IMG/VR virus record: IMGVR_UViG_3300045988_180880
Coordinates: 256,001 to 320,000 of that record
Source: a virus
Strand: one strand, 5' to 3'
DNA length: 64,000 bases
Part shown: positions 1-64,000 of the stretch, piece after piece
Numbering within the stretch: position 1 is the first letter of the stretch
Layout of the letters: each line of letters begins with the position of its first letter
Program-made: the position numbers and the translations under genes
Notes under the pieces: model-generated
The model's input: the letters and a program-made list of their open reading frames with translations, nothing else
Told to the model about the DNA's origin: nothing
Databases searched by the model: none

Positions 1-3
1 TTA

Positions 4-252
4 TTATTTATTATCATTTATAAGGCTTTCAGGGTTCTCTTTTTCCTTCTCTTCGAGATATTCTATAACTCTCCAAAGAACATAATAAGTCAATACCGCT
101 AAAGAAAATACTATTAAGATAGCAAGAGTAATCTTTATATTTTTTATTTCACTATTTAATGAAAAGAAAGCAACTAAATCAACTGGAATTAAATAAAATA
201 ATATTGTTGCTTTTATTTCTTCTCTTACGATTTCTCTAATTTTCTTTTTCAT
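4..252 (-). CDS. small hypothetical membrane protein
   Basis: 82-aa ORF with two hydrophobic helices (FYLIPVDLVAFF, ILIVFSLAVLTYYVLW). No recognisable domain. Confidence 0.4.
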   Translation of the reverse strand: MKKKIREIVREEIKATILFYLIPVDLVAFFSLNSEIKNIKITLAILIVFSLAVLTYYVLWRVIEYLEEKEKENPESLINDNK

Positions 253-289
253 AATTTTCTATTTAAATTTTAGTTTTACATAAATAAGG

Positions 290-1687
290 TTGTCAATCCC
301 TTATATTTGCAATGAAAATTTAATTTTATATATTATGGTAAATAGCGAAAATTTTATTATTCCAAAGAAAATTAACGTCGGATATCAAGAGAGATCTGAC
401 TGTTATACTAAAAAACTTGGATTCATTACTTACACAGACTCTTCGACAGGGATTTTGAAAAAAGAAAAATCTTGGAATTCTTGGAGAGATCATAAAATCA
501 AAGATGATGAATTTGAGAATGTTCCGATGGAAGGTTTTATAGTGAATCGTTCTGTTGGTGGTGGAAAAGTAGGTTGGAATTATAGACAAGCTTATTGTAG
601 AATTTGGGATCCAAGGGGGTTTGAGATTGAAATAGGAATTGATAATTTCTTATGGATATTAGATTATTGTGATAGCTTGGCTGGAAAGAAAATAATCGGA
701 AAATGTGTTTATTCTTGGATAGGGACAGAATTAGTTCTCCTTCCGATTAATACAGAGGAATATAGAATTTCTTCTGAGATAATGAAGAAACGAGAAGTAA
801 TAACAAAAGATCTTAAACCCGCCGAACTTAAACCTGGATCTTTATACAAACTTAAAAAACTACCTTGGAAATATTCAGGAATTTCTAAAAACTATGAAGA
901 AAGGAAAGCAATATTTATTGGAGAAGCTAAGTTTGGAAAAGAACTAGGGAAGAAATATGAAACTAAACTTTTATTTTATGATCCAGGGAGTATAGAAAAA
1001 GAGGATTTTGTATTCACTGAAAGTATTAAAAGTGTAGAATTCGAAGTTTGTCCTAGGGTATTATCAGATGGAGAGATTAAAGAAATCATGGATCGTTTTG
1101 AAATGACAGCTTATTCTTGGAAATTCTGGAATAGCCCTATAGGATTTATTGAAGAATTTTATCGTCAAGATTCAGCCTTAGAGAGTCGATTAAAGAATGA
1201 TCATGAAGCTGCTGAGAAGAAATGTCATGTTTATATAGATGATCTTGGAAAAACTATTAATTTCTATAAATCATATATTCAATACTACAATGATAATTCA
1301 GGATATACCTATAGTAGTTATATCAGGACAAAGAATATTTCAGACAAATATTTATCTTATAAGTTTGATTTTTCTGGTGGTAATATAAAAGTTTCTGAAA
1401 AAATTTTAGACTTGGGAAAAATCTTTAATGAATATTGGAATTATTATGGATTTAGAACAGTTCCATTGAATAAAACAGTATATCCAGAAGCTACAGAAGA
1501 AGATTGGATTAATTTAGGTGAGAATTTAAAAAATTCGGAAGAAATTCCTAAGACTTATATATTTTATAAGACAATATCTGGATATTATTCAGAATCCCTT
1601 CAAAAAGTTCTTTCTCAAGAAGCAATAACCTCTGGAAAGTCCTTAGTTAGATCAGATCTTATTATTTATCTTCCTATTAAAAAATGA
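290..1687 (+). CDS. hypothetical protein (465 aa)
   Basis: Long uninterrupted ORF. TTG at 290; first in-frame ATG at 335. Stop overlaps the next start (ATGA at 1684). Confidence 0.6.
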   Translation: MSIPYICNENLILYIMVNSENFIIPKKINVGYQERSDCYTKKLGFITYTDSSTGILKKEKSWNSWRDHKIKDDEFENVPMEGFIVNRSVGGGKVGWNYRQAYCRIWDPRGFEIEIGIDNFLWILDYCDSLAGKKIIGKCVYSWIGTELVLLPINTEEYRISSEIMKKREVITKDLKPAELKPGSLYKLKKLPWKYSGISKNYEERKAIFIGEAKFGKELGKKYETKLLFYDPGSIEKEDFVFTESIKSVEFEVCPRVLSDGEIKEIMDRFEMTAYSWKFWNSPIGFIEEFYRQDSALESRLKNDHEAAEKKCHVYIDDLGKTINFYKSYIQYYNDNSGYTYSSYIRTKNISDKYLSYKFDFSGGNIKVSEKILDLGKIFNEYWNYYGFRTVPLNKTVYPEATEEDWINLGENLKNSEEIPKTYIFYKTISGYYSESLQKVLSQEAITSGKSLVRSDLIIYLPIKK

Positions 1688-2196
1688 AAAAACCAAAACT
1701 ATATTGTTACAGTCATACAGAATTTGATATGATGTGCAGTTCTTGTGGGTGGAATGATGATAATCTTCCGAGTAATAGTTGTTTTATATCTATCATTGGG
1801 ACTCCTGAATGTCAAAAATATTATTTAGAAGAGGATGAATTACATTGGTTTAAGAAAGATAATTCCTCGGTTGTATTAAATCTAGAGTTTGATGATATAC
1901 CTTCTCAAGAAATAGAATGGAAAGGTCATAAATTTTTAGGAATAACTCAAGAACAGGCAGCCGAAGTAGTAGATTTTATAGAGTCGAATCTAGGAAAAGA
2001 CATATATGTTCATTGTAAGGCTGGAAGATCAAGATCTCAGGGAGTAGTTAGATTTATTCTTGATATGTACCCTGAGATTTATGATGAATCTTGTACTCGG
2101 CCGGAAAATAAATGTGTCTCTCCTAATATATATGTAGTTGGAGAACTTAAACGGGCTTATTATAAAAAACATGAATTATATGAAACAGATAATTAA
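1684..2196 (+). CDS. protein-tyrosine / dual-specificity phosphatase-like protein
   Basis: Canonical CX5R P-loop, VHCKAGRSRSQGV (HCxxGxxRS). Confidence 0.7.
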   Translation: MKKPKLYCYSHTEFDMMCSSCGWNDDNLPSNSCFISIIGTPECQKYYLEEDELHWFKKDNSSVVLNLEFDDIPSQEIEWKGHKFLGITQEQAAEVVDFIESNLGKDIYVHCKAGRSRSQGVVRFILDMYPEIYDESCTRPENKCVSPNIYVVGELKRAYYKKHELYETDN

Positions 2197-2587
2197 AAAC
2201 GTTAGAGATTGTTATAACCACATCCCCTATACTTGGAAACATTGGATTGCATTTATGAAAACAGAGAAAAAACTTCTTGGATATCATTCACACTGGTTTC
2301 ATGATTGGGATAAGTTGATACTATTTATATTCTTTCCATTCCTAGGTGAGAAAATAATAAATAATTTTCATCGACAAATTCAATCTCATCATCCAACTTA
2401 CTATGAAGATGATATTTTATTTAGAAAATGTCCAGTTGAAGTAGATTGGGTAGAAGCTGTGATTGATTGGGAATGTGCTCGAATAACAAAACCTGATAAA
2501 CCACTTAATGCTAGACAAACTCTTGAGAAATACTACCCACAATATAGAGAATTTGTTGAACCAATTTTAAAAGAGTTTGAATTATGA
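2171..2587 (+). CDS. hypothetical protein
   Basis: ORF track starts at TTG 2138; first in-frame ATG is 2171. Stop overlaps the next start (ATGA at 2584). Confidence 0.5.
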   Translation: MNYMKQIIKNVRDCYNHIPYTWKHWIAFMKTEKKLLGYHSHWFHDWDKLILFIFFPFLGEKIINNFHRQIQSHHPTYYEDDILFRKCPVEVDWVEAVIDWECARITKPDKPLNARQTLEKYYPQYREFVEPILKEFEL

Positions 2588-3033
2588 TAGCATTTTATAT
2601 TGGAATTATAGTATTAATAATATTATACTGTATAATAAAATCTGATATTGATACAAAAGGTTTTATAATAGGAACTTCTCAGTATACTCCAGAGAGAATA
2701 ATAAAAATAGAGAAATATTTTCTCTCTGATCCAAGTACTAGAAAAACAGAAAGGAATTGGGACAGAAGTATTATTTTAGTAAAACCAATAGATGATAATA
2801 AAGAAGGTAAATGGAAGAAAGATGATATCTTAATCTTCAGAAAATATATTGGACAATCAATAAAAAAGAAATACATTATTTTACAAAATCGAAGAAAAGA
2901 AAAGAGGATAGCTTATTGTACAGCTGAATCTCCTGGTTTTCCTCCGATTTTTGATGGCCCAGAAACTTTAATAGAATATGAAATTATTGGAGTTCTTGAG
3001 TCATCCTATACACCTCTAAAGTCTTATAATTGA
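2584..3033 (+). CDS. hypothetical N-terminally anchored protein
   Basis: N-terminal hydrophobic helix MIAFYIGIIVLIILYCII. No motif recognised. Confidence 0.5.
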   Translation: MIAFYIGIIVLIILYCIIKSDIDTKGFIIGTSQYTPERIIKIEKYFLSDPSTRKTERNWDRSIILVKPIDDNKEGKWKKDDILIFRKYIGQSIKKKYIILQNRRKEKRIAYCTAESPGFPPIFDGPETLIEYEIIGVLESSYTPLKSYN

Positions 3034-3075
3034 AGAAAAAATATAATTCTTTATAAATGGTATTAATTTTTATGA

Positions 3076-3109
3076 AAACCCTACCTGTTCGTGATGAATG
3101 GGTAGGTTT
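3076..3109. terminator. bidirectional hairpin terminator between convergent genes
   Basis: AAACCCTACC...GGTAGGTTT stem followed by a T-run. A second hairpin, GGAGC/GCTCC, lies at about 3141-3160. Confidence 0.6.
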
Positions 3110-3165
3110 ATTTTTCTTCAAAAAAGAATGATAGAAAAAGGAGCTTCTACGCTCCTTTAATTTTT

Positions 3166-5394
3166 TTAAAACTTATTTAATATTTTTTCATACCAATTCT
3201 TTCCTTCTTCGAGTTTAGATGATACATATTTATCAGTTAGCTTGTTTCCATACTTAATAACAAAATCTCTAAACTCATCAGAATTCATAGATCCATTCTC
3301 TCCAAGATATAATGCAACTACTTTTAATAACTCTTTTTCGTCTTTCAAGATATTCACTACATCTTGTCTAAGTTCTGAAAATCTATGAGCTACCATTTCG
3401 TTAAGATATCCATTATATTCTTTATAAGGATGTTTGACATATAAACCTTCATTATCTAAGAATCCAGAAGGTATACCACCTGTACTTTCTTCTGTTAAAT
3501 GATTCGTATATGAATAAGGTTCAAAATACCCACATCTATAAGCCATCTCAGAGAAAAAATCCCATGCGTTTTCAATATCACTTCCAGAACCCATTAAACA
3601 CTTCTCTGGATATTTTCCATAAACTAGATTCTCAGCTTCATAACCAGCGAGACATATCCTAACCTCTGAATCAACATCTCCTCGACTATCAATTTCTCCT
3701 TCTTTTTTTGGATCATAAGTATTACAAAATCCTCCATCTCCGGTAGCGACAGAAACTATATTAACTGGATAAACACCAGTCTCATGTAAGGCTACTATTG
3801 CATGTCCAGCTTCATGTACAGAATTTATAAATCTTGTTAATCTTCTCTCTGGATTCCTTAATTCTCCAAGTTGTAATGGAATTTCTATATTTACTGTTTT
3901 TCTTGATTCGCCAAAAATAATACTTAGTGACGTTTTATCTATTTTTAATTTCTTTTCTGTAAGATCTGTTTCCTTAGTAAGAGTTATCATCACTTCTTTA
4001 TCTTCAGCGATACGATTAATTAAAATATCACTTAGAAGAGGAGTTAATAGAGTTCCAATAGTAGTATAAACCGGTCTTACACCTTGTACTGGAAATACTC
4101 CCTCTGAATACATAAGATCAATTATATTTTCAGCATAATTAATTTTTATTCCTTCAGTTTCTAAAAATTTATCTGCTATTCTAGATAATTCTTTTTTAAT
4201 AATCTTAATAAAATGTTCTTTCTTTAGTGTCGGATATTTTATTAAATTATTTCCAAGTCTAGCTATCTGTTCTGCTCTAAATCTTTGTTTGAGAGCTTCC
4301 TTAATATCTGAAATTGATACTTTACTTGTTTTATCATAGAAAGTATTAGCATCCATATCTGGATCTAAATCAGATTCTACTTTAAAAGCCTCATCTAAAT
4401 TTCCAAGAATAAATACTAATGATCTTGAACAATCTAATTCTTTCGGTTTAGATATAATTATAGAAACTTTTTCAAGAATATGACTAAATTCAGATATATT
4501 TTTAGAGTTATTTAAATTAGTGATTATTTCATACCCGTATCTAGGTTTATAAGCATTGAGTTTTTTTACAATTGTTCTCATATCTCTATCTTCCAAAAGT
4601 CTAAGAGGTCTAAATATATCTTCTTCCTCATCTTCATCATCACTAGTCTTTATGAAGGGTTTTGATACTTTTACTTTAGCAGAATCATCACCATTTAGAA
4701 GCTCTGTTACATTTCTTCCATAATAGAATAATCCAAGATTTTCTAAAACTGTCTTAACTTCTTCTCTAGAGGTTACTTTTCCAGAATCTAATTTTATTTC
4801 TGGATGTTCTTTAGAAAATTGTTTAAAATCTTCTACAAAATTTCCGAAATGTGTTATATCATATCTATACTCTGAAACACTAACTTTTCCATTATCTATA
4901 ATATTCCAAATTGGTCGAAGAGGAGATTTAAGAAGTTCACAACCATTTTCATCTATGGTTCTTGCATATTGAAACTCATCAAATACAAAAACTGCATCTC
5001 CAAGTTTATTTTCCCCTGATGAATTAAGAGAATCAAAATCGTCTTCAATATCAAATACTTCTTCTATTTTATCTGCAATACTTCCTGAAGATGATTCATT
5101 TGCTTCAAGACCACAATCAAAGAAAGCTGTTTTCCCAGTAAGACCAAGAAGTTGAACTAATCTCCGAACTACGCTTGTTTTTCCAGTTCCAGTTAATCCC
5201 CATAATGAAATAACAACTGGTCTCTCTATTATTTCTGGAGTTATATACCAAGGAATTATAGATTTTTTTATATTATCTATAATATCATCTAATCCTACAA
5301 ATTCTGATTTCAATATTGCTACAGCTTCATCTAATTTTTCTTGACGAAGCTCTTTTGTTTTTGGAATTGTCAGGTTTTCTAAATTTTTCTTCAT
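3166..5394 (-). CDS. AAA+ ATPase fused to an FtsH-type (M41) zinc-metalloprotease domain, no transmembrane segment
   Basis: Walker A GLTGTGKTS, Walker B VFVFDEFQ, and a C-terminal HEAGHAIVA (HEXXH identical to the FtsH active site). No hydrophobic N-terminus. Confidence 0.7.
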   Translation of the reverse strand: MKKNLENLTIPKTKELRQEKLDEAVAILKSEFVGLDDIIDNIKKSIIPWYITPEIIERPVVISLWGLTGTGKTSVVRRLVQLLGLTGKTAFFDCGLEANESSSGSIADKIEEVFDIEDDFDSLNSSGENKLGDAVFVFDEFQYARTIDENGCELLKSPLRPIWNIIDNGKVSVSEYRYDITHFGNFVEDFKQFSKEHPEIKLDSGKVTSREEVKTVLENLGLFYYGRNVTELLNGDDSAKVKVSKPFIKTSDDEDEEEDIFRPLRLLEDRDMRTIVKKLNAYKPRYGYEIITNLNNSKNISEFSHILEKVSIIISKPKELDCSRSLVFILGNLDEAFKVESDLDPDMDANTFYDKTSKVSISDIKEALKQRFRAEQIARLGNNLIKYPTLKKEHFIKIIKKELSRIADKFLETEGIKINYAENIIDLMYSEGVFPVQGVRPVYTTIGTLLTPLLSDILINRIAEDKEVMITLTKETDLTEKKLKIDKTSLSIIFGESRKTVNIEIPLQLGELRNPERRLTRFINSVHEAGHAIVALHETGVYPVNIVSVATGDGGFCNTYDPKKEGEIDSRGDVDSEVRICLAGYEAENLVYGKYPEKCLMGSGSDIENAWDFFSEMAYRCGYFEPYSYTNHLTEESTGGIPSGFLDNEGLYVKHPYKEYNGYLNEMVAHRFSELRQDVVNILKDEKELLKVVALYLGENGSMNSDEFRDFVIKYGNKLTDKYVSSKLEEGKNWYEKILNKF

Positions 5395-5457
5395 ATTATA
5401 AGTTTTATATAATCTACATGTATAAGGATTAGAGGTTGAAAGAGGAGAAAAATAAAG

Positions 5458-5478
5458 AAAGGGATTATATTTCCCTTT
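5458..5478 (-). terminator. hairpin terminator downstream of 5492..5953
   Basis: AAAGGGA/TCCCTTT stem followed on the minus strand by a T-rich run. Confidence 0.5.
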
Positions 5479-5491
5479 CTATTGTTGCTTA

Positions 5492-5953
5492 TTAGTATTC
5501 AGGTATTACTTTCACTCCTTTTCTATTACTAATTCTTGGAGTGGTAATATTATAGAACATTGTGCTTCTGTTCATCTTTTTATAATATCTGCCCCAGTAT
5601 CCATATTCTCTTATTAATATCTCCAATTCTCTTCTATTCTTTGGAGCTTTAGATAACCAATTATAATTTACTACATTAATTATCAATCTCCAAGTAAAAG
5701 ATTGGAAAAATTCATCTGGCTTTTTAATATCTGGATCTTTTAAACAATCATCCAGAATATCTACAATAATTTCCTTAATAGGCTCAACACCATTCACGAT
5801 TTTTGTTCTACTTGAATCTAAAGATAACTGGGATCTTTTTTCTTCTCCTTTTCTTTCATTTTCCTTACCAGTTTTCTCACTAGATTTCAAGGGCTCACTT
5901 GGACGGATTCCTATTATCCACCCAAGGACTTCTGTTAAACTCTTGAGTCTCAT
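5492..5953 (-). CDS. hypothetical protein
   Basis: 153-aa ORF co-oriented with its neighbours. No motif recognised. Confidence 0.5.
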   Translation of the reverse strand: MRLKSLTEVLGWIIGIRPSEPLKSSEKTGKENERKGEEKRSQLSLDSSRTKIVNGVEPIKEIIVDILDDCLKDPDIKKPDEFFQSFTWRLIINVVNYNWLSKAPKNRRELEILIREYGYWGRYYKKMNRSTMFYNITTPRISNRKGVKVIPEY

Positions 5954-5956
5954 AGT

Positions 5957-6424
5957 TCAAATCCTTTTTAAGTAGTTAAACAATTTATATATAGAATATA
6001 GAAATACTATAATAATTGCTAATAATCTTAATAAAATCTCTACATTATTGATCTCAGGTACATATTTCATAAACAATGCCAATCCAATTAAACTTCCTAT
6101 GATTGGTAATACATATTTACAAATTAATAATCCTGTATTCAATGATTTAACTACCCAAAGCAAACCTTCATTTTTAATTCCCCATAATTTTCCTAGATTA
6201 AACATCGCATCTTGACCGTACTTATAAATCCAGAATATTTTTTCTATTCCTAATATAAGTGCTCCAATAAAACATAATGCCATATATATTCCTAGGTGTG
6301 TCATATTACCTGGGGAGGTAACTTTGAACACGTAAATTAAGTAGATACATAAAAAGTAATAAGCAATACTTCTTATACTAAATGTTAATTCAAATTTTTC
6401 ATTTAATTTATTTTTCTTTGTCAT
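5957..6424 (-). CDS. multi-pass membrane protein (hypothetical)
   Basis: 155-aa ORF with at least 4 hydrophobic helices. Confidence 0.5.
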   Translation of the reverse strand: MTKKNKLNEKFELTFSIRSIAYYFLCIYLIYVFKVTSPGNMTHLGIYMALCFIGALILGIEKIFWIYKYGQDAMFNLGKLWGIKNEGLLWVVKSLNTGLLICKYVLPIIGSLIGLALFMKYVPEINNVEILLRLLAIIIVFLYSIYKLFNYLKRI

Positions 6425-6611
6425 AATTCTTTTGTTATTGTCTTAAGGTTTTTCTGACACTATAGATAATAAATCATAGTGGCACCCTACTCCGAGAGAA
6501 AGCATAACATATAGGAACGCTCATCTCTCATTGCTACATTTAGTTTCACAACTTTAGTGCTAGTTGTCTTCTACACCGCGAAGAGGTAGTAGTTTCGTAG
6601 AAGAAAAAATA

Positions 6612-6746
6612 CTAGGGATATATAAAATCAAACTCTAAGTATTATTTAGTTAATAAATTTTTACTATTCTATCATAAATACATATATGCGCACTAACGTA
6701 TTTAATTAAAAATTTATTAAAGTCTATTTGATTTTATATTCCCTAG
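6612..6746. repeat. imperfect palindrome of about 135 bp inside a 570-bp ORF-free gap
   Basis: CTAGGGATATATAAAATCAAA ... TTTGATTTTATATTCCCTAG, plus inner arms TAATAAATTTTTA / TAAAAATTTATTA. Confidence 0.7.
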
Positions 6747-6996
6747 TGAACTTTACCTGTTTACCTCGAGAAGATTATACTTTTCGATCTTGATACTCTG
6801 GAAATTGTTACAGTGATCAATTAATTTATACTCATAATTATAATTAGAAGTAACTAATAACATAAGCCAGTTATATCCAAATAAAATTCAATTATTTATT
6901 ATTATATTAATAAGTAGTCTCCGATCAGTACCATATTTTCATCTGATCTTTACTACATATATAAGAATTTGAAGGTTTCTGAGGTATCTTATTTTT

Positions 6997-8008
6997 TTAT
7001 TCATCTAATCTTTCTTGCTTAGACTTCTTAGATATCTCTTCCTCATCCAAATCTCCATAAACTTCCGGAAGCCATCTTTTTAAAATACTGGGAATCAAAT
7101 CATTTCTCACAACATCCTCTAGACCAAATTCAACAATACCTATTTCATCCATATCAGATAATTTTTCCACAGCATATTGTAATCCTTTTTGATTTTTCCC
7201 TGATTTTAAAGAACTCGAATCTAATTGCATTTCATCAGAATTAAAGATATATTTAGAATTAGTTCCTATTCTAGTTAATATCTTAAGAAAAGTATCTCGA
7301 CTGAAGTTCTGGCTCTCAGATATTAAAACAATTGAAGAATCAATATTGTTTCCCCTAAGAAACTGGCTGCCTTTCACTTCTATTTTACCAGCATCTACTA
7401 ACTTTTGAACAATTTCTTTTCCATTTTTTCCTGAAGCATTAAATATCTTCTCCATCGTATAAAAATCTGCTTCTTTATACGGCGCGAGCTTTTCTTGCAA
7501 ATCTCCGCGAAGATCGAATAGGCCTATATTAATTATATAGACTACTAGACTATATCTTAAAAGCGTTTTTATTTTCTTTTCTTCACACATAGTCGTTGAG
7601 AAACTATTTAGGTTAATCTAATTAATAGTTTTTGCTGATTATACTTTAATTTCCAGCATTTCTTGAAGTTTTCCTAAGTTTTATACACCTAGGGGACAAT
7701 CTAACTTATCCAATATTTTCGTCAGGATTAGTAGCTACAGGATAAATAAATACTATTTTTTCATAACCATTATCAGGATTTTTTAATAAATCAAGGGCAG
7801 CGTAAACAGAAACGTATGATTTTCCAGAACCGGCAGGACCCTTAACTATTGTAATTTCGTGATCATAAATAGATTTAAGAAATTCTTTTTGATGCTTAGT
7901 TTTGCATTTAAAATTAATTTTAAAATTCAAAATACTATCTCTTTCTTTTCGAATTAGATCAAGTTCTTCATCTACACTTGATTTAGTAACAGCTTTCTTT
8001 TTAGCCAT
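6997..8008 (-). CDS. phoH: PhoH-like ATPase, 2 exons
   Basis: join(8008..7708,7514..6997) on the minus strand. Exon 1 carries Walker A GPAGSGKS. Exon 2 carries IVLISESQN (Walker B), TRIG and DVVRN. The splice restores ENIG-YLRGDLQEKLAPY, matching the E. coli PhoH block ERLGFLPGDLSQKVDPY with identical spacing. Confidence 0.85.
7515..7707 (-). ncRNA. ORF-less mini group I intron (class A, 193 nt) in phoH
   Basis: P1 pairs exon GGAU with guide GUCC (U.G at the 5' splice site). P2 CCUAGG/CUUAGG, P3 CUUCA/UGAAG. Core blocks: P AAAUGCUGGAAA, Q AAUCAGCA, R UCAACGACUA, S AAGAUAUAGUC. The intron ends in G. Confidence 0.85.
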
Positions 8009-8017
8009 AGAGTTTAA

Positions 8018-9112
8018 TTATTTTTTATTAATACCAACACTAGATATCTCGGATACAACCTGACATCTAGAATATTTAAAGTCTTCTAGGTCATAGGAAT
8101 TTGTATATGACATTGCTGATCTAAGATAGGAATCCATGTTTTTTGCCCACCCTGCTAATGTATATTCAATTTCTAAGACCACGCTTTTTCCTTCTGAAGT
8201 TTTTAATTTTTCTCTGTCTACGGTTTCTATTGATTTTCCTAAGATTTCTGCTTGTGCTCGTTTAGTTGACATTCCATAATACTCTCGATAAAATTTCTCT
8301 CCTCTGGTTATATCTATACTTTCTGGAAGGGATTCATAATATTCGCCGTAATATTCTCTTAGCACTGGACCGGCCGCTTCTAATGCTTTTCCAAATGTAC
8401 TTCCCATCATAACATAATCTGCTCCAAGTGCTAAGCATTTAATTACGGCCGAAAAAGTGCTAATTCCTCCATCGGCGATAATTTTTGTACGCCCTGAACA
8501 TTCTATCTTAACCTGAAAAGTATCATTAATCAGAGAACCCATAGGATAATGAATACCAGTCTGAGTAGAAGTAATACAACCAGCTCCACCACCTATACCT
8601 ACTCTAAGATAATCAAATCCAGCTTTATCATACAATTTATAGGTCTTAGGGTTAGCTATATTTCCACCCATGATTTTTATTAATGTTCCATATAATTCTC
8701 TAAGAGTTCGACCAAGTTCTATCTGACTCTCCATATGTCCATTAGCTATATCAATTAAGACATATAATCCAGATCCTGTACTTTGTTGATGCTGTTTTAT
8801 AAAATTTTCTTCAATCTCTTTCATAGAAAAAGCACAAAATACTTCAGAACATAATTTGAGTCTTTCAGAAAGAGGTACATTTCTGGGGATAATACATGAA
8901 ATTAGATTATCATGAAAAGTTTTATAATTTTTTGGACTAACCACTGATGCCATAGGTGCTGCAATAACTGGAAGGAATTTGCTATCTTCTCTGCCATCTA
9001 TTCTAGGAACCCATGGAATACATTGAGATCTACTATTTATTCTTGTTACTACTTCTGGAATGATTGTTATCTCTTCAAGTGAATACAAAATAGTTGGTTT
9101 ATTTTCTAACAT
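8018..9112 (-). CDS. IMPDH/GMP-reductase-family oxidoreductase (GuaC-like)
   Basis: TIM-barrel motifs: catalytic-Cys loop GIGGGAGCITSTQTGIHYP, phosphate-binding IADGGI and GADYVMMGS. No CBS insert. Confidence 0.7.
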   Translation of the reverse strand: MLENKPTILYSLEEITIIPEVVTRINSRSQCIPWVPRIDGREDSKFLPVIAAPMASVVSPKNYKTFHDNLISCIIPRNVPLSERLKLCSEVFCAFSMKEIEENFIKQHQQSTGSGLYVLIDIANGHMESQIELGRTLRELYGTLIKIMGGNIANPKTYKLYDKAGFDYLRVGIGGGAGCITSTQTGIHYPMGSLINDTFQVKIECSGRTKIIADGGISTFSAVIKCLALGADYVMMGSTFGKALEAAGPVLREYYGEYYESLPESIDITRGEKFYREYYGMSTKRAQAEILGKSIETVDREKLKTSEGKSVVLEIEYTLAGWAKNMDSYLRSAMSYTNSYDLEDFKYSRCQVVSEISSVGINKK

Positions 9113-9216
9113 AATTTTATATTAATTTTGGTTTCATATATAAAGCAATTAAGGCATGGGGAGAGCAAAAAGTAAATAACCTTAAGGAATTTCTCTTCCC
9201 TAAGGTTTATCTTACA

Positions 9217-9639
9217 TTACTTTTTTATCTCAATGTCCCAAGAAATAAATAAATATGTACTATTCTTAAATTCTGGAACTCTTTCTTTGTCAAGATAAAA
9301 AGTTTTAAATCCTTTTTCTGTATAGTGAGTTTTTATTAAGTCATAGAGATCTCTTTGATCATCCGGAACAATCAATGCTAATAATCTTTCTTTATGACTA
9401 AATTGAAGCTTACTTGTTATTTGTTCTTCAATTTCTTTAATCTTTTTCTTAGCAATTTCTTCTAGGCTAGAATACCCCTGAAGATTAAACCTGCTAATAA
9501 TATTAGCTTGATCTGCTGTTAATTCTTTCTTTTTTCCGATTGTCATAATTTTTTCTTTAAGTCTTAATAAACTTTTAATCATCCTCACACTATCTTCATC
9601 TTGTTTTTCTAGTACTTTACTTACCGTTATTTCTTTCAT
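9217..9639 (-). CDS. hypothetical protein
   Basis: 140-aa ORF. No motif recognised. Confidence 0.5.
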   Translation of the reverse strand: MKEITVSKVLEKQDEDSVRMIKSLLRLKEKIMTIGKKKELTADQANIISRFNLQGYSSLEEIAKKKIKEIEEQITSKLQFSHKERLLALIVPDDQRDLYDLIKTHYTEKGFKTFYLDKERVPEFKNSTYLFISWDIEIKK

Positions 9640-9718
9640 AACTTTTAAGTTTTTTTATTGTTTACACCTATAAGGAATTCAATGGTTCTTAAGATTCTTA
9701 TATATGATAATAAAATAA

Positions 9719-10192
9719 ATGATTATGCAAAAATTTATAATTAGTAAAGAAGGAGAATTAATTTTAGGTAATGTAGAGTTTCACTTTGAATTACTTGGAA
9801 AGAATTACGCTACAGGATGTTGGGGAGGAGGTTTTTGGAGAGTTGATAAAAAATCTAAAACTTTAATCCTTGCCGGAAAATCAACAGACTTCGGACCTCC
9901 TAAGTGGGAATACTTCAAAGAACCTCCTGTAGGGTATGAAGATTATAAAATTACATATGAAGGAAAAGAAGTAATGATCTCTAAAAAAGAAGATCCAGTA
10001 GATAATTATACTAAACATGTAGATAATAAAATATTGGAGGAACTTAAGAAACAAAAATCTTATGATCCAACAAAAGGTTTACTTAATAATTTTAAATTTA
10101 ATGATGGTTATGAAGTCAAAGCAAAAAACAAAAAAGACGCCACTAGAAAACATAACGCTTGGAAAAGAAGAAATAAAAAAGCCGAGAACTAA
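9719..10192 (+). CDS. hypothetical protein
   Basis: 157-aa ORF with a Lys-rich C-terminus. Its 3' end overlaps the next ORF. Confidence 0.5.
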   Translation: MIMQKFIISKEGELILGNVEFHFELLGKNYATGCWGGGFWRVDKKSKTLILAGKSTDFGPPKWEYFKEPPVGYEDYKITYEGKEVMISKKEDPVDNYTKHVDNKILEELKKQKSYDPTKGLLNNFKFNDGYEVKAKNKKDATRKHNAWKRRNKKAEN

Positions 10193-10496
10193 ACAAGAAC
10201 GTCTAGCAGCAGGAGAAACGTTTGTAACTTCTGAGAAAGGAAATTCAATGACTCCTCTCATCATGTCTGGTCAAAAACATGTCTTAGAACCTGTTCCTGG
10301 ACTAGATTCAGTAAAAGTTGGAGATATAGTTTACTGTAAAGTTCATGGAAGATTCTTTACACACTTAATTAAAGCAATAGATCCAATTAAAGGTGCTCAG
10401 ATAGGGAATAATCACGGACATATAAATGGTTGGACTAAGAACATTTATGGAAAAGTAATAAAAGTTTTAAAACCAGATGAGAAATGGGAAAAATAA
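10062..10496 (+). CDS. S24 (LexA/UmuD/signal-peptidase-like) peptidase-domain protein
   Basis: GNSMTPLI...VGDIVYCKV resembles the S24 Ser-containing motif. The true start is uncertain (in-frame ATGs at 10062, 10101, 10104, 10110). Confidence 0.5.
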   Translation: MIQQKVYLIILNLMMVMKSKQKTKKTPLENITLGKEEIKKPRTKQERLAAGETFVTSEKGNSMTPLIMSGQKHVLEPVPGLDSVKVGDIVYCKVHGRFFTHLIKAIDPIKGAQIGNNHGHINGWTKNIYGKVIKVLKPDEKWEK

Positions 10497-10816
10497 CAAA
10501 AGAATCCATTAAAGAGTTTTTAGATTACTTAACCGAAAATTCAGGTTCAGGAGTTAGAATAACAGAAGGTTCAACGAGTGAGATATATACAATTCATTTT
10601 CTTGGAGCAGCTATTGAACAGATTATCTTATATGAAAAATTCTATGGAGTAGAGTTAGCATTTATTACTTTAGAAGATAAATCTGTATATACTCAACACA
10701 AACAGATTACAAATCAAGAATCCCTAGAGAAAGAGGTATTATGTTGGATTCTAAAAACTACTGAAAAAGTGAAACAAAGAAAACGCTTGAAAACCTTATA
10801 TGTGAATGTAAAATAG
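10484..10816 (+). CDS. hypothetical protein
   Basis: 110-aa ORF that overlaps the upstream stop. Confidence 0.45.
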   Translation: MGKITKESIKEFLDYLTENSGSGVRITEGSTSEIYTIHFLGAAIEQIILYEKFYGVELAFITLEDKSVYTQHKQITNQESLEKEVLCWILKTTEKVKQRKRLKTLYVNVK

Positions 10817-10943
10817 AAACACAACAAATTTTTAAACTCATGAATTATATAGGTTCTGGTCTGTGAAGATCGGAACTTATTTTTTTTATTCACAAGAAAA
10901 AAAAAGAAAGGCCAGGATTAATTTCCTAGTCTTTCTCTTATTT

Positions 10944-11381
10944 TTATTTATTCAATTCTAATAATGATTTTTGAACAATATAATTATTTCTGGTTAGATC
11001 TTTTACATTATATAATAAATCTTCTAAAGGAATATCTATGAATTGTAAAGCTTTTGGATTAGATTCATAAGCATTATGTACTTCATATTTAGATTGTTTT
11101 TTATCAACAAAGTCATCATAACCCGAATATTCATCAAAGTTATTTCTATTAAGTAAGATAAGATTTTTAGTAAGCTTTTTACAAATACTTAATGGAAATT
11201 TAGCAAGAATTAATTCAGCGGTTGTAATTACTTTATCATCTCCTACTAGATTATCCCAAGATTTATTATAATCGAATAGATTTACATCTAATGAATTCTC
11301 TAGTCTAAAAGCTCCTTTATAGACTTTTATTAGTTTAGATACTTTTAGTGAATACTTAGATCGAACTACTTTAAATATCAT
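10944..11381 (-). CDS. hypothetical protein
   Basis: 145-aa ORF; its start overlaps the stop of 11378..11776. Confidence 0.5.
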   Translation of the reverse strand: MIFKVVRSKYSLKVSKLIKVYKGAFRLENSLDVNLFDYNKSWDNLVGDDKVITTAELILAKFPLSICKKLTKNLILLNRNNFDEYSGYDDFVDKKQSKYEVHNAYESNPKALQFIDIPLEDLLYNVKDLTRNNYIVQKSLLELNK

Positions 11382-11776
11382 AAAATAGTAATTAATCTAG
11401 AGAACATTTTTTCAATTCCAGCAAGATCAAGGAGCAGTGGGTAAGTTTTATTCACTACTTTTTGTCTTTTCCATTGAATTAGTGGTATCTCTGGAGATTC
11501 AGACGTATATAAATCGAGTCTTTTCTGACCTGGAATATATACTAAACATCCAAAAATACTTCTTTTATTTTTTACTAACAAGGCGAGTTTATAAATTGCT
11601 TGACCTTGTGCTACACTTAAAAGAATCTGATCTGCTCCAAGTCCCCAAAGAAGTCTTGTATTATTATAAAGAGTTCGTAAAGGTATCATTTCTTTTGGAT
11701 CCCCTGTTTTAAAAAAGTCTGTAGGATTTTTTACATCTGCAAACTCTAACATATTATATGTTATATCCTGTAACAT
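11378..11776 (-). CDS. hypothetical protein
   Basis: 132-aa ORF in the operon. Confidence 0.5.
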   Translation of the reverse strand: MLQDITYNMLEFADVKNPTDFFKTGDPKEMIPLRTLYNNTRLLWGLGADQILLSVAQGQAIYKLALLVKNKRSIFGCLVYIPGQKRLDLYTSESPEIPLIQWKRQKVVNKTYPLLLDLAGIEKMFSRLITIL

Positions 11777-12323
11777 AAGTATTAGTATTATTGGAATTTA
11801 TATTAGTTGGTATTTGTGATGATGCAGAAGATACAACATAATCTGAAGAACATGTAGTTGTTGATACCTGAGAATATGGAACAAATGGGTTAGTTGAAGA
11901 GCCATCATTATACCAAAATTTTCCGGGAACTGTCATAATTGGATTAGTTGTCCACTTTCTATTTGCATCATTCAGTTCTTCCATAAGTTTTTGTAATGTT
12001 TCGCTGTCTAGGTTAATATAGTCTCCGGCATTATAAATATCTTTAATCTTATCTATAATTTCTTCTGGCATCGTAAAATATACCTCAGGACATTCGGGAG
12101 AAACTATAACTAAATAATCTCCTATATTTTGAATAATACCTATCCTAAATTCTTCTACCCAAGCAATGGATTCAGTTTTAAAAATCTTTATTCCACTAGA
12201 AATTAAAGTACCATACTTTGGAGAAGACTGAAATGTTCCTAAAACTCTATATCCAGAAAAATCACTAAACCCATTAAATATTTCCTCTTTTAGAAAATAT
12301 TCTTTTAATTTTTCTTCACTCAT
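11754..12323 (-). CDS. hypothetical protein
   Basis: 189-aa ORF with a Ser/Thr/Asn-rich C-terminus. Confidence 0.5.
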   Translation of the reverse strand: MSEEKLKEYFLKEEIFNGFSDFSGYRVLGTFQSSPKYGTLISSGIKIFKTESIAWVEEFRIGIIQNIGDYLVIVSPECPEVYFTMPEEIIDKIKDIYNAGDYINLDSETLQKLMEELNDANRKWTTNPIMTVPGKFWYNDGSSTNPFVPYSQVSTTTCSSDYVVSSASSQIPTNINSNNTNTYVTGYNI

Positions 12324-12331
12324 CGTATTAA

Positions 12332-15136
12332 TTATTTTATTGTAATATTTGTAACTCCTGAATCATTTAATTCAAGTCTACAAGTTTTATTATTAAATGA
12401 AGTAATAGATTCCATATGACTAGAAATCATAATACATCCAATATTCATACTACTAATCATATCTATACAATTATCATGATTTTCTGGATCTAAGTGCTTC
12501 AAAAATTCATCCATAATAAGCAGTCCCATTCTAGTTACTATCTTACTAAGAAAGTTGATATCTAAAACTGTTTGTTGACCTGAACTACATGCATCATAAG
12601 AGACATAATTTCCATTATTATTAAACCTACTAGTAAGGTCAAGATGATCCTTCTTTCTGAAATTATATGTATCTACTGAATATTTAACTTGATTATCTGT
12701 AAACTGTTCAGCGAGTCTTGTCATAATTTCTTCATAAATCTTTCCTGTAGGTCCTGTAAGCTTAATATACTCCTTAAGATCTACTAAAGCATTCTGAATT
12801 AATCCTAACTCAGATTGTGCCTTTAAAATATTTGCTTCTTCTACAGCCCTATCTTGGATTAATCTTTCATGATCCGTCCAAGCTTTTATTCCAGAATCGA
12901 TCGAACTCATGATTTCCATAAAGTTATCAGGAAGTTCTACTTTTTCTGGTGTTCCTAAGTTATTTAATTGAGTCTTATAATTTTCTAAGAGAACTTCTGT
13001 ATTTTCTATATCTTTAGCTGTCTTAGTAATTTTTTGTTTCTCAGACATCAACATAAATATTTGATTCCCCAAGGTCTTAACTTTTTCAGAGGCAATTGAA
13101 ATTAATGAATCAGCCTGTTGTTTTTTCCCAGACATTCCTCTAAGTTCATCGCCGATTTTTATAGCCTCGGATCTAAGTTCTTCAAGTTTTCCTAGGATTT
13201 CTTGTTTATGACGGTCTAGAGATTCTGTATTTTTCAAAGCCTGACCACAACTAGGACACACTTTACTTTTTTCGAGGCGTTCTAATTCGGCGGTTGTTTT
13301 CTTTCCTTCTGCACATACCTGATTATATCTATCCAACTTTAAAGAATATTCAGATTCTATTGTTCGAAGTTGTGATATTTCTTGATTTTCATTATCTACT
13401 TCGGCCTGAAGATATGCAATTTCTGAATCTATTTCTTGAAGATGTCTGTAAGTAGATTGTTCTTTAATTAATCTCTCCAAAGTTTCAACATAAAGAGAAA
13501 CTTGTGCTTGAAGTTTTCCAGAATCAGCTAAGTAACTCATCCATTCTTTATTTTTTCTTTGTAATTCTAAGCCTTCCGATCTTAGTTGAGTGAGTTCTGT
13601 TTTTGTTTGTCCTGGAAGTTGAATATTAGAAAGATTAGTATCTATATATCTTAAGATTTCTTCTGACTTTTTAATTGCTTCATTCCATACACTTGAGGAT
13701 TTAGTAACTTGATCTAAAAGAATTCCAGCTTCTTTATTATAAGCATCAATTCTATCCATTTTATAGAACTTACTAATTATCTCTGACTTTCTTTCAGGGG
13801 TAATATTTCCAATTAATTTATGATGGTCTGAATCAAATAAGAAAATATCCATATATCCAATAAATGGAAATCTACGATACATATCTTCTTCGAATTCTTT
13901 CTTATTATTATACTTAAGAGGTTCATCATCAATCCAGCATCCATATTTTTTATTACCTCTCTGAATCTTACACTTCTTTCCTTGATACATAAATTCTACT
14001 GCTAAGATACACTCTTTTTCTCCGAACTGTAAATAATCCTTAATATTTCTACACTCTAAGAAAGCATATTTAAGAGCACTAAGCAAAGAACTTTTTCCAG
14101 AACCATTTTTTCCAGTTATCAAGATCTTATCACCATCCTCAAAGTAAATATCAGCTTCGTCTATACTTCTCCAATTTTTACAATATAATCTAAGAAGAGT
14201 AAATCCAAAATCAACTTCTTCAGAATCTACATCTTTAAGATTTCGAAGAACTTCAGAATGAATTCCTTGAAGATTGTTTTCTATTATAATATTATCAATC
14301 AAGTTTCCAATTTCTTCCCATGCTGGAATTTTAATATCTCTTACTCCTCCAGCAATACTTAAGTTTTCCGGTTTATATACACTCCAAGTTCCAGTTCCTT
14401 GATTCCAGCCTTCATCTTCTCTGATAGGTGTATAAACGAATTTCATAAGGTTATCATCTGGATTTAGATCTACCCATTTAAATTGTTTAGTTACACAATC
14501 ATATACAACTCCAGTCGATTTATCATAGTCAGACATTTTACATTTCTGTGGAATACCTATACTAACATATTTTCCAATCTGAGCTGGTCTATGAATATCA
14601 CCACAAATAGCTAATCCAAATTTAGACTCATCCAAAACTTGGGATTGTATTTTATCTGATCCACCATAATTAATAGTAGCATGTGTAAATAAAACATCTA
14701 CTTGTCCTGAAATCCATGAAAGATCAAATTCAGGTCTCCAGTTACTAAATGCTATTCTAGAATTATCAATTACTAACTCTTTCTGATCAGCATAATATAG
14801 ATTAGGGGGTAACATTACAGCAAGACATGAATCAATAAGTTCAGAATCTACTGACTTATTATCTTGATCATGATTCCCCCAAATTATATATCCCTCTTTA
14901 AAGAAACTCATTAAAGTATCAAGGAATAATTTAACTTCTGCTTGAACATAGGGTCGGAGAACTGATTTTTCGATAACATCTCCTGCGATCACAACTCTTT
15001 CAGCTCCTTCAATTGTAGCAGCTTTTATAATATTTTGTGCTACTGTTCTTGCTTGAGTTAAACGTTGTTTATCGTAGGAATTTCTTTGTGGATAATCAAA
15101 AATATGAATATCCGAAATTGCTAATATTTTACTCAT
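12332..15136 (-). CDS. single-polypeptide Mre11-Rad50 (SbcD-SbcC; T4 gp47+gp46 equivalent) nuclease-ATPase
   Basis: N-terminal phosphoesterase motifs SDIHI, GDVIE and WGNHD. These are followed by P-loop GKNGSGKSS, a long coiled coil with zinc hook CPSCGQ, signature SSGQQT and Walker B LLIMDEF. Confidence 0.8.
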   Translation of the reverse strand: MSKILAISDIHIFDYPQRNSYDKQRLTQARTVAQNIIKAATIEGAERVVIAGDVIEKSVLRPYVQAEVKLFLDTLMSFFKEGYIIWGNHDQDNKSVDSELIDSCLAVMLPPNLYYADQKELVIDNSRIAFSNWRPEFDLSWISGQVDVLFTHATINYGGSDKIQSQVLDESKFGLAICGDIHRPAQIGKYVSIGIPQKCKMSDYDKSTGVVYDCVTKQFKWVDLNPDDNLMKFVYTPIREDEGWNQGTGTWSVYKPENLSIAGGVRDIKIPAWEEIGNLIDNIIIENNLQGIHSEVLRNLKDVDSEEVDFGFTLLRLYCKNWRSIDEADIYFEDGDKILITGKNGSGKSSLLSALKYAFLECRNIKDYLQFGEKECILAVEFMYQGKKCKIQRGNKKYGCWIDDEPLKYNNKKEFEEDMYRRFPFIGYMDIFLFDSDHHKLIGNITPERKSEIISKFYKMDRIDAYNKEAGILLDQVTKSSSVWNEAIKKSEEILRYIDTNLSNIQLPGQTKTELTQLRSEGLELQRKNKEWMSYLADSGKLQAQVSLYVETLERLIKEQSTYRHLQEIDSEIAYLQAEVDNENQEISQLRTIESEYSLKLDRYNQVCAEGKKTTAELERLEKSKVCPSCGQALKNTESLDRHKQEILGKLEELRSEAIKIGDELRGMSGKKQQADSLISIASEKVKTLGNQIFMLMSEKQKITKTAKDIENTEVLLENYKTQLNNLGTPEKVELPDNFMEIMSSIDSGIKAWTDHERLIQDRAVEEANILKAQSELGLIQNALVDLKEYIKLTGPTGKIYEEIMTRLAEQFTDNQVKYSVDTYNFRKKDHLDLTSRFNNNGNYVSYDACSSGQQTVLDINFLSKIVTRMGLLIMDEFLKHLDPENHDNCIDMISSMNIGCIMISSHMESITSFNNKTCRLELNDSGVTNITIK

Positions 15137-15140
15137 CTCT

Positions 15141-15485
15141 TCAAAAATAATTAGTCATTATATATTCTACAACAAATTCACTATTTACATAAAACTGATA
15201 ACTCTTATAACAACCATATTGGTAAATAATATCCCAATAGTCATTATTAATCTTATAACCAATAAAACTTTGAATATTAAATCTATTTTCAAATAATGTT
15301 GCTTTGAGTTCATCAGATTCTGAACTATGACACTTGATATCAATCGAAATAACTAAGTGATTTTTTAATCTAGTAAATGTAATATTAGATGGTAACTTAA
15401 ATGAACCAGTATATTTTGCTAATATTACTTCTGTATCTCTACTATCTACTCTAATTAAACTATAATGAGGTTTTAATTCTATCAT
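15141..15485 (-). CDS. hypothetical protein
   Basis: 114-aa ORF. Confidence 0.5.
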   Translation of the reverse strand: MIELKPHYSLIRVDSRDTEVILAKYTGSFKLPSNITFTRLKNHLVISIDIKCHSSESDELKATLFENRFNIQSFIGYKINNDYWDIIYQYGCYKSYQFYVNSEFVVEYIMTNYF

Positions 15486-15490
15486 TAATT

Positions 15491-16024
15491 TTATATAGTT
15501 TTCATTATATTTTGGTAATTATTCACTAGATACTGTAAAGCTGCCATAGAGTGTTTACAAAGTAGAGTTGTTGGCGTTTTATCTTTGGGCGCTTGAGTTA
15601 ATGCTGGACCGAGTTTTATTTTTATACGATCCGACAAAAACAGCGTATTATTCTTGCCCAAAAGATACGCCGATCTAAATTGAAAATCTTTACACTCACA
15701 ATAAACTTTACATTTCGAATTCTTCCATCCACGTATATCATAGTCAGGGGAAGTTTGAATTATGACGTTATAAGTACTACCTGTTTTAGACGTTACTTCA
15801 AATTTAAAAACTAAGTAATAAATCTTAAGTACAGTCTTCCCAAAAAATACAGATCTTAGTTTATCCATGATCGACTCTTCTTTGAGAACATGATATACTT
15901 TTGTCAATCTCACTACACATTCAGAAGCTCTATCTTTTCTTCCTTCATCAATGTTCATAATTTCTTGGATTGAGAGTTGTTTTCCAGTCAATTTTCCAAG
16001 AATTCCTCCTAATAATCCTGCCAT
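15491..16024 (-). CDS. SWIM zinc-finger protein
   Basis: CxC...CxH pattern: CECKDFQF...LLCKHSMAAL. Confidence 0.6.
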   Translation of the reverse strand: MAGLLGGILGKLTGKQLSIQEIMNIDEGRKDRASECVVRLTKVYHVLKEESIMDKLRSVFFGKTVLKIYYLVFKFEVTSKTGSTYNVIIQTSPDYDIRGWKNSKCKVYCECKDFQFRSAYLLGKNNTLFLSDRIKIKLGPALTQAPKDKTPTTLLCKHSMAALQYLVNNYQNIMKTI

Positions 16025-16035
16025 AATTCCTTCTT

Positions 16036-16281
16036 TTAACTTATTGTATTAGGATCTGTCACTGGAGAAATTTTACCATTAAGAGTTAAGATTGAACCTG
16101 TATCTTTGAGTAATATTCCTCCAAAAACCGGCTCCCCTGAACTATCTCCAAGGTAACTATAGACCGGTTCTGCTTGTGATGATGTTAAAACTTGACCTTC
16201 CTTAAATATTCGGCCAGTTCTTTCATCATAACTATATTTTATTCCGCGTAGGGTTACAATATCTTTCATTTTTTTACTCAC
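16036..16281 (-). CDS. hypothetical protein
   Basis: 81-aa ORF overlapping the upstream gene by 8 nt. Confidence 0.45.
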   Translation of the reverse strand: MSKKMKDIVTLRGIKYSYDERTGRIFKEGQVLTSSQAEPVYSYLGDSSGEPVFGGILLKDTGSILTLNGKISPVTDPNTIS

Positions 16282-17302
16282 AATATAATTTTTGATCTAA
16301 TCTTCCAATGAACTCTGAATAATAACTATCTGAAATCCCTGGGATATTATAAGTTCTACAAAACATTCTAAATTCAGAAACATCTCCAAGGGAACCACAT
16401 ACTGGAAGGTAGTTGTTAATCGTATCTCTAGCTTCATCAATCCCTGGGTAACTGAATATATCGAAAGTTTTATATTGTTTTTCAAAGAGTTCTAGGTCTG
16501 TTAAGTTCTCGTAGTTTCCTGATAAAACCTCTAAAATTACTTTTTCAGATTTCATTCTAGGTTTTACAGTTTTTCTTAGGTCATTATGTCCATACCCTAG
16601 ACTATCTTTAAGGCTGAGATATTGATATAATCCGATTCCAGCATTTCTAATTGATTCTGGAATTGAATAATACATCTCATCATAAGTTATTATTCTAGGT
16701 TCTTCATTTTTTCCTGGGAGACGAAATAATTGAGTAGCTGGTGATAAACAATACATCCAATCCGAGTCTTTAGTAACAAAAAGACTAGGGAGATCTGTTT
16801 TTCCATAGAGCTCACAACTTAATAGATAAGCCCAATTGTCAGCTTCCCAGCCACTTCTCCCAAGCATCCCGATTCCAAATCTAGGTAACTCAGAGATCAT
16901 TGTATATTTAGCTGTCTGTTTTACTTGATTTTGATATAATTCCCATGCAGCTTTCTTTAGGTCGTCGGGAGAAACGGCCGGATCATTTTTCATACCCTCA
17001 AAAATCGTTTCATCCATATAATGCCTTGTGTCTTTATATTGTCCCCCTAAAAGATAAGATGTATAATAACCTCCTATAGATTCATCCCACTTATCATAAA
17101 CTAGAATCACTTTCCTAGCACTAATACCATAATCCCTAAGAACTTTATTGATCGTCCATATACAGGTTCTGATTAATTCCCCGGCCGTATATTCTCCGAT
17201 GTCTTTTCCTTTACTTATCACGAAGAGGGACCTTGTCAAAATTAGTGAAAAATCTAGGAAACAGTAGAAATATTGTTTATTATTCATTATTATTATTTCC
17301 AA
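16274..17302 (-). CDS. T4 RNase H-like 5'-3' exonuclease / flap endonuclease
   Basis: CFLDFSLILTRSLF, GWEADNWAYLLS and LFVTKDSDWMYCL align by eye with T4 RNase H blocks CLIDFSQIALS, KYEADDHIAVLV and ILIISSDGDFTQL. Confidence 0.7.
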   Translation of the reverse strand: MEIIIMNNKQYFYCFLDFSLILTRSLFVISKGKDIGEYTAGELIRTCIWTINKVLRDYGISARKVILVYDKWDESIGGYYTSYLLGGQYKDTRHYMDETIFEGMKNDPAVSPDDLKKAAWELYQNQVKQTAKYTMISELPRFGIGMLGRSGWEADNWAYLLSCELYGKTDLPSLFVTKDSDWMYCLSPATQLFRLPGKNEEPRIITYDEMYYSIPESIRNAGIGLYQYLSLKDSLGYGHNDLRKTVKPRMKSEKVILEVLSGNYENLTDLELFEKQYKTFDIFSYPGIDEARDTINNYLPVCGSLGDVSEFRMFCRTYNIPGISDSYYSEFIGRLDQKLYCE

Positions 17303-17388
17303 CTTTAAACAAATAAAGGTAGAGGAAATCTGTTAAAATCTCTTCTACCTTTTAGTTTTATTATTTTATATTATTCCTTTTCAGATCA

Positions 17389-18690
17389 TTAAAAAGGTAA
17401 ATCATCTCCACCATTATTACCTCCGAAATTTGGTTTCTGGAAAGGTGCTTGTTGATTACCTTGTCCAAATCCTCCCCACTGTGGCTGTTGTCCACCACCG
17501 AATGGAGATCCTCCACCATTACCTGGATTTACAGGGCTGGCTGTTACGGGATCACTATGATACACGGGAGGAGTCTGAAAAACCTGATCGTTTTTACTCA
17601 GATCAACTTGAGGTGCAGAATTTCCACCTCCAGACAGAGAAGCTAACATCGGATCATTTGTCTGACGAAAACCACTTTTATCTGTCGGAACCTGTTTTGC
17701 AAGAACTTCATTATTAACTCTTGTAACAGCTTCTTTAAAATCTACACTTCCCTGAGATTTAGCGAGTCTGATGCTTGCTAAAATTTCTGACATATATTCA
17801 ATAGACTCTTTAATCAAGGTCGCATTGAATAAACGTTTCTGACCAACAGGAGTATCGTTATCTCTATTAGCCTGCCAAGACATAAATGATTGCAATGGAT
17901 CTGCAGCCAATTCCATATCTTCTTCTGAAATCTGAATTGACTTAAAGTTCTCATTACCAACTTCATGTGTGGCAGTAATAGCAAATCCGGCTGCTCCGTC
18001 TTTCTTCTTTCCGATACTAAACATCAAGAATCCAGAACGTCCTGTAGCATCACGATTATAAACTTCTGAAATCCAGCTATTATCTCCACCTTTCATCAAA
18101 GATTTTTCTTGAATATTATCTTCAACTACTGATGTAAACATTTTAGCTGTCGCAACGAACAATGCCGTAAAATTCTGACGACTAGGGTTACGATTTTCAT
18201 TCGGATCCCATTTATTAAGACAGAATGCATGGAAGATAGTATAATTCTTCAACCGGACTAAGTTTGTTGTTAATTCGTCGCGGTTATTCTTTGCATCCAG
18301 TTCTCGATAAAGTTCATCAAAGATCATATGCGCTTGTGATAATAATTCATCATCTGCGGCGGTCAATGAAGAAACTAATCTACCTGTCATATCTTTCATT
18401 ACATAAGCACTTTTCGGTAGGAGCTTAATCCACGCATTATAAGTGTTTTCAGTTCCATCCGCCGCCATGTTTTTACGAGGGATATTAATTTCACGAGTTC
18501 CGAATAAAGTAACAAACGGAAAGTCAGTTACTACACTATCCAACGGAAATACTTGATATCTACCAAAATTTCCTGGAAAGTTAAGATAAATTTTTTCTAA
18601 TGATCTGTTTTTCTGCTCAAAATTGTTTTCTTTTGCTTTTGGTGCTTGCGCTGCCAATTTACTCAAAAAATCATCTACTCGATTTCCCAT
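17389..18690 (-). CDS. ssb: single-stranded DNA-binding protein
   Basis: G/Q/P-rich disordered tail ending in the acidic tip GGDDLPF (bacterial SSB tips end DDDIPF). The N-terminus resembles T4 gp32. It sits in the replication module. Confidence 0.7.
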   Translation of the reverse strand: MGNRVDDFLSKLAAQAPKAKENNFEQKNRSLEKIYLNFPGNFGRYQVFPLDSVVTDFPFVTLFGTREINIPRKNMAADGTENTYNAWIKLLPKSAYVMKDMTGRLVSSLTAADDELLSQAHMIFDELYRELDAKNNRDELTTNLVRLKNYTIFHAFCLNKWDPNENRNPSRQNFTALFVATAKMFTSVVEDNIQEKSLMKGGDNSWISEVYNRDATGRSGFLMFSIGKKKDGAAGFAITATHEVGNENFKSIQISEEDMELAADPLQSFMSWQANRDNDTPVGQKRLFNATLIKESIEYMSEILASIRLAKSQGSVDFKEAVTRVNNEVLAKQVPTDKSGFRQTNDPMLASLSGGGNSAPQVDLSKNDQVFQTPPVYHSDPVTASPVNPGNGGGSPFGGGQQPQWGGFGQGNQQAPFQKPNFGGNNGGDDLPF

Positions 18691-18893
18691 AATTTAAATA
18701 AAATAATAAATTAAAAATAAATGTTAGTTAAAATATAATATAAAATTTGTATATAATTCCGCGCAACACAATAATACGCGGATCTTTTTTTGAGATTATT
18801 TTATTCCTCTCACATCTATAAGATTCTTAGTGTTTCTGAGAGGAGTATTTTTACTTTCAATTATAAGAACCTCAAGGGGATGGAAGTACCTTT

Positions 18894-19493
18894 TTATTGA
18901 TTAGAAAGAAAATATTCACATAATTTCTCTACCTCATCACTATCACCTAAATTCCAAGACTCTTCAGAATAACATAACAATTGATCTATATTTTCGATAA
19001 TCTCTGTTACTTGTTCATATCCATCTTTATCAATGAAATAACAAAAATAATCTAAATGTAATGACCTGAAAGTACAATCTATTGAATCTGGATTGTGAAG
19101 TCTATTACTATCATTTAGAGCTTTTAACCAATTAATTTGAAAATATTTCTGATTTCTGAAAAAATAGTTTTTAAGTTTTTGTTTTGGATAGCCATAAACA
19201 GGAAAGTCTCCAATAAAATTCATAAAATTTTTTAAACTATCAATTCTACCTGTTCTTGAAATCCAATAAAAAATATTTTCAACACCAATTAATACTTTTC
19301 TATAGAGATCTAGGTCTGATAAAGTAAATAAGTAAATGGAATCATAAAGATTTGATATATGAAAGTTTTTAGAAGATAATACTTTTCTTACACTTTCACT
19401 CATTCGATCTAAAAATAATACATATATTTTCTTTTCTTTAATTATTACTTCAACTAAATAATCTTCTGTACTCTCTTGATAAACTATTTTCAT
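18894..19493 (-). CDS. hypothetical protein
   Basis: 199-aa ORF. Confidence 0.5.
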   Translation of the reverse strand: MKIVYQESTEDYLVEVIIKEKKIYVLFLDRMSESVRKVLSSKNFHISNLYDSIYLFTLSDLDLYRKVLIGVENIFYWISRTGRIDSLKNFMNFIGDFPVYGYPKQKLKNYFFRNQKYFQINWLKALNDSNRLHNPDSIDCTFRSLHLDYFCYFIDKDGYEQVTEIIENIDQLLCYSEESWNLGDSDEVEKLCEYFLSNQ

Positions 19494-19513
19494 TTTATTA
19501 TTATTTTATTTCA

Positions 19514-20212
19514 TTAATTAGAGTTTCGAATTGTATAATTATATTTACTATCTTTATTTGGCGTAATTCTTGTTATTTTGAATGTTTTAAGTTCTGAGGA
19601 TTTTCCACCTACTCTACTTAAATTTATAGCTCTTCCTTTCTTACCTATTCCTCTAATTACTTCTGCAACTCTATCTCCTGCAGCATCTTCTATTTTATCT
19701 CTTTGTTTCTTGAGATTATTTCCTAAACCGTAAACAGCTCCTATTCCAGCTCCAATTGCTGCATACTTTCCAACTTTTTTCACTGGTTTATATAATTTCT
19801 TTCCAGATTTAACTGTCTCGTTTAATTCCTCTAAGGGTTTATCTAAAAATTTCTTTTTATTATCTAGAAATTTTAAACCTATTTCCTTAGATTGATGTTC
19901 ATTTCTCTTAGTTTTCTCAATAAGATCTGATTTCTTTCCAGTAACTATATCTTTTACTGCCTGTTTAGCATTACTATATCTATGCTTCATTTTTAATTTA
20001 TCAGTATCTCGGTTACTTTTCTTTCGATATAATTTCTTTATAGAATCTTCTGTTACCTCTTTTTGAGGATTAAATGCTTTTTCATAGGATAATCTCCCAG
20101 AACCTGCTATCAAAGCACCCATTCCTGCTCCAACGGTTACATCAGAAGTTATATCAGATTTGCTTCTTTCTTGTTTTTCTTCTTTAGAAAATAATTTACG
20201 TCTTATGATCAT
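19514..20212 (-). CDS. N-box protein with glycine-zipper segments
   Basis: Starts MIIRRKLFS. Contains VGAGMGALIAGSG and AAIGAGIGAVYGLG. This is the only N-box gene on the minus strand. Confidence 0.55.
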   Translation of the reverse strand: MIIRRKLFSKEEKQERSKSDITSDVTVGAGMGALIAGSGRLSYEKAFNPQKEVTEDSIKKLYRKKSNRDTDKLKMKHRYSNAKQAVKDIVTGKKSDLIEKTKRNEHQSKEIGLKFLDNKKKFLDKPLEELNETVKSGKKLYKPVKKVGKYAAIGAGIGAVYGLGNNLKKQRDKIEDAAGDRVAEVIRGIGKKGRAINLSRVGGKSSELKTFKITRITPNKDSKYNYTIRNSN

Positions 20213-20733
20213 AATAAAATTCTATGTTTAATTTTTATATTTTCAAGTTCTTCTGTTTCAGGCCCATGTAAAAAGATATCCAACACTACACAATTACTTA
20301 TTTTATCTCCTAAAAGAGGATCCTTATAAATCATTGCACAGAGCTCTAAATCATTAAATAACTCATCATATCTTTTCCTATAGTTATCTAGATCTTTCAT
20401 AAGTTGTTCACCTCTTTTACTAGGATCTGAAACTAATTCCGTCATGATTATAGCATCATTTTTATCTCCCTTAATGAGATTCTTAAAATCTTCAATAATT
20501 TGATATTTTTCATATGAAGTAGAATATTTCTGAGTATCATGATTATCTGTAGAAATTAATTTTAAGAATTCATAATTACTTTCATTAAAATCTGATAAAT
20601 ACTCATTAAAGAATTTCTTTTCATATTTTGCCATCTCATTATTCCACTTTACTATCTCTGGATCTTTTCTTGATAAAGTATTCCGAGTAGCTTTAAAAAT
20701 AGCTGATTTAATTTTATCAAACATAATTAACAC
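20209..20733 (-). CDS. hypothetical protein
   Basis: 174-aa ORF with overlapping start/stop junctions. Confidence 0.5.
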   Translation of the reverse strand: MLIMFDKIKSAIFKATRNTLSRKDPEIVKWNNEMAKYEKKFFNEYLSDFNESNYEFLKLISTDNHDTQKYSTSYEKYQIIEDFKNLIKGDKNDAIIMTELVSDPSKRGEQLMKDLDNYRKRYDELFNDLELCAMIYKDPLLGDKISNCVVLDIFLHGPETEELENIKIKHRILL

Positions 20734-22766
20734 ACCTCCTTTCTACTTATTATATTATATATCTTTACCACCTTCTTAACCCCATCTATCTCTACTCTGG
20801 CTGAAGACTCCTTTACATTAAAGTAATTTTCTAAGTCTTTTGCCTTAGGTGTAGCATCGTAATTAATGGACTTATATAACACTTCAAGTCTAGATTTTAT
20901 ATCAGATAATGTTATTTTATCTCCTACTTTAAATTCTGAATATATATTAGACTCTAGAAGTTCTTGACTAAATGTTACTACTCCTAACTCCTTTTCTATA
21001 TACGTTTTATTATATCCAAGAGCTCTAAGCTTTTCGGGACCAAGTGCTAAGTAGTAAGATTTAATATTATCATGTTCTCCAATCTGATCTAATATTATAT
21101 TAGTCATAGTATCATTAAAACTACATTCACAAAGATACTTAAGTTTAGATTTAAATGTTCCAAACTTTTGATATTGCTCTAAAAATCTAGACACTTCTTG
21201 ATTAATAATATCATCTGGAGATAAAGTACTATATATAGTACTAAATACAGTAAATCTATCTTTATAATCTATTTGTTGTATTCTAAAAGCTCTAATCTCA
21301 TTTACTAATACTAAATTATTAAGTACAGGTATCAAAGTTCCACTCTGATGTTCGTTTACTGCTATATAATCATCTTTATAATTCTGTGTTCTAGCTAATG
21401 TTTGGTATCTTTCAGCTACAGTTAATCTTGCTTTTTCCGGAGTAGAATTATAAGAAAGAAGTAAATCATTAGTAGCTTTCTTTTTTCTTTCTATTTCTCT
21501 ATCAAACTCTTCTTGACTAACTTTTCTATAGTCACAAGTAGATCTGTAATAGAAAATGGCTTCATTCTTCCAAGGATTTTCAAAGAGTCTTTGTCTTCCG
21601 AGAATTTGAGGTAAATCTTCACTAATATCAACAGCTAAAGAGTCTATATTAGAATCCGAAAATATAAATGATCTAGCACAGGTAGAATAAAAATCTGCTC
21701 CTAGGTAAACAGTCCTCGTACAAAATGTAAACATTTTAGGTTTAACTCCTTTTAATGGTACCTCTCCGATAGTAAATCTCTTTCCTAACTTCTTTTGTAT
21801 TCTTTTTAAATTTTCGGGAGTATCAGAACAAAGAATATTTACCTCTTCTGGTTGGAGATCACACTTCTTTATAATAGATGTAATATGATTAACAGAGTTT
21901 ACGTAGAATACAGCTTCATCCGATATTACTCTAGTAGGATATCCATTAACCATTCTAATAGCACTTTCAAAATTACCAGATTTATAAGAGTCTATTATCT
22001 CAGGTAATTTAGTTCCTACTGATTTCATTGTTAATACCTTAAGAGAAGGTTTTAATACTCTAGTAGGATCTTGCGAAGCCCAATCCATATTAATATATGG
22101 TAAACCATCAAATTCATCTAACATATTTAAGTATTCCTCTAACATGGGTGTAGCACTAACAAATAGAGCTGAATGAGATTGCTTAAGAATATTTAAAAAT
22201 TCTAATTCTGTATTAGACTTAAACTTAGAATCATGTAGGATAGTTTGAAATTCATCTATTACAGTATAAAAGGATTGAAATATTCCTAAACTTTCTAGAA
22301 TATCTTTTACAATTCTATAAGAATCATATGTTACAAGAATTTTACAAGGTTTATCTCCCAGGTATTTTCTTTCATTTAGATAATCTTTTATTTCATTCAT
22401 TAGTCTATTATAAACTGTATCTTTTCCATGTACTACTTCTTTAAGAGTATCTATAAATACCTGAGATCTAGTTTTATCTACTTTATTTAAATCTTTATCA
22501 ACCGTTAGTTCCTTTTCTAATTCATTTACTACTAAATAAACATCTCTACCGTGTTGATCCTTTTTATTTTCTAATAACATCTTTCTTGGAGAACAGAGTA
22601 TTACATTCTCTGGTCCTCTAAGACAATATTCAGTAAATCCACATCCAGGTAATTGTTTGTTTATAATACACTTTACTGGGAATTTATAAAATCTAAAGTT
22701 TGTTCCTAATTCTGATATAAATCTTATTCCTCTAGGAACAATGTAATCATTTAATTTTTTTATCAT
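20727..22766 (-). CDS. SF2 helicase-like ATPase (putative)
   Basis: Degenerate motif I QLPGCGFTE, motif II VIDEFQ, motif III FVSATP. First gene of the minus-strand module. Confidence 0.4.
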   Translation of the reverse strand: MIKKLNDYIVPRGIRFISELGTNFRFYKFPVKCIINKQLPGCGFTEYCLRGPENVILCSPRKMLLENKKDQHGRDVYLVVNELEKELTVDKDLNKVDKTRSQVFIDTLKEVVHGKDTVYNRLMNEIKDYLNERKYLGDKPCKILVTYDSYRIVKDILESLGIFQSFYTVIDEFQTILHDSKFKSNTELEFLNILKQSHSALFVSATPMLEEYLNMLDEFDGLPYINMDWASQDPTRVLKPSLKVLTMKSVGTKLPEIIDSYKSGNFESAIRMVNGYPTRVISDEAVFYVNSVNHITSIIKKCDLQPEEVNILCSDTPENLKRIQKKLGKRFTIGEVPLKGVKPKMFTFCTRTVYLGADFYSTCARSFIFSDSNIDSLAVDISEDLPQILGRQRLFENPWKNEAIFYYRSTCDYRKVSQEEFDREIERKKKATNDLLLSYNSTPEKARLTVAERYQTLARTQNYKDDYIAVNEHQSGTLIPVLNNLVLVNEIRAFRIQQIDYKDRFTVFSTIYSTLSPDDIINQEVSRFLEQYQKFGTFKSKLKYLCECSFNDTMTNIILDQIGEHDNIKSYYLALGPEKLRALGYNKTYIEKELGVVTFSQELLESNIYSEFKVGDKITLSDIKSRLEVLYKSINYDATPKAKDLENYFNVKESSARVEIDGVKKVVKIYNIISRKEVC

Positions 22767-22841
22767 ATTAATTATATTTTAATTTTTTTATTATCTAATT
22801 ATTATAAATTCTTTTAATACAGAATCCAGTTACATAAAAGT

Positions 22842-23464
22842 GAAGACATAGGAGTCTCCCTTTTTCATTAATTAGAGTTTGAAGTTATTAGAAGAGCAAA
22901 ATGTAGATTTAAATTCAGATCAATTTGGGAAATAGTAATATAATATAATATATAATAAAAAAGTATACATTTAGTATTTAGATTAGATTCGCCTCCTTGG
23001 AGAGGCGAAAATCAATAATATAAAATCTTTATAAATATCTTCATTTTCTGAGTTTATTTTCTATATATCTTATTCAATGTTTCTTTTCTAAGACACCCCT
23101 AGCGGTAGCGATAAGGGGTGTAATATAAGGGAAGCTCCTGTGTCTTCATAAATAAGTTACCGAATTTTTATCAATTTTGAAGATAAAAAATAAAAGTGGG
23201 TTATTTTGGCTCATTTTAGGGTAAAAAGTAGTAAAAAACATCAAAAATAACCCACCTTTTGAGGGTTAAATTTAATATAAGCCTTATACATGAAATATAA
23301 GGAGAATCTGTGTCCTTCCCTCCTTTCCAAACGTGGTAATTTTGTTTTTCATATCCATATATTACTAATAGCGATTAGTTTTCTACTAAGTAAGTTCTTT
23401 TTCATAGTTGTTAATAATTTGTTTATTTCTCACATATAAATGGACACAGATTCTTCCTTTTATA
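22842..23464. promoter_or_regulatory. divergent control region with four copies of a ~22-bp motif, two per strand
   Basis: Plus-strand copies: ATATAAGGGAAGCTCCTGTGTCTTC (23123-23147) and ATATAAGGAGAATCTGTGTCC (23295-23315). Minus-strand copies lie at 22842-22860 and 23442-23464. Hairpins lie at about 22989-23008, 23092-23121 and 23197-23257. Confidence 0.5.
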
Positions 23465-23514
23465 CTAAGAAATCGATATTATATTTTTTAAGATAATAAT
23501 TGTTTTCAGGGATT

Positions 23515-23592
23515 AGGTTCGGCGCTAAAGTTGCTGCGGAGATGGGTTAAGTAGGTTACTTAATTTTGTATCCCGGGACTTAGCTCCGACCT
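23515..23592 (+). other. GC-rich structured leader upstream of 23629 gene
   Basis: Closing stem AGGTtCGGcGC / GCtCCGACCT encloses the GGG..AAGTA/TACTT..CCC hairpin. It is a GC island in AT-rich context. Confidence 0.35.
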
Positions 23593-23628
23593 CTTCTTTT
23601 TAGTTCTTTGTAAAAATACTATGTTCAT

Positions 23629-24093
23629 ATGATAATAAAGAGAAAAACAAAAAGTGTCTCCGATCTGTTCTATATATCATCAAGACCAGACTTAGATGGA
23701 GAATATATAAAACCGAAAATTAATTTGTACCCAGATGTAGGATCAGCACTTTCAGGAATATCAGCAGTTCCGGGAGAGGATACGAACATAGAAGGAGCTA
23801 CTTATTATATATACAAGCCGCTAATGGGAAGAGCCGATTCACTAGTAAAACCTGGAATAATAGAATCTCCGAAGGTATTAGTTCTCCCTGATGAATATTG
23901 GTATCTACAAGAACTCCGGCTCAGATTTATAGCGGCAGTTAAAGTCTTGGGGAGAGAAAAACTTATTGGAACTTATAGAACTGGAACTAGACAAACTCCA
24001 TCTAGAGTATATTCTTGGAGTTGGGAAGAAATTTTAGGGAAATATCAGAAGAAAGGTAAGTTAATAGAGACTGATAAAACAAAGAAAACGTGA
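23629..24093 (+). CDS. hypothetical protein (N-box variant MIIKRKTKS)
   Basis: 154-aa ORF; first gene of the plus-strand module. Confidence 0.55.
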   Translation: MIIKRKTKSVSDLFYISSRPDLDGEYIKPKINLYPDVGSALSGISAVPGEDTNIEGATYYIYKPLMGRADSLVKPGIIESPKVLVLPDEYWYLQELRLRFIAAVKVLGREKLIGTYRTGTRQTPSRVYSWSWEEILGKYQKKGKLIETDKTKKT

Positions 24094-24162
24094 ATAATTT
24101 ATTTTCTAATATTTTTAAGAAGAGGGAAAAATACTGGGAAACTATAAACAAATTAAATCAAT

Positions 24163-24675
24163 ATGAAAATACTACGAAATAAAACATATTCTGATTCTGA
24201 CAATGAAACTCCAAAGAAAGTCGGAGAAGCTATCGGAACTGCACTAGTCGGAACAGCTGGAACTGTAGGAGCAACAGACTTAATAAAACGTGGGGCTAAG
24301 AAGTATATAACCAGTCAGGAATCAAAGAAAGCAAAAAAAGCATTTAAAGAAGGTATTAAGAAACTTGATTCAACCAGGAAAGCTAATAATTTTAAAGCAG
24401 AAGTAGCTCGTGGTGAAACTAATTCAGGAAGCGCTTTAGATCTAATTTTCCACAAAAGAAAAGTCAAGAAAGCAGATCAAGTATATAAAGCAGCTACCTC
24501 TAAAAATAATGAAGCCTATAAATCAGGTGTTAAAGCTCTTAAGAAAACTTTAATATCTAATAAAGATGCAAATATCGCCAAAAGAACAGGAAGAGTTGGA
24601 AAAATAGCTACGACTGCTGGTTTAATTGGAACAGGTATAGCAGCTGGAATGAAACTTAGAAAGAAAGATAAATAA
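24163..24675 (+). CDS. Lys-rich N-box protein with Gly/Ala-rich hydrophobic segments
   Basis: Starts MKILRNKTYSD. Contains GTALVGTAGTVGA and TAGLIGTGIAAGM. Confidence 0.55.
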   Translation: MKILRNKTYSDSDNETPKKVGEAIGTALVGTAGTVGATDLIKRGAKKYITSQESKKAKKAFKEGIKKLDSTRKANNFKAEVARGETNSGSALDLIFHKRKVKKADQVYKAATSKNNEAYKSGVKALKKTLISNKDANIAKRTGRVGKIATTAGLIGTGIAAGMKLRKKDK

Positions 24676-24681
24676 TAGGAA

Positions 24682-24770
24682 CGGAGATAGTAACCTATAA
24701 TGGAATAGGGACTGCCTGCTAAGCAGATCGATCGTGTTTTACGATTAGAGGTCGGAACTCTACATCTCCG
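24682..24770 (+). ncRNA. tRNA-like cloverleaf element (possible degenerate type II tRNA-Ser GCT)
   Basis: 7-bp closing stem CGGAGAT/ATCTCCG. Arms: CCTAT/ATAGG, CTGC-ctGCTaa-GCAG, long arm ATCG/CGAT, and TAGAG-gtcggaa-CTCTA. Junction lengths are non-canonical. Confidence 0.3.
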
Positions 24771-24794
24771 CATTATAAAGAATAAAAATATAAT

Positions 24795-24822
24795 CTATAG
24801 AGTTATTGGTTTAGCTCTATAG
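24795..24822 (+). terminator. hairpin CTATAGAG/CTCTATAG
   Basis: Same stem family as the hairpins at 29159 and 34962. Confidence 0.45.
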
Positions 24823-24847
24823 AACGACTTAGTGATTATTAGTTAAT

Positions 24848-24919
24848 TTCCCCTTAGTTCAGCGGATAGAACCTGGGATTTCTAATCCCATAACGTGTGT
24901 TCGATTCACACAGGGGAAA
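24848..24919 (+). tRNA. trnR: tRNA-Arg (anticodon TCT)
   Basis: Acceptor TTCCCCT/AGGGGAA, D stem GTTC/GAAC, anticodon arm TGGGA-ttTCTaa-TCCCA, T arm GTGTG-ttcgatt-CACAC. Confidence 0.9.
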
Positions 24920-24970
24920 CAAATAAATATAAATTACAACTAAATTTAACTAATAAAAACTAAATTAATC

Positions 24971-25135
24971 ATGACAACAATTTTTAAGAAAGTAATCTTT
25001 AACCCTCTTAAGAGAGCGGTTAAGTGGTATTTTACTCAGTCTGCTAAAACAGGAAATTATATCTGTATGACTGGAACTTTTCCTCAAGAGTACTATGAAA
25101 TGATGTATGAAAAGAGGAAAGATCAACAAAAGTAA
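24971..25135 (+). CDS. small hypothetical ORF (54 aa)
   Basis: ATG ORF MTTIFKKVIF... between two tRNAs, below the ORF-track size cut-off. Confidence 0.3.
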   Translation: MTTIFKKVIFNPLKRAVKWYFTQSAKTGNYICMTGTFPQEYYEMMYEKRKDQQK

Positions 25136-25219
25136 AAGACAGTAGAAATTTATGGGATATAGGAAATTCCTATATACCCTTCGTTGACTAGGAAGAAAAT
25201 AATTAATAAAAAAATATAT

Positions 25220-25291
25220 CGCAGGATGAAAGAAATGGTATCTGACAAGTTTCATAAGCTTGGGTTGTTCGTTCGAATCGAGCTCCTGCTA
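25220..25291 (+). tRNA. tRNA with CAT anticodon (Met, fMet or Ile2), atypical
   Basis: Anticodon arm CAAGT-ttCATaa-GCTTG, T arm GTTCG-ttcgaat-CGAGC, G18 G19 present. The D stem is weak and pair 1:72 is a C/T mismatch. Confidence 0.6.
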
Positions 25292-25301
25292 CATACATAC
25301 T

Positions 25302-25415
25302 AACGATGTGATATCGTAAGTTCTTTATTGTATTTATAAAAATATAGAAGAGAGATTTAGTAAGACTCTCTTCTATTAATAAAAAAAAAAGAACTTTAAT
25401 TGATATTACGGGAAG
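25302..25415 (+). promoter_or_regulatory. conserved structured leader, copy A (tRNA to HNH gene)
   Basis: AACGATG-GTGATATC ... hairpin TAGAAGAGAG/CTCTCTTCTA ... GATATTAC-GGGAAG. It ends 16 nt before the ATG. Confidence 0.6.
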
Positions 25416-25431
25416 TAGTAAATTTAATTAT

Positions 25432-26160
25432 ATGAATAAGTACAATAAAGATGAATTAGAGAGATTAATTTTTAAAGAAAATTTATCTTATAAAGAAATT
25501 GGCAAAAAATATGGAGTATCTGGAAATACTATTAGAAAGAATGCAAAAAAGTTAGGAATAGTGTTACCTAAGAGAAGAAATATAAATCCTAATGAAACTT
25601 TTAATAAAGGAAAACAGATTCATATAGCTAACAAAAAACAAAATTCTAATAATAGTAAATTAGATCTCATATCTGATAATGATTTTATTGAAATTATCAA
25701 GACAAAGGATAATTGGAAAGATATATTAGTTTCACTTGGATATAATAAACATGGATCTAAATTTATTAGGGATAAAATAAGAAAAAGATGTTCGAATTTG
25801 GGAATAAATTTAAATCTTAAACAAAATCAACTAGATACTGTACCAATTTTATCTGTAACTAAAGGAGATTTATTTAAAAAACGTTCTAATTGGCAGAACG
25901 CTAGATCTAATATTCAAAATTCAGCAAGAAAAATATTTTTTAAGAATTGTCTTGATCCTAAATGTATAGTTTGTGGATATACTAATCATGTGGAAGTAGC
26001 ACATATAAAGGCAGTTAGTAATTTTAGTGAGGATTCATTAATATCAGAAATTAACGATATTTCTAATTTAATAGGTTTATGTCCTAATCATCATTGGGAG
26101 TATGATAATGGATTATTAGATATAAGTAAATACATAAATCATGAAAATAATAAGAAATAA
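25432..26160 (+). CDS. HNH homing endonuclease with N-terminal HTH module
   Basis: C-terminal CIVCGY...HVEVAHIKA...LCPNHHWEYDNG. The N-terminal LSYKEIGKKYGVSGNTIRKNAKKLG is shared with the 27388 and 36489 genes. Confidence 0.8.
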   Translation: MNKYNKDELERLIFKENLSYKEIGKKYGVSGNTIRKNAKKLGIVLPKRRNINPNETFNKGKQIHIANKKQNSNNSKLDLISDNDFIEIIKTKDNWKDILVSLGYNKHGSKFIRDKIRKRCSNLGINLNLKQNQLDTVPILSVTKGDLFKKRSNWQNARSNIQNSARKIFFKNCLDPKCIVCGYTNHVEVAHIKAVSNFSEDSLISEINDISNLIGLCPNHHWEYDNGLLDISKYINHENNKK

Positions 26161-26497
26161 TATTATTCCTTTTCCAGGCTATAAAGCAGTAAATATCTTT
26201 GGAATTTTATTTGTAAGGAAGAATGCTAATATAAAACCAGAAGACTTAAATCATGAAGAAATACATACAGCACAAATGAAAGAAATGGCTTATATCGGAT
26301 TTTATGTATGGTATTTCTTGGAGTGGTTATTATGTCTCCTAGTTTCAGGATTTAGCTTTGGTTATGCTTATCATGATATTAGTCTTGAGGAAGAAGCACA
26401 CTTAAATGATAAAGACCTGGAATACTTAAAAACCAGAAAACATTATTCTTGGTGGTCCTATATAAAACTAGGAAGTTGGAAGAAAAATAAAAATTAA
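26141..26497 (+). CDS. membrane protein with HExxH motif
   Basis: NHEEIHTAQ is followed by a hydrophobic segment. It overlaps the HNH gene's 3' end by 20 nt. Confidence 0.4.
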   Translation: MKIIRNNIIPFPGYKAVNIFGILFVRKNANIKPEDLNHEEIHTAQMKEMAYIGFYVWYFLEWLLCLLVSGFSFGYAYHDISLEEEAHLNDKDLEYLKTRKHYSWWSYIKLGSWKKNKN

Positions 26498-26518
26498 CCA
26501 TATATACATAAAAAGATT

Positions 26519-26833
26519 ATGATTATACTTAGAAATAAGACCTATTCGCATGAAGAAGAAATTGCGAATATTGCGGCAGCTCCTGGAAGTCCAGAGTATA
26601 GCCATGAAAGAGCCGAAATAGAAAAGAAACCGGCTCAAGAAGCATCAGCAGTTCAAGAAGGTTATGAAAAAGCATCTCAGGAAATTGATAAAACAGTAGA
26701 AGAAGTAGAAATAGTTCCTGAAGCAGCTGAAGAAGCAATCGAAACAGAAGCACGTGAAGCTGGAGATTCTAACCTAGACTCTAGAAATGATGCATTAAAA
26801 ACTCTTAATGATTTCTTAGGTAATATTCATTAA
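26519..26833 (+). CDS. acidic N-box protein
   Basis: Starts MIILRNKTYSHEEE; Glu/Ala-rich. Confidence 0.5.
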   Translation: MIILRNKTYSHEEEIANIAAAPGSPEYSHERAEIEKKPAQEASAVQEGYEKASQEIDKTVEEVEIVPEAAEEAIETEAREAGDSNLDSRNDALKTLNDFLGNIH

Positions 26834-26835
26834 TT

Positions 26836-27054
26836 ATGATTATCCTCAGGCAAAAGAATTATTCCGGCCGAGAAAAAGTACCTCAGGCTATAGCAGAGAA
26901 GGCACGAAAATCTGGAGTAGTTCAAAAAGATTCAAATGGTGCCTGGAGAATTATTAGCCTGAAAACTTCTCCGGCCGAATATTGGGATGCACATTATGAT
27001 ACCCGTGAAGATGCTGAAAAAGCTCTAGCCGCTTATCATGCAAATAAACATTAA
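26836..27054 (+). CDS. small N-box protein
   Basis: Starts MIILRQKNYSGREK. Confidence 0.5.
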   Translation: MIILRQKNYSGREKVPQAIAEKARKSGVVQKDSNGAWRIISLKTSPAEYWDAHYDTREDAEKALAAYHANKH

Positions 27055-27168
27055 GAGATTAATTTTAGAAGCGATGAAAATCGGATATTTTGAAAATTTT
27101 TACACTAGTACTTTTATCTCAGAATAAAGGAAATTGAGTAGTTATAGTGTTAGGTTTTTAACGCTTTT

Positions 27169-27251
27169 ACGGGAATGTTGGAATCGGTAGACAAGTAACT
27201 CTTAGAAAGTTATGCTAATTTAGCATGAGGGTTCGAGACCCTCTTCCCGTA
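27169..27251 (+). tRNA. trnL: tRNA-Leu (anticodon TAG), type II
   Basis: Acceptor ACGGGAA/TTCCCGT, anticodon arm TAACT-ctTAGaa-AGTTA, long variable arm TGCTAatttAGCA, T arm GAGGG-ttcgaga-CCCTC. Confidence 0.85.
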
Positions 27252-27260
27252 CGATAAGTT

Positions 27261-27368
27261 AACGATGTGAATCGATTCCTTATTAATTCATTTATATAAA
27301 ATATAGAGAGCTCGACGGGGCTCTCTTTAAGTAGAATTAATAAGATGTTGTTTATGATTCATGGGATG
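27261..27368 (+). promoter_or_regulatory. conserved structured leader, copy B
   Basis: AACGATG-TGAATC ... hairpin AGAGAGC/GCTCTCT ... GATTCA-TGGGATG. The helix sequence differs from copies A, C and D but pairing is kept. Confidence 0.55.
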
Positions 27369-27387
27369 TAACTTAGATTTTATATAA

Positions 27388-28251
27388 ATGAATGAAAGTA
27401 AATTAAGTAATGTAACAAAAGAAGAATTAGAAAAACTAATCTTTGGAGAAAAATTATCCTATGAAGAAATAGGTAGGAGATATGAAGTTTCTGGAAGTGC
27501 TATTAAAAAGAAGGCTAAAAAATTAGGTATAGAACTTCCTAAGAAAAGAGATATAAATTCTAATGAAACTTTTAATAAAGGATACTCTTTTAAGTATAAT
27601 AAGAAAGATTTAGAGAAGTATTTAGGTGAAGGAAAGAGTTATAAAGAGATTGGAAATATTTATGGAGTATCTTCATCATCTATATATAGGGCAGTTAAAA
27701 GTTTTGGATTATCACCTAAGAAAAAATCTCCTAAGAAAAAAGAGTCAAAAAATTTGAATAAACCTAAAATTATAATAAATTCTGTAGATGATAGTGTTTT
27801 TTCAGATTATGTAAAGGATAGTTTATCAATAGCAGAAGTCGCTAGATCAATTGGAATAGATAATAATAAAATTAATACTAGCGTTTATAGAGAAATTCAT
27901 AAAAGAATCGATTCTTTAAAGTTAGATACATCTCATTTTACAGGAGGTGCATGGAATGTAGGAGATAGATTTAGAAAAATAGATAAAGGATTTCCATTAA
28001 GTGAAGTTTTAGTAAAAAACTCATCATATAAATGTACTAATTCTTTAAGGAAAAAGCTATTTAATGAAGGTGTAAAAGAACGAAAGTGTGAATGTTGCGG
28101 TATAACTGAATGGAATGGAAAGCCTGCACCATTACAACTTCATCATATAGATGGAGATAATACTAATAATTCTTTAGAAAATCTTCAAATACTTTGTCCT
28201 AATTGTCATGCTCAAACAGATAATTATTGTAGTAAAAATAAAAACGTCTAA
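27388..28251 (+). CDS. HNH homing endonuclease with duplicated HTH modules
   Basis: CECCG...LQLHHIDGDNTNN...LCPNCHAQTDNY, plus two LSYEEIG / KSYKEIG HTH-like repeats. Confidence 0.8.
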   Translation: MNESKLSNVTKEELEKLIFGEKLSYEEIGRRYEVSGSAIKKKAKKLGIELPKKRDINSNETFNKGYSFKYNKKDLEKYLGEGKSYKEIGNIYGVSSSSIYRAVKSFGLSPKKKSPKKKESKNLNKPKIIINSVDDSVFSDYVKDSLSIAEVARSIGIDNNKINTSVYREIHKRIDSLKLDTSHFTGGAWNVGDRFRKIDKGFPLSEVLVKNSSYKCTNSLRKKLFNEGVKERKCECCGITEWNGKPAPLQLHHIDGDNTNNSLENLQILCPNCHAQTDNYCSKNKNV

Positions 28252-28335
28252 TATCTATACTAACCTCTTTTCCTCTTAATAATTCTCTCTAAACAAGGGG
28301 GAGGGGTAAAATAATTAACACTTTAAACAATTATT

Positions 28336-29148
28336 ATGTACATAAGAAGAAAAGTATTCTCACTATTACAAGACGGTGAGACAGGAGAAGAGAAGTATTT
28401 TTCTACGACCGATGTAACTTTGGATAATCTTGAAGAAAGAATTTTTAGTATTTCAATTCCAACTGAAGAAGAATTAGAACAAAGAGAATTCGGTGCTAGA
28501 CAGAGAAAACAGAATAGAAAACTAGCTAGATCTATTCACAATGCCGAGATGCAAGCAAATAAAGCAGCTAAGGCACAAGAAAAAGCAGCTAAAATAGTTT
28601 CTAATCCAGCTAATTTAGTTGATGAGAAGAAAATGGAAGAAGCTCAGAAACTTACTAAGAAAGCACAAAAAGCAGTTGAGTCTTCTAATCGTAATGCAGG
28701 TCAAGCTTCTCAACAAGTAAAGAATATCTCTAAAACTAGAAAGTCAGTTGCGACAAATCCGGGAGGTCTTGAAATTAAAAATCAAGGTGCAGGAGATATA
28801 ACTGTTAAGAAAGAAGGTGGTAATGTAACTGCTCATAAAATTGCTTCTAAGAAAAGTGGTCAGACAACAACTACTGTAAGAACAACGTCAACTAAGCCTG
28901 ATGTTGTAGTTGATAAGATGACATCCAAAGGTTCTAAGAAAGTTTCTACAGAGGCAGTAAAGAAATCCGCTGAGAAAACTCAAAAAGTTGCAGAAGTAGC
29001 TCAAAAAACAACAAAAGACTCAAAGAAGATTCTGAATGGGGCTAAAAAATTAATGAACACAAAAGCTGGTAAAATAGCTGGAGGAGTTGCTTTAGCTAGT
29101 GGTGCGATGATCGGGGCTAAAAAGTTATATGATCATAAAAAGAAATAA
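28336..29148 (+). CDS. Lys/Ala-rich N-box protein, paralog of 34367 gene
   Basis: MYIRRKVFSLLQD..GEEKYFSTTDVTL is shared with 34367. It has a C-terminal Gly/Ala hydrophobic segment. Confidence 0.55.
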   Translation: MYIRRKVFSLLQDGETGEEKYFSTTDVTLDNLEERIFSISIPTEEELEQREFGARQRKQNRKLARSIHNAEMQANKAAKAQEKAAKIVSNPANLVDEKKMEEAQKLTKKAQKAVESSNRNAGQASQQVKNISKTRKSVATNPGGLEIKNQGAGDITVKKEGGNVTAHKIASKKSGQTTTTVRTTSTKPDVVVDKMTSKGSKKVSTEAVKKSAEKTQKVAEVAQKTTKDSKKILNGAKKLMNTKAGKIAGGVALASGAMIGAKKLYDHKKK

Positions 29149-29158
29149 AAAAGATAAT

Positions 29159-29191
29159 CTATAGAGGTAGTGTAATCAATCTCCTCTATAG
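29159..29191 (+). terminator. hairpin CTATAGAGG/CCTCTATAG
   Basis: 33-nt element identical to the one at 34962-34994, after the paralogous gene. Confidence 0.6.
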
Positions 29192-29215
29192 AACTTAATA
29201 TAAATATTATAAAAT

Positions 29216-29659
29216 ATGAAATTTAATAAAACTCTTGAAGCTGTAAATATTATGGTTATGGCTTCTTATCCGGCCGCTAGATTCTATGAAGCGCAAGGTA
29301 TACTAATTGAAGAAAATAATAGTTTTATCCCTGAAGTTTCTGGAATGGTAATTGTTTATTCATTACCTCTTGGAAAAACGCTTCTTGTAAATGTTGCGGC
29401 CGAGTCGGAAGAAGCCTATGAATTTAAACTAATCAATGAAAACTGGCTTGAAGATAGATCTATAACTCCTTATGTAGGTATGACTCTAGAAGATGCTTTT
29501 CAAGAATTAGTTAAAGCAGAAAAGATTATTAAATCTAGAAATGTAGTTCTCAGACATCCATTACATCCATCTTATACTCGTCCTGTTTATATATTTGGTG
29601 ATGTTCGGCGAGGAGGTAATAGTGTTGATGTAATGACTGGAGAAATAAGAGAAGAATAA
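29216..29659 (+). CDS. hypothetical protein
   Basis: 147-aa ORF. Confidence 0.5.
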   Translation: MKFNKTLEAVNIMVMASYPAARFYEAQGILIEENNSFIPEVSGMVIVYSLPLGKTLLVNVAAESEEAYEFKLINENWLEDRSITPYVGMTLEDAFQELVKAEKIIKSRNVVLRHPLHPSYTRPVYIFGDVRRGGNSVDVMTGEIREE

Positions 29660-29690
29660 AAAGATTTGCTTTAGATGATTTAATAATATT

Positions 29691-30149
29691 ATGATGAAAG
29701 TTAAAAGATTTTCTCAAACTCAACCAGATATAGAGTGGCATAAAAACAATATAAATCCAAACTCAGGTAGCAATCTGGAAGATGGAAGTACTCTTTATAA
29801 AGCAAAATCTGGAGATTATCTTTATTTGTATAAAGATGGTGAATGGGTTATTATGAATGGTGTTAATAAATTTATGCAGGATTCTAAATTATATCAAATT
29901 TCAAAATTCGATAAAAACATTCATAATAAGATTGGAGCCGCAGGAGCAGTTATTGGTGGTTTTGTTGGGAGTTTGCCTGGATTAGCAATGGGTAATTTAA
30001 AAACAGCTGCTACAGGGGCTGTGATTGGATCAACTATATCTGGATTATATAATAGAAATAAAGCAAAGAAACGTGCTGAAAATATAGTAAAGGATTACGA
30101 GTCTAAGTATGGTAAGAATGCTTATACTACATTTATGAAAAAGAAGTAA
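29691..30149 (+). CDS. N-box glycine-zipper protein
   Basis: Starts MMKVKRFSQ. Contains IGAAGAVIGGFVGSLPGLAMGNLKTAATGAVIGS. Confidence 0.55.
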   Translation: MMKVKRFSQTQPDIEWHKNNINPNSGSNLEDGSTLYKAKSGDYLYLYKDGEWVIMNGVNKFMQDSKLYQISKFDKNIHNKIGAAGAVIGGFVGSLPGLAMGNLKTAATGAVIGSTISGLYNRNKAKKRAENIVKDYESKYGKNAYTTFMKKK

Positions 30150-30251
30150 ACTATCTTTAATTTTAAATTACTTTTACTATAATTGAATACCTATTCCATT
30201 TTAAGGATGTAGTAAGGAATGATATTCAGTTTATTATATATTTCTAATAAT

Positions 30252-30292
30252 AAAAAAAATGAGATACACTATTCTCACGAACTATGTATCTC
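30252..30292 (+). repeat. REP-A hairpin, copy 1
   Basis: A-run followed by GAGATACA-ctattctcacgaacta-TGTATCTC. The loop sequence is conserved in all 3 copies. Confidence 0.7.
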
Positions 30293-30326
30293 TTGGCAAG
30301 TTACTACAAAAATTAATGTAGCAAGT

Positions 30327-30358
30327 TTAATCCTCATAAAAAATGAGAATTAATTTTT
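30327..30358 (+). terminator. rho-independent-type terminator
   Basis: TTAATCCTCAT/ATGAGAATTAA hairpin followed by TTTTT. Confidence 0.5.
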
Positions 30359-30363
30359 TAAAT

Positions 30364-30383
30364 CATATATAAGGCTTTGAAGT
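30364..30383 (+). promoter_or_regulatory. promoter-like box CATATATAAGGCTTTGAAGT
   Basis: One of 4 near-identical boxes; the others directly precede tRNA genes or an ATG. Confidence 0.4.
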
Positions 30384-30427
30384 GATAAAAATAATACTGT
30401 CTTATTTTCACAAACTGTACTGCCTTT

Positions 30428-30526
30428 TACGACAAATAATAATAATAAAATTACCTTACATAGGTAATTAGTATAAGTTCCAAGTTTTATTGTAGTAAAA
30501 AACTTATACTGATTTATTCTACTACA
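30428..30526 (+). ncRNA. candidate pseudoknotted small RNA, copy X1
   Basis: Hairpins ATTACCT/AGGTAAT and TATAAGTT/AACTTATA. The second loop, GTAGTA, is complementary to the downstream TACTAC. Confidence 0.35.
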
Positions 30527-30537
30527 TACCTTAATGA

Positions 30538-30577
30538 TAAAAAATGAGATACACTATTCTCACGAACCATGTATCTC
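30538..30577 (+). repeat. REP-A hairpin, copy 2
   Basis: AAAAATGAGATACACTATTCTCACGAACCATGTATCTC. Confidence 0.7.
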
Positions 30578-30628
30578 TGCGTAGCAAATTTAATCAACAC
30601 AGATTGTGAAGATTAAATTCTTATATTA

Positions 30629-30648
30629 ACATATATAAGGCTTTGAAG
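30629..30648 (+). promoter_or_regulatory. promoter-like box CATATATAAGGCTTTGAAGT
   Basis: Ends 15 nt upstream of tRNA-Glu. Confidence 0.45.
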
Positions 30649-30663
30649 TCTTATTAAAAATGT

Positions 30664-30735
30664 GGTCCTATCGTCTATCGGTTAGGACGCGAGATTTTCA
30701 TTCTCGAAAGAGGAGTTCGATTCTCCTTAGGACTA
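30664..30735 (+). tRNA. trnE: tRNA-Glu (anticodon TTC)
   Basis: Acceptor GGTCCTA/TAGGACT (G1.U72), D stem GTCT/GGAC, anticodon arm CGAGA-ttTTCat-TCTCG, T arm AGGAG-ttcgatt-CTCCT. Confidence 0.85.
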
Positions 30736-30743
30736 CAAAAGTC

Positions 30744-30864
30744 AACGATGAGATATCGCAAAGACTTATTTAGACATGTTAATAGTGAAAAGGATAGAAT
30801 TAGCTACTCTATCCTCTCACTTTAAATCTAAGTAAGGTTACGTAATAATTGATATCTCGGGAAG
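30744..30864 (+). promoter_or_regulatory. conserved structured leader, copy C
   Basis: AACGATG-AGATATC ... hairpin GGATAGA/TCTATCC ... GATATCT-CGGGAAG. It ends 15 nt before the ATG at 30880. Confidence 0.6.
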
Positions 30865-30879
30865 TGATAATTAAATAAC

Positions 30880-31451
30880 ATGTCTAAAAATGATAAATTA
30901 TTACCTGTACCATTAAAGTACACCTATCCGGTTGTAATGGAAATTTCTCCAAGTAACAAACCATTGAAAAATTAGACATCTATTGTAATAGGTGTGGAAA
31001 GTTTTTTAAACAAACAGCCTATGATCATGTTTATGGATCTGGATGTCCTGATTGTAATAAATTAGGAGGAAAAAGCGCATTAAATGTATTAAAGTGGTTA
31101 GAAACAAATCAAATTGATTATACAAGGGAATATTCTATAAAATTAAATAATAGGAACATTAGAATAGATTATGTTTTTAATTATAATAATTGTTGTTTGT
31201 GGATAGAGTATAATGGACTACAACATTATAAGAAAGTAGATTATTTTCATAAAACAGATGAAGGTTTTCTTAAACAATTAAATAGAGATAATGAAGTTAG
31301 AAAATATTGTAAAGAGAATAATATCATCCTTATAGAAATTCCGTATACATATAACACTTATGAAAAAGTAGAACAATTATTAAATCGAGTAATTTTAAAT
31401 GGAGAGGATATAAACTCTATTATAGATTATTCAAAATTATATAAAATATGA
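30880..31451 (+). pseudogene. deleted/frameshifted zinc-ribbon + Vsr/DUF559-like homing endonuclease
   Basis: The 31-codon N-terminus MSKNDKLLPVPLKYTYPVVM matches the start of the 41879 gene, then stops at TAG 30973. The -1 frame continues from 30972 (LDIYCNRCG...GCPDCN...WIEYNGLQHY...RDNEVRKYCKENNIILIEI) to 31451. The central ~250 aa of the full-length paralog are missing. Confidence 0.6.
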
Positions 31452-33656
31452 AAAAATCAGAAACAATATTTCAAAAGTTATTTTCAGGAATTAGTTTTGG
31501 AAATTCACGTATACCTTTAATTATGTAGTAGAGGCTTAAGATAGAATAAAATCTTAAGAAAATACCTTAAAATGCTGGAAAATATAAAATATAGATCAGC
31601 ATCTCTATTTATCGATTAAAAATAGAGTTCAACGACTATAGTAGGTACTTAGATAATATAGTCTAAATTTAATAAAATATATTAAAATAAATTGTACGTT
31701 CAAATGTATTTAGTAAAGGTGGGGGAAGAGGGTATTCTGTTATTGGAGGAACTGGAAATGGAAGATTCTTAGATAATGAAAGAAATTCGCCCTTACTTGG
31801 TAATTCACAGCCTTCTTCTAGGTTATCCGGTTATCTTGATAGAATGGCAGAGCTTAGGTCATATTATCTTTTAGATATTACAAAGATGGCTACAAATTTC
31901 TTTTCAGATTATGTAGTTAATTTTATATCTCAAGATACCCAACAAATAGTTTCTGTATTAAATCCTGAAGATTCTACAAATAATGAAGCTGTAACTACTC
32001 GATTAAATGAGATTCTTTTAAAAGATATTAAAATAATTGATTATATACGAGACCATATAAATGACTATGTATTTTATGGAGGTTATTATAGTATGCTTCA
32101 AACTCAAAGAGATGAAAAAGGTCATCTTGTATTTAGAACAGAAGAACTTAATAATCCAAATGCAGTAGTTATAAAGAAGAAAAAGAACGAGGATGGAAAT
32201 ATAGAAGATATATTTTTAGCAATCGGAGATGATGGAAATCTATATGAAATTCCTAGTACTGAGGTAATATATATAAGTAATCCTAAACTTCGACTTACAA
32301 ATGATCTCGAAGAAGGATGGAAAGAAAAGTCTAAACCAGAAAAGCCAAAATTAGGAAGAAATAAGGGATCAGAAAATAGAAATAAAGTTCTTAGGAAAGA
32401 ATCATTTATGGCTTCTGAACCGTTATTTTATTCAAGTATTTTGAAGATAAAAGAATTAGTTATAAAAGAGCTTTTGATATCTCTTATTTCGTTAAGAGAT
32501 CTTTCATCGCCTCAATTATTGGGATTAAATACCGATTAAAATTTGTCGGATTAGATAAATAAAATCTAATGGAACTTTGTAAATTGCTGGAAGATCAAGT
32601 AAAGATAAATCAGCAAAAGATAGTAAAAACTACCTTCTCAACGACTAGATACAAAGAGAGAGTTTATATATAAATTCTTAAAGATATAGTCTAGTTTAAC
32701 TAAATAATTGTTAATATTCGAAAAGTGTCCCTCTAGAGACAATGAACGAATTATGCGCTCGATTACAGAAACTTGCAAACAATACGAATGAGTTGTCTTC
32801 ATTCATCACATCTCAGTTCGATGTCACCTCGTTCATTGAGTCTGCATTAACTCAAAATGTTAAGGTTTTTCCTGACTATAATAGTACCATTACCTCAAGG
32901 ACTTCACTACTCCCACTTGATAAATTAACAGACAAACTTTTAGATCTTATACAGAATCTTGATTATGTAAGAAATAGTGTTCTTTCTCCTCTTGGATTAC
33001 CATCTACTATATTAGATGGAACATCTGGCAGTAAGTGGTTAATAAATTGGCCGTCTAGAGAAGCAATTCTTTAGATAATTAGTAAGTAAATTTGGTGAAA
33101 CTATTAATACTAGTAATACCAAGCCTTAGATTAATCTAATTAAGGTATAACGAATAAAGACTTACCAACTTATAAAAAGTTGAATTTATATTCTAAACTA
33201 TAATAAAAAGATTATAGAGATATCATTGCAGTACTTCAACAGTCAGAAAGAGCTAATTCAAGAGTAACATCATTAATTTCAGGAATAAAAGATTCAATAG
33301 TAAATCTTGTTTGTAGTATTTATAAGGTAATATATAATGAAGATTTAGATCCAAGTTTAGTTCAAATTCATATATTCCAGAAAACAACTGTAGAGTATAA
33401 CAATCAGATAAATGAAGCTGAATCAGTTAGTGGTTTAGTTCAAGGTATCTCTGGAGTTTTATCTAATGCACTCCAAACTTTAGAACAAGCAACTCCATTA
33501 ATTGAACCAGAATCATATTTAAGTTATATTCAAAACTTACTTAAAGATATTGACCCAAGTACAGAATCTCTAATAAATGAAGATACGATTAAGCAGTATA
33601 TAGAATTTCTTAATCAAAAACTTCAGGCACAACGAGAACAGCTTGGACTCAGTTAA
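31448..33656 (+). CDS. portal protein (putative), 4 exons
   Basis: join(31448..31517,31695..32536,32721..33039,33229..33656), about 552 aa. The block LSPLGLPSTILDGTSGSKW-SVLQQSERANSRVTSLISGIK resembles the conserved portal stem/clip region. The ATG overlaps the stop of the upstream endonuclease remnant (ATGA). No homology search was done. Confidence 0.6.
31518..31694 (+). ncRNA. mini group I intron class A (177 nt), portal intron 1
   Basis: P1 CCUU/GAGG, P2 CUUAAGAU/AUCUUAAG, P3 UACCU/AGGUA. Core blocks P AAAUGCUGGAAA, Q GAUCAGCA, R UUCAACGACUA, S UAAUAUAGUC. It ends AAAUUG. Confidence 0.8.
32537..32720 (+). ncRNA. mini group I intron class A (184 nt), portal intron 2
   Basis: P1 CCGAU/GUCGG, P2 AUUAGAU/AUCUAAU, P3 CUUUG/CAAAG. 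Core blocks P AAAUUGCUGGAAG, Q AAUCAGCA, R UCAACGACUAGA, S AAGAUAUAGUC. It ends UAUUCG. Confidence 0.85.
33040..33228 (+). ncRNA. class B mini intron (189 nt, group I-like architecture), portal intron 3
   Basis: Shares AGUAAGUAAAUU, GGUGAAA, UAACGAAUAAAGACUUAC, AAUUUAUAUUCUAAACUAUAAUA and AUUAUAGA with the terL element. Proposed P1 is UGGU/GCCG and P2 is UCUAGAGAA/UUCUUUAGA. It ends CAUUG. Boundaries are tentative. Confidence 0.6.
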
Positions 33657-33671
33657 AATTATTCAAAGAAG

Positions 33672-34037
33672 ATGATAATTAAACGTAAATTATTTGCTTC
33701 TAATGATCCCACTCCAGAACAGTCTCCAGAAATTGGTCTAGCTAAACAAGAAATGACTTCTAAGGACTTGCAAATAGAACAAATGAGACTTCAACGTCAA
33801 ATCCTAGAAACTCAGAGAATGCGACAGAGAATGCAAGCTGAGGAAAGAATGCAAGAAATGAAGCAAGTCAATCAAACTCAGAAACTAGAACAGAAAAAGG
33901 ATGAAGCTCAAAAAGATAATCAATTAAAAGTAAAGAAAATTGACGCTCAGAATAGTAGGCAGGAAGTAAATAATATAGGATTGTACAAAACAAAATCAAA
34001 GCCTACGCCAACAGTATCAATGAAAACAAACTTGTAA
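33672..34037 (+). CDS. N-box coiled-coil protein
   Basis: Starts MIIKRKLFASND; Gln/Met/Arg-rich. Confidence 0.55.
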   Translation: MIIKRKLFASNDPTPEQSPEIGLAKQEMTSKDLQIEQMRLQRQILETQRMRQRMQAEERMQEMKQVNQTQKLEQKKDEAQKDNQLKVKKIDAQNSRQEVNNIGLYKTKSKPTPTVSMKTNL

Positions 34038-34041
34038 GATT

Positions 34042-34134
34042 ATGATTAAAGAAAAGACATTTACAGAAGGAGTGGAAGATTCTAAAGAACAAGAAGAGAA
34101 AGGATTTGATCCACTAAGACCGTATATAAAATGA
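34042..34134 (+). CDS. 30-aa N-box-like micro-ORF
   Basis: MIKEKTFTEG...; its stop overlaps the next ATG (ATGA at 34131). Confidence 0.3.
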   Translation: MIKEKTFTEGVEDSKEQEEKGFDPLRPYIK

Positions 34135-34364
34135 AAATTAAAAGATTTTCCGGTTATTCAGAAGCTGCCCCTGAAGGTGTAACTTATCAAAAATCAAGTC
34201 AGGTAATTACAAGATATATTCTTGATCCTCTTGATTCTAGTGTAGATACCTTAGAAGAAACAGATAAACTTGGGGTAACTAAACGAAAGAGTGATAGAAT
34301 TAAGAAGGTAATAAAACCTCTTAAAAAATATTTTAAATATAAATCAAATAAAAACAGTAATTAA
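34131..34364 (+). CDS. small N-box protein
   Basis: Starts MKIKRFSGYSE. Confidence 0.5.
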   Translation: MKIKRFSGYSEAAPEGVTYQKSSQVITRYILDPLDSSVDTLEETDKLGVTKRKSDRIKKVIKPLKKYFKYKSNKNSN

Positions 34365-34366
34365 GT

Positions 34367-34951
34367 ATGTATATTAGACGTAAAGTATTCTCATTACTAC
34401 AAGATGAGACAGGAGAAGAGAGATACTTCTCTACTACTGATGTAACACTGGAAAATGAGGAAGAGAGAACCTTTAGTGTTGCAGAAGATGCAGAAAGTTT
34501 GGAAGAAAAGGATTTCTCTGATAAAAAAAAAGAGGAAGATGATGAGCCAAAACTTACAACTAGTGATAAGATTAATATTAAGTTGAATAAAGCTCTGATT
34601 ACTAAGAAGGATCGCGAAGCATTTGTTGAAGCTTATGAAGATGGAAAATCTCATAAATACGGAAAACAGGCAGCTAAGTATGCAGCAATTGGTAATGGTA
34701 TAGGTGGCGGTATATTAGGTGCTGCAGTTGGTGGTAAAAAGGGTGCAGCTATTGGAGCCGGAATTGGCGCTGTTTCAGGTGCAGCAGGATCTTATGCTGG
34801 TACTAGAGCAGGTGTTGCACTTAATAAGCTTGCTAGAAAACATAGTGGTAGTCTTGATACTAAAACAAAATTAGCAGTAGATCGAGTAAAAGTAGCAGAT
34901 GGAAAAATGACAAAAGAAGAATTTGCTAAAAAATGGAGATCTAAGAAGTAA
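34367..34951 (+). CDS. N-box glycine-zipper protein, paralog of 28336 gene
   Basis: Starts MYIRRKVFSLLQDETGEERYFSTTDVTL. Contains AAIGNGIGGGILGAAVGGKKGAAIGAGIGAVSGAAGSYAG. Confidence 0.6.
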   Translation: MYIRRKVFSLLQDETGEERYFSTTDVTLENEEERTFSVAEDAESLEEKDFSDKKKEEDDEPKLTTSDKINIKLNKALITKKDREAFVEAYEDGKSHKYGKQAAKYAAIGNGIGGGILGAAVGGKKGAAIGAGIGAVSGAAGSYAGTRAGVALNKLARKHSGSLDTKTKLAVDRVKVADGKMTKEEFAKKWRSKK

Positions 34952-34961
34952 AAGAAATAAT

Positions 34962-34994
34962 CTATAGAGGTAGTGTAATCAATCTCCTCTATAG
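34962..34994 (+). terminator. hairpin CTATAGAGG/CCTCTATAG
   Basis: Identical to 29159-29191. Confidence 0.6.
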
Positions 34995-35096
34995 AACAAA
35001 CGCGCTAGATTTTTACAACCGAAGATTAATCGCACTAGGTGCAAAAAGTAAACGGTTGATAGTTGTAAAGCGCGAGAACTATAAAATAATAAATGT

Positions 35097-35992
35097 ATGA
35101 TAGGAACAGTTAACCCATTTAGTGACCCTGAATTTAAGAAACAAATTTTAGGGAAAGAAGGGAGAGCTGTTGATGACCCGGGAGATTATGAGATTTTGCA
35201 GCCGGAAGAGGATGTATCTAAAAACCTAAAAAATATTATAGGGTCAGCTCCAGTACTCCCTAAAACGGCTCGCAATATTATTATGGATGCTAGTGCTATT
35301 GCGAGTAATCAAAAAGAACAAAAAGCACTAGAATTAACTCATAAATTGAATGAAGTCTTTACTAGTTATAATAAAGAATATAATATAGATCTTCATGTTG
35401 ATTTCGGAAGCCTCTCAAATACTTTAGTTAATGTGGCAGATCCGAAGTCTAGACATATCTTAGAATTATATGTTTCTGAGGTATTTCAAAGTATAAGACC
35501 TATTTTAATTCTCAATATGATTTCTAAACTTTGTCTTTGTATTGATTATATACTCGATCCAATGAGACTCTTTGATAGTTCACAAATGACTTTACAAGAT
35601 TCATTTATTGCCGTTAATATATCTGCGGCTTAGTTGAAATACTAAGAAAATTATACTAAAATGCTGAAAGATAGTTAAAACATAAATCAGCAAAAAGGAT
35701 TACTAATATAAATCCTTTCTCAACGACTAAATGTATAACTAAATTTGAAATATAATTTAGATGATATAGTCTAATTTAATAAAATAAATATTAAAAATAG
35801 ATATGAGAAAAAATTATGCAATTTATTCAACAATTAGAAGATATGAAGAGTCAGATAATTGTTAAAGGTTCTGATCTTGAATTGAAAAAAATTGCAGAAG
35901 AATCTGGAAATGAAGAGTTGAATAGTGAAGAGTCTAAGCAAATAGTAGCAGACTTTATGAGATTATTTCAAAAAGAACATGGAATAGAATAA
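35097..35992 (+). CDS. hypothetical morphogenesis-module protein, 2 exons
   Basis: join(35097..35614,35806..35992). The junction reads ...DSFIAV-EKIMQFIQQLEDMK.... Function unknown. Confidence 0.65.
35615..35805 (+). ncRNA. mini group I intron class A (191 nt)
   Basis: P1 CCGU/GCGG, P2 CUUAG/CUAAG, P3 UAUAC/GUAUA, P6 AGGAUU/AAUCCU. Core blocks P AAAUGCUGAAA, Q AAUCAGCA, R UCAACGACUA, S UGAUAUAGUC. It ends GAUAUG. Confidence 0.8.
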
Positions 35993-36029
35993 AAAATGAG
36001 ATACACTATTCTCACGAACTATGTATCTC
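35991..36029 (+). repeat. REP-A hairpin, copy 3
   Basis: AAAAAATGAGATACACTATTCTCACGAACTATGTATCTC, immediately after the stop codon of the 35097 gene. Confidence 0.7.
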
Positions 36030-36046
36030 TACTTTAAATTATGATA

Positions 36047-36129
36047 ATACCTACTACGACATAGGTAATTAGTACTATTTCTATATAAAAAGTGTAGTAA
36101 AGAAATAGCACTCGTTTATTCTACTACAC
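36047..36129 (+). ncRNA. candidate pseudoknotted small RNA, copy X2
   Basis: Hairpins TACCT/AGGTA and CTATTTCT/AGAAATAG; the latter differs from X1's TATAAGTT/AACTTATA but still pairs. Loop GTGTAGTA is complementary to the downstream TACTACAC. Confidence 0.35.
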
Positions 36130-36148
36130 ATATATAAGGCTTTTAAGT
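36127..36148 (+). promoter_or_regulatory. promoter-like box CACATATATAAGGCTTTTAAGT
   Basis: Lies 44 nt upstream of the Thr-Asn-Ser tRNA cluster. Confidence 0.45.
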
Positions 36149-36192
36149 TTTATGATATTTTCTGATTTATATTTCATAATTAAATCAGAATT

Positions 36193-36266
36193 GCCTCTTT
36201 AGCTCAGTTGGCCAGAGCACGTGATTTGTAATCTCGGGGTCGTTGGTTCGAATCCGACAAGAGGCT
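36193..36266 (+). tRNA. trnT: tRNA-Thr (anticodon TGT)
   Basis: Acceptor GCCTCTT/AAGAGGC, D stem GCTC/GAGC, anticodon loop ttTGTaa (one stem mismatch), T arm GTTGG-ttcgaat-CCGAC. Confidence 0.85.
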
Positions 36267-36278
36267 CAAAAATAATAT

Positions 36279-36350
36279 TCTCCGTTAGCTCAGAGGCAGA
36301 GCATTTGACTGTTAATCAAAGGGTCGGTATATCGTAATTACCACGGAGAG
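36279..36350 (+). tRNA. trnN: tRNA-Asn (anticodon GTT) with aberrant T arm
   Basis: Acceptor TCTCCGT/ACGGAGA, D stem GCTC/GAGC, anticodon arm TTTGA-ctGTTaa-TCAAA. The T arm is GGTA-tatcgtaat-TACC and lacks TTC. Confidence 0.65.
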
Positions 36351-36358
36351 CTGTTTTA

Positions 36359-36443
36359 GGAGAGGTGGCAGAGTGGTCGATTGCGGCGGTCTTGAAAACC
36401 GTTGTACTGCGAGGTACCCGGGGTTCGAATCCCTGTCTCTCCG
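36359..36443 (+). tRNA. trnS: tRNA-Ser (anticodon TGA), type II
   Basis: Acceptor GGAGAGG/TCTCTCC, anticodon arm GCGGT-ctTGAaa-ACCGT, long variable arm, T arm CGGGG-ttcgaat-CCCTG. Confidence 0.85.
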
Positions 36444-36488
36444 CAATAATTTTAAAGATAAGAAAAATTATAAAAAAAACAATTAATT

Positions 36489-37273
36489 ATGGGAAAAGAG
36501 AAATATAACAAAGAAGAATTAATAAGATTATTAATTCATGAAGGAAAATCTTATAAAGAAGTTGCAGCTATGCGGGGTGATGGAAGCACTGGAGAAGCTA
36601 TACGTAAAGCAGCAAATAGATACGGGATAAAAGTATCAGATAGAAAGAAACTAAGAAAATGTGAATATTGTGGTAAAGAGCATGATGGTTCTTTTGGTTC
36701 TGGAAGATTTTGTTGTTCAGATTGTGCAAAGAAATATTCACTTAGTTTCAGCAAAGGTAAAAAACCAGAAGATAAATCTACTAAAGAAGAAAAAGTAGAA
36801 GAGTCTGTAAAGATAGCTCCTCCTAAGGAATGTACCACTGAATTGTCTAGATTTGATGGAAAATTAACTTCAGATTTATTAGGATATGTAGGTGAATGTG
36901 CGACAATGTTTCAATTAGCAAGAGTTGGAATTATGTCATCTAAACCTTGTGGAGTAGATAGATATGATGTAATTGCAGATATAGGAGGAATACTTTATAA
37001 AATTCAGGTTAAATCTACTGCTGGCTATATTGATAAAGATGGAGCATTATCGTACAATCTTCAAAATAAATCTGGATTATATAAAAAGGTGAAGTAGATT
37101 TCTTTGCCTTGTATAATTATGTACTTGATATTATACTATTAGTTCCCTTTAGTATACTTGAAGGTAAATATAAGGTGCGTATTCATTTTGGAAAAGAAAA
37201 AGATGAATCAGATTTATTCTTTTGGAAAGATTATATTTTATTTGATGTAGCGAAATCTTTATTATCCAGTTAA
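36489..37273 (+). CDS. HTH + zinc-ribbon + PD-(D/E)xK-type homing endonuclease, needs a -1 frameshift at AAA-AAG (37083-37088)
   Basis: Frame 0 stops at TAG 37095. The -1 frame from 37088 reads [54 protein letters not shown] to TAA 37271-37273. Upstream lies [17 protein letters not shown] (D...QxK nuclease core). Confidence 0.6.
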
Positions 37274-37286
37274 TTAATAATAAGTT

Positions 37287-37368
37287 TGTGTGATACTCAA
37301 GTGGTTAACGAGGATAGACTGTAAATCTATTAGCTTTGCTTTCGGGAGTTCGAATCTCTCTCACACAA
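37287..37368 (+). tRNA. trnY: tRNA-Tyr (anticodon GTA), type II
   Basis: Acceptor TGTGTGA/TCACACA, anticodon arm ATAGA-ctGTAaa-TCTAT, long variable arm, T arm GGGAG-ttcgaat-CTCTC. Confidence 0.85.
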
Positions 37369-37388
37369 CATAAAATAAAATTATAAAT

Positions 37389-38372
37389 ATGAAAGTAAAA
37401 AGATTTAGTAAATTAGATACTCTACAAGATTCTATAAAAATTGTAAGTAAGAAAACAGGAGAATCTCTCACAATAAATAGATTTAAATCTTTTGTAGATA
37501 TTCTTGGAAAATTTATTAAGAGACTTAGAGAATGGAGTAATAAGAGACCGTCATTTGATATTTACTTAGGTTCTGAGAAAGTAGCAGAATTAAATCTTAT
37601 AGAAAAGTCCAAAGAAGAATTAAATATAATGTGGATTGAAACTTATGAAGATTATAGAGGTAAAGGATATTCTCAGGCTATTCTAACAGAGTTGATTAGA
37701 TTTGCTAAGTCTCAAGGTTATAAATATGTTACTCTTGAAGTGCCTGGTAGATCTCCTGATGCTAGACATATTTATGAGAAGCTTGGATTTAAGGATGATG
37801 GAGTCTTGACAACCCCAGAAGAAGATTTTTATTGGGGAGGTCTTACTAGAATGAAACTTAAATTGTTTGCAAATATTACTAATGTAACAAGTTTAACTCC
37901 ATTGAAAAATATAATAACAACTACTACTAGAAAAGCTACCGGACTATCTAATTCTAAAATAGCAACACAAGCAAAGAATGCAGCATTAGATTTACACTCT
38001 GTAACTAAAGATGCTCAAAATTCTTTTATATCTCCTAATGGTAATGGATATGTAACTAAAAGTTATTTTACTAAAAGACGTCCTAAAGGAAAGAAAGTTG
38101 AGTTTGTAGGAGATTTATTTGGGAATCCTAATCAATTACAGAAACCGAAAGTTATTAATAGCAGCAGTAGTAATAAAGGAGGAAATTCTTCAATTAGTAG
38201 TTTAGATGCTAAAAGAATGAATTTAAAACGGTATAATTCTCATAAAACAAGATCTTTGGAAGTAACACCTACTGCACCTGGACAAAATGAGTGGGTTAAA
38301 CGTGTAAAAACTAATGGACAAGCTAGGTGGGAAAATAATGGGTTATATATTCCTGGTTTTGAGAAATTATAA
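37389..38372 (+). CDS. N-box GNAT acetyltransferase-domain protein
   Basis: Starts MKVKRFSKLDT. GNAT motif A YRGKGYSQAILTELIRFAK and ...IYEKLGFKDDG. The C-terminal half is low-complexity. Confidence 0.65.
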   Translation: MKVKRFSKLDTLQDSIKIVSKKTGESLTINRFKSFVDILGKFIKRLREWSNKRPSFDIYLGSEKVAELNLIEKSKEELNIMWIETYEDYRGKGYSQAILTELIRFAKSQGYKYVTLEVPGRSPDARHIYEKLGFKDDGVLTTPEEDFYWGGLTRMKLKLFANITNVTSLTPLKNIITTTTRKATGLSNSKIATQAKNAALDLHSVTKDAQNSFISPNGNGYVTKSYFTKRRPKGKKVEFVGDLFGNPNQLQKPKVINSSSSNKGGNSSISSLDAKRMNLKRYNSHKTRSLEVTPTAPGQNEWVKRVKTNGQARWENNGLYIPGFEKL

Positions 38373-38392
38373 AAAGAGAAAGGATCAAAATT

Positions 38393-40490
38393 ATGATTAA
38401 TTTCACAGACCATTTTGATCCCACTAAAAATATAGAAAAAGATTTAGCAAAAGTAGATCTTAGGGATCAATACACATCATTAACAGAAGATGAAAAGATA
38501 ATGGTATTTCTTCGTCTCAAAGGATTTACACACAGACCTCCAACGATAGAAAGATTATATTCTGATGATTATTATTTAGGTAGTCAGGAATTTTTTGATC
38601 ATGGAGATGTAATATTTCCTTTTTGGAAAGATGGATTGAAGAGAATTTTTCCAAATGAAGTTACAACAGCAAAACCATTACTCTGTTTGTCAGGAGCTAT
38701 TGGTATAGGTAAGTCTACGGTATCTAAATTAGCTATGACAAATACACTAGCTAGGTTAAGTTGTATGGCTAATCCGTGGAGAACATTTAAATTAGGTAAA
38801 AAACCACTTAGTTTTATCATCTTTCATAGAGATGAAGATGTAGCAAATGCTGAATTTCGAAGATGGATGCTAGATGATGTATTAAAGCAGAGTCCATTTT
38901 TTAGAAATTTACCACACAGACATAATATAAGAATATTAACTTCTGGTCCTAGGGGTAATGTAGTATAAAAAGTTGCCCTCCATATTAAGAAATTATATGG
39001 TAATAAAGTAAGTAAATTCGGTGAAAGGATAATCCCAATACCGAGTCAAGGATCTTAGATAAATCTAAGTAATCTTTGATGTAACGAATAAAGACTTACT
39101 AACTTATATAATTATATAAGTTAAATTTATATTCTAAACTATAATAGAGTATTATAGAAATAGATTGGCAGGTGGACTAGGAACTGACTTGATTTTTGCA
39201 ATCATGTCTGAGGTCAATTTTTGGCCTAACGAAGAAAAAGCCATGGAACGTGTAAATAGTACGTATATTCGTATTACATCTCGTTTTGATGTAAAAGAAA
39301 GTTTAACATTAGCCGGAAATCTAATAATTGATAGTTCTAGTAGAGGTGCAGGTGGTCCAACTGAAATATTTCTTGAGAATGCAGAACCTCAATTTACTTG
39401 GGATTGTAGACCTTCTCATTATGAAGTTAGAAAAAATCTGTACGAACGTTCAAGGGGAATAACTTTCTCAGTTTATACTGGAGATGGTAAATATCCTCCA
39501 AGAATATTAAATAAAAATGATAAAGAAGAGAACTATAAATTAGAAGATGATCAAGACCCTGATAGAGTGGAACATGTACCTATTCAATTATTTGGAGAAT
39601 TTAAATCTGATTTGATTAAAGCTCTTCAAGATAAATCTGGTATTAATACAGGATCATCAGATAGTTTTTTTGGAGGTACTATAGAACACTTATCTAAATG
39701 TTCAACAATAAAGAATAGAATTCCTGAAATTATTACAGTTGATTTTTATGATAAAGAAGATAGGATTATTAATCATGTAGAAAAAATGATTAATCTTATT
39801 CCAAAAGGTACTCCTATATGGCTAGGTCTTGACTTAGGTGTAGTAGATGATACAACTGGAATAGCAGCAGTTAGTTTTGATCATTGGGAAAATATAAATG
39901 GTACTTTAGTTCCTAAGGTTAAATGTCATTTTGTTTTAGGTGTATCTAGGTTAGAAGGACAAGAGACGAGTTTATTTCACATAGAGCAGTTTATAGAAGA
40001 TCTTAACAAGAAATTTAATATTATAGTTAGTGCTGACCAAGCTTTTTCTAAACAAATACTTCAATATTGTGAAAGAGAAGGAATTAGAAATAATGGGAGA
40101 ATTTCTACAGATAATACTCCTTGTGAACCGGCTCTTTATTTGAAGTATATAATAAACAATGAACTTCTTGAAATTCCTGAATATAAAAGATTACAAAGAG
40201 AGGCATATGATTTAAGATATGTTGGTCCAAAACGTAAAGTAGATCATCCTAAAAAAGCATCAATATCTCCATTATTTGATAATCCTGATGGTTCTAAGCC
40301 AGGAAGCAAGGATTTATGGGATGCTTTAGCTTCTAGTGTTTATTCTTTAAAATTATCTATTGATGAAGGAGAAGAGATGGGATATTCTTCAGGAATAGCT
40401 AAACAACTCGAATCTCTTACTAAAATAACAGCGGATCCAAGAGAAGAGTCACAAAAAGAACTTCAAAACATGTTGGAAAATATATTTTAA
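38393..40490 (+). CDS. terL: terminase large subunit, 2 exons
   Basis: join(38393..38956,39168..40490). Walker A SGAIGIGKST is in exon 1. Walker B LIFAIMSE and the RNase H-like nuclease motif WLGLDLGVVDDTTGIAAVS are in exon 2. The junction reads ILTSGPRG-AGGLGTDLIFAIMSE. Confidence 0.8.
38957..39167 (+). ncRNA. class B mini intron (211 nt, group I-like architecture) in terL
   Basis: P1 GGGGU/GCCCU (U.G at the splice site), P2 CCAUAU/AUAUGG, P3 GUAAGU/ACUUAC, proposed P7 GAAUAAA/UUUAUaUUC, P8 AACUUAUAU/AUAUAAGUU, P9 CUAUAAU/AUUAUAG. It ends GAUUG. Confidence 0.65.
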
Positions 40491-40595
40491 GATTCTTTTT
40501 CCATAATATATAATCAATTCCTAGGATGGCCAGAGGAAAGTGGTCTATTGTTCGATCAAGTCCTAGGAACAGAAAAAAAAGAAAAGAGATATATT

Positions 40596-40805
40596 TCAAT
40601 CTCTTTCTTCCATACGTTTTACAAATTCCCATTCTTCTGGAGTAACATAATCCAGAACGCTTTTTGGAATTTCTACTTCTCTATCGTTTAACATTAATTT
40701 AACTTTAACAAATAATTTATTAGGAGTAATATCTACATCAGTTACTACTCCATAAAATCCTGTTTTACGAGATTTAACTTTATCTCCTACTTTTAAATTT
40801 TTCAT
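40596..40805 (-). CDS. small hypothetical protein, lone minus-strand gene in the plus-strand module
   Basis: 69-aa ORF; GDKVKSRKTGFYGVV resembles a KOW/SH3-like beta motif. Confidence 0.45.
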   Translation of the reverse strand: MKNLKVGDKVKSRKTGFYGVVTDVDITPNKLFVKVKLMLNDREVEIPKSVLDYVTPEEWEFVKRMEERD

Positions 40806-40826
40806 AATTTTCTATATTTATTATTA

Positions 40827-40846
40827 CACATATAAGGTTTTTAGAG
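40827..40846 (+). promoter_or_regulatory. promoter-like box CACATATAAGGTTTTTAGAG
   Basis: Ends 3 nt before the ATG at 40850. Confidence 0.4.
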
Positions 40847-40849
40847 CTT

Positions 40850-41218
40850 ATGATAATACTACGAAAACAAAAATATAAAGAACTTCCCTGGACCAAAGAA
40901 AATATAGAAAAATATAAGTCACAGGAGAATATGTTAAAGCACGCAAGAAATACACCAGGAAAAACGGCTGGAAAATTATTAATAAACCCAGCCAAAGATG
41001 AGTTGGTGGGATATATAGCGTGCGAAGAAGATACTATTATTGCTCTAGAAGTTTCTCCGGGGTATAGAGGAAAAGGAATAGCAACTGATTTGATAAATTC
41101 TTCTGGGGCTAATAAACTTACAGTATCAAAGAAAAATATAAATGCGATAAATTTATATAAGAAACTTGGATTTGAAATTATATCAGAAACTCCAAAAATA
41201 TATTTTATGGAGAAATGA
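40850..41218 (+). CDS. N-box GNAT acetyltransferase
   Basis: Starts MIILRKQKYKEL. Contains YRGKGIATDLIN and NLYKKLGFE. Confidence 0.65.
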   Translation: MIILRKQKYKELPWTKENIEKYKSQENMLKHARNTPGKTAGKLLINPAKDELVGYIACEEDTIIALEVSPGYRGKGIATDLINSSGANKLTVSKKNINAINLYKKLGFEIISETPKIYFMEK

Positions 41219-41219
41219 T

Positions 41220-41291
41220 TGAACTATAGTATAATTGGCAATACACCAGATTTTGGTTCTGGGATTTCCTGTTCGAGTCAGGATAGTTCAA
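41220..41291 (+). tRNA. trnQ: tRNA-Gln (anticodon TTG)
   Basis: Acceptor TGAACTA/TAGTTCA, D arm GTAT-aattggca-ATAC, anticodon arm CCAGA-ttTTGgt-TCTGG, T arm TCCTG-ttcgagt-CAGGA. Confidence 0.85.
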
Positions 41292-41322
41292 CGAAAGAAA
41301 ATAATAATAACTAATAAAAACT

Positions 41323-41640
41323 ATGTTGAGAGTTAAAAGATTTAGTAAAGTTACTGATAAAGTTAAAGAAATAGGAAAATCTATTGAACATACAGTAACT
41401 CATCCTAAAGAAACTGGTAAGAAGGTGGTGGAGTATGTAAAGAAACACCCAGATGAAGCTATAATTCTTGGGACATCTGATATTGTTCCTGGAGTTGTTG
41501 CTGCCAAACTTGCAAAAGCTGGAAAAACAAAACAAGCAGCTATCGCAGGAACTATTGCAGCACTTCCTATTGGTGGTGCATATGTATCAGGGAAAATAGC
41601 TATTCGAAAATGGAATGAAAAAAGAAAGAAGAATAAATAG
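41323..41640 (+). CDS. small N-box protein with Gly/Ala hydrophobic segment
   Basis: Starts MLRVKRFSKVTD. Contains AAIAGTIAALPIGGAYVSG. Confidence 0.55.
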   Translation: MLRVKRFSKVTDKVKEIGKSIEHTVTHPKETGKKVVEYVKKHPDEAIILGTSDIVPGVVAAKLAKAGKTKQAAIAGTIAALPIGGAYVSGKIAIRKWNEKRKKNK

Positions 41641-41648
41641 AATAGATT

Positions 41649-41721
41649 CGAGATGTAGTTCAGTAGATAGAACGCTTGGTTTGGGACCAAGAAGTCGCAC
41701 GTTTGAGCCGTGTCATCTCGA
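41649..41721 (+). tRNA. trnP: tRNA-Pro (anticodon TGG)
   Basis: Acceptor CGAGATG/CATCTCG, D stem GTTC/GAAC, anticodon arm CTTGG-ttTGGga-CCAAG, T arm GCACG-tttgagc-CGTGT. Confidence 0.85.
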
Positions 41722-41734
41722 CCTAGATAAATAG

Positions 41735-41862
41735 ACGATGAGATATCGTGGAATTACTAACATGAATTATAAACCTTTAGGAAGAGTAAAAGTCGCGAGT
41801 TACTCTTCCACTACTAAGGATGACATGTTAATAATACAAGGATAGTTTGATATCTCGGGAAG
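41735..41862 (+). promoter_or_regulatory. conserved structured leader, copy D
   Basis: ACGATG-AGATATC ... hairpin GGAAGAGTAA/TTACTCTTCC ... GATATCT-CGGGAAG. It ends 16 nt before the ATG. Confidence 0.6.
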
Positions 41863-41878
41863 CTATAAAATTTAATTC

Positions 41879-43327
41879 ATGATAGATACTAAATTATTAC
41901 CAGTACCTTTAGAGTATTCTTGTCCAATAGTAATGAGAGTAAAACTTCCCAGAAGAAATGATAGTGGGAGATTAAACTATTATACGTATGTTCCAGAATT
42001 AGGTACTTGGGTATTAGAAAAGATGAGAAATTCAGTTTTTAAGAAATTACAAAAATTAAATATAACTTTTAGGGACTGGGAAAATAGATGGTTACTTAAA
42101 TTACAACCATCTGATATGTATTCAGAACTTTGGGTAGATAAAATAATAGAAGTTTATTATAAAGATAAATTACCAAATACAAAAAGTTATATAAAAGATC
42201 AATTATTGTTAGATAATGATTATGTATTTACGGGTGTTATGGTTAAAGAGGATTTAATGGATATATTTATTAAATCTCGGGAGGGTAGTTTTATAGACAT
42301 AGTATATAATTATGATTTAGTACCTAAAATAATCGAAAAACTTACAGATGAAATATGTTTACAGTATTTAAATGATAATAATGAATATGAAAAATACTAT
42401 ACTACGTATTCAGATTTTATTTCAAGAGGGCTAAATTGTAGGTATTATGCTGCTAAACTTAGAAAAATAACGCTTAGTAATAAAGAATATCATTCGAGTA
42501 GATTAAAGACAACAGAAGCTTATATTACAGAATCAAAAGCTAAGTTTGGAGAAAATTCCTTTGAATATTTATCTGAATATACTGGAAGAATTGATAAAAT
42601 GACTTTTAAATGTAATAAGTGCGGAACAACTTTTTCGGTTTTAGCAAAAACACATTTAGAAAGTTCTCATGGTGGGTGTCCAGTTTGTAATACTAATTCT
42701 ATAAAAGAAGATAGAAAGTTTTCTAATCAAGACTTTCAAAATAGGTTGGATAATATTTATGGAATTGGAAAGTATAAGTTAATATCTAACTTTATCAATT
42801 GCAAGACTACTGTGGAAATTTTAGATCTTGAAACAAATACTATATTTAAACAAGATCCAGAGAATTTATTATATCATGGACTTACAGATCCTAGTACTGT
42901 TACTAAATCAAAGGGAGAACGATTAGTAGAGCTTTGGATTAATAAAAATTCAGATAAAATATTGGATTATAAGTGGAATACTAAAGTAAGTGGAATAGAG
43001 GGCAGGTGTAGAGATTATGTTATGATTGATTTTATTATTAACTATGGTGGGAAAACCATATGGATTGAATATAATGGAATTCAGCATTATACATATTTTT
43101 CACTATATCACAAATATGATAAAAATCTTTTTGATGACCAAAAAAGAAGAGATGAAAATGTAAGAATTTATTGCAAACAGAATAATATAATGTTGGTAGA
43201 AATTCCTTACACTATAAGTTCTTTTAAAAGAGTTTCTGAATTTTTAAATAAAGTAGTTTTTGAAAATATTGATCCAAGTACTTTAGTAGATTATAATCTT
43301 TTATATGAAACTACAAAAGGAAAATAA
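41879..43327 (+). CDS. freestanding homing endonuclease: zinc ribbon + Vsr/DUF559-like PD-(D/E)xK domain
   Basis: FKCNKCGTTF...GGCPVCN, then VMIDFIINYGGKTIWIEYNGIQHY...RRDENVRIYCKQNNIMLVEIPY (D...E.NG.QH...R.D...K pattern). Confidence 0.65.
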   Translation: MIDTKLLPVPLEYSCPIVMRVKLPRRNDSGRLNYYTYVPELGTWVLEKMRNSVFKKLQKLNITFRDWENRWLLKLQPSDMYSELWVDKIIEVYYKDKLPNTKSYIKDQLLLDNDYVFTGVMVKEDLMDIFIKSREGSFIDIVYNYDLVPKIIEKLTDEICLQYLNDNNEYEKYYTTYSDFISRGLNCRYYAAKLRKITLSNKEYHSSRLKTTEAYITESKAKFGENSFEYLSEYTGRIDKMTFKCNKCGTTFSVLAKTHLESSHGGCPVCNTNSIKEDRKFSNQDFQNRLDNIYGIGKYKLISNFINCKTTVEILDLETNTIFKQDPENLLYHGLTDPSTVTKSKGERLVELWINKNSDKILDYKWNTKVSGIEGRCRDYVMIDFIINYGGKTIWIEYNGIQHYTYFSLYHKYDKNLFDDQKRRDENVRIYCKQNNIMLVEIPYTISSFKRVSEFLNKVVFENIDPSTLVDYNLLYETTKGK

Positions 43328-43347
43328 TATAAAATTTAAATTGAAAT

Positions 43348-45137
43348 ATGAAATTTATTGCAAAATTGTTTTCGACAATGCTACCTGCATCTGACAGTAG
43401 TATGATACCTCGAGATGTTGCGGAATCTTTCTTTAGTAGCCAAGAGTTTAAACAAGCCTTAGAGGATAGAAAGCTCTTTGGAACATTAACACACTTAGCC
43501 AGAAATCTATCATCTGCCAAAAATGGTGGTCCTGCAGTATCTAAGACTATAGGGAAAGATGATCTCCTTTATTGCTAATAATGAGAGGCATAGATAAAAA
43601 GTTTATGAAAATGTTTTTAATTGCTGGAAAAAATAATAAATTAAATCAGCAAAAATAGATAATAAAATCTATTTCTCAACGACTAGAGTAAACACTAAGA
43701 ATACCGATTAATTCTTAGATAATATAGTCTATTATTGATTTTAAAATCAATTAGGTTAAGTTATTAATTGGCGAAAGTTCACCTACACATGTGTTAACTA
43801 AAGTTTGGTTCGAAAATGACGGCTGGTGCTATGGGGAGTTTGAGGTTCTCTCCGAAGATGGCCTAGACGATGAAGCTATACAAAGAATCAGAAGAGTAAA
43901 GGGCCTTCTTAAAAATGGTTGCAAAATTGGAATTTCCTGTGTCGTTCTTTAATTAACTGAGACTTAAGAAATTCATAAGTTCTTAAGAAAATTTCATAAA
44001 ATGCTGGAAAGGTTAGAATCAAATCAGCATCATCTAGCAGATAGCGAGATGTTCAACGACTAAAGATGGAACCTAGATTTTTAGGATAATATAGTCTAAA
44101 TTTAATAGCAAGCAATATATTAAAAAAAATTGGGATATTGGGAAAATTCTAGCGGAAGTGACTATTTAAAGCGTATGGTTGCGCTAAAAGGGGCTGACCT
44201 TACATTAAACCCTTCTTGGAAAAATGCGGGTATAGTTTCAATTGATGGTTCTGAGAGCGAAAAAACATTCTCTGAACTTGATATAGAGTATGATCCTGAA
44301 GCTTATAAGGATACAAAAATAAAAGTTAAGCAATTTTCTAACTTCGATTCGGGAGATTTATTAAAGTCTTCTAAGATTAATGGAAAGTTTACGCAATTAA
44401 AAGCTAAATCATTTTCATTTAATTCTGAAATAAATTCAATAGAAGATACTATCGTTAGTGAATCTGTAATAGAAGAACCTATTCAAAAAGATTTCTCAGT
44501 TGCTACAGTTAAAGAGAGAGTTAGAATTGGAAAGATGTCCCCTCGCCAAAGATTTCGTCTACTTGTTTTAGAATATAAGCAAGCAGTAAAACAAGCTGGT
44601 GGTTCTGAAAAGATGGATCCAGAAACACTTAAAATCATGAAGTCTTTGTTTACTACAGATCTTTTGGATATTATGAAGTCGATTACACCAGAAATCATGA
44701 ATGGAAAAAATCCAGGAACATTACTTGGTGCTTCTAGTTTAGGTAAGAATGTACGTAAATAATATGCGTTTTTTATATGAATTGCTGGAAATATCTAAAT
44801 GAGATAAATCAGCATCAAATCATACTTAGATAAATCTAAAGAAGTGATTTGTTCAACGACTATGTATATAAACTGTCAAAATAGACAGAAGATATAGTCT
44901 AAATTATAAATAAATTTTATAAATACATTGATAAGTGTACAAAAATTGTTCTTACCATATAAGATGGCTATGTCTGAGGTATCTAAAACTAATGCAATAT
45001 CTAAGGCAAGATATCAAAAAATTCAAGCTGCTTATTCTGACTTTGTTAATGCAATGTTAGAGGAAATATTCGCGCCAAAGAATGGTACGAAGAAAGAAGA
45101 GCCAGTAGAAGAAGAAAACCCTGAAGAAAACAGTTAA
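43348..45137 (+). CDS. prohead protease (HK97/S78-like) with C-terminal scaffold-like extension, 4 exons
   Basis: join(43348..43573,43771..43949,44133..44756,44931..45137). LFGTLTHLARN lies in exon 1. GLLKNGCKIGISCVVL-GYWENS spans the exon 2/3 junction and resembles the Ser-containing ..G.S.G. block. The family call is by eye only. Confidence 0.55.
43574..43770 (+). ncRNA. mini group I intron class A (about 197 nt), protease intron 1
   Basis: P3 UGUUU/AAACA. Core blocks P UAAUUGCUGGAAA, Q AAUCAGCA, R UCAACGACUAGA, S UAAUAUAGUC. P9 is AUUGAUUUU/AAAAUCAAU and it ends UAAUUG. The 5' boundary is ambiguous: P1 is either UUUAUU/GAUAAA (used here) or CUUU/GAGG ending at 43570. Confidence 0.7.
43950..44132 (+). 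ncRNA. mini group I intron class A (183 nt), protease intron 2
   Basis: P1 UCUU/GAGA, P2 CUUAAGAA/UUCUUAAG, P3 UUUCAU/AUGGAA. Core blocks P AAAUGCUGGAAA, Q AAUCAGCA, R UUCAACGACUA, S UAAUAUAGUC. It ends AAAUUG. Confidence 0.85.
44757..44930 (+). ncRNA. mini group I intron class A, P2-less (174 nt), protease intron 3
   Basis: P1 ACGU/GCGU, P3 UAUAU/AUAUA. Core blocks P GAAUUGCUGGAAA, Q AAUCAGCA, R UUCAACGACUA, S AAGAUAUAGUC. It ends ACAUUG. Confidence 0.85.
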
Positions 45138-45143
45138 AAGATT

Positions 45144-46037
45144 ATGAAAGTAGAAAGACGTAAATTATTCTCTTCTTCGATTTCTCCACGGCGCAAGTTA
45201 TTTTCAGGTGGAGTAACTCAGGCAGAATATAAGAAAATTCAGTGTAGAGATTGTGGTTATATTATGGATACTTTAGCCACTACAACTAACTTCTTATGTC
45301 CTAAATGTGGAGCTGTAAATAGATTTAATGTTTTAGAAGTTACACCAAGTCCTGAAAATACTCCTGAAGCTGTACAAGTCGAAGTATCAAAAATTGAAGA
45401 AGTAGAAAAAGGATTCTCAAGACGTTCGTTATTCGGCGGAGATAATAATGCCGCTGTACAAAAAGAATTTTCAGAACCGTCGAACGAATTTGAGGTAAAA
45501 TTAAAAGAATTTTCTGGCAAAACTTTAAATGAATCAGAAGTTGTTAAGGCATTTGGTATTTCCGCCGAAGATTTAGTTGAAAAAGGTTTTGCTAGTATTG
45601 ATGAAGATAATAAAGTTACTATTCCTGAAACTGCATTCTTACAATCTAAATTATTCTCTAAGTTAATCGTATCAGTGACTAAGATTTTGGATTTAGACCC
45701 AATAGAAGGACCTAAGGAAGACATAATTAATATGTTAGAATCTAAAGGATCTTTAGGACCGAAAGGTATAATGCTAATTAAAAAAGCTCATTCTCTTCCA
45801 CTTGAAGAAATGAAAGAAGTTGAGTTCTCTAGCACTGAAGAAGTAGAGGATTGGATTAAAGATTCTGGAATTATTGGAGACTTAAAGATAGAGTTTGGTA
45901 ATTCTGCAATGGGAATTAAAGAATTTACAAAGATCCTAGAAGAGAGATATGATGATGCTCCAGATAATATAATAGATATATTAATTGATCGTGGAGTAAT
46001 CAAAATTCAAGGAAATCAAGTTGATATAATGAAATAA
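45144..46037 (+). CDS. N-box zinc-ribbon protein with repeated K-x-F-S motifs (scaffold-like?)
   Basis: Starts MKVERRKLFSSSISPRRKLFSGG. Contains CRDCGY...CPKCG. Internal motifs: KGFSRRSLFGG, KEFSEP, KEFSGK, KLFSKL, VEFSST. Confidence 0.55.
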   Translation: MKVERRKLFSSSISPRRKLFSGGVTQAEYKKIQCRDCGYIMDTLATTTNFLCPKCGAVNRFNVLEVTPSPENTPEAVQVEVSKIEEVEKGFSRRSLFGGDNNAAVQKEFSEPSNEFEVKLKEFSGKTLNESEVVKAFGISAEDLVEKGFASIDEDNKVTIPETAFLQSKLFSKLIVSVTKILDLDPIEGPKEDIINMLESKGSLGPKGIMLIKKAHSLPLEEMKEVEFSSTEEVEDWIKDSGIIGDLKIEFGNSAMGIKEFTKILEERYDDAPDNIIDILIDRGVIKIQGNQVDIMK

Positions 46038-46056
46038 AATATTTATAAAACTCAGT

Positions 46057-48414
46057 ATGAAAAATACAAGATTTATGGAAGTCCTATTCTCAGCTGTAGA
46101 GGATAAGGATGAAGAATTAGCAAAGCAAGTAGCCAAAGATATTGAAGATGCTAAGGCTAATGGCTCTGTTGATACTGAAGAAGTAAAATATGAAAATATC
46201 GGTGACGGTAAAGTTTCAGTAACAGACAAAGAAAATGGCGAAGTTACTATCGTTGAAAAGGCTTCCGATGAGGACGATACTTATGATATGTATCCAGCTG
46301 AACAATCTGAACAAATCGAGGGATATCTTCATCCGGAAGGGGATGGAGTAACTCCGGGTAATCAGGTAGGTGCAGTTGACGAGGAAGTTGAAAGTCATAT
46401 GGATGGTAGTGCTGTTATTGCACCGAATCTTCCTGATGGTGGTTTAAATCCAGCAGCTGGTCATGAAGAAAGTGTAGAAATTACTGCACAAGAAGGTCCT
46501 GAAGCTGTAGAAGAATGCGAAGAAAAAGAATTCTCTGTAAGTACTGATAATAGCGTAGTTCTTAGAATTTTCTCAGATCAAGAATTTTGTGAAAGATTAT
46601 TCTCAGAAGTTATTGAATCAGAAGAAACAGCTAAAGTAGGTGATCTTAAAGTAGAGAAAACTGGTGAAAATGAAGTAGTTGTTACATCAGAATCTACAGG
46701 TGATCAAGCAAAGGTAGAGTTTAATGGTGAAGATATGGATGTTACTGAGCTAGAATCTAAGAATTTTAGTGAAGCAGAACAGTTTGATCCGTTGTTTGTA
46801 GTAGGAGTAGATCCAGTAAATCATGTTATTGTAGATGCTCCAGAGTATGACGAAGCATCAGCTCAAGAATTAGTTCAGAGTTTAACAGAAAAAGGAGTAG
46901 CAGGAGTTAGAATTTTTGATAACCCCGAAGACGCTCGTGAATATGCTATCGATCTCTTGAATGGTCTTGGTGTAGTTGAAGATGAACAACTTGGAGAACC
47001 TGAACAAGCAGAATTTTCAGATCATACTATTTACTTAACTGAATTCCAAGCTGATAATACAGACTTTATGTGTCGTTTCTTCTCTGAATCTGTAGATAGT
47101 ATTAGTGCAACTCAGGATGCTATTGAAGATGCTATTGAAAATGGTGATGAGATTGAAACAGATTCTGAAGTTATTACACCTATCGATTCTAAGACTGCAG
47201 TTATACAGGATAAAAATAAAGATGAATTTACTAAAGTTAGTTTAGAAGGTGAAGAAATGGAGCTTGAAAAGATAAGCGAAGATCAAGCAGAAGAGTTGAC
47301 AGATCATATCGTTGTTTCTGAAGAAGAGGAAGACGAAGATGAGGAAGAAGAAAAAGAATTCTCTGATGTTTGGTGTGACGAAGCAGAAACTAAATTTTTC
47401 TCAGAAAATGAAGAACTTACTCAGTATATGATTCGTTTGTTCTCTGAAGAGGCTGATTCTGCTGAAATTGAAAGCGCAATCCAAACTGGCGAACAAGTAG
47501 AAACAGATAAAGAAATTATTACGCCTATCGATTCTAAGACTGCAGTTATACAGGATAAAGAAAATGGCGAATTTACTAAAGCTGAGATGGATGAAGAAGT
47601 TCTTGATGTTAATCCTATCTCAGAAGCAGAAGCCGATAATCTAACAAACAGTATTGCAGTAGAAGATAAAGTTGAAAATCATGAAGAAAAAGAATTTTCT
47701 GAAGATATCTACTGTAATGAGGCAGAAACTAAATTCTTCTCTGAAGGTGAGGAATTTACTGAATATATGGTTCGTCTATTCTCTGAAGAAGATGGTCATT
47801 GTCCAGTAGAAAAAGCTATTGAAACTGGTAAGAAAGTAGAAACAGATAAAGAAATCATTACTCCAATTTCAGCTACAGAAGCAATTATAGAAGATAAGGA
47901 AAATGGTGAATTTACTAAGGCTACTATGAGTGAAGATGATATTGAATGTCATCCATTATCAGAAGAAGAAGCTGACAAACTTGAAGAACATTCTATTGAT
48001 AAAGAAGAAAAGAAATTCTCAGGAGATTATGAAGATCCTATTCTTAATAAATTCTTCTCAGATGTTGTAGGTGCAGTTCCTGTTCCTGCTGGAGAAGTAG
48101 ATCCTAATACTCCTGTAATTCCTTTAGCTGATCCTAATGCTGTAGCTCCTCAGGAAGTAGCAGTTCCGGCAGGTGTTGCTCCTGCACAAGGTGGTGCTAC
48201 TAGTGTTGAAGCTATTGAAGATAAAGCACTTCAGGCAGTTCAAAGTATCCAAGCAGTAGCAGAAGAAGCAGCTCAGCAAATTATGGAAGCAAAACAAGCT
48301 CCTGCACAGGCTCAAGAACAAGATCTTCAGGAAGCTCAGTTCTCAGAAAAGAAATTCAGTGATACAAATGATACTCTAGTATCATGGTTGACTGGAAATA
48401 GTTTTCGTAAGTAA
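46057..48414 (+). CDS. highly acidic repeat protein (scaffold or decoration candidate)
   Basis: 785 aa, D/E-rich. Contains three ~113-115-aa tandem repeats and 17 [KRE]-x-F-S motifs. Confidence 0.6.
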   Translation: MKNTRFMEVLFSAVEDKDEELAKQVAKDIEDAKANGSVDTEEVKYENIGDGKVSVTDKENGEVTIVEKASDEDDTYDMYPAEQSEQIEGYLHPEGDGVTPGNQVGAVDEEVESHMDGSAVIAPNLPDGGLNPAAGHEESVEITAQEGPEAVEECEEKEFSVSTDNSVVLRIFSDQEFCERLFSEVIESEETAKVGDLKVEKTGENEVVVTSESTGDQAKVEFNGEDMDVTELESKNFSEAEQFDPLFVVGVDPVNHVIVDAPEYDEASAQELVQSLTEKGVAGVRIFDNPEDAREYAIDLLNGLGVVEDEQLGEPEQAEFSDHTIYLTEFQADNTDFMCRFFSESVDSISATQDAIEDAIENGDEIETDSEVITPIDSKTAVIQDKNKDEFTKVSLEGEEMELEKISEDQAEELTDHIVVSEEEEDEDEEEEKEFSDVWCDEAETKFFSENEELTQYMIRLFSEEADSAEIESAIQTGEQVETDKEIITPIDSKTAVIQDKENGEFTKAEMDEEVLDVNPISEAEADNLTNSIAVEDKVENHEEKEFSEDIYCNEAETKFFSEGEEFTEYMVRLFSEEDGHCPVEKAIETGKKVETDKEIITPISATEAIIEDKENGEFTKATMSEDDIECHPLSEEEADKLEEHSIDKEEKKFSGDYEDPILNKFFSDVVGAVPVPAGEVDPNTPVIPLADPNAVAPQEVAVPAGVAPAQGGATSVEAIEDKALQAVQSIQAVAEEAAQQIMEAKQAPAQAQEQDLQEAQFSEKKFSDTNDTLVSWLTGNSFRK
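47000..48010 (+). repeat. three tandem ~339-345-nt coding repeats
   Basis: ATTAC(A/G)CCTATCGATTCTAAGACTGCAGTTATACAGGATAAA occurs at 47173 and 47518; a diverged copy lies at 47857. Each unit starts GAAAAAGAATT(C/T)TCT (EKEFS). Confidence 0.8.
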
Positions 48415-48496
48415 TTAAATATAAATAGATAGGTTTATGGTTATCCTCAAAAACCATTTTACATAAACTAAAAATAATAAAAACATTATATATATT

Positions 48497-49945
48497 ATGA
48501 ATACACAGTATTTGCAAATGATGCAGACTCCTTCAATGATGGAGGCTCTTATTAATAGCTCAGTATCAGCAGAAGATGCTAACCTTCGTTCTCGTGAATA
48601 TGCTAAGATGTTCTCTCGTAACGATGAAATGAAAGATTTGTTTGGTCTAGGTAATGCAGGTAATTTGCTGCAGAAGACTTTCTCTGGTTATGCAGAAACT
48701 CCGTTGCTGTCTACTCAGTATTTCAATGCTTCTGTAGCTTCTTATGTAAGCTCATTCGCAGGTTATATGTCTATCGAACGTGACTTTGATCAGCCTAATG
48801 GTTTGTTCTATTGGTTCGACGTTTTGGGTGTAACTGATATGCGTTCTGTTATTCCTAACTTAGGTCCGGATAACTATCAGGATATTCAAGCTATGGGTAA
48901 CTTTACTTTGAATATTACTCCGACTACTAATGCTGACTACTCTTCTTTGATTGGTCGTAAGATTATCCCTGGTACAGTACGTGTTAAGATTGCTACTGCA
49001 ACTGAAAAATTCGAATTGATCGATAATGGTCAGGGTGCTTTCATGGCTGTTGCTGGTAAGATTTCTAACGGTACTATCAACTATTTGAATGGTCGTGTAG
49101 AATTTACTTTGGCTACTGCTTTGGCTGGTGATGCTGCTACTGAATCAATCACTATTGTAGGTAAGGAAGATGTTACTGGTACTCCTTGTAATACTATTGG
49201 TGCTTCTAATGCACATGCTAATGATAAGAGATTTATCGCTAAGATGCAACAGCTTGGTTTGGCTACTGTACCTGATATGTTGGTAGCTGAATATAACATT
49301 GCTGCTTTAGGTGCTATGAAGAAAGCAACTGGTTCTGATATGGCTACTTTCTTGTTCACTAAGCTTCGTGAATTGTATACTAAGGTAATTAACTATAAAT
49401 TGGTTTCTACTTTGGAAGAAGGTTATAATGGTAACGTTATGGCTGACTTGGATTTGACTCAGGGTGCTATGACTGGTCAGTTCATGGATTATCGTTCTAG
49501 AGTTGACTTGTTCGATGCTTACTTGATTAATGTTGAAAGTGCATTGGCAACTAAAGCTGTTAAGGGTGTTGATGTTACTGCCTATGTAGCTGGTAATATG
49601 GCATCTAATCAATTCCAGAAGGGTGGAATGATTGGTAAATGGGAACGTAATACTAAGATGACTTATATCAATGACCTGTTGGGTTGGTATAATGGTATTC
49701 CTGTACTTCGTTCTACTGATATTGCTGAAGCTCCGGGTGAAGGTACTTTCTATGCAATTCACAAAACAAAAGATGGTCAGATGGCTCCGCTTGCACGTGG
49801 TATCTATATGCCTTTGACTGATACTCCGACTATTGGTAACTACAATAACCCAACTCAGATGGCTTCTGGTATCTACTATCAGGAAGGTACTAAGTATATG
49901 GCTCCTGAATTGGTACAGAAGGTTACTTTCAAATTCGGTATCTAA
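48497..49945 (+). CDS. major capsid protein (putative)
   Basis: 482-aa ORF just downstream of the protease/scaffold genes. It has visibly higher GC and a distinct codon choice (CGT, CTG, GGT, GCT), and strong hairpins follow it. No homology search was done. Confidence 0.6.
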   Translation: MNTQYLQMMQTPSMMEALINSSVSAEDANLRSREYAKMFSRNDEMKDLFGLGNAGNLLQKTFSGYAETPLLSTQYFNASVASYVSSFAGYMSIERDFDQPNGLFYWFDVLGVTDMRSVIPNLGPDNYQDIQAMGNFTLNITPTTNADYSSLIGRKIIPGTVRVKIATATEKFELIDNGQGAFMAVAGKISNGTINYLNGRVEFTLATALAGDAATESITIVGKEDVTGTPCNTIGASNAHANDKRFIAKMQQLGLATVPDMLVAEYNIAALGAMKKATGSDMATFLFTKLRELYTKVINYKLVSTLEEGYNGNVMADLDLTQGAMTGQFMDYRSRVDLFDAYLINVESALATKAVKGVDVTAYVAGNMASNQFQKGGMIGKWERNTKMTYINDLLGWYNGIPVLRSTDIAEAPGEGTFYAIHKTKDGQMAPLARGIYMPLTDTPTIGNYNNPTQMASGIYYQEGTKYMAPELVQKVTFKFGI

Positions 49946-49965
49946 TTAAACCATAAAAATCATTT

Positions 49966-49987
49966 GGATCGTTAAACTCTCAGATCC
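49966..49987 (+). terminator. hairpin GGATC/GATCC after the capsid gene
   Basis: Nested inside the longer complement AAAATCATT...AAATGATTTT. Confidence 0.5.
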
Positions 49988-50074
49988 CTAAAGAATAAAA
50001 TGATTTTAAACAAAGAGAGGGATTCCCTAGGTCTTATAGACTTAAGGTTCCTTCTCTTTTTAATTTTTACAATT

Positions 50075-50440
50075 ATGGCAAGTACATTTAGATTAAAGAG
50101 AAAATTATATTCTGATGATAAAGGCGGAATGAGTACTGGGAAAAAATTAGCTTTAGGTGGCCTCGCAGCAGGTGCAGCCATTCTTGGGGCTAAAAAAGGT
50201 GCATTTGGTGCTAACATAATGGCTAAAACTAATACTGGACTAATGAAAGCTGGTAAAGCTGTTGGAGGAAAAGTTGGAGATAGAATGATGATGTCTGGAG
50301 CTAAGGATTTTGGAGTTGCACGAGCTAAACAAATTGATAATGCACTTTTAAAGAAAACAGGATCTCAGATGACAAAACAAGCTTTTAATGCAAAAGCTGA
50401 TCAAAAAGGTATGCAGGCACTTGGAAAAATTATGAAATAA
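50075..50440 (+). CDS. N-box Gly/Ala/Lys-rich protein
   Basis: The in-frame ATG at 50075 gives MASTFRLKRKLYSDD (the ORF track starts upstream at 50000). Contains LALGGLAAGAAILGAKKGAFGA. Confidence 0.55.
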   Translation: MASTFRLKRKLYSDDKGGMSTGKKLALGGLAAGAAILGAKKGAFGANIMAKTNTGLMKAGKAVGGKVGDRMMMSGAKDFGVARAKQIDNALLKKTGSQMTKQAFNAKADQKGMQALGKIMK

Positions 50441-50442
50441 TT

Positions 50443-50691
50443 ATGGCAACTTATAAGCTTAAAAGAAAAAATTTTGGATTATTTTCTCCATTCGCCAAAA
50501 CAGCGGCAAATTGGACTGCAGCAAAAGGAGCTTTTAAAGCAGGAGAAAATGCCAAAGGTTTTAAGAATTTAGCTTCTACTGTGGGAAGAGGCACTATTGG
50601 AATAGGTAAAGGATTAGGTGTTGCTGCCGCCGGAACTGCTGCATTAGGTGCTGGTACATTTTTAGCAGCAGAAAATAAAGCTAATAGTTAA
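50443..50691 (+). CDS. N-box Gly/Ala-rich protein
   Basis: Starts MATYKLKRKNFGLFS. Contains GIGKGLGVAAAGTAALGAGTFLAA. Confidence 0.55.
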   Translation: MATYKLKRKNFGLFSPFAKTAANWTAAKGAFKAGENAKGFKNLASTVGRGTIGIGKGLGVAAAGTAALGAGTFLAAENKANS

Positions 50692-50741
50692 GGAAGAAGT
50701 TAATCCCTGAAAATTAATTTTAAAATATTAAAATAAGTTTT

Positions 50742-51878
50742 ATGAGTGATGTAATTTACAGAGGTCTTAAACTCTCTTCTAATAAATGTAGGTATTTTCA
50801 AGTAAAAGAAGGACAAATAAGCTCTATAGTAGAGGATACTTCAAGATCTACTCTCACTCTAACTTATTCTCCAGGAAGTACTTCTGGAAGTTTATCAGAT
50901 CTTTTAGGAATACCGTGTACTGAAAAAAGAATCGACATGCTCCCTACAGGACTTCCTAAATTATTTAAAAATACTTATGTTACATTAAATGGACTTAAGT
51001 TAAGAAAATTAACTTATGATCCACATACTATTAATATAGTTATTGTAAATGACTCAGAATCTAGAGTTATCCAAAACTATAATTATACAACAATAGTAGT
51101 TTCGGAAGGAGATTATAAAAATCCTGAGTTTATAAATTTCTTGTTTTACTCTGGAAATCTTATATATCTTCAACCTATTGGACCTAGACCAAGCTGTTAT
51201 GAGATAAGAAATTTTCCTAAAATTATAATTAGTTCAGATGATGTTACACTTGAATCTGAATCTGAAACAATATTTACATTAAGAAGGAAATATAATGATT
51301 ATGTTATAAGAGCTGTAGATTATCAAGATCAATTTATTCTAGAATTACGTAAAATTTTAGATGATTATGGTTTAGAGTTAGTTAGAATTAATAAAGAAAC
51401 TACATTAACTAAAACATCACATGTTGTTTATCAATTTCTTCAGACTCCAGTGAAAGATAATCATCCTAAGTATTCTGATGATAAAGTAATGCAGCATAAA
51501 ATACCAGTTGAATTTTATCTAAGAAGTACTGATATGCCATTATTCTTTGACTTTAAAAATAGATATATGAATGTCACATTACTTACTAATTTCTGTGAAT
51601 TCAAAACATCAGATAGATATGGACAAAGATGGACAGCTGCAATAAAATGGGGAGGAATAACTGAAGATTTTAACCAGACATATCAACAAGATGATAATTC
51701 AAATTTCTCTTATCAATGTCAATTCAGATGTGAACTATTTTTCTATGAAGTAATTGATGATAGATATAAATTCCTAGAAGAAATAGTTCAGAATATAGAG
51801 TTTGAACGAAATAATCCAGATTATCATTATGAAGTTCCGGTTGATACTGAAACAACAATTATAAACAAAGGGTTATGA
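50742..51878 (+). CDS. hypothetical virion-module protein (378 aa)
   Basis: Long ORF whose stop overlaps the next start. No N-box. Confidence 0.55.
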   Translation: MSDVIYRGLKLSSNKCRYFQVKEGQISSIVEDTSRSTLTLTYSPGSTSGSLSDLLGIPCTEKRIDMLPTGLPKLFKNTYVTLNGLKLRKLTYDPHTINIVIVNDSESRVIQNYNYTTIVVSEGDYKNPEFINFLFYSGNLIYLQPIGPRPSCYEIRNFPKIIISSDDVTLESESETIFTLRRKYNDYVIRAVDYQDQFILELRKILDDYGLELVRINKETTLTKTSHVVYQFLQTPVKDNHPKYSDDKVMQHKIPVEFYLRSTDMPLFFDFKNRYMNVTLLTNFCEFKTSDRYGQRWTAAIKWGGITEDFNQTYQQDDNSNFSYQCQFRCELFFYEVIDDRYKFLEEIVQNIEFERNNPDYHYEVPVDTETTIINKGL

Positions 51879-52246
51879 TAAATTTTAGAAAGAAGAAATA
51901 CCTTATCCAAAATTTAATGCCGGACGCTATTGAATATTTAAAGAAACAAGGATTACGGCCTAATATTATAACTCCAGAGCAAGCAGATAGCGTTAGTAGA
52001 GTTAATTCTAAGGCTATGGTTTTAGTTTCATTTATAAAAAATGAGTCTGGATATTATCAAATTCAAGTACAGGATAAGGAATTATACAATTATACTCAAA
52101 AATTAATCAAAGATATTTTTAGAATGAGAATAACTGATATTAATAAAGAAACCAGAGTAATCACAGCAGAAACTGATCACTTAGGAATAGCTTTTGATAT
52201 TATAGAAATTCTCGCTACAAAATATAATTTATCAGTTGTGGCATGA
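51875..52246 (+). CDS. N-box protein
   Basis: Starts MINFRKKKYLIQN. Confidence 0.5.
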   Translation: MINFRKKKYLIQNLMPDAIEYLKKQGLRPNIITPEQADSVSRVNSKAMVLVSFIKNESGYYQIQVQDKELYNYTQKLIKDIFRMRITDINKETRVITAETDHLGIAFDIIEILATKYNLSVVA

Positions 52247-52953
52247 TTAAATTTAGACAGAAAGAATTTACAGAATATGATGCAATGAGAAGTCTTTATG
52301 TAAAACTTATGCGATATTCTGATAGAAATAAATTCGGAGTAATAGATACTAGTGCATTAATTCCTGTTCTTAGAGGAAATAATGTAGTAATCGAAAGATT
52401 TGTAATTAGTACTTCTATGTTTGGAAAAGATAAATATAGAATGTATCTAAAAATTGGTGCCAAAGCAAAGTTACCAGATGAGGTTAGACTTCCAGGTAAA
52501 ACATATGATAAACGTCTTGGAAATATGCAATTAAACGTAAGTCATTCTATATTTGCGCCAAAAGATAGTGATCCAAATTGGAATAATAACAATAATGGAG
52601 GAAATAATAATACTTCTTTAGGAGACACTTCTGGACCTAGGAATGATAATCCTGAAGAAAGAAGAGGTGGAAAAAAGAAAGAAAAGAAGTATTCAGAATT
52701 TCCAGGATCAATTTTAGAGCAAAGAGAATTTAAGAGTAAAGGCGGTGATAAACAATATCCCTATCTATCTGGTTCATTCTCTCCTTCCTTTGATCTATCT
52801 TATGAAGTTTCTGAATTGCTTGGAGAGGCTATCAAATATGATAAAAAATCAAGATCATTGGTCTTAGAATTCAAATCTATCGAAGATGCTATTAATGCAT
52901 TGAATATATTACCCTTCGGATTAGGTTATAAGATATATTTACTTAATGCATGA
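52243..52953 (+). CDS. N-box protein with Asn/Gly low-complexity insert
   Basis: Starts MIKFRQKEFTEYD. Contains NWNNNNNGGNNNTS. Confidence 0.55.
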   Translation: MIKFRQKEFTEYDAMRSLYVKLMRYSDRNKFGVIDTSALIPVLRGNNVVIERFVISTSMFGKDKYRMYLKIGAKAKLPDEVRLPGKTYDKRLGNMQLNVSHSIFAPKDSDPNWNNNNNGGNNNTSLGDTSGPRNDNPEERRGGKKKEKKYSEFPGSILEQREFKSKGGDKQYPYLSGSFSPSFDLSYEVSELLGEAIKYDKKSRSLVLEFKSIEDAINALNILPFGLGYKIYLLNA

Positions 52954-53174
52954 TGATTGTAAAGAGATTTTCTCAAACCAAGATATTAAATACTAATAAC
53001 CCAGCTCTTGGTTTCACTAAAGGGAGAAAATATGATACAGATATGGATAGACTGGGTAGAATGAATACTTCTCAACGTGAATTAGCTGGAATCGGTAATT
53101 TAGGAAAAGAAATGAGAAAATTAAATCAAGAATTAAATCGTGGAGGAAGAGGTAAATGGCAAGATACAGATTAA
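52950..53174 (+). CDS. small N-box protein
   Basis: Starts MMIVKRFSQTKIL. Confidence 0.5.
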   Translation: MMIVKRFSQTKILNTNNPALGFTKGRKYDTDMDRLGRMNTSQRELAGIGNLGKEMRKLNQELNRGGRGKWQDTD

Positions 53175-53443
53175 AAAGAAAATGTTACAATGCACTAACT
53201 GAAGCTGCCGGAAATACACTAGGAGGAGTTACAGAAGGAGTTGGTAAAGCTCTTGATAATAAAGTAGCCGGAATTGCTGGTGGTGTTTTAGGAGCTACTA
53301 AATTAGGAGGAACTATTGGAACAATGATAGGGGGACCATTTGGAAGTATTTTAGGTATGGGAGCTGGTTATCTCTTAGGTTCTGCAGCTACTAGAGGTCT
53401 TGGAAAAGGTCTTAAAACTGCCGGTCAAGATATGCAAACTTAA
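53156..53443 (+). CDS. N-box glycine-zipper protein
   Basis: Starts MARYRLKRKCYNAL. Contains AGIAGGVLGATKLGGTIGTMIGGPFGSILGMGAGYLLGSAA. Confidence 0.55.
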   Translation: MARYRLKRKCYNALTEAAGNTLGGVTEGVGKALDNKVAGIAGGVLGATKLGGTIGTMIGGPFGSILGMGAGYLLGSAATRGLGKGLKTAGQDMQT

Positions 53444-53462
53444 TTATAGGAGGATTTAAATT

Positions 53463-54494
53463 ATGATTAAGTTTAGACAAAAAGAATTTTTTTGGGGAAT
53501 GGCTTTAAATGCTGCAGGGGCTATTGGTACAGGTCTTTCTCTAAAACAAGGTTCTGATCAAATGAAACAAGCTGAGGAACAAGCAGCACAGGCAGAGGAA
53601 CAAAATAGAAAGATGACCAAAGCTTTAAATAAAATTGCAGAGAACGCAAAAAATAATCCACAAGCAGCACAACAAGCAGCAGATGTAATGGGACAAAAAC
53701 AGTTTGCTCAAATAAATTTTGCAAAACTTACAGCAACTCTTAAGAATAATAAAACTTTAGGAAATGCTAAAGGTCTCGCTAAAGATGTTGGTAAAATTGT
53801 GTGGAAAGGAAAAAATAAGCTGATTGGTGGAACTATGATGGGAGCTACAATGGCAGGAGCTTCATATCTTACTGATAAAGCAATTCAAAAAGATATGAAG
53901 AAAAATGGAATGCCTCTTGAAAAAACCTATTCTGCTGGATCTATAATGAAAGCAGTAAAAGGTACTGGAAAAGTTTTAGGAGAAGCTGCAAAAAAAAATA
54001 AAGGAACGTTAATAACGATGGCTGCTCTAGGTTCTGCTCCCATGGCTCTCGGATACTCTGCTGAAAAAGCTCAATATAAAGATCAGATGGCATTAACTCA
54101 GAGAAACTATGCAGTCCCTGGAGTAATGGCAGTTAAAAGATTACTTACTGGCGCTTCTAAATCTGTAAGAAATTCACAGATATTTAAAACTCCTGGACAA
54201 ACAATTTTAGGTGGACTTTCTAATTTATCTGGCGGAGGTGGTCGAAAAGGTGTATACAAATTCGGTCATCAGTTAAATAGATATGGAAAACACTCAGGTT
54301 CAGTATGGTCTCAAAAAGCAGGTAAATTCATTATGGATAACCCCAAAACAGCCTTAGCAGGTAGTATTCCAGTCGGTGCTGCAGTTTTAGGAGCAACATG
54401 GGGAACTGGAGAGAAAATAGTAAATAAAACAGCTCGGGCTCTAGATAAAGATGCTTTCAAATATCAAGATTCTAAAAATCAAGAAATACAATGA
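53463..54494 (+). CDS. N-box Gly/Ala/Lys-rich protein (343 aa)
   Basis: Starts MIKFRQKEFFWG and has several Gly/Ala hydrophobic stretches. Confidence 0.55.
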   Translation: MIKFRQKEFFWGMALNAAGAIGTGLSLKQGSDQMKQAEEQAAQAEEQNRKMTKALNKIAENAKNNPQAAQQAADVMGQKQFAQINFAKLTATLKNNKTLGNAKGLAKDVGKIVWKGKNKLIGGTMMGATMAGASYLTDKAIQKDMKKNGMPLEKTYSAGSIMKAVKGTGKVLGEAAKKNKGTLITMAALGSAPMALGYSAEKAQYKDQMALTQRNYAVPGVMAVKRLLTGASKSVRNSQIFKTPGQTILGGLSNLSGGGGRKGVYKFGHQLNRYGKHSGSVWSQKAGKFIMDNPKTALAGSIPVGAAVLGATWGTGEKIVNKTARALDKDAFKYQDSKNQEIQ

Positions 54495-54904
54495 TTATAA
54501 AAAGAAAATTATTCACTAAATACGACGATACTGATAATCTTAAAAGAATGAAGGATTCAGATATTCTTGCTGAAAAACCAAAACAGGCTCCTGGATATGG
54601 TTCTGTAGCTGGGGCTGCTCTTGGTGGGGCTGCTCTTGGTGGAACAGTTGGTTCTGTAGCTGGAGCTTTTGGAAAGAATAAGGCAGGTCGTAGTTTACTC
54701 GGAAGAATGGGTAAAGGTGGAAAAACTGGATTAGTTGTTGGTGGTCTTCTAGCAGGTGGAATGGCTCTTCGAAATAGAAATAAACAAGCTGAAAATAATG
54801 AATGGTATAATAAAAGACTTAATTATGCTCAAAGACAGGCTAGACGAAGAGAAAAACAAGATTGGAAGACGAATATGACTCAAAGAGATGGTTATTCCTA
54901 TTAA
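54491..54904 (+). CDS. N-box glycine-zipper protein
   Basis: Starts MIIKRKLFTKYDD. Contains GYGSVAGAALGGAALGGTVGSVAGAFG. Confidence 0.55.
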   Translation: MIIKRKLFTKYDDTDNLKRMKDSDILAEKPKQAPGYGSVAGAALGGAALGGTVGSVAGAFGKNKAGRSLLGRMGKGGKTGLVVGGLLAGGMALRNRNKQAENNEWYNKRLNYAQRQARRREKQDWKTNMTQRDGYSY

Positions 54905-54918
54905 AACTAATAAAAATT

Positions 54919-55872
54919 ATGGCAAAATTTAAACCAAAGAAAATAATCAGAGATGTAAAGGAGTTTTATAAAAATAATCCTACGGCAAAAATTACTACTG
55001 CCACTGCTGGATTTTCTGGAACTAATCTTGCTATTAATGCTACTAGAAAAAATTCTGATAAAAAATATCAAGAAGAACAACTAGAAGCAATGGATAAATT
55101 AACTAAAGCACTTGGAGGAGTTAATAAAACTTTAAAAGAGGTAGAAGTAAAAGAACCAAAAAAGACAACCTCTTATAAATTTAAAAAAATCTTTTCCGAG
55201 AGAAATGATAATAATATGATTACATTTAGAAGAAAAGACTTTAGTATATTATCTGATACTGTTAAAGGAGCTATAATTGGTGGAAACGTAGCTACCCTAA
55301 GTTTACCATTATCCGGAAAAGATGCTAAAAATATTAAATATGAAGGGAGTAATCCTACTTTCCGAAAATTAAATGCTCTAAGTCCATTTGCTAAACGACT
55401 TGGAGTAGTAGCCGCCGGAACATTAGTCGGAGCAGCTCTTGGAGCCTTAGTTGGTACTATAAAAAAAGGTGATGAGGCTATTTCCAGAAAGTTAACAGTT
55501 GACAATAGATTAATGGATAGAGTAGTAGAGGATCTTAAGAAAACAGGTTTTAAAGAAGGCTCCGATTTTACAAGAGATCCTAAAACGGCGGATTCTCTTA
55601 AATCAGCAATAAGTGTAGCTATAACAAGAAATTCTGGTGAACTTAGACTTCTAGTAAATACAATAGCAGATAATAAACTAAAAGATATAACAAAAAACAT
55701 AATACGAAATCTACCAAACTCAAGTGCAGTAACAGAAGAAAGTAAAAGTAGATATAATGAGATTTCTATAACTACTATATCTGATGGAACCGCTGATGTT
55801 GGTTTAATAGCTGGAATATGTGAAAAATTTATAAGAAATAAATATCCAGTATATCTCGTAGAAGTTGGTTAA
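54919..55872 (+). CDS. protein with N-terminal and internal N-boxes
   Basis: The ATG at 54919 gives MAKFKPKKIIRD. The internal KKIFSERNDNN-MITFRRKDFSILS has an in-frame ATG at 55216. Confidence 0.5.
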   Translation: MAKFKPKKIIRDVKEFYKNNPTAKITTATAGFSGTNLAINATRKNSDKKYQEEQLEAMDKLTKALGGVNKTLKEVEVKEPKKTTSYKFKKIFSERNDNNMITFRRKDFSILSDTVKGAIIGGNVATLSLPLSGKDAKNIKYEGSNPTFRKLNALSPFAKRLGVVAAGTLVGAALGALVGTIKKGDEAISRKLTVDNRLMDRVVEDLKKTGFKEGSDFTRDPKTADSLKSAISVAITRNSGELRLLVNTIADNKLKDITKNIIRNLPNSSAVTEESKSRYNEISITTISDGTADVGLIAGICEKFIRNKYPVYLVEVG

Positions 55873-55901
55873 ATAAAACAATTAATTATTATATTTAAAT
55901 T

Positions 55902-58816
55902 ATGGCACAATGGACTGAAACTCTCGAACCGTATGTAAAAGTTATAGAGAGAGTACATACCGCAGCTCTTAATCCTACTGCAGGTGAAAGTTTAATTATC
56001 GGAGTGACTTTAATTTCTGATGCAGGCCCAGCAGTTCCTACACTGATCTCTAGTCAATCTGAATTCTTAAAAACTTATGCTTCAGGGGACTTAACAGAAG
56101 ATTATATGGCATCCTTGAATAATCTTTATCATGATGCTAATAATACAGGAGATAAAAATGTAGCTGCAACAATGTGGATGAATGCTTATAGATTGGCTGG
56201 CTCTAATGTTATGCTGGTTTGTAGAGCATCTAAAGCTAACGATATCTACTACGCTAAACCCATGACTAAAACTGATTATAGTACATATATCCTTAGAGAT
56301 GGTGCTTTAATGAAGGGATTTAGAGATGCTGATAAAGGTGTCGTTAAGTTTGTTCTTGATATTGATGGTGATGATGCAGAACATGATCAAGATGGATGGT
56401 CAATTAATTTGAATGGAGTAGGTATTCTTGGTAATCGTACCACCGATGATGGTCCTCAATATGATTACTATGTAAGAACTCTCCCCGACTTAGTAAATCA
56501 AATGAATGAAACTAATAAATTCTTCTCTCCATCTTATAAATTCTTCACAGATCCTAATAATATCATCTCTGAAAATGAAACAACTGATCCCGATAAAGCA
56601 AAGGCAGTTGTATTCTATGAACTTTATCTAGGACAGGATATGCTAGATACTTCAGACTCTAGATGTCCACTAGGAAAGCAGTATATCGTGATTTGTGAAC
56701 CTGATTGGACTAGTGATAATCCTAATCAAAAACTTATAGATATTAATGCTTCCGCTTGGTCTGGTTTCGAAGAACAGAAATATTATGCAGTTAATCAATA
56801 TAACTCTAATACTGATCTGAGAGTTAGAATTAGACGTTTTAATCATGATGCAGTAGTTACCAAAGAATTAACTAACCCCGCTTTGAACGAAAACTCTGAT
56901 TCTCCTTATATGGTACTATCGGCCGTTCTAGATACCTATACTAAGAAAGGAACAGTAGAACCGTCAGAAAGTATCCTACAGCGAGATTTTTATGAAGTCG
57001 CTGTTCTTGATCCTAATATTTCTGACGAAGTACAGTTCTTTAATATAGGTAAAGTAACCGGCCGTGGAGATATGGAAGTATCAGAACTCAATGAACTCCT
57101 AAGTATGATTCAACTTCAACTCCCTGACGATATGAGAGAGCTTGGATTGAACTACTATGGATACGGAGCTGATGATAAAGTATGGGTAGAACTTGATCCT
57201 AATGACCCAAATGCAGGTTCTTATAAGCAAACAGTTTCTTCAATGACTGATCTTTACAACTCAATAGGTATGTCAGTTGGAGATGTTTACCGAGTTGGAT
57301 CTGGAAGTTCATATAAGTACTATGAATATCAAGAAAATGGTGGAGATCAAGTTTATGCAAAATTAGGCGTAGATCCAACTGAAACAGATATTCTTGACGT
57401 ATCTGAATCGGATCTTAAGAAAGCACTTGACGAAATCAATATTCAGGAAATTTATGTGGTTGAAGGATTATGTGACCTTGGAAATACATCACTAAGTTTC
57501 CAGAATTACTTGGCTAATATGGCTATCAACTCTAACTATTTCTATCCAATATCAACAGTTCAGAGCACAAATTATATGACTATCGCTAATAATGCAACTA
57601 AGATAGCACAAGATTCATATAAACTCTATCTATCTGCACCTTGGGATATCGACTCTGGTACATTTGGATGGAAATATTATTGCTCACCTGCTGTTGTTTA
57701 CTGGGAAGCTGTAGCTAGAAACCGTAGAAATAATGCAGAATTTGCTCCTGTACTTGGACAAACTAATGGTATTGTTCAGTATCAGAGACCTATGACAGAG
57801 TTTAATAAAAAAACTCGTCAACTTCTATTATCTAAACGAGTAAATACTGTACTCTGGAATTATCAAACTAATGCTTGGAACATGAATGATAAACAAAATT
57901 GTCCAATTTATTGAAATTGAATTTTTATGAACTGCTGGGATTTATATAAAAAAAATAAAAATCAGCAAAAAGGATTACTAATATAAATCCTTTCTCAACG
58001 ACTAAGTATAAAAGATAAATAAATTTTATTATTTTTCAAGATATAGTCTAGCGAAATTACCAAATAATTTTCTAAAACGAATTATACTAAGCAAAGTGTG
58101 GATAATATTGTTTCAGATGAAGGTAACTCTCGTTTAGCTATTCGTATCTCAAAAGCTATGCCTGTACTACTTAAACAGTATATAGGCTGGAGAATTGCAC
58201 CAAAACTATGGGAAAGTGCGATTGGAACTATCGATTACTGGTTTAAATCAACTATTCTCCCAATGTCTTATAATATCGATGATTACCGTATTATCATCGA
58301 TGAGACAAATAACCCTGTTCAAATTCAGCGTAAATAATTGCGCCTTGGATTTTTATATTACCAAGAAAAATAAGAGAATTGCTGGAAGATAATAAAATAA
58401 ATCAGCAAAGAAAGTTTACAAAAATTTTCTCTCAACGACTATGTACTTATTAAAATGATATAGTCTGATCTTAAATATTAATCTTATATTTAAGTTTAAC
58501 AATAATGCAGAATAAAATGGTGGTTAACGTTTTGGTTAGATACCAGAGAGCTTTGAAATATGTCATCGTAAAGTATATGCGATTATTATACCAATTGCTG
58601 GAACTTAATAAATCCAAAGAATCAGCAAAAATAGATATAATTCTATTTCTCAACGACTAGATGTATAATTAAAATTTCATGAAGATTTTAAAAGATATAG
58701 TCTGAACATGAGTAGATAATACTTAGCAAACATATTGATATCACGACATTTTCGACGTTGGTATGCAACTTGCAGTCTCAGAGTACGAAGATACTAGAGG
58801 AGCAGCCCTTGAATAA
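55902..58816 (+). CDS. tail-sheath-like protein, 4 exons
   Basis: join(55902..57909,58099..58331,58508..58569,58738..58816). The N-terminus GESLIIGVTLISDAGPAVPTLISSQSEFLKTYASG resembles sheath proteins. So do the C-terminal blocks PAVVYWEAVARNRRNNAEFAPVLGQTNG, KRVNTVLWNYQTNAWNMND and NKMVVNVLVRYQRALKYVIV. The family call is by eye; the exon 2 start may be 58102. Confidence 0.6.
57910..58098 (+). ncRNA. mini group I intron class A, P2-less (about 189 nt), sheath intron 1
   Basis: P1 AAUUU/GAAUU, P3 UUUUAU/AUAAAA, P6 AGGAUU/AAUCCU. Core blocks P GAACUGCUGGGA, Q AAUCAGCA, R UCAACGACUA, S AAGAUAUAGUC. The 3' boundary is G 58098 or G 58101. Confidence 0.7.
58332..58507 (+). ncRNA. mini group I intron class A (176 nt), sheath intron 2
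   Basis: P1 GCGU/GCGC, P2 CUUGG/CCAAG, P3 UAAG/CUUA, P9 CUUAAAUAU/AUAUUUAAG. Core blocks P GAAUUGCUGGAAG, Q AAUCAGCA, R UCAACGACUA, S UGAUAUAGUC. It ends AAUAAUG. Confidence 0.8.
58570..58737 (+). ncRNA. mini group I intron class A, P2-less (168 nt), sheath intron 3
   Basis: P1 AUCGU/GCGAU, P3 UAUAC/GUAUA. Core blocks P CAAUUGCUGGAAC, Q AAUCAGCA, R UCAACGACUAGA, S AAGAUAUAGUC. It ends AUAUUG. An alternative 3' site after G 58725 would give a different C-terminal peptide. Confidence 0.75.
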
Positions 58817-58826
58817 TAAATAACAT

Positions 58827-58858
58827 GATAGTATGCTGGAGAGATCTGGCATACTATC
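58827..58858 (+). terminator. strong hairpin after the last sheath exon
   Basis: GATAGTATGC-tggagagatctg-GCATACTATC. Confidence 0.6.
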
Positions 58859-58876
58859 CTTTATAAATAATAGAAT

Positions 58877-60175
58877 ATGCAAAAATTTACAAAAGATGAA
58901 ATAATATATAATATTATTTCAAAATTAACTAAAGATATTGAATTCCTAGGATTAGAAAACTATTCAAAAGATATATCTACAAAAAAATTAAAAATTATTT
59001 TAAGATGTAAATTACATAATATAAGTAAAATTATAAAATATTCTAGTTTTATATTAAATGGATGGCATTGTCCTGAATGTTCAAAAATAAAAAGAACACT
59101 TCCAGAAAATATAGCAATAGAAAGAATACAAAAATCCATATTAAAGAAAAATAATGAAGGGAGTAATATATCTTTTTTAGGATTTGTAAATTTTTGGAAA
59201 GGCTCATCAACAAAATTGATTTTAAAATGTAATATTCATAATATTATTTGGAAAACAACGACCTATAATGGATTTATTTCGAATAATTTAATTGGTTGTC
59301 CTGAATGTTCAAAAGAAAGAAAAAAAAGAAAATTAACTAATTTAGAAGCAGAAAATAATATAATCGAATTTCATAAATCATCTTCTACAAATGAATCGTC
59401 AATATTTTGTAATATTCATAATAGCTACACAGGTTATAATTCTCCAGTTGAATTAGTTTGTTATAAACATGGAAAATTTTCATGTTATTATAGTTATTTA
59501 ATGACTGATAAAAGTAGAAATATTATACTATGTCCTAAATGTAGAGAATTATTTGAACGTGAACAGGAAAAGAAAAGATATCATAACTTAATAATAGATA
59601 GAGTAAATCATTTAAATAAAAAATATAATATATCTTTAGAATTTTTAGGATTTAAAGAAGAATTTAATTATCAAAATACATATCTAATACTAAAATGTAA
59701 TATTCATAATCATATTTGGGATACTACTAGACTAGGTATATTTTTAAAACATGAAGGAAAATACTGTATATATTGTTCAAAAACTAGTAGTATTTCGTTT
59801 ATGGAAAATTCTTTATACTCTATTTTAAATAGTTATTATTTAAACATAATTCGTCAATATAAATTAATAATAAATAATAGAATATTTTATTTAGATTTTT
59901 ACATACCAAAATTAAATGTAATAATAGAGTATGATGGAAAACAACATTATGAATTTACTTCTTTCTTTCAACCCACATATCAAAATTTCGTAAATCAAGT
60001 TAACCGAGATAGATGTTTAGAACAATATTGCAAAGAAAATAATATAAAACTTCTTCGAATTTCTTATAAAGACAATAATAGAATCCCTGAAATCATAAAG
60101 ATATTTTTCGAAGAAGGAAAAGATATAACAACAAAAGTAGAACCTAAATTATTACCAGTATTATATCATGGATAA
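58877..60175 (+). CDS. freestanding homing endonuclease: four zinc-ribbon repeats + Vsr/DUF559-like PD-(D/E)xK domain
   Basis: Four CxxH...CPxC units (CKLHN..CPECS, CNIHN..CPECS, CYKHG..CPKCR, CNIHN..CIYCS). These are followed by YLDFYIPKLNVIIEYDGKQHY...NRDRCLEQYCKENNIKLLRISY. Confidence 0.65.
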   Translation: MQKFTKDEIIYNIISKLTKDIEFLGLENYSKDISTKKLKIILRCKLHNISKIIKYSSFILNGWHCPECSKIKRTLPENIAIERIQKSILKKNNEGSNISFLGFVNFWKGSSTKLILKCNIHNIIWKTTTYNGFISNNLIGCPECSKERKKRKLTNLEAENNIIEFHKSSSTNESSIFCNIHNSYTGYNSPVELVCYKHGKFSCYYSYLMTDKSRNIILCPKCRELFEREQEKKRYHNLIIDRVNHLNKKYNISLEFLGFKEEFNYQNTYLILKCNIHNHIWDTTRLGIFLKHEGKYCIYCSKTSSISFMENSLYSILNSYYLNIIRQYKLIINNRIFYLDFYIPKLNVIIEYDGKQHYEFTSFFQPTYQNFVNQVNRDRCLEQYCKENNIKLLRISYKDNNRIPEIIKIFFEEGKDITTKVEPKLLPVLYHG

Positions 60176-60908
60176 AACATTATTAATAGATCTTAAAAAG
60201 AAGTTATTTATCAGGAGTGCTCTTATAAGTTTGACGTCTCTTGATGAAATTTTAGCCTTGAACGATTTTTTGAGTCCAGATGAGATATTACTGGAGATAA
60301 TTAAGGAGTCGTTAAGAGAATTTGAACATACCTTGCCATTGATTCTGGAGATGAAAATGAACCGTTCTCAGATGTGTAGTTGTGAGAACATGGGACTTGA
60401 AGGGTATTGTGAGATTAAGAGTAATTTTACATTATTTCTTGATTGTAAAATATCGGAAGATCAGATTATATTAATTCCAAACTCTATTCCTATGTACAGG
60501 GTGGGGTCTATATCTTATCCAGCTCCAGGAAACTATACTTACTTCACAGATTATAGACGTCCTTATGTTTTTATGATGGATATGCCCAGTTACGATCAAT
60601 TCTATATTAGAGGAATATGTAGTCGACCAATAATTCCTGACTTTCTTCCTGATAAAACGTTTAATCCAGGATCATCTAAAGCAGCTATTTATTGGCTGAA
60701 TGTAGAAGAAGGGTCGAGAGGTACATTTTTTATGGATCTCTGTATGACTCATTTACTAGACTATATTAGGAACCTAAAGGCTTCATTAATGTTACCTAAT
60801 GTTGGTTTGGAAGTTCTTAATAATATCGACGCTGCATATCAAGAGCTTAGATCTAGGTGTGATAATTATATACTCCAATCTGGATGGTATGGAGATTTAC
60901 TTGTTTAA
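60168..60908 (+). CDS. hypothetical virion-module protein
   Basis: 246-aa ORF overlapping the upstream stop. Confidence 0.55.
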   Translation: MDKTLLIDLKKKLFIRSALISLTSLDEILALNDFLSPDEILLEIIKESLREFEHTLPLILEMKMNRSQMCSCENMGLEGYCEIKSNFTLFLDCKISEDQIILIPNSIPMYRVGSISYPAPGNYTYFTDYRRPYVFMMDMPSYDQFYIRGICSRPIIPDFLPDKTFNPGSSKAAIYWLNVEEGSRGTFFMDLCMTHLLDYIRNLKASLMLPNVGLEVLNNIDAAYQELRSRCDNYILQSGWYGDLLV

Positions 60909-60919
60909 TATATAAAATT

Positions 60920-61381
60920 ATGATAATAAAAAGAAAGTTGTATTCTCTTACAGGAACTAGAGTATTGGCTGGATTTAATAAAAAAGTTCTTAGAAAGACT
61001 CCAATGGCTGCAAAAAGATCCGCCATAAAAACACAAAATAAAGTCTTAGAAGCTACAGCAAGAGGTTTAAATAAGATAGAAGGAGTAAAAATGGCGGCAA
61101 ATCAAGCAGCCATTAATCCAGGAAGAGTTGTAAATACTAAAGTAATTCAACCATCTATAGAAGCACCTATAACTTCTGTAGCTATGAAAACAGTACCTAT
61201 TCCTGGAACATCTGCTTTAGTTAGTGTAGTAGGAAAACCAGAGAAAACTATATGGAAAAAGATTGGAGTTGGTGATAAAATGTCTAAGGCTGCATCTAAG
61301 TATGTAGATAGTAAAGGAGGTAGAGTTGTAGAAGATGTAGTAAATAGCTCGACTAATTATTTAAAAAATCTTATGGTATGA
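60920..61381 (+). CDS. N-box protein
   Basis: The in-frame ATG at 60920 gives MIIKRKLYSLTGT (the ORF track starts at 60884). Confidence 0.55.
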   Translation: MIIKRKLYSLTGTRVLAGFNKKVLRKTPMAAKRSAIKTQNKVLEATARGLNKIEGVKMAANQAAINPGRVVNTKVIQPSIEAPITSVAMKTVPIPGTSALVSVVGKPEKTIWKKIGVGDKMSKAASKYVDSKGGRVVEDVVNSSTNYLKNLMV

Positions 61382-62571
61382 CAAAATTTAGACAAAAACA
61401 ATATACAATTCCGGAGGGTCACTATACAGGTCCTAAGGATATGGATAAGGTTCCAGGAGCTATAGAAGTAATCGGAAAATCTGCCTTAGCTGGTGCTGGT
61501 ATTGGAGGAGTTACAGGTAGTCTCCTAAAAGATGCTAGTATTACCAGTGGTGCTATAACTGGAGGTAAATATGGAACTATAGCAGGTGTAGTATTAAAAT
61601 TCTTCTTAAACTATTTACACAATCCAATGTCATCTATTAAATTTCAAGAAGTAGATAAATTAATTCGTCGTGAGTTTGGTATTTATAGAGCTTCTGGAGT
61701 AACTATAGGAGATTCATTAGATAAAAGAGCAAAAATAGATGAGAAGTTTAGTTTTAATGATCGAAATGTAACAGCTTATAAATTAAATTTTTCAATACAA
61801 GATAATTCCATTACCATGTATACTTTTGGAATGACCTCTAAGGAATTGGAAAAGACTTCAGATAGTTTAGACTATTACTGTAAGAAGTATACAGGGATGG
61901 AATATAGTAGTTATGCAATCAATTCTAGAAATAATTCTTATTCAGTGGCTATTGTATTTACAAATTATCAAGTTATAGCCAACTTTATAATGGAACTCAG
62001 TAATACTCTTGGAGTAAAAATAAATCTTCTTGATAACAAAGCTTTAGTTGAAAATAGAATTAAGGAAGTTGAACAGAAGGATTTTTCAGTTAAGTCTTTA
62101 AATAAATATGATTTAAAGAAATTCATTGGAAAGACAGGAAAATTTCTATTTTCCGGTAAATCTGAAGATCTTATCGGTTTAATTTATAGTGCTGCAGTAA
62201 CTTTTTCTAATGATCCTGATATAATTCCTACATATCGAGGAGATTTTGGAAATAAGTACTTAGAAAATAGCCTTAAAAGACTTCGTTATGTTGAAGGTTT
62301 AGATTATACTGTTGGGGAATTTGGTGGAGATATAGGTATTAATATGTCAATGATCTCTGGAATATTCGTAATAACAGTAAATAAAGAGGATACCGACGAA
62401 CTTAAGAAGATTGATTCTATTTTCTGGAATCACTTAAAAACGATAGTAAATAGGGTAGATACTGGAAAAGTAGTTGTATATAACTACACAATTAAAACAA
62501 GAAATGAATTTGATTTTATCTTAAAAAAATTCATGTCAACTGATGTAAAACCTAATATATTTGAAAAATGA
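61378..62571 (+). CDS. N-box protein (397 aa)
   Basis: Starts MTKFRQKQYTIPEG. Has the Gly-rich segment ALAGAGIGGVTGSL followed by a globular domain. Confidence 0.55.
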   Translation: MTKFRQKQYTIPEGHYTGPKDMDKVPGAIEVIGKSALAGAGIGGVTGSLLKDASITSGAITGGKYGTIAGVVLKFFLNYLHNPMSSIKFQEVDKLIRREFGIYRASGVTIGDSLDKRAKIDEKFSFNDRNVTAYKLNFSIQDNSITMYTFGMTSKELEKTSDSLDYYCKKYTGMEYSSYAINSRNNSYSVAIVFTNYQVIANFIMELSNTLGVKINLLDNKALVENRIKEVEQKDFSVKSLNKYDLKKFIGKTGKFLFSGKSEDLIGLIYSAAVTFSNDPDIIPTYRGDFGNKYLENSLKRLRYVEGLDYTVGEFGGDIGINMSMISGIFVITVNKEDTDELKKIDSIFWNHLKTIVNRVDTGKVVVYNYTIKTRNEFDFILKKFMSTDVKPNIFEK

Positions 62572-62939
62572 TAGTACCTAGAATTCGATATTTTTCAGAT
62601 TTACAAGCTAGAAAGATGATAACGAAATTAACAGAGAAATTGGATAAAGATCGTATCGGGGATTATGAAGTTTCTAGTAAAATTCCCAAAGATGTAATTA
62701 GTATATATCCTGATCCATCTTCAATTAAAATATATATTCCAAAAGATCTTGAATATAGTCAGTACGAAATTGATGATTTCATTAGATCTATGGCAGCTCA
62801 TATTAGAACAACTACGATCCTAGAGAGAGATATATATGTAATGAAACTATCAGGATCTCTTACTTTTGAACAGATATATAAATTAATACGTGAAATAATT
62901 GATACAGAAGAATTTTGTACTATTATTGACTGTGATTAA
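62568..62939 (+). CDS. N-box protein
   Basis: Starts MIVPRIRYFSDLQ. Confidence 0.5.
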   Translation: MIVPRIRYFSDLQARKMITKLTEKLDKDRIGDYEVSSKIPKDVISIYPDPSSIKIYIPKDLEYSQYEIDDFIRSMAAHIRTTTILERDIYVMKLSGSLTFEQIYKLIREIIDTEEFCTIIDCD

Positions 62940-62963
62940 TCTTTAAACTAAATATATACTATT

Positions 62964-63395
62964 ATGGCGGATATGATTTCAAAAAACTTAGATAAGGCAA
63001 ATAGGCTTTATTCTATTGGAATGAAAAATATAAAATTACAATTAAAACTTCTTGGGACTGAATTTGTAGTACTCAGACCAAAGAGTAATTCAAAATGGAA
63101 AAATGTTTTTGGAGGTACATATTCATCAAGTAGTACATTAGAGAACGATTATGATCAATTTACTACAATATTGATATTAAATCAGAATGAACTAAGAGAT
63201 GTATGGAATCGAAACAGAGATAATCTAGAAGTATATACAGATGATGGATCTCTTGAAGTAGGGGATGAATTACAATATACTCGTGGAAAATATACATTCA
63301 GATTTAAAATATCTCTTAAAATGGGTTACTCTGAAGTAGCTGAAGTATTCTATGTTTATACATTGAATAGTATTATTGAAACTTTAGATATGTAA
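62964..63395 (+). CDS. hypothetical virion-module protein
   Basis: 143-aa ORF. Confidence 0.5.
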   Translation: MADMISKNLDKANRLYSIGMKNIKLQLKLLGTEFVVLRPKSNSKWKNVFGGTYSSSSTLENDYDQFTTILILNQNELRDVWNRNRDNLEVYTDDGSLEVGDELQYTRGKYTFRFKISLKMGYSEVAEVFYVYTLNSIIETLDM

Positions 63396-63397
63396 TT

Positions 63398-64000
63398 ATG
63401 AGAGAAAGAAATATAGAAAATGAGATTCTGAAGCAAAATAAAATTCCTGGATGTGATCAACTTACTAGACCTGAGGAAGTAAAAGCTCTTAGTAAATATC
63501 TTAAAAGTATTAGAACAACTCAAGAAAATCATACTTCCCTAGAGAAAGATAATCTAGAACTCCCTGGAAGAACAACAGGGAGGATTCCAGAAATTAATTC
63601 TCTCGAAGATCATGTAGAAGGATTAGATGGAATTAGGGGTGTAAAGAATTTATATAAAGAAAGTAGTAGAATATCTTTGAGTGATGATCAAGGAGAAAAG
63701 ATACCTACAGGATTATATACAGAAAAGTCACGTGAAAATTTAGAGGATAAAAGAAAAATATTCTTAGAGAATAAACGTGAGGATCTTAAAAATACTTTAG
63801 AGGATCCTAAACTTGAAAAACACAGAGAAAATCTTGATACAGATTCTTCGGGGATAGATGAACTTAACAAAGAAAAAGTAAATCTAGAAGGAGTTAGGGA
63901 TGTAAGAAATCTTTATATAAATACAAAAGAAAAACTTAAGGTTCCAGAAGAAGATCTAAAACTAGGAAAAGAAAAGGAATCTCTTATTGATAATCATAAT
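63398..64000 (+). CDS. hypothetical protein, 5' partial (runs off the window)
   Basis: ATG at 63398, open for 201 codons to the window end. Repeated LDGIRGVKNLY / LEGVRDVRNLY motifs. Not in the ORF track because it has no stop. Confidence 0.55.
   Translation, partial: MRERNIENEILKQNKIPGCDQLTRPEEVKALSKYLKSIRTTQENHTSLEKDNLELPGRTTGRIPEINSLEDHVEGLDGIRGVKNLYKESSRISLSDDQGEKIPTGLYTEKSRENLEDKRKIFLENKREDLKNTLEDPKLEKHRENLDTDSSGIDELNKEKVNLEGVRDVRNLYINTKEKLKVPEEDLKLGKEKESLIDNHN

Follow-up and report, generated by a model that had tools for sequence, protein, structure and literature searches.

Twelve Small ORF-Less Group I Introns in Six Genes of a Jug Phage

The window analysed here, a stretch of 64,000 nucleotides, belongs to the genome of a Jug (jumbo gut) phage of about 380 kb and almost certainly carries twelve ORF-less group I introns that have canonical cores, would splice in the standard way, and have been mobile, at least until recently. 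These introns are 168–211 nt long, form two sub-families (A and B), and interrupt six genes: a PhoH-like gene, genes B, C, and D, gene F (putative TerL), and the tail-sheath gene. Their group I identity is supported by covariation in the core, the features of the splice sites, the existence of strains lacking individual introns, the register of the core in Rfam model RF00028, a link to bacterial introns, and published RNA reads. An earlier sequence-only reading had proposed ten introns in five genes; all ten are real, but the family was incomplete.

Jug phages were recognised by a genome of 360–402 kb, ~30% G+C, an origin in the human gut, and close identity to author-named Jug genomes, and the genome of the window agrees on each count. 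Contigs with identical proteins measure 377–383 kb, and the window itself has ~30% G+C. A published Jug protospacer is located on IMGVR_UViG_3300045988_180568 (the contig of L163), whose PhoH locus has 98.9% nucleotide identity to the window, intron included. Contig ..._180488, which carries the window's genes, is listed in a published huge-phage table (PMC12880540) with a length of 377.8 kb, a GC of 0.297, and a human gut origin.

The novelty implied by the sequence-only reading does not hold, because the phenomenon was published for Jug phages in 2025–26. Chen et al. (bioRxiv Aug 2025, PMC12363816; Sci Adv Feb 2026, PMC12880540) found group I introns in 136 of 139 Jug genomes, 2,513 in all and ~206 nt long on average, and metatranscriptome reads supported the splicing of 37 among 76 predicted ones. 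In their account, the ORF-less introns break up essential genes, terL among them, many stand-alone genes for HNH and other endonucleases are present, and GIR1-like ribozymes are suggested, with a citation of Einvik et al. 1998. The available parts of that paper (PMC12880540) give counts and examples rather than a secondary-structure analysis. Beyond these parts, the present analysis adds the description of complete splicing-type introns, the two sub-families, cores lacking P2 or P8, site-by-site polymorphism, and the bias in guide/target tetramers. It is a refinement and not a discovery, since small Jug introns with RNA splicing evidence were already in print.

Intron Catalogue and Splice Junctions

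The introns were scored with a model, R1, built from the ten first-listed introns only. These ten seeds score 101–137 bits and the two additional members (I11 and I12) 38 and 35 bits, with noise at or below 16.4 bits. The P1 pairings below are given with the 5′ exon strand first. The boundaries proposed for eight of the ten first-listed introns (I1–I4, I6, I7, I9, and I10) are right; those of I5 and I8 are wrong, which also invalidates two of the ten P1 pairings quoted. With the corrected boundaries, joining the exons gives a continuous frame at all twelve introns, as had been claimed for the ten.

The PhoH-like gene lies on the minus strand, with exons at 8008..7708 and 7514..6997, and is interrupted by I1 (7515..7707, minus strand, 193 nt, sub-family A, P1 GGAU/GUCC, R1 127.7 bits). 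The alignment to the Pfam PhoH family runs through the junction as one stretch, and strain L152 lacks exactly 193 nt at this site. All other introns are on the plus strand. Gene B contains three. I2 (31518..31694, 177 nt, sub-family A, without P8, P1 CCUU/GAGG, R1 114.6 bits) is inserted at codon 24, and the intron-less allele of L005 encodes the identical peptide RIPLRSNVFSKG at this site. I3 (32537..32720, 184 nt, sub-family A, P1 CCGAU/GUCGG, R1 137.2 bits) is at codon 304, and the intron-less homologue in L022 is collinear with the spliced protein. I11 (33040..33228, 189 nt, sub-family B, P1 GGU/GCC), at codon 411, had been missed. It has P7 GAAUA/UAUUC and P4 UUUGGU/ACCAAG, is absent from L005, and was found by R1, which was built without it, at 38.3 bits (E = 2e-4). 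Gene C (35097..35992) contains I4 (35615..35805, 191 nt, sub-family A, P1 GCCGU/GCGGC, R1 119.9 bits), and the uninterrupted homologue in L022 is collinear across the junction.

The second intron missed earlier, I12 (38957..39167, 211 nt, sub-family B, P1 GGGGU/GCCCU, R1 35.1 bits), lies in gene F (38393..40490). At its site, the intron-less strain L148 encodes LTSGPRGAGGLGTD, which is identical to the spliced product. Gene F has a Walker-A motif and no profile match; this motif and the description in the published Jug paper make it a putative large terminase.

Gene D also contains three introns. I5, previously placed at 43574–43770, occupies 43570..43760 (191 nt, codon 74): the intron-less L023 reads GKDDLLLLIGESSPTHVL, which only these splice sites reproduce, and the correct P1 is CCUU/GAGG. 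I6 (43950..44132, 183 nt, P1 UCUU/GAGA), at codon 135, is missing to the exact base in L028, which has no mismatch in 300 flanking nt. I7 (44757..44930, 174 nt, without P2, P1 ACGU/GCGU), at codon 342, matches RF00028 at 28 bits, below threshold, and L025 lacks exactly its bases.

The tail-sheath gene, for which there are more than 400 uninterrupted homologues, contains the remaining three. I8, at codon 663, had been placed at 57910–58098, and is fixed at 57891..58079 (189 nt) by L055, which lacks exactly these bases, and by homologues P0001 and P0002, which the spliced product NMNDNYTKQSVDNIV matches. Its P1 is GAU/GUC (in full GAUAA/UUGUC, with the splice site after the U), and the pairing previously quoted as P1 is in fact its P2 (CAAUUU/AAAUUG). 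I9 (58332..58507, 176 nt, without P8, P1 GCGU/GCGC) lies at codon 747/748 and is likewise missing to the base in L055. I10 (58570..58737, 168 nt, without P2, P1 AUCGU/GCGAU, R1 115.9 bits), at codon 768, is absent from L060. The proteins spliced at I9 and at I10 are both collinear with the homologues.

Core Structure and Covariation

For the motif TGCTG-N(10–40)-ATCAGCA, 0.05 occurrences would be expected in the window; exactly 10 are present, each at one of the first-listed loci, and the same is true of TCAACGACTA, with exactly 10 occurrences at these ten loci. The proposed P, Q, R, and S blocks correspond to invariant columns across the ten copies, and RF00028 aligns them in register. Together with helix covariation and the strains lacking individual introns, the motif count confirms the ten as group I introns. 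Pairing is observed in 88.9% of pair cells across 44 distinct relatives, compared with 36%–46% in slid controls. In the long-range helix P3 it is complete (100%), and each of the five pairs shows double changes; P6 is 96% paired, and P8 is 84% paired, being present and covarying in most copies. None of 500 shuffles reached the observed covariation score. Covariation is seen in P2, P3, P5, P6, P8, and P9, and compensatory changes between sub-families A and B are found in P4 and P7. The elements of the catalytic core (J3/4, P4, J6/7, P7, J8/7, the terminal G, and the U·G pair) are strictly conserved or covarying. Minimum-free-energy folds recover P3[P4–P5, P6]–P8 with z about −2.

The peripheral parts of the fold are less constant. 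P5 has only 3–5 weak pairs. P8 is absent from I2, I9, and their relatives, in which only 7 nt separate P3′ from J8/7, and a literature search found no report of a natural group I intron without P8. P2, said to be lacking in three copies, is lacking in only two, I7 and I10. The intron RNAs are very A+U-rich, with a G+C content of 20%–28%.

At the splice sites, the predicted U as last exon base opposite a G, and the predicted terminal intron G (omega-G), are found in all twelve introns, with the boundaries as validated by alleles lacking the introns. The guide sequences are 3–5 bp long and start with G, and at least 4 bp are paired in 11 of the 12, compared with 27% for random exon sequences. 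The introns encode no protein, as had been stated: the longest stop-free stretch among the twelve is 39 aa. The early in-frame stops that had been described are also present, within 4 codons in 8 introns and within 12 codons in 11 of the 12, and probably prevent ribosomes from entering the ribozyme while it folds.

Relation to Recognised Group I Introns

The gathering threshold of RF00028 is 50 bits, and a search with this model found nothing at the gathering score anywhere in the window, the best score being 28 bits. The model does align the core in register at 17–28 bits (the best three scores in a 1.5-kb search being 28, 24, and 17 bits). I2 and I3 go undetected by it even at E ≤ 10, and at the same level no other Rfam family matches the introns. 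The gap is bridged by bacterial elements sharing the TCAACGACTA...ATATAGTC core, since these score 60–80 bits with RF00028 and also 40–62 bits with R1, which makes the link reciprocal. The sub-gathering score is a limit of the detection model and not a structural criterion. The bacterial introns (for example in the 23S rRNA of Patescibacteria, and in Neobacillus) and the phage introns have identical R and S blocks; the bacterial ones differ in being mostly 220–310 nt long, with a G+C of 0.30–0.47, and in residing in rRNA or other contexts.

Strain Polymorphism and Mobility

Near-identical strains differ in the occupancy of at least 25 insertion sites. The last 185 codons of the sheath gene alone have at least nine such sites, with 1–6 introns per strain in otherwise identical genes. 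The introns are therefore mobile, or recently were. Related introns keep their guide and recur after the identical tetramer in different genes: CCUU/GAGG is found at 5 of ~21 sites, CGAU/GUCG at 3 sites, and CCGU/GCGG at 2 sites. The exon is 68% G+C at positions −4 to −2, against a background of 33%, so that the introns are preferentially inserted at rare, G+C-rich tetramers of the exon that match the guide sequence.

The recurring guide/tetramer pattern would also be expected if introns had been inserted at the DNA level and selection had then favoured those with a working P1. As it has two possible origins, the pattern does not fix the mechanism of insertion.

Movement could have proceeded by free-standing homing endonucleases acting in trans, by recombination between co-infecting phages, or by reverse splicing directed by the guide sequence. 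None of the twelve introns contains a homing endonuclease ORF, and the endonuclease-like genes of the window are free-standing. One of them (41879..43327, plus strand, 482 aa), immediately upstream of gene D, has PHROG matches annotated as HNH endonuclease, homing endonuclease, and intron-encoded nuclease (E = 5.5e-28) and a Pfam zinc ribbon; its product is a candidate trans-acting mobility factor. The other (30957..31451, plus strand) matches a PHROG HNH/homing endonuclease family (E = 3.9e-29), shares 4 nt with the beginning of gene B, corresponds only to the C-terminal part of the endonuclease family, and has no start codon over most of its length; it is probably a remnant. Among the relatives, intron sizes reach down to ~163 nt. 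We tentatively suggest that the phage introns may include the smallest group I ribozymes in nature that are able to splice (~163–177 nt), that some lineages may have dispensed with P8 (I2 and I9) or P2 (I7 and I10), and that the introns may spread without endonucleases of their own, by reverse splicing in which the guide directs them to NNNU tetramers that are rare and G+C-rich.

Proposed Splicing Mechanism and Alternative Explanations

The introns are predicted to adopt the canonical fold, that is, a P1 with a U·G wobble at the 5′ splice site, P3–P4–P5–P6, the P3/P7 pseudoknot, usually P2 and P8, and P9. An external guanosine bound in P7 would attack after the terminal U of the exon, and the freed 3′-OH would then attack after the terminal G of the intron, which would ligate the exons and restore the reading frame.

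Whether they do this without protein is uncertain, because they are A+U-rich, have a weak P5, and in some cases lack P8 or P2. They could be group I introns by ancestry that are no longer autonomous and require an RNA chaperone or a maturase-like protein of the phage or host for splicing in vivo, a possibility to which we give limited weight. It fits with the G+C content of 20%–28%, with the loss of P8 in the I2 and I9 lineages and of P2 in I7 and I10, with the folding z of only about −2, and with published reads for 37 of the 76 predicted introns (PMC12880540). Against it, every element of the catalytic core is conserved or covarying, and a candidate maturase was not identified. Azoarcus and Twort provide examples of small group I introns, from a bacterium and a phage, that self-splice in vitro, which also counts against a requirement for protein.

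That the elements are unspliced selfish insertions or repeats, with the gene fragments translated separately or decayed into pseudogenes, is very improbable. ORF callers do report separate fragments, but the downstream ones mostly lack start codons, and the genes affected have essential virion or packaging functions in phages whose complete 380-kb genomes are abundant. Once the elements are removed, the sequence is exactly that of the uninterrupted homologues; covariation shows that the RNA fold is under selection, and published RNA reads span such junctions (PMC12880540). Least probable of all is that they are GIR1-type ribozymes (lariat-capping or hydrolytic) and not splicing introns, as suggested in the Jug paper (PMC12880540) and in keeping with their similar size of ~180–210 nt. 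Being in frame within essential genes, they must be excised and the exons joined; each has a guide that is complementary to its own 5′ exon, the R and S blocks are canonical, and RF00028 is the sole Rfam family to match them at E ≤ 10. Known GIR1 ribozymes reside inside larger twin-ribozyme rDNA introns of protists. Membership of the GIR1 class, defined by a rearranged core and by branching or hydrolysis in place of exon ligation, was considered and rejected, as a canonical P1, guide, terminal G, and P3–P7 core are found here directly in coding sequence. Standard group I splicing remains the preferred explanation.

Implications and Comparison with Known Systems

Standard pipelines that apply the Rfam gathering score overlook these introns and then report the sheath, terminase, PhoH, and other proteins as fragments, whereas the corrected junctions yield full-length proteins. 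In Jug phages, group I cores that are very small and very rich in A+U occur naturally by the thousand, some of them lacking P2 or P8, and hence form a ready comparative dataset for the minimal splicing ribozyme. Their extreme strain polymorphism makes them a natural system for the spread of introns devoid of endonuclease genes. What may be new are the P8-less or P2-less cores with sizes down to ~163–168 nt, the strongly strain-variable occupancy, and the bias of insertion to guide-matching G+C-rich tetramers.

Group I introns in protein-coding genes of phages are known from orf142 of Staphylococcus phage Twort and from td, nrdB, and sunY of T4. Twort has several ORF-less introns in one gene, and the R and S core sequences of these phage introns are of the classical type also seen here. 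The Twort introns are at least about 250 nt long, those of T4 about 600–1,000 nt with endonuclease ORFs, and both carry extra helices (P7.1/P7.2 and P9 extensions). By comparison, the cores described here are smaller and the introns far more densely packed, with up to six of them within the final 185 codons of the sheath gene. As the smallest self-splicing intron, the usual point of reference is the ~205-nt, ORF-less minimal natural ribozyme of the Azoarcus pre-tRNA-Ile, a G+C-rich and very stable RNA that has retained P2 as well as P8 and lies in the anticodon loop of the tRNA. In contrast, the introns of the window have 20%–28% G+C, lie in mRNAs, measure 168–211 nt, and in some cases lack P2 or P8. 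They differ also from the introns of crAss-like phages (Yutin et al. 2021, PMC7886860): the latter were detected by their endonuclease domains and so carry ORFs, whereas those of the window are without any ORF.

Twelve Group I Introns in Six Genes

The ten group I introns of the sequence-only reading (I1–I10, here sub-family A) lie in a PhoH-like gene (I1), gene B (I2, I3), gene C (I4), gene D (I5–I7), and a tail sheath gene (I8–I10). Their common core blocks are confirmed by motif counts and by invariant alignment columns. The pattern TGCTG-N(10–40)-ATCAGCA occurs exactly ten times in the window, against 0.05 expected from shuffles, and TCAACGACTA also occurs exactly ten times; in MAFFT alignments of the ten loci, AAnTGCTG, ATCAGCA, TCAACGACTA, and ATATAGTCT form invariant columns. 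The Rfam group I family (RF00028, Intron_gpI) has no match at its gathering score (50 bits) anywhere in the 64-kb window, and is unlisted even at E ≤ 10 when the whole 64 kb is searched. In a 1.5-kb search, I7, I6, and I5 obtain 28, 24, and 17 bits, these sub-threshold alignments having P4, J6/7-P7, and J8/7-P7′ in register, and in a 3-kb search I2 and I3 have no match. The Rfam check, which recovers the core below threshold and misses two copies, is therefore weakly positive on its own.

A covariance model (R1) was built from the ten introns only and run with filters off; the divergent sub-family B, which MAFFT misaligned, was deliberately excluded from this first model. In the window, R1 gives 101–137 bits to the ten seeds, 38.3 to an element at 33040–33228 in gene B (I11), 35.1 to another at 38966–39167 (I12), and no other match above 16.4 bits. 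The twelfth intron separates two pieces of a gene that encodes a Walker-A motif (gene F, a putative TerL), and with boundaries 38957–39167 the spliced product reads LTSGPRGAGGLGTD, identical to that of the intron-less locus L148. In these two introns, which constitute sub-family B, P7 is GAAUA/UAUUC (GACUA/UAGUC in the ten), P4 is UUUGGU/ACCAAG or UUCGGU/ACCGAG (UUGCUGG/UCAGCAA in the ten), and P3 is GUAAGU/ACUUAC. Both helices that are invariant among the ten, P4 and P7, are thus varied by compensatory changes in I11 and I12. In the remaining non-coding gaps of the window, no further hidden intron is backed by R1 or by gene fragmentation. The window therefore holds 12 introns in six genes, and not ten in five as first counted.

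Splice Boundaries and Intron-Less Alleles

Splicing at the coordinates first proposed opens the frame in four genes but terminates gene B early, because I11 is left in; the strain locus L005 also lacks the 189 nt at 33040–33228. Boundaries were settled with related IMG/VR loci, including near-identical strains without individual introns. L055 fixes I8 (57891–58079) and I9 (58332–58507) to the base, as L028 does for I6 (43950–44132) and L025 for I7 (44757–44930). At the position of I2, the intron-less L005 codes for an identical RIPLRSNVFSKG, and I5, corrected to 43570–43760, yields GKDDLLLLIGESS, the same as the intron-less L023. I4 is collinear with L022. I10 is missing from L060, and across its junction the protein is collinear with the homologues. 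I1 is a 193-nt insertion relative to L152, and the Pfam PhoH domain aligns in one stretch across it; IMG/VR has no PhoH allele without any intron, and I1 was validated through L152, whose gene has another intron at another site. For the spliced sheath protein there are more than 400 homologues; many are uninterrupted, 791 aa long, and encoded on contigs as long as 396 kb. Across sheath junctions 2 and 3 they align collinearly with it. At junction 1 the homologous sequence is NYTKQSV; the original splice yields KQNCPIL there, and the shifted I8 gives NMNDNYTKQSVDNIV. Hence two of the ten boundary pairs (I5 and I8) were wrong, and the others stand according to intron-less alleles or collinear homologues.

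Genes B, C, D, and F obtained no name from Pfam, PHROGs, or PDB sequence searches, which leaves the label of protease once given to gene D unsupported. The identification of the sheath is suggested by a weak PHROG match (E = 2e-5).

RNA Structure and Intron Anatomy

Each of the ten copies was cut at conserved anchors and its segments were then folded, giving independent P2, P6, P8, and P9 hairpins whose sequence differs from copy to copy. R1 was used to harvest 66 relatives (44 distinct) from representative loci. Among the 44, standard pairs fill 88.9% of pair cells, as opposed to 36–46% with partners slid by 1–3 columns, and the covariation score is 0.43 versus 0.11 in shuffles (0 of 500 as high), in an alignment that was fitted to the model and is thereby biased toward the structure; the covariation of P3, P6, and P2 is already present in the raw MAFFT alignment. 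Pairing of the long-range P3 is seen in 100% of relatives, with three or four pair types per position, that of P6 in 96%, and that of P2 in 90%. Thermodynamic folds of three cores give P3[P4-P5, P6]-P8, or P7 replacing P3, with z ~ −2.

With validated boundaries, the U at −1 opposite a guide G and the terminal intron G, both predicted earlier, are found in all twelve introns. The guide extends 3–5 bp from that G, just 5′ of P2 or P3, and pairs over at least 4 bp in 11 of 12, versus 27% of random exon 10-mers. Two of the P1 pairings needed correction; what had been taken for P1 in I8 is its P2, the true P1 pairing exon GAU and intron AA with UUGUC. P2 is missing in two copies (I7 and I10) instead of three, and P8 is missing in I2 and I9, as well as in introns related to these two at several further sites, with only 7 nt separating P3′ from J8/7. 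A literature search found nothing useful on the smallest known intron or on introns without P8. As had been noted, none of the introns codes for a protein, the longest stop-free stretch being 39 aa, and most carry an early in-frame stop (within 4 codons in 8 of 12, within 12 in 11 of 12).

The finding is real and the group I interpretation right; corrections apply to the boundaries of two introns, to two of the P1 pairings, to how many copies lack P2, and to the number of introns. The wording of the Jug (jumbo gut) phage paper (PMC12880540) suggests GIR1-like ribozymes. The anatomy deduced here argues instead for ordinary splicing-type introns: they have a P1 with U·G, a guide, and a canonical core, end in G, and lie in frame.

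In I11, I12, and I7 (33126–33139, 39054–39069, and 44826–44839) and in several introns of other strains (L006, L055, L063, L065), in both sub-families, P6 is extended by a hairpin of almost the same sequence, (C)UUAGAU(A/U)AAUCUAA(G). Inside the window it is confined to introns. The hairpin could be an inserted module, or it could make a tertiary or protein contact.

Strain Polymorphism

Introns have a hot spot at the 3′ end of the sheath gene (57.7–58.8 kb in the window). In strains whose sheath proteins share at least 92% identity (99–100% in almost every case), at least nine insertion sites fall within the last 185 codons, at aa 609, 663, 715, 733, 748, 758, ~763, 768, and 774, and each strain has 1–6 of them occupied (L055–L092). 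Sheath homologues of at most 79% identity have zero introns in these codons. In some strains about 355 nt are found at aa 763–769, probably two adjacent introns.

Other genes are also polymorphic, gene B having at least six sites, gene D three, gene F 0–3 introns, and PhoH two sites. In strains without I1, the PhoH region coding for Walker-A is interrupted between VKGPAG and SGKSY by a sub-family B intron (L152, 981–1177), so PhoH has different introns and sites depending on the strain. The twelve introns are only 34–64% identical to each other, which makes the family an old and diversified one. Even so, different sites are occupied by related introns, such as I2 (site B-24) and the intron at B-333 in L019 and L006, which are 79–82% identical.

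Target Tetramers and Mobility

Relocated relatives retain their guide and sit after the same exon tetramer. CCUU with guide GAGG is found at B-24, B-333, D-74, D-135 (L038), and terL site 3; CGAU with GUCG at B-304, B-362, and sheath-715; and CCGU with GCGG at C-173 and sheath-609. CCTT makes up 0.21% of host-gene positions, yet it directly precedes 5 of the ~21 sites catalogued (P ~ 7e-10), a catalogue made by eye in which one entry, terL site 1, is on re-reading CCAU. Exon positions −4 to −2 at insertion sites are 68% G+C, against a background of 33%. The conservation of guide and tetramer in relocated relatives is consistent with guide-directed choice of sites by reverse splicing, and it fits equally well with insertion at the DNA level followed by selection for a working P1. 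A signature of co-conversion was sought in the exons: at I2, I11, and I10 differences are concentrated no more than 25 nt from the junction, but this clustering is not seen at I6, I8, and I9, where presence/absence is perfectly clean, so it is not a general feature.

Two plus-strand homing-endonuclease-like genes match PHROG entries for HNH endonuclease, homing endonuclease, and intron-encoded nuclease, one directly upstream of gene D (41879–43327) and one directly upstream of gene B (30957–31451). The latter is without a start codon over most of its extent, resembles the family in its C-terminal part alone, and shares 4 nt with the start of gene B; it looks like a decaying endonuclease copy. 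Either gene may have a role in intron mobility.

Other Features of the Window

The 570-nt region downstream of PhoH (6425–6996) contains no ORF reaching 50 aa, whichever strand is read. It includes, on the minus strand at 6547–6603, a weak match to the HDV-like ribozyme RF02682 (HDV-F-prausnitzii), with 23.6 bits (gathering score 44), E = 0.037 in a 600-nt search, and a conserved CCUCU..CG.GG core. Ten tRNA genes (Arg, Met, Leu, Glu, Thr, Asn, Ser, Tyr, Gln, Pro) are dispersed among structural and packaging genes on the plus strand at 24848–41723; no suppressor is found among the window's tRNA genes, consistent with standard code 11. An 835-nt non-coding region at the switch from minus- to plus-strand genes (22779–23613) coincides with the reversal of GC skew and could contain a divergent promoter or an origin.

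Relatives and Comparison with Known Introns

At least 120 genomes of bacteria and archaea contain the R…S pattern. Several of these elements exceed the RF00028 threshold, at 60–80 bits, and R1 also matches some of them (e.g., L221 at 49 bits); the phage family is thus tied in both directions to accepted group I introns. R1 further matches three closely spaced elements of 182–206 nt in an Oscillospiraceae MAG contig (L205, 6660–7630) and one of 170 nt in a genome of Saccharibacteria (L186, 1315–1484); group I introns of comparably small size are therefore not confined to Jug phages. Among GenBank phages, there is no match to the window DNA, the sheath protein, or a 785-aa neighbouring protein. 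Two Staphylococcus jumbo phages, Madawaska (MW349129, 251649–251782) and MarsHill (MW248466), have, within the gene annotated as RNA polymerase beta subunit, a stretch of ~130 nt that is 68–70% identical to I3; this stretch is probably a related small group I intron.

The window's proteins are also present on human-gut contigs of 377–383 kb. According to the Jug paper (PMC12880540; preprint PMC12363816), Jug genomes are 360–402 kb, with ~30% G+C, and have Bacteroides/Phocaeicola hosts. It counts 2,513 group I introns, distributed over 136 of 139 genomes (18.5 per genome, mean ~206 nt), and describes a terL broken into 2–3 fragments, stand-alone endonuclease genes by the hundreds (HNH and others), and metatranscriptome reads backing splicing at 37 of 76 predicted introns; the public gut metatranscriptomes it drew on are those of the Abu-Ali et al. 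cohort. A contig with gene B at 100% identity is in its huge-phage table. The protospacer it gives for a Jug phage is absent from the window itself, so the link is made through a related contig, IMGVR_UViG_3300045988_180568, on which the protospacer is located and whose PhoH locus is 98.9% identical in nucleotides to that of the window, I1 included. The window therefore belongs to a Jug phage. What is found in it is not new, since it describes the Jug phage introns already published. Relative to that paper, what may go further is the existence of cores without P8 or P2, sizes at or below that of the Azoarcus intron, the hot-spot polymorphism, and the target-tetramer bias.

Follow-up and report, generated by a model that had tools for sequence, protein, structure and literature searches.

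Phage T4 gp21 cleaves at the motif L/I-x-E, and herpes assemblin, whose protease fold class is related to that of gp21, cleaves at V/L-x-A|S. In phages of Firmicutes such as 80alpha the N-termini of the capsid and scaffold proteins mimic the L27 extension, and it is the host protease Prp that cuts them after Phe. In T4, N-terminal capsid-targeting sequences of 10-20 residues are found on unrelated internal proteins and are removed by gp21 (PMC5694885). The protease of SPN3US recognises A-x-E (PMC10052503), and every substrate cleavage leaves an N-terminal propeptide, often with several copies of the motif (PMC10052503, PMC5694885). In phiKZ-type phages processing takes place at N-terminal propeptides with several motif copies and affects the capsid protein, the portal and many proteins that are internal or ejected (PMC10052503).

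The window analysed here comprises 64,000 nucleotides of a huge human-gut phage that matches the published "Jug" gut phages, the predicted hosts being Bacteroides and Phocaeicola (PMC12363816). An earlier note on this DNA had reported a basic-aromatic N-terminal box on many proteins of its structural module, a feature that the published Jug phage paper does not mention. All 28 N-termini claimed have the translation and coordinates that it gave, and the portal N-terminus ...IFQKLFS is present at 31448. The full core, [KR]-x-[KR]-x-[FY]-[ST] or K-x-[FY]-[ST], is found in 19 of the 28; in five the residue after the aromatic differs (A in 33672, G in 50443, N in 53156, L in 51875 and F in 53463), and three boxes are weak (23629 is without the aromatic, 40850 is out of register and in 54919 I replaces F). 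As the earlier note supposed, no phage signal with such a consensus was found in the literature searched, the only match for the string KVKRFS being a list of CaMK2 substrates. The box genes, with the portal-like and sheath genes, are as follows.

19514..20212 (-): box gene MIIRRKLFS, 232 aa, glycine-zipper-like body
23629..24093 (+): weak box gene MIIKRKTKS
24163..24675 (+): box gene MKILRNKTYS
26519..26833 (+): box gene MIILRNKTYS
26836..27054 (+): box gene MIILRQKNYS
28336..29148 (+): box gene MYIRRKVFS, with KYFS and RIFS also inside the first 40 residues
29691..30149 (+): box gene MMKVKRFS, glycine-zipper-like body
31448..31528 (+): portal-like gene, exon 1, MKKSETIFQKLFSG
~31694-32545, 32721-33065, 33231-33653 (+): later exons of the portal-like gene
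33672..34037 (+): box gene MIIKRKLFA
34042..34134 (+): 30-aa ORF MIKEKTFT, with a similar small ORF in the relative L031
34131..34364 (+): box gene MKIKRFS
34367..34951 (+): box gene MYIRRKVFS, paralogue of 28336, also with RYFS, RTFS and KDFS sites
37389..38372 (+): box gene MKVKRFS, GNAT acetyltransferase
40850..41218 (+): weak box gene MIILRKQKY, GNAT acetyltransferase
41323..41640 (+): box gene MLRVKRFS
50075..50440 (+): box gene MASTFRLKRKLYS; the true start is 50075, not 50000
50443..50691 (+): box gene MATYKLKRKNFG
51875..52246 (+): box gene MINFRKKKYL
52243..52953 (+): box gene MIKFRQKEFT
52950..53174 (+): box gene MMIVKRFS
53156..53443 (+): box gene MARYRLKRKCYN
53463..54494 (+): box gene MIKFRQKEFF
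54491..54904 (+): box gene MIIKRKLFT
54919..55872 (+): degenerate N-terminal box MAKFKPKKI, with internal KIFS and MITFRRKDFS
55902..57914 (+): tail sheath gene, exon 1, without an N-terminal box
60920..61381 (+): box gene MIIKRKLYS; the true start is 60920
61378..62571 (+): box gene MTKFRQKQYT
62568..62939 (+): box gene MIVPRIRYFS

The 31448 gene is a putative portal gene, assigned by size and synteny only; family searches with it returned no family. Box genes are interleaved with tail genes: the box is present in nine of the ten genes from the capsid gene to the tail sheath gene, and further box genes adjoin baseplate genes.

The box pattern is real and lies far above chance. Applied as a regular expression to the first 16 residues of each protein, the strict pattern hydrophobic-[KR]-x-K-x-[FY]-[ST] matches 25 of the 59 genes between 19.5 and 63.5 kb, as against one of 84 non-structural controls (Fisher p = 1e-10): none of 24 genes in the window's left module and one of 60 genes in three more non-structural stretches, taken from the phage under study and a related phage. 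In internal windows the pattern has a background frequency of 1.4%. The earlier note's statement that replication-module proteins lack the box stands for the strict pattern and these control genes; in the genes checked the motif is limited to the virion module. The sequences downstream of the box are indeed unrelated, as had been proposed: BLASTP past residue 15 finds a single similar pair (28336/34367), so that 26 proteins fall into 25 families. The box is retained in relatives with 81-95% capsid-protein identity, and in orthologue pairs its conservation is 66%, compared with 46% for the next 30 residues and 43% for the remainder. Among the orthologues of 54491 (118 distinct N-termini) K-R-K-x-[FY]-T is almost invariant. 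More generally, the residue between K and [FY] is free, the one after [FY] is small (S > T > G/A/N), and what follows is free again, the residue after the Ser of a site being R, G, E, N, F, V, K, D, H or others.

The same core also recurs inside proteins. Right of 19.5 kb there are 36 K-x-F-S sites, 26 of them past residue 15, where 3.5 +/- 1.8 are expected (maximum 10 in 1000 per-protein shuffles); in the left module there are 2, with 1.7 expected. Internal K-x-[FY]-[ST] sites are concentrated in the protease linker (four), a 297-aa protein (seven), a 785-aa acidic protein (nine) and the leader of the capsid protein (two).

43348..45083 (+): prohead protease gene, with a predicted T4 gp21-like fold and a C-terminal helical domain
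43348-43569, 43761-43994, ~44130-44756, 44922-45083 (+): the four protease exons
44262..44498 (+): protease linker with KTFS, KQFS, KSFS and KDFS, predicted to be disordered, of variable length
45144..46037 (+): 297-aa acidic, scaffold-like protein; RRKLFS occurs twice in tandem at its N-terminus, and a further five K-x-[FY]-[ST] sites are present
46057..48414 (+): 785-aa very acidic, scaffold-like repeat protein with 9 K-x-F-S and further R-x-F-S
48497..49945 (+): major capsid protein, with KMFS at 48605-48616 and KTFS at 48674-48685, conserved mature sequence following directly after KTFS

Both sites of the capsid protein lie within its first 63 residues, with none further on, and K37, F39 and S40 as well as K60, F62, S63 and G64 are invariant in five capsid proteins. 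One of these comes from L098 and has 45% identity to the window's protein over the first 120 residues: its N-terminal flanks have diverged, and ...FS|G(Y/V)(A/T)E(T/M)PLLS.QYFNA.VAS follows at once. Relatives of the 785-aa acidic protein carry R[LM]FS at the N-terminus. The motif is thus common to the capsid leader (37-40, 60-63), the scaffold-like proteins and the protease linker, as in the gp21 system.

The genes of the window are split by introns, and the ORF that the earlier note called the protease is exon 1 only. In an AlphaFold2 model of a homologue (P0002) residues 1-177 are confidently predicted (pLDDT ~90) and are followed by a linker (178-252, pLDDT <50), which contains all four K-x-F-S sites, and then by the helical domain. 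The top three Foldseek matches are to T4 gp21 (5jbl; probability 1.0, E 2.5e-4 to 6e-4, target-normalised TM-score 0.55-0.62), and the protease is therefore predicted to have a gp21/assemblin-like fold. The profile of PHROG 207, 'head maturation protease', reaches an E-value of 0.049 only, and tblastn of the protease against GenBank phages gave no match. MKFIAKLFS at 43348, counted among the boxes by the earlier note, is modelled as strand beta-1 of the fold (pLDDT ~94) and is probably no box. Across 35 protease homologues (47-81% identity to the reference) the candidate catalytic residues H49, S133 and D159 are invariant, H84, another candidate, is present in at least 90%, and the four linker sites form near-invariant islands. 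The S133-D159 spacing of 26 resembles what we take to be the spacing in T4 gp21. Homologues found at E-values of 1e-30 to 1e-57 keep the linker sites as [KR]-x-[FYM]-S, and where distant loci encode the same protease, [KR]-x-F-[ST] occurs close to the start of portal-like, acidic and small proteins. In these distant clades the sites are present without the extended MIIKRK-type prefix, which therefore needs a separate explanation, and some small neighbouring genes have no site at all.

Since the same core recurs where a capsid-maturation protease should cut, the box is most likely a new cleavage or packaging tag for proteins loaded into the head. By analogy with T4, we consider it probable that [KR]-x-[FY]-[ST] is recognised, and probably cleaved, by the prohead protease, and that the box is a short propeptide similar to the T4 capsid-targeting sequences. 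The earlier note had offered head targeting, a propeptide and protease recognition as options; it is the last that gains support in silico, from [KR]-x-F-S at conserved positions of the capsid protein, the protease linker and the scaffold-like proteins. The putative propeptide would comprise 8-13 residues on proteins that begin with hydrophobic-[KR]-x-K-x-[FY]-[ST]; in silico, the loss of 8-9 residues and a peptide that stays in place look alike. A tagged protein would join the prohead core during assembly, its N-terminal copy of the motif also targeting it to the head, and the tag would be clipped upon protease activation, either between F and S (F|S) or after S. The capsid protein would simultaneously shed its first 62-63 residues, both acidic scaffold-like proteins would be reduced to short peptides, and the protease would be released from its own C-terminal domain. 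The tagged proteins, among which are two GNAT acetyltransferases and numerous glycine-zipper and uncharacterised proteins, would then reside inside the head and might leave it together with the DNA. All identifiable site-bearing proteins are head proteins, and the identifiable tail and replication proteins (sheath, baseplate-like proteins, terminase and replication genes) are without an N-terminal site. What speaks against a protease site is that the motif has no conserved acidic residue, Glu included, whereas gp21-type enzymes of T4 and SPN3US cut after Glu; a changed protease specificity must therefore be assumed. Should any box gene between the capsid and sheath genes, or near the baseplate genes, have a neck or tail role, a protease confined to the prohead would be insufficient.

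As in the T4 capsid-targeting sequences (IPI-III, Alt, gp24), a short N-terminal peptide is common to otherwise unrelated proteins and ends in the same motif as the capsid boundary and the protease linker, here in silico only; the motif is likewise found in the capsid leader, the scaffold proteins and the protease, and the gp21 fold, predicted here, is shared (PMC5694885). The box has, however, no similarity to MKTYQEFIAE, its motif is the basic-aromatic K-x-F-S rather than hydrophobic-x-Glu, at least 24 tagged genes lie within 44 kb and the genome has others outside this region, and a helical, scaffold-like domain is fused to the protease. With phiKZ, 201phi2-1 and SPN3US (gp175/gp245, A-x-E) the phage shares a huge myovirus and a gp21-type protease, but the propeptides of those phages are mostly longer than 100 residues, have no shared box and end the motif in Glu, and no sequence relationship to their system was detected. 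In shape, K-x-[FY]-[ST] resembles the P3-x-P1 motifs of T4, SPN3US and herpes assemblin. The likeness to assemblin would extend to a specified P3, a free P2, a Ser right after the cut and self-release from a scaffold-like C-terminal part, although in that eukaryotic virus there are two sites in one polyprotein and no N-terminal tag on many cargos. Encapsulin cargo-loading peptides are also short terminal peptides on unrelated cargo, which they direct into an HK97-fold shell, but they are usually C-terminal, have another consensus and remain uncleaved, with no protease involved. The leaders processed by Prp (L27, Staphylococcus phage 80alpha) are similarly short and N-terminal and are cut after Phe and before a small residue; there, however, the enzyme is a host cysteine protease, the hosts are Firmicutes, two phage proteins are concerned and the leader sequence differs.

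That [KR]-x-F-S is an uncut docking peptide, binding a pocket on the capsid interior, the scaffold or the C-terminal helical domain of the protease, we regard as unlikely. Cargo would be loaded as in encapsulins, with the repeats in the scaffold-like proteins providing multivalent binding, and such a role suits both the position of the motif in disordered or terminal segments, where it is often repeated, and the helical domain itself, a bundle whose weak Foldseek neighbours (E >0.01) bind peptides (FAT and talin, for example) and which in distant clades is found on separate scaffold-like proteins. Against docking alone, the second capsid site lies exactly at the boundary between the fast-evolving leader and the conserved mature sequence, the usual signature of a maturation cut, and the four invariant sites that separate the protease domain from the C-terminal one would fit self-release. 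The gp21-type protease must also have substrates, for which no second conserved motif came to light; docking is in any case compatible with cleavage, as the T4 capsid-targeting sequence does both. Cleavage by a host protease, on the model of 80alpha, is quite improbable. While the short N-terminal peptide, with a small residue after its aromatic, is reminiscent of the ...FF|A site of Prp, and a cytoplasmic host enzyme could reach the box proteins encoded among the tail genes, the phage has its own gp21-like protease with the same sites in its linker. In 596 Gb of bacterial genomes the strict pattern gave 15 scattered matches, mostly non-genic, and no host protein with a box N-terminus, and to our knowledge L27 of the Bacteroides/Phocaeicola group has no cleaved extension.

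Very little probability attaches to a nucleotide-level preference, in which a host that does not rely on Shine-Dalgarno sequences would select, at the start of strongly expressed late genes, for codons rich in A and U (Ile, Lys, Arg-AGA, Phe), a pseudo-motif being the result. In its favour, Shine-Dalgarno-like sequences are rare (6 of 73 genes), the leaders are rich in A and T and have A at -3, and the MII-K-R-K prefix is made up of A/U-rich codons. Synonymous codons vary freely within the box, however (TCN and AGY for Ser; AGA, CGN and AGG for Arg; likewise for Leu and Ile), which places selection at the amino-acid level and speaks against the possibility, raised in the earlier note, of a mere translation-initiation preference. 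Arg is 12-fold enriched at one position even though Lys is more A-rich, the core recurs deep within proteins, and the box is missing from the early and replication genes checked in this phage and the related one. Phosphorylation, finally, strikes us as scarcely credible: [KR]-x-K-x-[FY]-[ST] approximates a basophilic Ser/Thr kinase consensus, with basic residues at -3 and -5 and an S/T acceptor, and could mark substrates of a phage or host kinase, in keeping with the CaMK2 list that holds KVKRFS, but the 'acceptor' is also G, A or N in clear boxes and orthologues, no kinase was identified, and the capsid boundary and protease linker would be left unexplained. A Sec, Tat or lipoprotein signal peptide was considered and rejected: polar or acidic residues follow the box, there is no hydrophobic h-region of 10-15 residues, and of 26 proteins only the Gly/Ala-rich 50075 does not stay below 1.5 in its maximum 15-residue Kyte-Doolittle mean over residues 1-50.

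Returning to cleavage by the prohead protease, the motif would define a new substrate specificity in the gp21/assemblin fold. It is possible, though we put this forward tentatively, that in uncultured huge phages of Bacteroidota a protease family of this fold switched from Glu to Lys-x-Phe/Tyr-Ser, and that in the Jug phages, prevalent in the human gut, the site grew into a portable N-terminal tag of 8-13 residues. This tag would serve both to load dozens of unrelated cargo proteins into the capsid and to process them, acetyltransferases and membrane-active glycine-zipper proteins among them, and Bacteroides cells would receive the cargo. Almost none of the virion genes of these phages can be annotated, and a head-protease tag would give dozens of unknown genes per genome their first functional label and predict which enzymes enter the host with the DNA. 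If the wider reading of a switched protease and a portable tag holds true, sequence alone would reveal the packaged or ejected proteome of these uncultured phages, and foreign proteins could be loaded by means of the tag. One of the 25 strict matches, at 63356 on the minus strand, is probably a spurious ORF. The box also fixes gene starts, as in 50075 and 60920, in these intron-rich and hard-to-annotate genomes.

The basic-aromatic N-terminal box (MIIKRKLFS type) described in the earlier note was recovered in our analysis: all 28 of the N-termini listed were reproduced as written, with the examples at 23629, 40850, 54919 and in the protease being weak or to be dropped. Aligned on the aromatic residue, with S/T as position 0, the box reads hydrophobic(-6) [KR](-5) x K(-3) x [FY](-1) [ST](0), and the matching columns are enriched 19-fold for Phe, 12-fold for Arg, 10-fold for Ser and 6-fold for Lys. 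A strict pattern, sought within the first 16 residues, is present in 25 of the 59 genes in 19.5-63.5 kb, as compared to none of the 24 genes of the non-structural left module and 1/60 genes in three other non-structural stretches, which are L057, a relative with 48% identity (L129) and the 10 kb that precede the window. The enrichment over non-structural genes is pronounced (Fisher p = 1e-10), in agreement with the claimed absence of the box from replication-module proteins. The sequences downstream of the box are, as had been proposed, unrelated: BLASTP of the protein bodies beyond residue 15 detected similarity in one pair only, and common ancestry of whole genes is ruled out by the 25 unrelated families.

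The box is retained in relatives with 81-95% capsid-protein identity and, in orthologue pairs, is better conserved (66%) than the rest of the protein (43-46%). In the orthologue family of the protein encoded at 54491, K-R-K-x-[FY]-T is almost invariant among 118 distinct N-termini, with a free residue between K and [FY] and a prefix that alternates between MII and MARYIL. A scan of IMG/VR with the back-translated strict pattern returned at least 58 stretches; among the matches listed, the contigs share metagenomes and naming series with the capsid hits, and every match inspected is a relative. The same pattern yielded only 15 matches, scattered and mostly non-genic, in 596 Gb of bacterial genomes. 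No relevant paper came up when the literature was searched with the box strings.

The core of the box, usually K-x-F-S, is also found beyond N-termini. Right of 19.5 kb the tetrapeptide occurs 36 times versus 3.5 +/- 1.8 when each protein is shuffled, with 26 of these sites past residue 15; in the left module 2 sites are observed versus 1.7 expected. The internal sites concentrate in few proteins, namely the capsid protein and the products of three genes:

43348-43569, 43761-43994, ~44130-44756 and 44922-45083: protease, four exons in the window
45144-46037: 297-aa scaffold-like protein, two tandem RRKLFS at its start and seven K-x-[FY]-[ST] sites
46057-48414: 785-aa protein, extremely acidic, with repeats, nine K-x-F-S and several R-x-F-S sites

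The 785-aa protein contains three repeats of ~110 residues, the first two each with KEFS, KFFS and RLFS in this order, and would become acidic peptides of ~10-100 residues were the motif to be cut. Right behind its two tandem boxes the 297-aa protein has a zinc-ribbon-like CxxC...CxxC segment (weak in Pfam, E ~0.005), which is present in the related stretches L026 and L029 and missing from L031 and L035. The protein encoded at 54919-55872 combines a degenerate N-terminal box with a full one, MITFRRKDFS, at about residue 100, and its orthologues vary in length, with 336 aa in L026 and 540 aa in L029. Such a situation could result from the fusion or splitting of genes, or from processing at an internal site.

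The capsid protein carries KMFS at residues 37-40 and KTFS at residues 60-63, and no site in the other 419 residues. Both are invariant across five capsid proteins, including that of L098, which belongs to a clade whose protease matches the profile of the window's clade at only E ~1e-53. Before the second site the sequence is divergent and variable in length; after it, it is almost unchanged (G-Y/V-A/T-E-T/M-P-L-L-S-x-Q-Y-F-N-A-x-V-A-S...). This is the pattern expected of a maturation cut that would take off 62-63 residues, leaving a protein that starts from S63 or G64, i.e. SGYAETPLLSTQYFNASVASYVSSFAGYMSIER or GYAETPLL.... Existing gut proteome data could test the motif directly; motif-bearing peptides are MIIKRKLFSKEEK and LLQKTFSGYAE, the latter containing KTFS.

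Intact orthologues of the protease are 405-431 aa long. In an AF2 model of the homologue P0002 (35 sequences), residues 1-177 form a confident N-terminal domain and residues 178-252 a linker of pLDDT <50, which is followed by a helical C-terminal domain; the top three Foldseek matches of the model in the PDB are all T4 gp21 (5jbl; probability 1.0). The first nine residues, which had been listed as a box, form strand beta-1 of the confident predicted fold, and we do not retain them. The four K-x-F-S sites of the protease are all located in its C-terminal half, within the predicted disordered linker, as near-invariant islands in surroundings of varying length (homologues 47-81% identical to the reference). 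When 1.8 billion representative proteins were searched with a profile, 238 relatives were detected; in the distant ones the linker is longer, yet it still opens with [KR]-x-[FYM]-S and K-x-F-S recurs several times in it. Three distant loci have [KR]-x-F-[ST] near the N-termini of portal-like, acidic, capsid and some small proteins (for example MANFFKDLVKSFTF, MSNSLKEMFRTFSY, MKKTRFMSKLFSD and MNNLRSFSAK), from which we infer that the core motif accompanies this family of proteases, and that only the window's clade has the prefix of MIIKRK type. The C-terminal helical domain of the protease (44175-45083 in the window) is also found in distant clades on separate scaffold-like proteins, detected by hmmsearch at E 1e-29 to 1e-36, and there the same ...FSV..(S/T)...R site precedes the domain:

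L094, 2914-3786: separate helical-domain protein
L098, 2366-4381: separate helical-domain protein
L100, 8622-9485: separate helical-domain protein

On this comparison of sequences, the phage's own gp21-type protease most likely recognises [KR]-x-[FY]-[ST] as its motif and, by analogy, the N-terminal box is most likely a short propeptide or tag. We favour this reading because the gp21-type protease, the conserved site at the boundary of the capsid leader, the multiple sites in acidic scaffold-like proteins, the self-sites in the disordered linker and the short N-terminal tags on many unrelated small proteins, taken together, reproduce the scheme of T4. The motif consists of a P3-like Lys, a free position, an aromatic and a small residue, and has no conserved Glu. 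A cut between Phe and Ser would place Ser at P1', similarly to the herpes assemblin site, V/L-x-A↓S; alternatively, a cut behind the whole motif would follow the pattern of T4 and SPN3US. Were the recognition-motif reading true, this would be a new specificity within the gp21-type fold, and it would provide annotation for a large share of the dark proteome in a gut phage that is very prevalent. T4 gp21 cleaves itself as well as gp23, gp22, gp67/68 and the capsid-targeting sequences, 10-20 residues long, of internal proteins (PMC5694885); in SPN3US the N-terminal propeptides hold the motif in several copies (PMC10052503), a scheme reproduced here. Prohead-protease propeptides and capsid-targeting sequences are a known kind of system. 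Neither the searched literature nor PMC12363816 describes this consensus, the specificity that it implies, a protease fused to such a scaffold-like domain, or this number of tagged genes.

It is possible that the box serves as an uncleaved docking peptide, a function that is compatible with cleavage too. Processing of the sites by a host (Prp-like) protease is contradicted by specific results, as is a role of the motif as a phosphorylation site. The same applies to a translation or codon effect creating the pattern: the codons used for Ser, for Arg, for Leu and for Ile differ from box to box, which rules out a nucleotide-level signal. A signal peptide is ruled out by hydropathy, there being no hydrophobic h-region behind the box.

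Nine of the ten genes between capsid and sheath have the box, and further box genes adjoin baseplate-like genes elsewhere in the genome, whereas the canonical tail proteins (sheath, baseplate-like and 1157-aa) are without it at the N-terminus. The 791-aa protein (exon 1, 55902-57914) is identified as the tail sheath from its AF2 model, which matches T4 gp18 in Foldseek (E 6e-13). Its SKFFSPSY, nearly invariant in 30 sheath homologues, matches K-x-F-S, probably as a structural coincidence. Family searches gave no annotation for the small box proteins; there may be components of the neck or tail among them, and these, if any, would not be accounted for by a prohead-confined protease. Glycine-zipper-like segments in many box proteins and the two GNAT acetyltransferases among them are compatible with packaged or ejected proteins, but are no proof. 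Downstream of the sheath gene, with an HNH endonuclease gene in between, 60168-60908 encodes a 246-aa protein that may be the tail tube; its residues 8-17 are box-like (DLKKKLFIRS, in which Phe is followed by Ile and not by Ser) and are kept in L029 and L035. The exact 137-aa sequence encoded at 54491-54904 is found on at least 1000 contigs; its name in NCBI nr, 'MAG TPA: NADH dehydrogenase [Bacteriophage sp.]', is one for which we found no support.

IMG/VR contigs of 316-378 kb match the capsid gene with 100% identity, and contigs of up to ~430 kb encode homologous proteins. Among GenBank phages no relative was found with either nucleotide or protein searches; there was a single weak match, of the capsid protein to a coliphage. 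Pfam and PHROGs searches with ~50 proteins gave almost nothing except GNAT, HNH and weak baseplate or terminase hints, and PDB sequence searches with the capsid, sheath, portal-like and 378-aa proteins gave no matches. The window has ~30% G+C, the standard genetic code and 10 tRNA genes. Shine-Dalgarno-like sequences precede only 6 of its 73 genes; position -3 is A in 50/73 and position -1 is T in 47/73, consistent with a Bacteroidota host. Given the genome size, the human-gut sources, the starts lacking Shine-Dalgarno sequences with A at -3, and the fragmentation of genes by ~200-nt group I-like introns and HNH genes, the phage matches the 'Jug' (Jumbo gut) phages of Bacteroides/Phocaeicola, for which group I introns of ~206 nt were reported (Chen et al. 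2025, PMC12363816). The string 'N-termin' is absent from the text of that paper, and the box is therefore not described there.

Recoding of TGA or TAG adds little coverage, which rejects an alternative genetic code as the cause of the ORF gaps; the gaps are introns. A conserved core, TGCTGG.. / ATCAGCA / CAACGACTA / ATATAGTCT, the parts of which look like the group I intron elements P, Q, R and S, occurs ten times in the window:

31573-31664, 32585-32692 and 35662-35772, plus strand: intron-core copies
43622-43730, 44002-44097 and 44783-44900, plus strand: intron-core copies
57933-58049, 58380-58466 and 58596-58703, plus strand: intron-core copies
7547-7658, minus strand: intron-core copy

Those cores that were compared with intact orthologues are located within insertions of 165-191 nt, which interrupt the portal-like, protease, 35097 and sheath genes. 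Rfam detected no group I intron in 31.4-45.2 kb, even at E <= 1, leaving the mini-introns unrecognised. Five further genes are located at 41879-43327, 58877-60175, 25432-26160, 27388-28251 and 36489-37097. Two are HNH homing-endonuclease genes (PHROG 559 at E 1e-28 and 1e-41), and the other three have a common N-terminal motif, 'K..ELE.LIF.E..SY.EIG', which suggests that they are paralogous; both groups are scattered among virion and tRNA genes.

Follow-up and report, generated by a model that had tools for sequence, protein, structure and literature searches.

The window, by which we mean the whole 64-kb stretch of DNA analysed, carries on its plus strand four tRNA genes detected by ARAGORN, namely tRNA-Met(CAT) (25220-25292), tRNA-Leu(TAG) (27169-27252), tRNA-Glu(TTC) (30664-30736) and tRNA-Pro(TGG) (41649-41723), each followed by a structured leader and an endonuclease gene in the same orientation. 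The four leader copies, A to D, were re-located in the sequence where the original prediction had placed them. With their outer helix, P1 (4-7 bp), which had been overlooked, counted in, they occupy 25298-25420, 27255-27375, 30741-30868 and 41731-41866. Inside P1 lies a conserved internal loop (5' strand ACGAU, 3' strand GGGAAG), followed by a second helix, P2, and a rod of 45-55 bp that is variable in sequence and ends in an apical hairpin, for a total size of approximately 120-140 nt. In copy A, P1 is formed by 25298-25302 and 25416-25420, the loop by ACGAU (25303-25307) and GGGAAG (25410-25415), and P2 by 25308-25315 and 25402-25409. The corresponding segments are 27255-27261/27369-27375, 27262-27266/27363-27368 (with GGGAUG as the 3' strand) and 27267-27273/27356-27362 in copy B; 30741-30744/30865-30868, 30745-30749/30859-30864 and 30750-30757/30851-30858 in copy C; and 41731-41734/41863-41866, 41735-41739/41857-41862 and 41740-41747/41849-41856 in copy D. 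In every copy the leader ends 11-14 nt before the ATG, and the GGGAAG strand lies 15-19 nt upstream of it, as had been claimed.

Downstream of the leaders, gene A (25432-26160, 242 aa) encodes an N-terminal HTH and an HNH_2 domain; at its stop it overlaps the following gene, which starts at 26141. Gene B (27388-28251, 287 aa) encodes HTH repeats and an HNH domain, and gene D (41879-43327, 482 aa) a DUF723/zinc ribbon followed by a C-terminal domain with weak matches to PD-(D/E)XK-type folds. The gene behind copy C (30880-31451), which encodes a zinc finger and a C-terminal nuclease-like domain, turned out to be a remnant and not the enzyme originally supposed: it is frameshifted because approximately 815 nt were deleted at 30965-30974, and the missing segment is still present in L031, L033, L035 and L041. 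Genes A, B and D fall in PHROG homing-endonuclease families and, judged by domain content, their products would be site-specific endonucleases with DNA-binding modules. Genes C and D share DUF723/DUF4379 zinc fingers and a probable PD-(D/E)XK domain. Their earlier description as Vsr-like was borne out weakly, as a Pfam search found no domain for the C-terminal part of this enzyme type and Foldseek returned weak PD-(D/E)XK-type matches to the C-terminal domain, none at E <= 0.001.

MFE folding yielded the same architecture for each of the four copies, with z-scores of -2.9 to -4.6 relative to dinucleotide shuffles, and for all 27 distinct copies of a first set. The helix pairs originally proposed were correct, and P2 is extended by a G.U pair; the interior is variable, as had been noted, but forms a continuous imperfect rod and not just a single central hairpin. 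P1 covaries among the copies (UACUA/UAGUA, UAAGUUA/UAACUUA, GUCA/UGAU and AUAG/CUAU). The fold is kept in approximately 38 distinct relatives, which come from six or more phage lineages. From a plain MAFFT alignment RNAalifold recovered P1, P2 and also the apical stem; compensatory changes occur at 15 of 22 pairs. For 38 distinct sequences in an alignment fitted to the model, 96.2% of cells were paired (34-51% in slid controls), double changes occurred at 16 of 21 pairs, and the covariation score was 0.66 as compared with approximately 0.10 in controls. Of 21 variants, 18 fold more stably on the plus strand than on the minus strand, the average difference being -8 kcal/mol, and covariance-model scores were far lower on the reverse strand. 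This strand specificity arises because the element contains G.U pairs (1-11 per copy), which are tolerated where A.C is not. Seven loop nucleotides are invariant (A, G and A in the 5' strand; G, G, A and G in the 3' strand), beside the semi-conserved helix P2. The leader is thus a conserved, covarying, strand-specific RNA structure, and the initial observation is confirmed as real and stronger than first reported.

Covariance-model searches of the 64-kb window scored copies A, C and D at 101.8, 123.1 and 96.8 bits, respectively. A model built without copy B retrieved that copy at 48.1 bits (E 1e-7) and, with filters off, found no further match in the window. A descriptor comprising P1, ACGA., P2 and GGGA.G matched the four leader sites only, all on the plus strand, with no match on the minus strand of the window. 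Searching Rfam 15 with the leader gave tRNAs and chance-level matches only, with no family near its gathering score, and the leader is a new RNA family.

The genomic distribution of the leader was examined in 16 related contigs (L028-L043); protein identity at the query gene is 97-100% in 14 of them and 67% in two. Across these contigs, leader and endonuclease gene were jointly present or jointly absent at three sites, Met (A), Leu (B) and Ser-like (B'), so that near-identical genomes are polymorphic at the same site with defined boundaries. The Ser-like site is an unannotated tRNA-Ser(GCU)-like cloverleaf (24683-24771, plus strand) with an empty B' position directly after it, at 24772/24773; nine contigs, L028 (7583-8323) among them, have a leader and an HNH gene of approximately 200 aa at this position. 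Each cassette contains the leader and the ORF only. It starts immediately past the exact 3' end of the tRNA, or of a tRNA-like hairpin ending in stem-A-C, and stops at the end of the ORF. Because leader and ORF come and go together and their 5' boundary is the 3' end of the tRNA or tRNA-like hairpin, the leader is the 5' module of a mobile, free-standing homing-endonuclease cassette. Of the three roles originally listed, membership in a mobile cassette is therefore the one that the presence/absence polymorphism demonstrates directly, whereas translational control and processing are inferred. The cassettes also convert their flanks and spread laterally between diverged genomes. In L042 and L043, where identity is otherwise 75-90%, cassette D and its flanks (41212-44000) reach 99.4%, and flanking tRNA alleles are entirely different in genomes that have the endonuclease gene and those that lack it. 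The tRNA-Met(CAT) and tRNA-Leu(TAG) alleles of the window are those linked to cassettes A and B, and genomes without gene A have quite a different tRNA-CAT sequence at the site. The leader often stands next to a tRNA gene but need not do so, since at least eight leader variants lie instead behind a hairpin (UC-stem-GA|AC) that is not a tRNA. Every copy begins 2-8 nt after a tRNA or such a hairpin.

A single leader serves unrelated nuclease families, as the original prediction held, and has been shuffled between HNH enzymes with HTH modules (A and B) and zinc-finger, likely PD-(D/E)XK enzymes (C and D). No similarity was found between the C/D enzymes and B, and in L051 (position 9859) a leader of B type stands before a 592-aa DUF723 enzyme as well. 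In D-type cassettes with 36-41% protein identity, nucleotide identity is 0.68-0.76 in the leader versus 0.59-0.62 in the ORF, which suggests that selection may act on the leader. The cassettes are carried by a clade of uncultivated, AT-rich jumbo phages, with contigs of approximately 290-400 kb, and by a few other phages. No leader copy was present in 82 loci of HNH relatives in other phages, and the element is specific to a phage clade and not general to these nuclease families. A natural 18-nt deletion that removes the 5' strand of P1 and ACGAUG is kept in at least six contigs, one of them with an intact endonuclease gene D. Since this deletion persists, the basal motif is dispensable to the phage and, in the short term, to retention of the gene.

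With regard to function, we put roughly even odds (about 0.5) on the leader being an element that works in cis for processing and insulation and, in addition, limits nuclease expression; T4 segB and the theta ribozymes, both described below, are precedents for this reading. As the cassette sits directly 3' of a tRNA or tRNA-like hairpin, the leader would be transcribed within a co-transcript of that RNA and the endonuclease gene, where it could serve as a post-transcriptional punctuation module acting in cis. The self-contained rod may shield the upstream stable RNA, as it folds and matures at its 3' end, from the inserted gene. The basal unit, consisting of P1, a loop able to form tandem G.A pairs and P2, might be recognized or cleaved by an endoribonuclease, which could be of RNase III type or some other enzyme of host or phage. 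A cut there would free the tRNA with a short trailer and, at the same time, leave the endonuclease mRNA with an A/U-rich leader of approximately 20 nt, comparable to the 17-22 nt that separate the following gene from the tRNA at empty sites and to the leaders of native genes behind tRNAs. In the uncut form, a stable helix ending 11-14 nt ahead of the start codon would hold nuclease synthesis down in a phage that makes little use of Shine-Dalgarno (SD) motifs (an SD-like motif precedes just 5 of 58 ORFs). The predicted fold offers the structural prerequisite for RNase III (at least approximately 20 bp of quasi-continuous double-stranded RNA with an internal loop, between functional RNAs), with rods of 35-50 bp between tRNA and ORF, but this prerequisite is not specific to RNase III sites. 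In T7, RNase III sites are irregular intercistronic hairpins of approximately 50-60 nt, with a conserved asymmetric internal loop in mid-stem and variable sequence on a maintained structure, and their cleavage sets mRNA ends and can modulate translation. In the present leader, a candidate for such a site, the loop lies instead at the foot of a far longer rod. Three observations count against this reading: the deletion of the basal motif is tolerated, a different rod leader precedes further DUF723-type endonuclease genes of these phages, and the difference in accessibility of the start regions is modest. The direction of that difference speaks for the reading, as positions -15 to -1 of the endonuclease genes lie at the 2nd-22nd percentile of accessibility relative to other genes. 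Moreover, native genes behind tRNAs are expressed without such a rod, which is therefore unnecessary for expression as such.

These same start regions bear on a purely translational reading, which we consider possible though unlikely, in which the rod 11-14 nt upstream of the AUG hampers 30S loading at an SD-less, A/U-rich initiation region and thereby holds a potentially toxic nuclease low, with no cleavage involved. Their below-average accessibility and the lack of SD motifs in this phage would suit such an attenuator, as would the long 5' hairpins of a different family on other endonuclease genes of the same phages. In T4, 5' hairpins are believed to hold back I-TevI/II/III, MobE and segB (PMC2330249). 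segB is a free-standing GIY-YIG homing endonuclease gene within the T4 tRNA cluster and co-transcribed with the tRNAs; its 5' hairpin is proposed to inhibit translation, its mRNA is cut during tRNA maturation, and flanking tRNA genes are co-converted (PMC2330249). The present cassettes resemble segB in the location of an endonuclease gene among phage tRNA genes and in the co-conversion of flanks. The segB hairpin, however, covers the SD and AUG, whereas P1 stops 11-14 nt before the AUG, and both this spacer and the start codon are unpaired in the MFE folds. A sequestering hairpin of T4 type was consequently rejected. The present leader also differs from that of segB in being a rod of 120-140 nt that has an outer helix and, at its base, a conserved loop, in being common to several cassettes and nuclease families, and in marking the 5' boundary of the cassette. 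Furthermore, a steric block needs neither an invariant internal loop nor a P1 that covaries across lineages, and the effect on accessibility is small.

The invariant purines of the loop would suit a cleavage site and a protein operator equally well. We nevertheless find it distinctly improbable that the leader is an operator at which a trans-acting phage or host RNA-binding protein reads the G.A-capable loop and P2 and so times or represses all cassettes jointly. The seven invariant nucleotides next to a semi-conserved helix would be in keeping with such a site, as would the C-box-like 5' strand (ACGAUGA; AUGAUGA in L042) with its possible tandem sheared G.A pairs, and a common external factor would account for one motif serving unrelated nucleases. 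Against this, no candidate protein for the leader was identified, and since the motif occurs nowhere else in the window, no wider regulon is visible. By inspection, a kink-turn or box C/D motif was rejected, because the C-helix register (a 3-nt bulge plus C helix) works in copy A alone (UACU/AGUA) and fails in B, C and D.

It is very unlikely that the leader is a new self-cleaving ribozyme that cuts close to its own 5' end and shortens the 3' trailer of the tRNA. The model for such an activity is the HDV-like theta ribozymes, which lie behind tRNAs of gut phages, including those for Met and Leu, and are proposed to process 3' trailers (PMC10879173). They are paralleled here by a cis-acting RNA element 2-8 nt behind phage tRNAs that do not encode CCA. 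Conserved unpaired nucleotides between covarying helices would also be expected of a ribozyme. The invariant positions, however, number approximately seven, all within one internal loop, and there is neither a pseudoknot nor a three-way junction; no ribozyme family in Rfam was matched even at E <= 10, and the 18-nt deletion of the 5' core persists beside an apparently normal tRNA-Pro. Theta ribozymes are minimal double pseudoknots of approximately 50-60 nt with a catalytic C, and are unlinked to endonuclease genes. An HDV-like fold was rejected for the leader: such a fold is a nested double pseudoknot (P1/P1.1/P2/P3/P4) with its catalytic C in J4/2, whereas the leader is a nested rod without HDV features, has approximately 20 nt ahead of that rod, and contains no C in its GGGAAG 3' strand. 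A hammerhead was likewise rejected, as the core CUGANGA...GAAA is absent, the strands ACGAU and GGGA(A/U)G form a loop flanked by two helices, and there was no Rfam match. Relative to T4 segB and the theta ribozymes, the leader is a new variant on a known theme.

We give hardly any credence to a DNA-level element (a cruciform or hairpin for recombination or homing, or homology for swapping) or an omega-RNA-like nuclease guide: the inversion of the copy A apical loop in some genomes, a DNA event at an inverted repeat, the recombination of leader types with different ORFs and the 6-nt palindromes in some apical loops (UCGCGA, UAGCUA) would fit the former, but the G.U pairs and the better plus-strand fold are unexpected for duplex or cruciform DNA, and 8-mer matches between leader and empty site were not above chance. 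Omega RNAs associate with a single protein family, which has RuvC and HNH domains, and carry a guide. The present enzymes are instead small, unrelated classical homing enzymes of HNH or PD-(D/E)XK-like type with HTH or zinc-finger DNA-binding modules of their own, and one RNA common to unrelated nucleases argues against a dedicated guide scaffold. An omega RNA of the HEARO type was rejected, with no RuvC domain found by Pfam and no guide-like match to the target. What the leader does share with the HEARO RNA of IscB is its arrangement, as both are structured RNAs directly upstream of a nuclease gene, mobile with it, and located at the 5' boundary of the element.

Ten tRNA genes are present in the window, all on the plus strand, and four of them are each followed by one copy of a folded RNA leader and then by an endonuclease ORF, as the original prediction had it. 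These leaders and their genes are designated A to D. On the plus strand, leader A (25298-25420) lies behind tRNA-Met (25220-25292), leader B (27255-27375) behind tRNA-Leu (27169-27252), leader C (30741-30868) behind tRNA-Glu (30664-30736) and leader D (41731-41866) behind tRNA-Pro (41649-41723); leader coordinates include an outer helix of 4-7 bp, P1, which was overlooked in the first reading. Minimum-free-energy folds of all four copies share a common architecture, with z values of -2.9 to -4.6. P1 pairs UACUA with UAGUA, UAAGUUA with UAACUUA, GUCA with UGAU and AUAG with CUAU in the four copies, and ends 11-14 nt before the ATG. It is followed by an asymmetric basal internal loop (5' ACGAU, 3' GGGA(A/U)G), by the helix P2 (GAGAUAUC/GAUAUCUC and variants), which is lengthened by a G.U pair, and by an imperfect rod whose apical hairpin is unlike in each copy. 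A simple descriptor search of both window strands matched the four leader sites only. When copy B was held out, a covariance model trained on 14 non-B sequences still recovered it at 48 bits (E 1e-7), and with the filters off nothing else convincing was found in the window.

A pattern scan of IMG/VR yielded 23 true copies, most of them in ~290-380 kb contigs of one uncultivated phage group. In an SbcC-like protein of the window phage, the nearest cultured phages are only 23-26% identical. Protein-anchored fetching together with the model added the types B', B'' and C2 to C5. D-type leaders also occur in three fetched contigs (L044, L053 and L075), E-type leaders carry an ACGAA loop strand with GAAAUAUC/GGUAUUUC, and types F, G and H reside in unrelated contigs of 10-122 kb (L081, L238, L097 and L106). 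Scanning viral contigs for F/G/H-type copies gave 87 matches, mostly unrelated, and one new copy (in L238), while all 88 matches of a strict-pattern scan of bacterial and archaeal genomes were due to chance. The same fold is found in all 27 distinct copies of the first collection. RNAalifold, applied to an unfitted MAFFT alignment, recovered P1, P2 and the apical stem, with compensatory changes in 15 of 22 pairs. In the model alignment of 38 distinct sequences, whose fitting to the structure raises the paired percentage without affecting the contrast in the unfitted alignment, 96.2% of cells were paired versus 34-51% with slid partners, double changes affected 16 of 21 pairs, and the covariation score was 0.66 versus ~0.10. 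The claim that the helix covaries as RNA is thus confirmed in both alignments. Moreover, 18 of 21 variants fold more stably as plus than as minus strand, with a mean advantage of 8 kcal/mol, owing to the 1-11 G.U pairs in each copy; the constraint therefore acts on the plus-strand RNA and not on duplex or cruciform DNA.

Across copies the basal loop follows the consensus 5' A-(C/U)-G-A-(U/A), 3' (G/U/A)-G-G-A-(A/U)-G, and possibly forms tandem sheared G.A pairs. Checking this loop by hand against the hammerhead, HDV/theta, hairpin-ribozyme, K-turn and loop-E motifs gave no reading that fitted all copies. An upstream ORF from the AUG of ACGAUG was ruled out since in copies A and B this AUG is followed directly by UGA and in E-type copies the motif is ACGAAG, and GGGAAG was rejected as a Shine-Dalgarno (SD) sequence because of its spacing of 15-19 nt and because the phage is SD-less. 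No promoter motif within the rod was consistent across types. Rfam searches of the window and of a single element, at gathering and permissive thresholds, returned only tRNAs and chance-level matches. With its covariation support, its distinctive basal motif and no Rfam match, the leader is a previously undescribed RNA family.

The distribution of the leaders was followed in 16 related contigs mapped onto window positions 24000-44000, 14 of them at 97-100% and two at 67% identity of the query protein. Leader A and HNH gene A are jointly present in five contigs (L030, L032, L037, L039 and L040) and jointly absent from ten others; the same holds for leader B and HNH gene B, with both present in six contigs and neither in the remainder. 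In nine contigs a B' leader with a ~200-aa HNH gene is inserted exactly behind an unannotated tRNA-Ser(GCU)-like cloverleaf (24683-24771, plus strand), at which the window represents the empty site. Cassettes consist of leader and ORF and nothing more, with the ORF stop overlapping the following gene; at empty sites the next gene begins 17-22 nt past the tRNA. This joint presence and absence bears out the suggestion that the leader is part of the mobile cassette. The cloverleaf itself is of class II, with a long variable arm and the anticodon loop CUGCUAA (GCU, Ser), and was called by neither ARAGORN nor the Rfam tRNA model; contig L049 has a conserved counterpart (414-506) whose anticodon stem shows a compensatory change.

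The tRNA-Met(CAT) and tRNA-Leu(TAG) alleles beside cassettes (window 25220-25292 and 27169-27252) are entirely unlike those in genomes (L033 7711-7784 and L037 9820-9907) that lack the adjacent endonuclease gene but are 97-100% identical elsewhere, and the window-type tRNA-Met occurs cassette-free in the more distant contigs L042 and L043. This pattern suggests co-conversion tracts. The window tRNA-Met reaches an Rfam score of only 37.9 bits. Cassette D and its flanks are 99.4% identical between phages that are elsewhere 75-90% identical. Stages of decay are also represented: the window's gene C survives as a deletion remnant, and contig L037 retains leader C4 beside an almost completely deleted gene. 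A natural 18-nt deletion in leader D removes the P1 5' strand and ACGAUG (L054 2142-2279, L051 16026-16163 and L085-L088); it accompanies an intact gene D in L054 and, in L051 and L085-L088, a gene D lacking the part equivalent to window 42000-43177. Leader D of L088 additionally carries a GGGAAG to GAGAAG change.

Genes A and B encode HNH enzymes with a common HTH N-terminus. The C and D proteins instead contain DUF723/DUF4379 zinc fingers, described by Barth et al. (PMC10448857) as DNA-binding modules of homing endonuclease genes. Foldseek matches of the C/D C-terminal domain were weak (none at E <= 0.001) and consistently to PD-(D/E)XK nucleases such as Bax1, TnsA, RecU, Can2 and Cas4; a PDB sequence search with the D-family profile gave no match, and comparison of the D and B proteins revealed no similarity. 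In contig L051 a B-type leader precedes a 592-aa DUF723 protein, indicating that leader types and nuclease types have recombined. Conservation of the leader independently of nuclease family, as originally predicted, is therefore upheld, and the leader is the 5' edge of mobile cassettes, swapped between nuclease families. We regard these structural and mobility claims as solid. HNH relatives of A and B at 82 loci in other phages have no leader, and other DUF723-type genes of the same phage group have different long 5' hairpins, including a ~90-nt rod that may be a second leader family; the leader is therefore a clade-specific 5' module rather than a property of a nuclease family. The ~90-nt rod ends 20-25 nt before the ATG, and the different hairpins were seen in L067, L070, L074, L078 and L100 (~160 nt upstream of the ORF starts) and in L073 and L083. 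Elsewhere in the window, a leader-free homing-endonuclease-like ORF (58877-60175, plus strand; 432 aa, phrog_559) is preceded by a 14-bp hairpin (~58826-58858).

Adjacency to tRNAs, described in the original prediction, holds for the four window copies, but other leaders do without it. Copies with no tRNA in front of them all lie a few nt behind a hairpin built as UC-stem-loop-stem-GA and followed by AC (L044 ~9812-9846, L097, L106, L081 and L238), some with a T-arm-like GTTCGAT loop; the phage tRNAs likewise end in stem-A-C, with CCA not encoded. Stand-alone intergenic hairpins of this form occur on the plus strand of the window at 24794-24825, 29158-29194, 34961-34997 and 40519-40570; two copies are identical, each ~10 nt past a stop codon. 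The stems covary between sites, and these hairpins may be tRNA-minihelix-like punctuation signals or terminators. Two plus-strand ORFs directly follow tRNAs without a leader, a PD-(D/E)XK_5 ORF (36489-37097) starting 45 nt after tRNA-Ser and a GNAT ORF (37389-38372) starting 20 nt after tRNA-Tyr, so that genes directly behind tRNAs are normal in this phage.

To our knowledge, homing as such requires no cis sequence. Since the leader is nevertheless at least as conserved as the ORF (nucleotide identity 0.68-0.76 versus 0.59-0.62 among D-type cassettes with 36-41% protein identity), we reasoned that the constraint concerns expression or harmlessness to the host phage. An SD-like motif precedes only 5 of 58 window ORFs; window GC is 31%, regions upstream of ORFs are A/U-rich, and 69% of ORFs have A at position -3. 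Position between a stable RNA needing 3' maturation and an ORF in an SD-less phage argues for a post-transcriptional role in punctuation and insulation; the conserved loop lies at the base of a dsRNA rod that can otherwise vary freely. We infer that the leader is probably such a punctuation and insulation module. On this view, an endoribonuclease would recognise or cleave the basal P1-loop-P2 unit. Cleavage at this place would shorten the mRNA leader to ~20 nt, as for native genes behind tRNAs, and an uncut rod would damp translation initiation; start-region accessibility (positions -15 to -1) falls within the 2nd-22nd percentile of window genes. Binding of a protein to the leader as an operator is compatible with the invariant purines of the loop, although no wider regulon is visible in the window, where further copies of the loop motif were absent even when P1 was not required and short hairpins were allowed. 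Pure translational attenuation has been proposed for T4 segB and intron endonucleases; here it is weakened by an AUG that lies outside the helices and by a conserved loop for which it would have no need. A new ribozyme that acts as theta ribozymes do is likewise disfavored by the small conserved core, by the lack of a known fold and by persistence of the 18-nt deletion variant. A DNA-level or guide-RNA role is opposed by the G.U strand asymmetry, by one RNA being common to unrelated nucleases and, for a guide, by leader-to-target matches that do not exceed chance.

A further reading, which we consider unlikely, is that the leader serves a selfish gene without an intron as an RNA-level neutralising device. 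A host or phage RNase, or else the RNA itself, would cut both strands of the basal loop and so remove the entire rod, releasing a tRNA (or tRNA-like punctuation hairpin) with correct ends and an endonuclease mRNA with a short leader. If so, the cassette could occupy tRNA arrays almost cost-free, and the stable hairpin cut out in this way might have its own function.

We know of no cis elements beyond promoter and ribosome-binding site that free-standing homing endonuclease genes need. In contrast, a large covarying RNA here travels with endonuclease genes, is retained through nuclease-domain exchange and marks precisely where the cassette adjoins a tRNA or tRNA-like gene. Two themes are familiar: a homing endonuclease gene within a phage tRNA cluster, as in T4 segB, which is co-transcribed with the tRNAs and for which restraint by RNA structure was proposed (PMC2330249), and a cis RNA directly 3' of phage tRNAs, as in the theta ribozymes of gut phages (PMC10879173). 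A processing or insulation module would show how selfish genes can settle in tRNA arrays and leave them undamaged, and it would join theta ribozymes as a second type of element at tRNA trailers. The leader also provides a ready marker for such cassettes in metagenomes, and it is a compact RNA with a directly testable conserved loop. In some genomes the apical loop of leader A (window 25350-25380) is swapped for its near reverse complement (AUUUAGUAAGA versus UCUUAUUAAAU; loop variation was recorded in L010, L014, L019, L032, L039 and L040). Because this change amounts to a flip at an inverted repeat, the sequence of the loop seems to be under no constraint in copy A; the length of the A-run after the hairpin varies as well.
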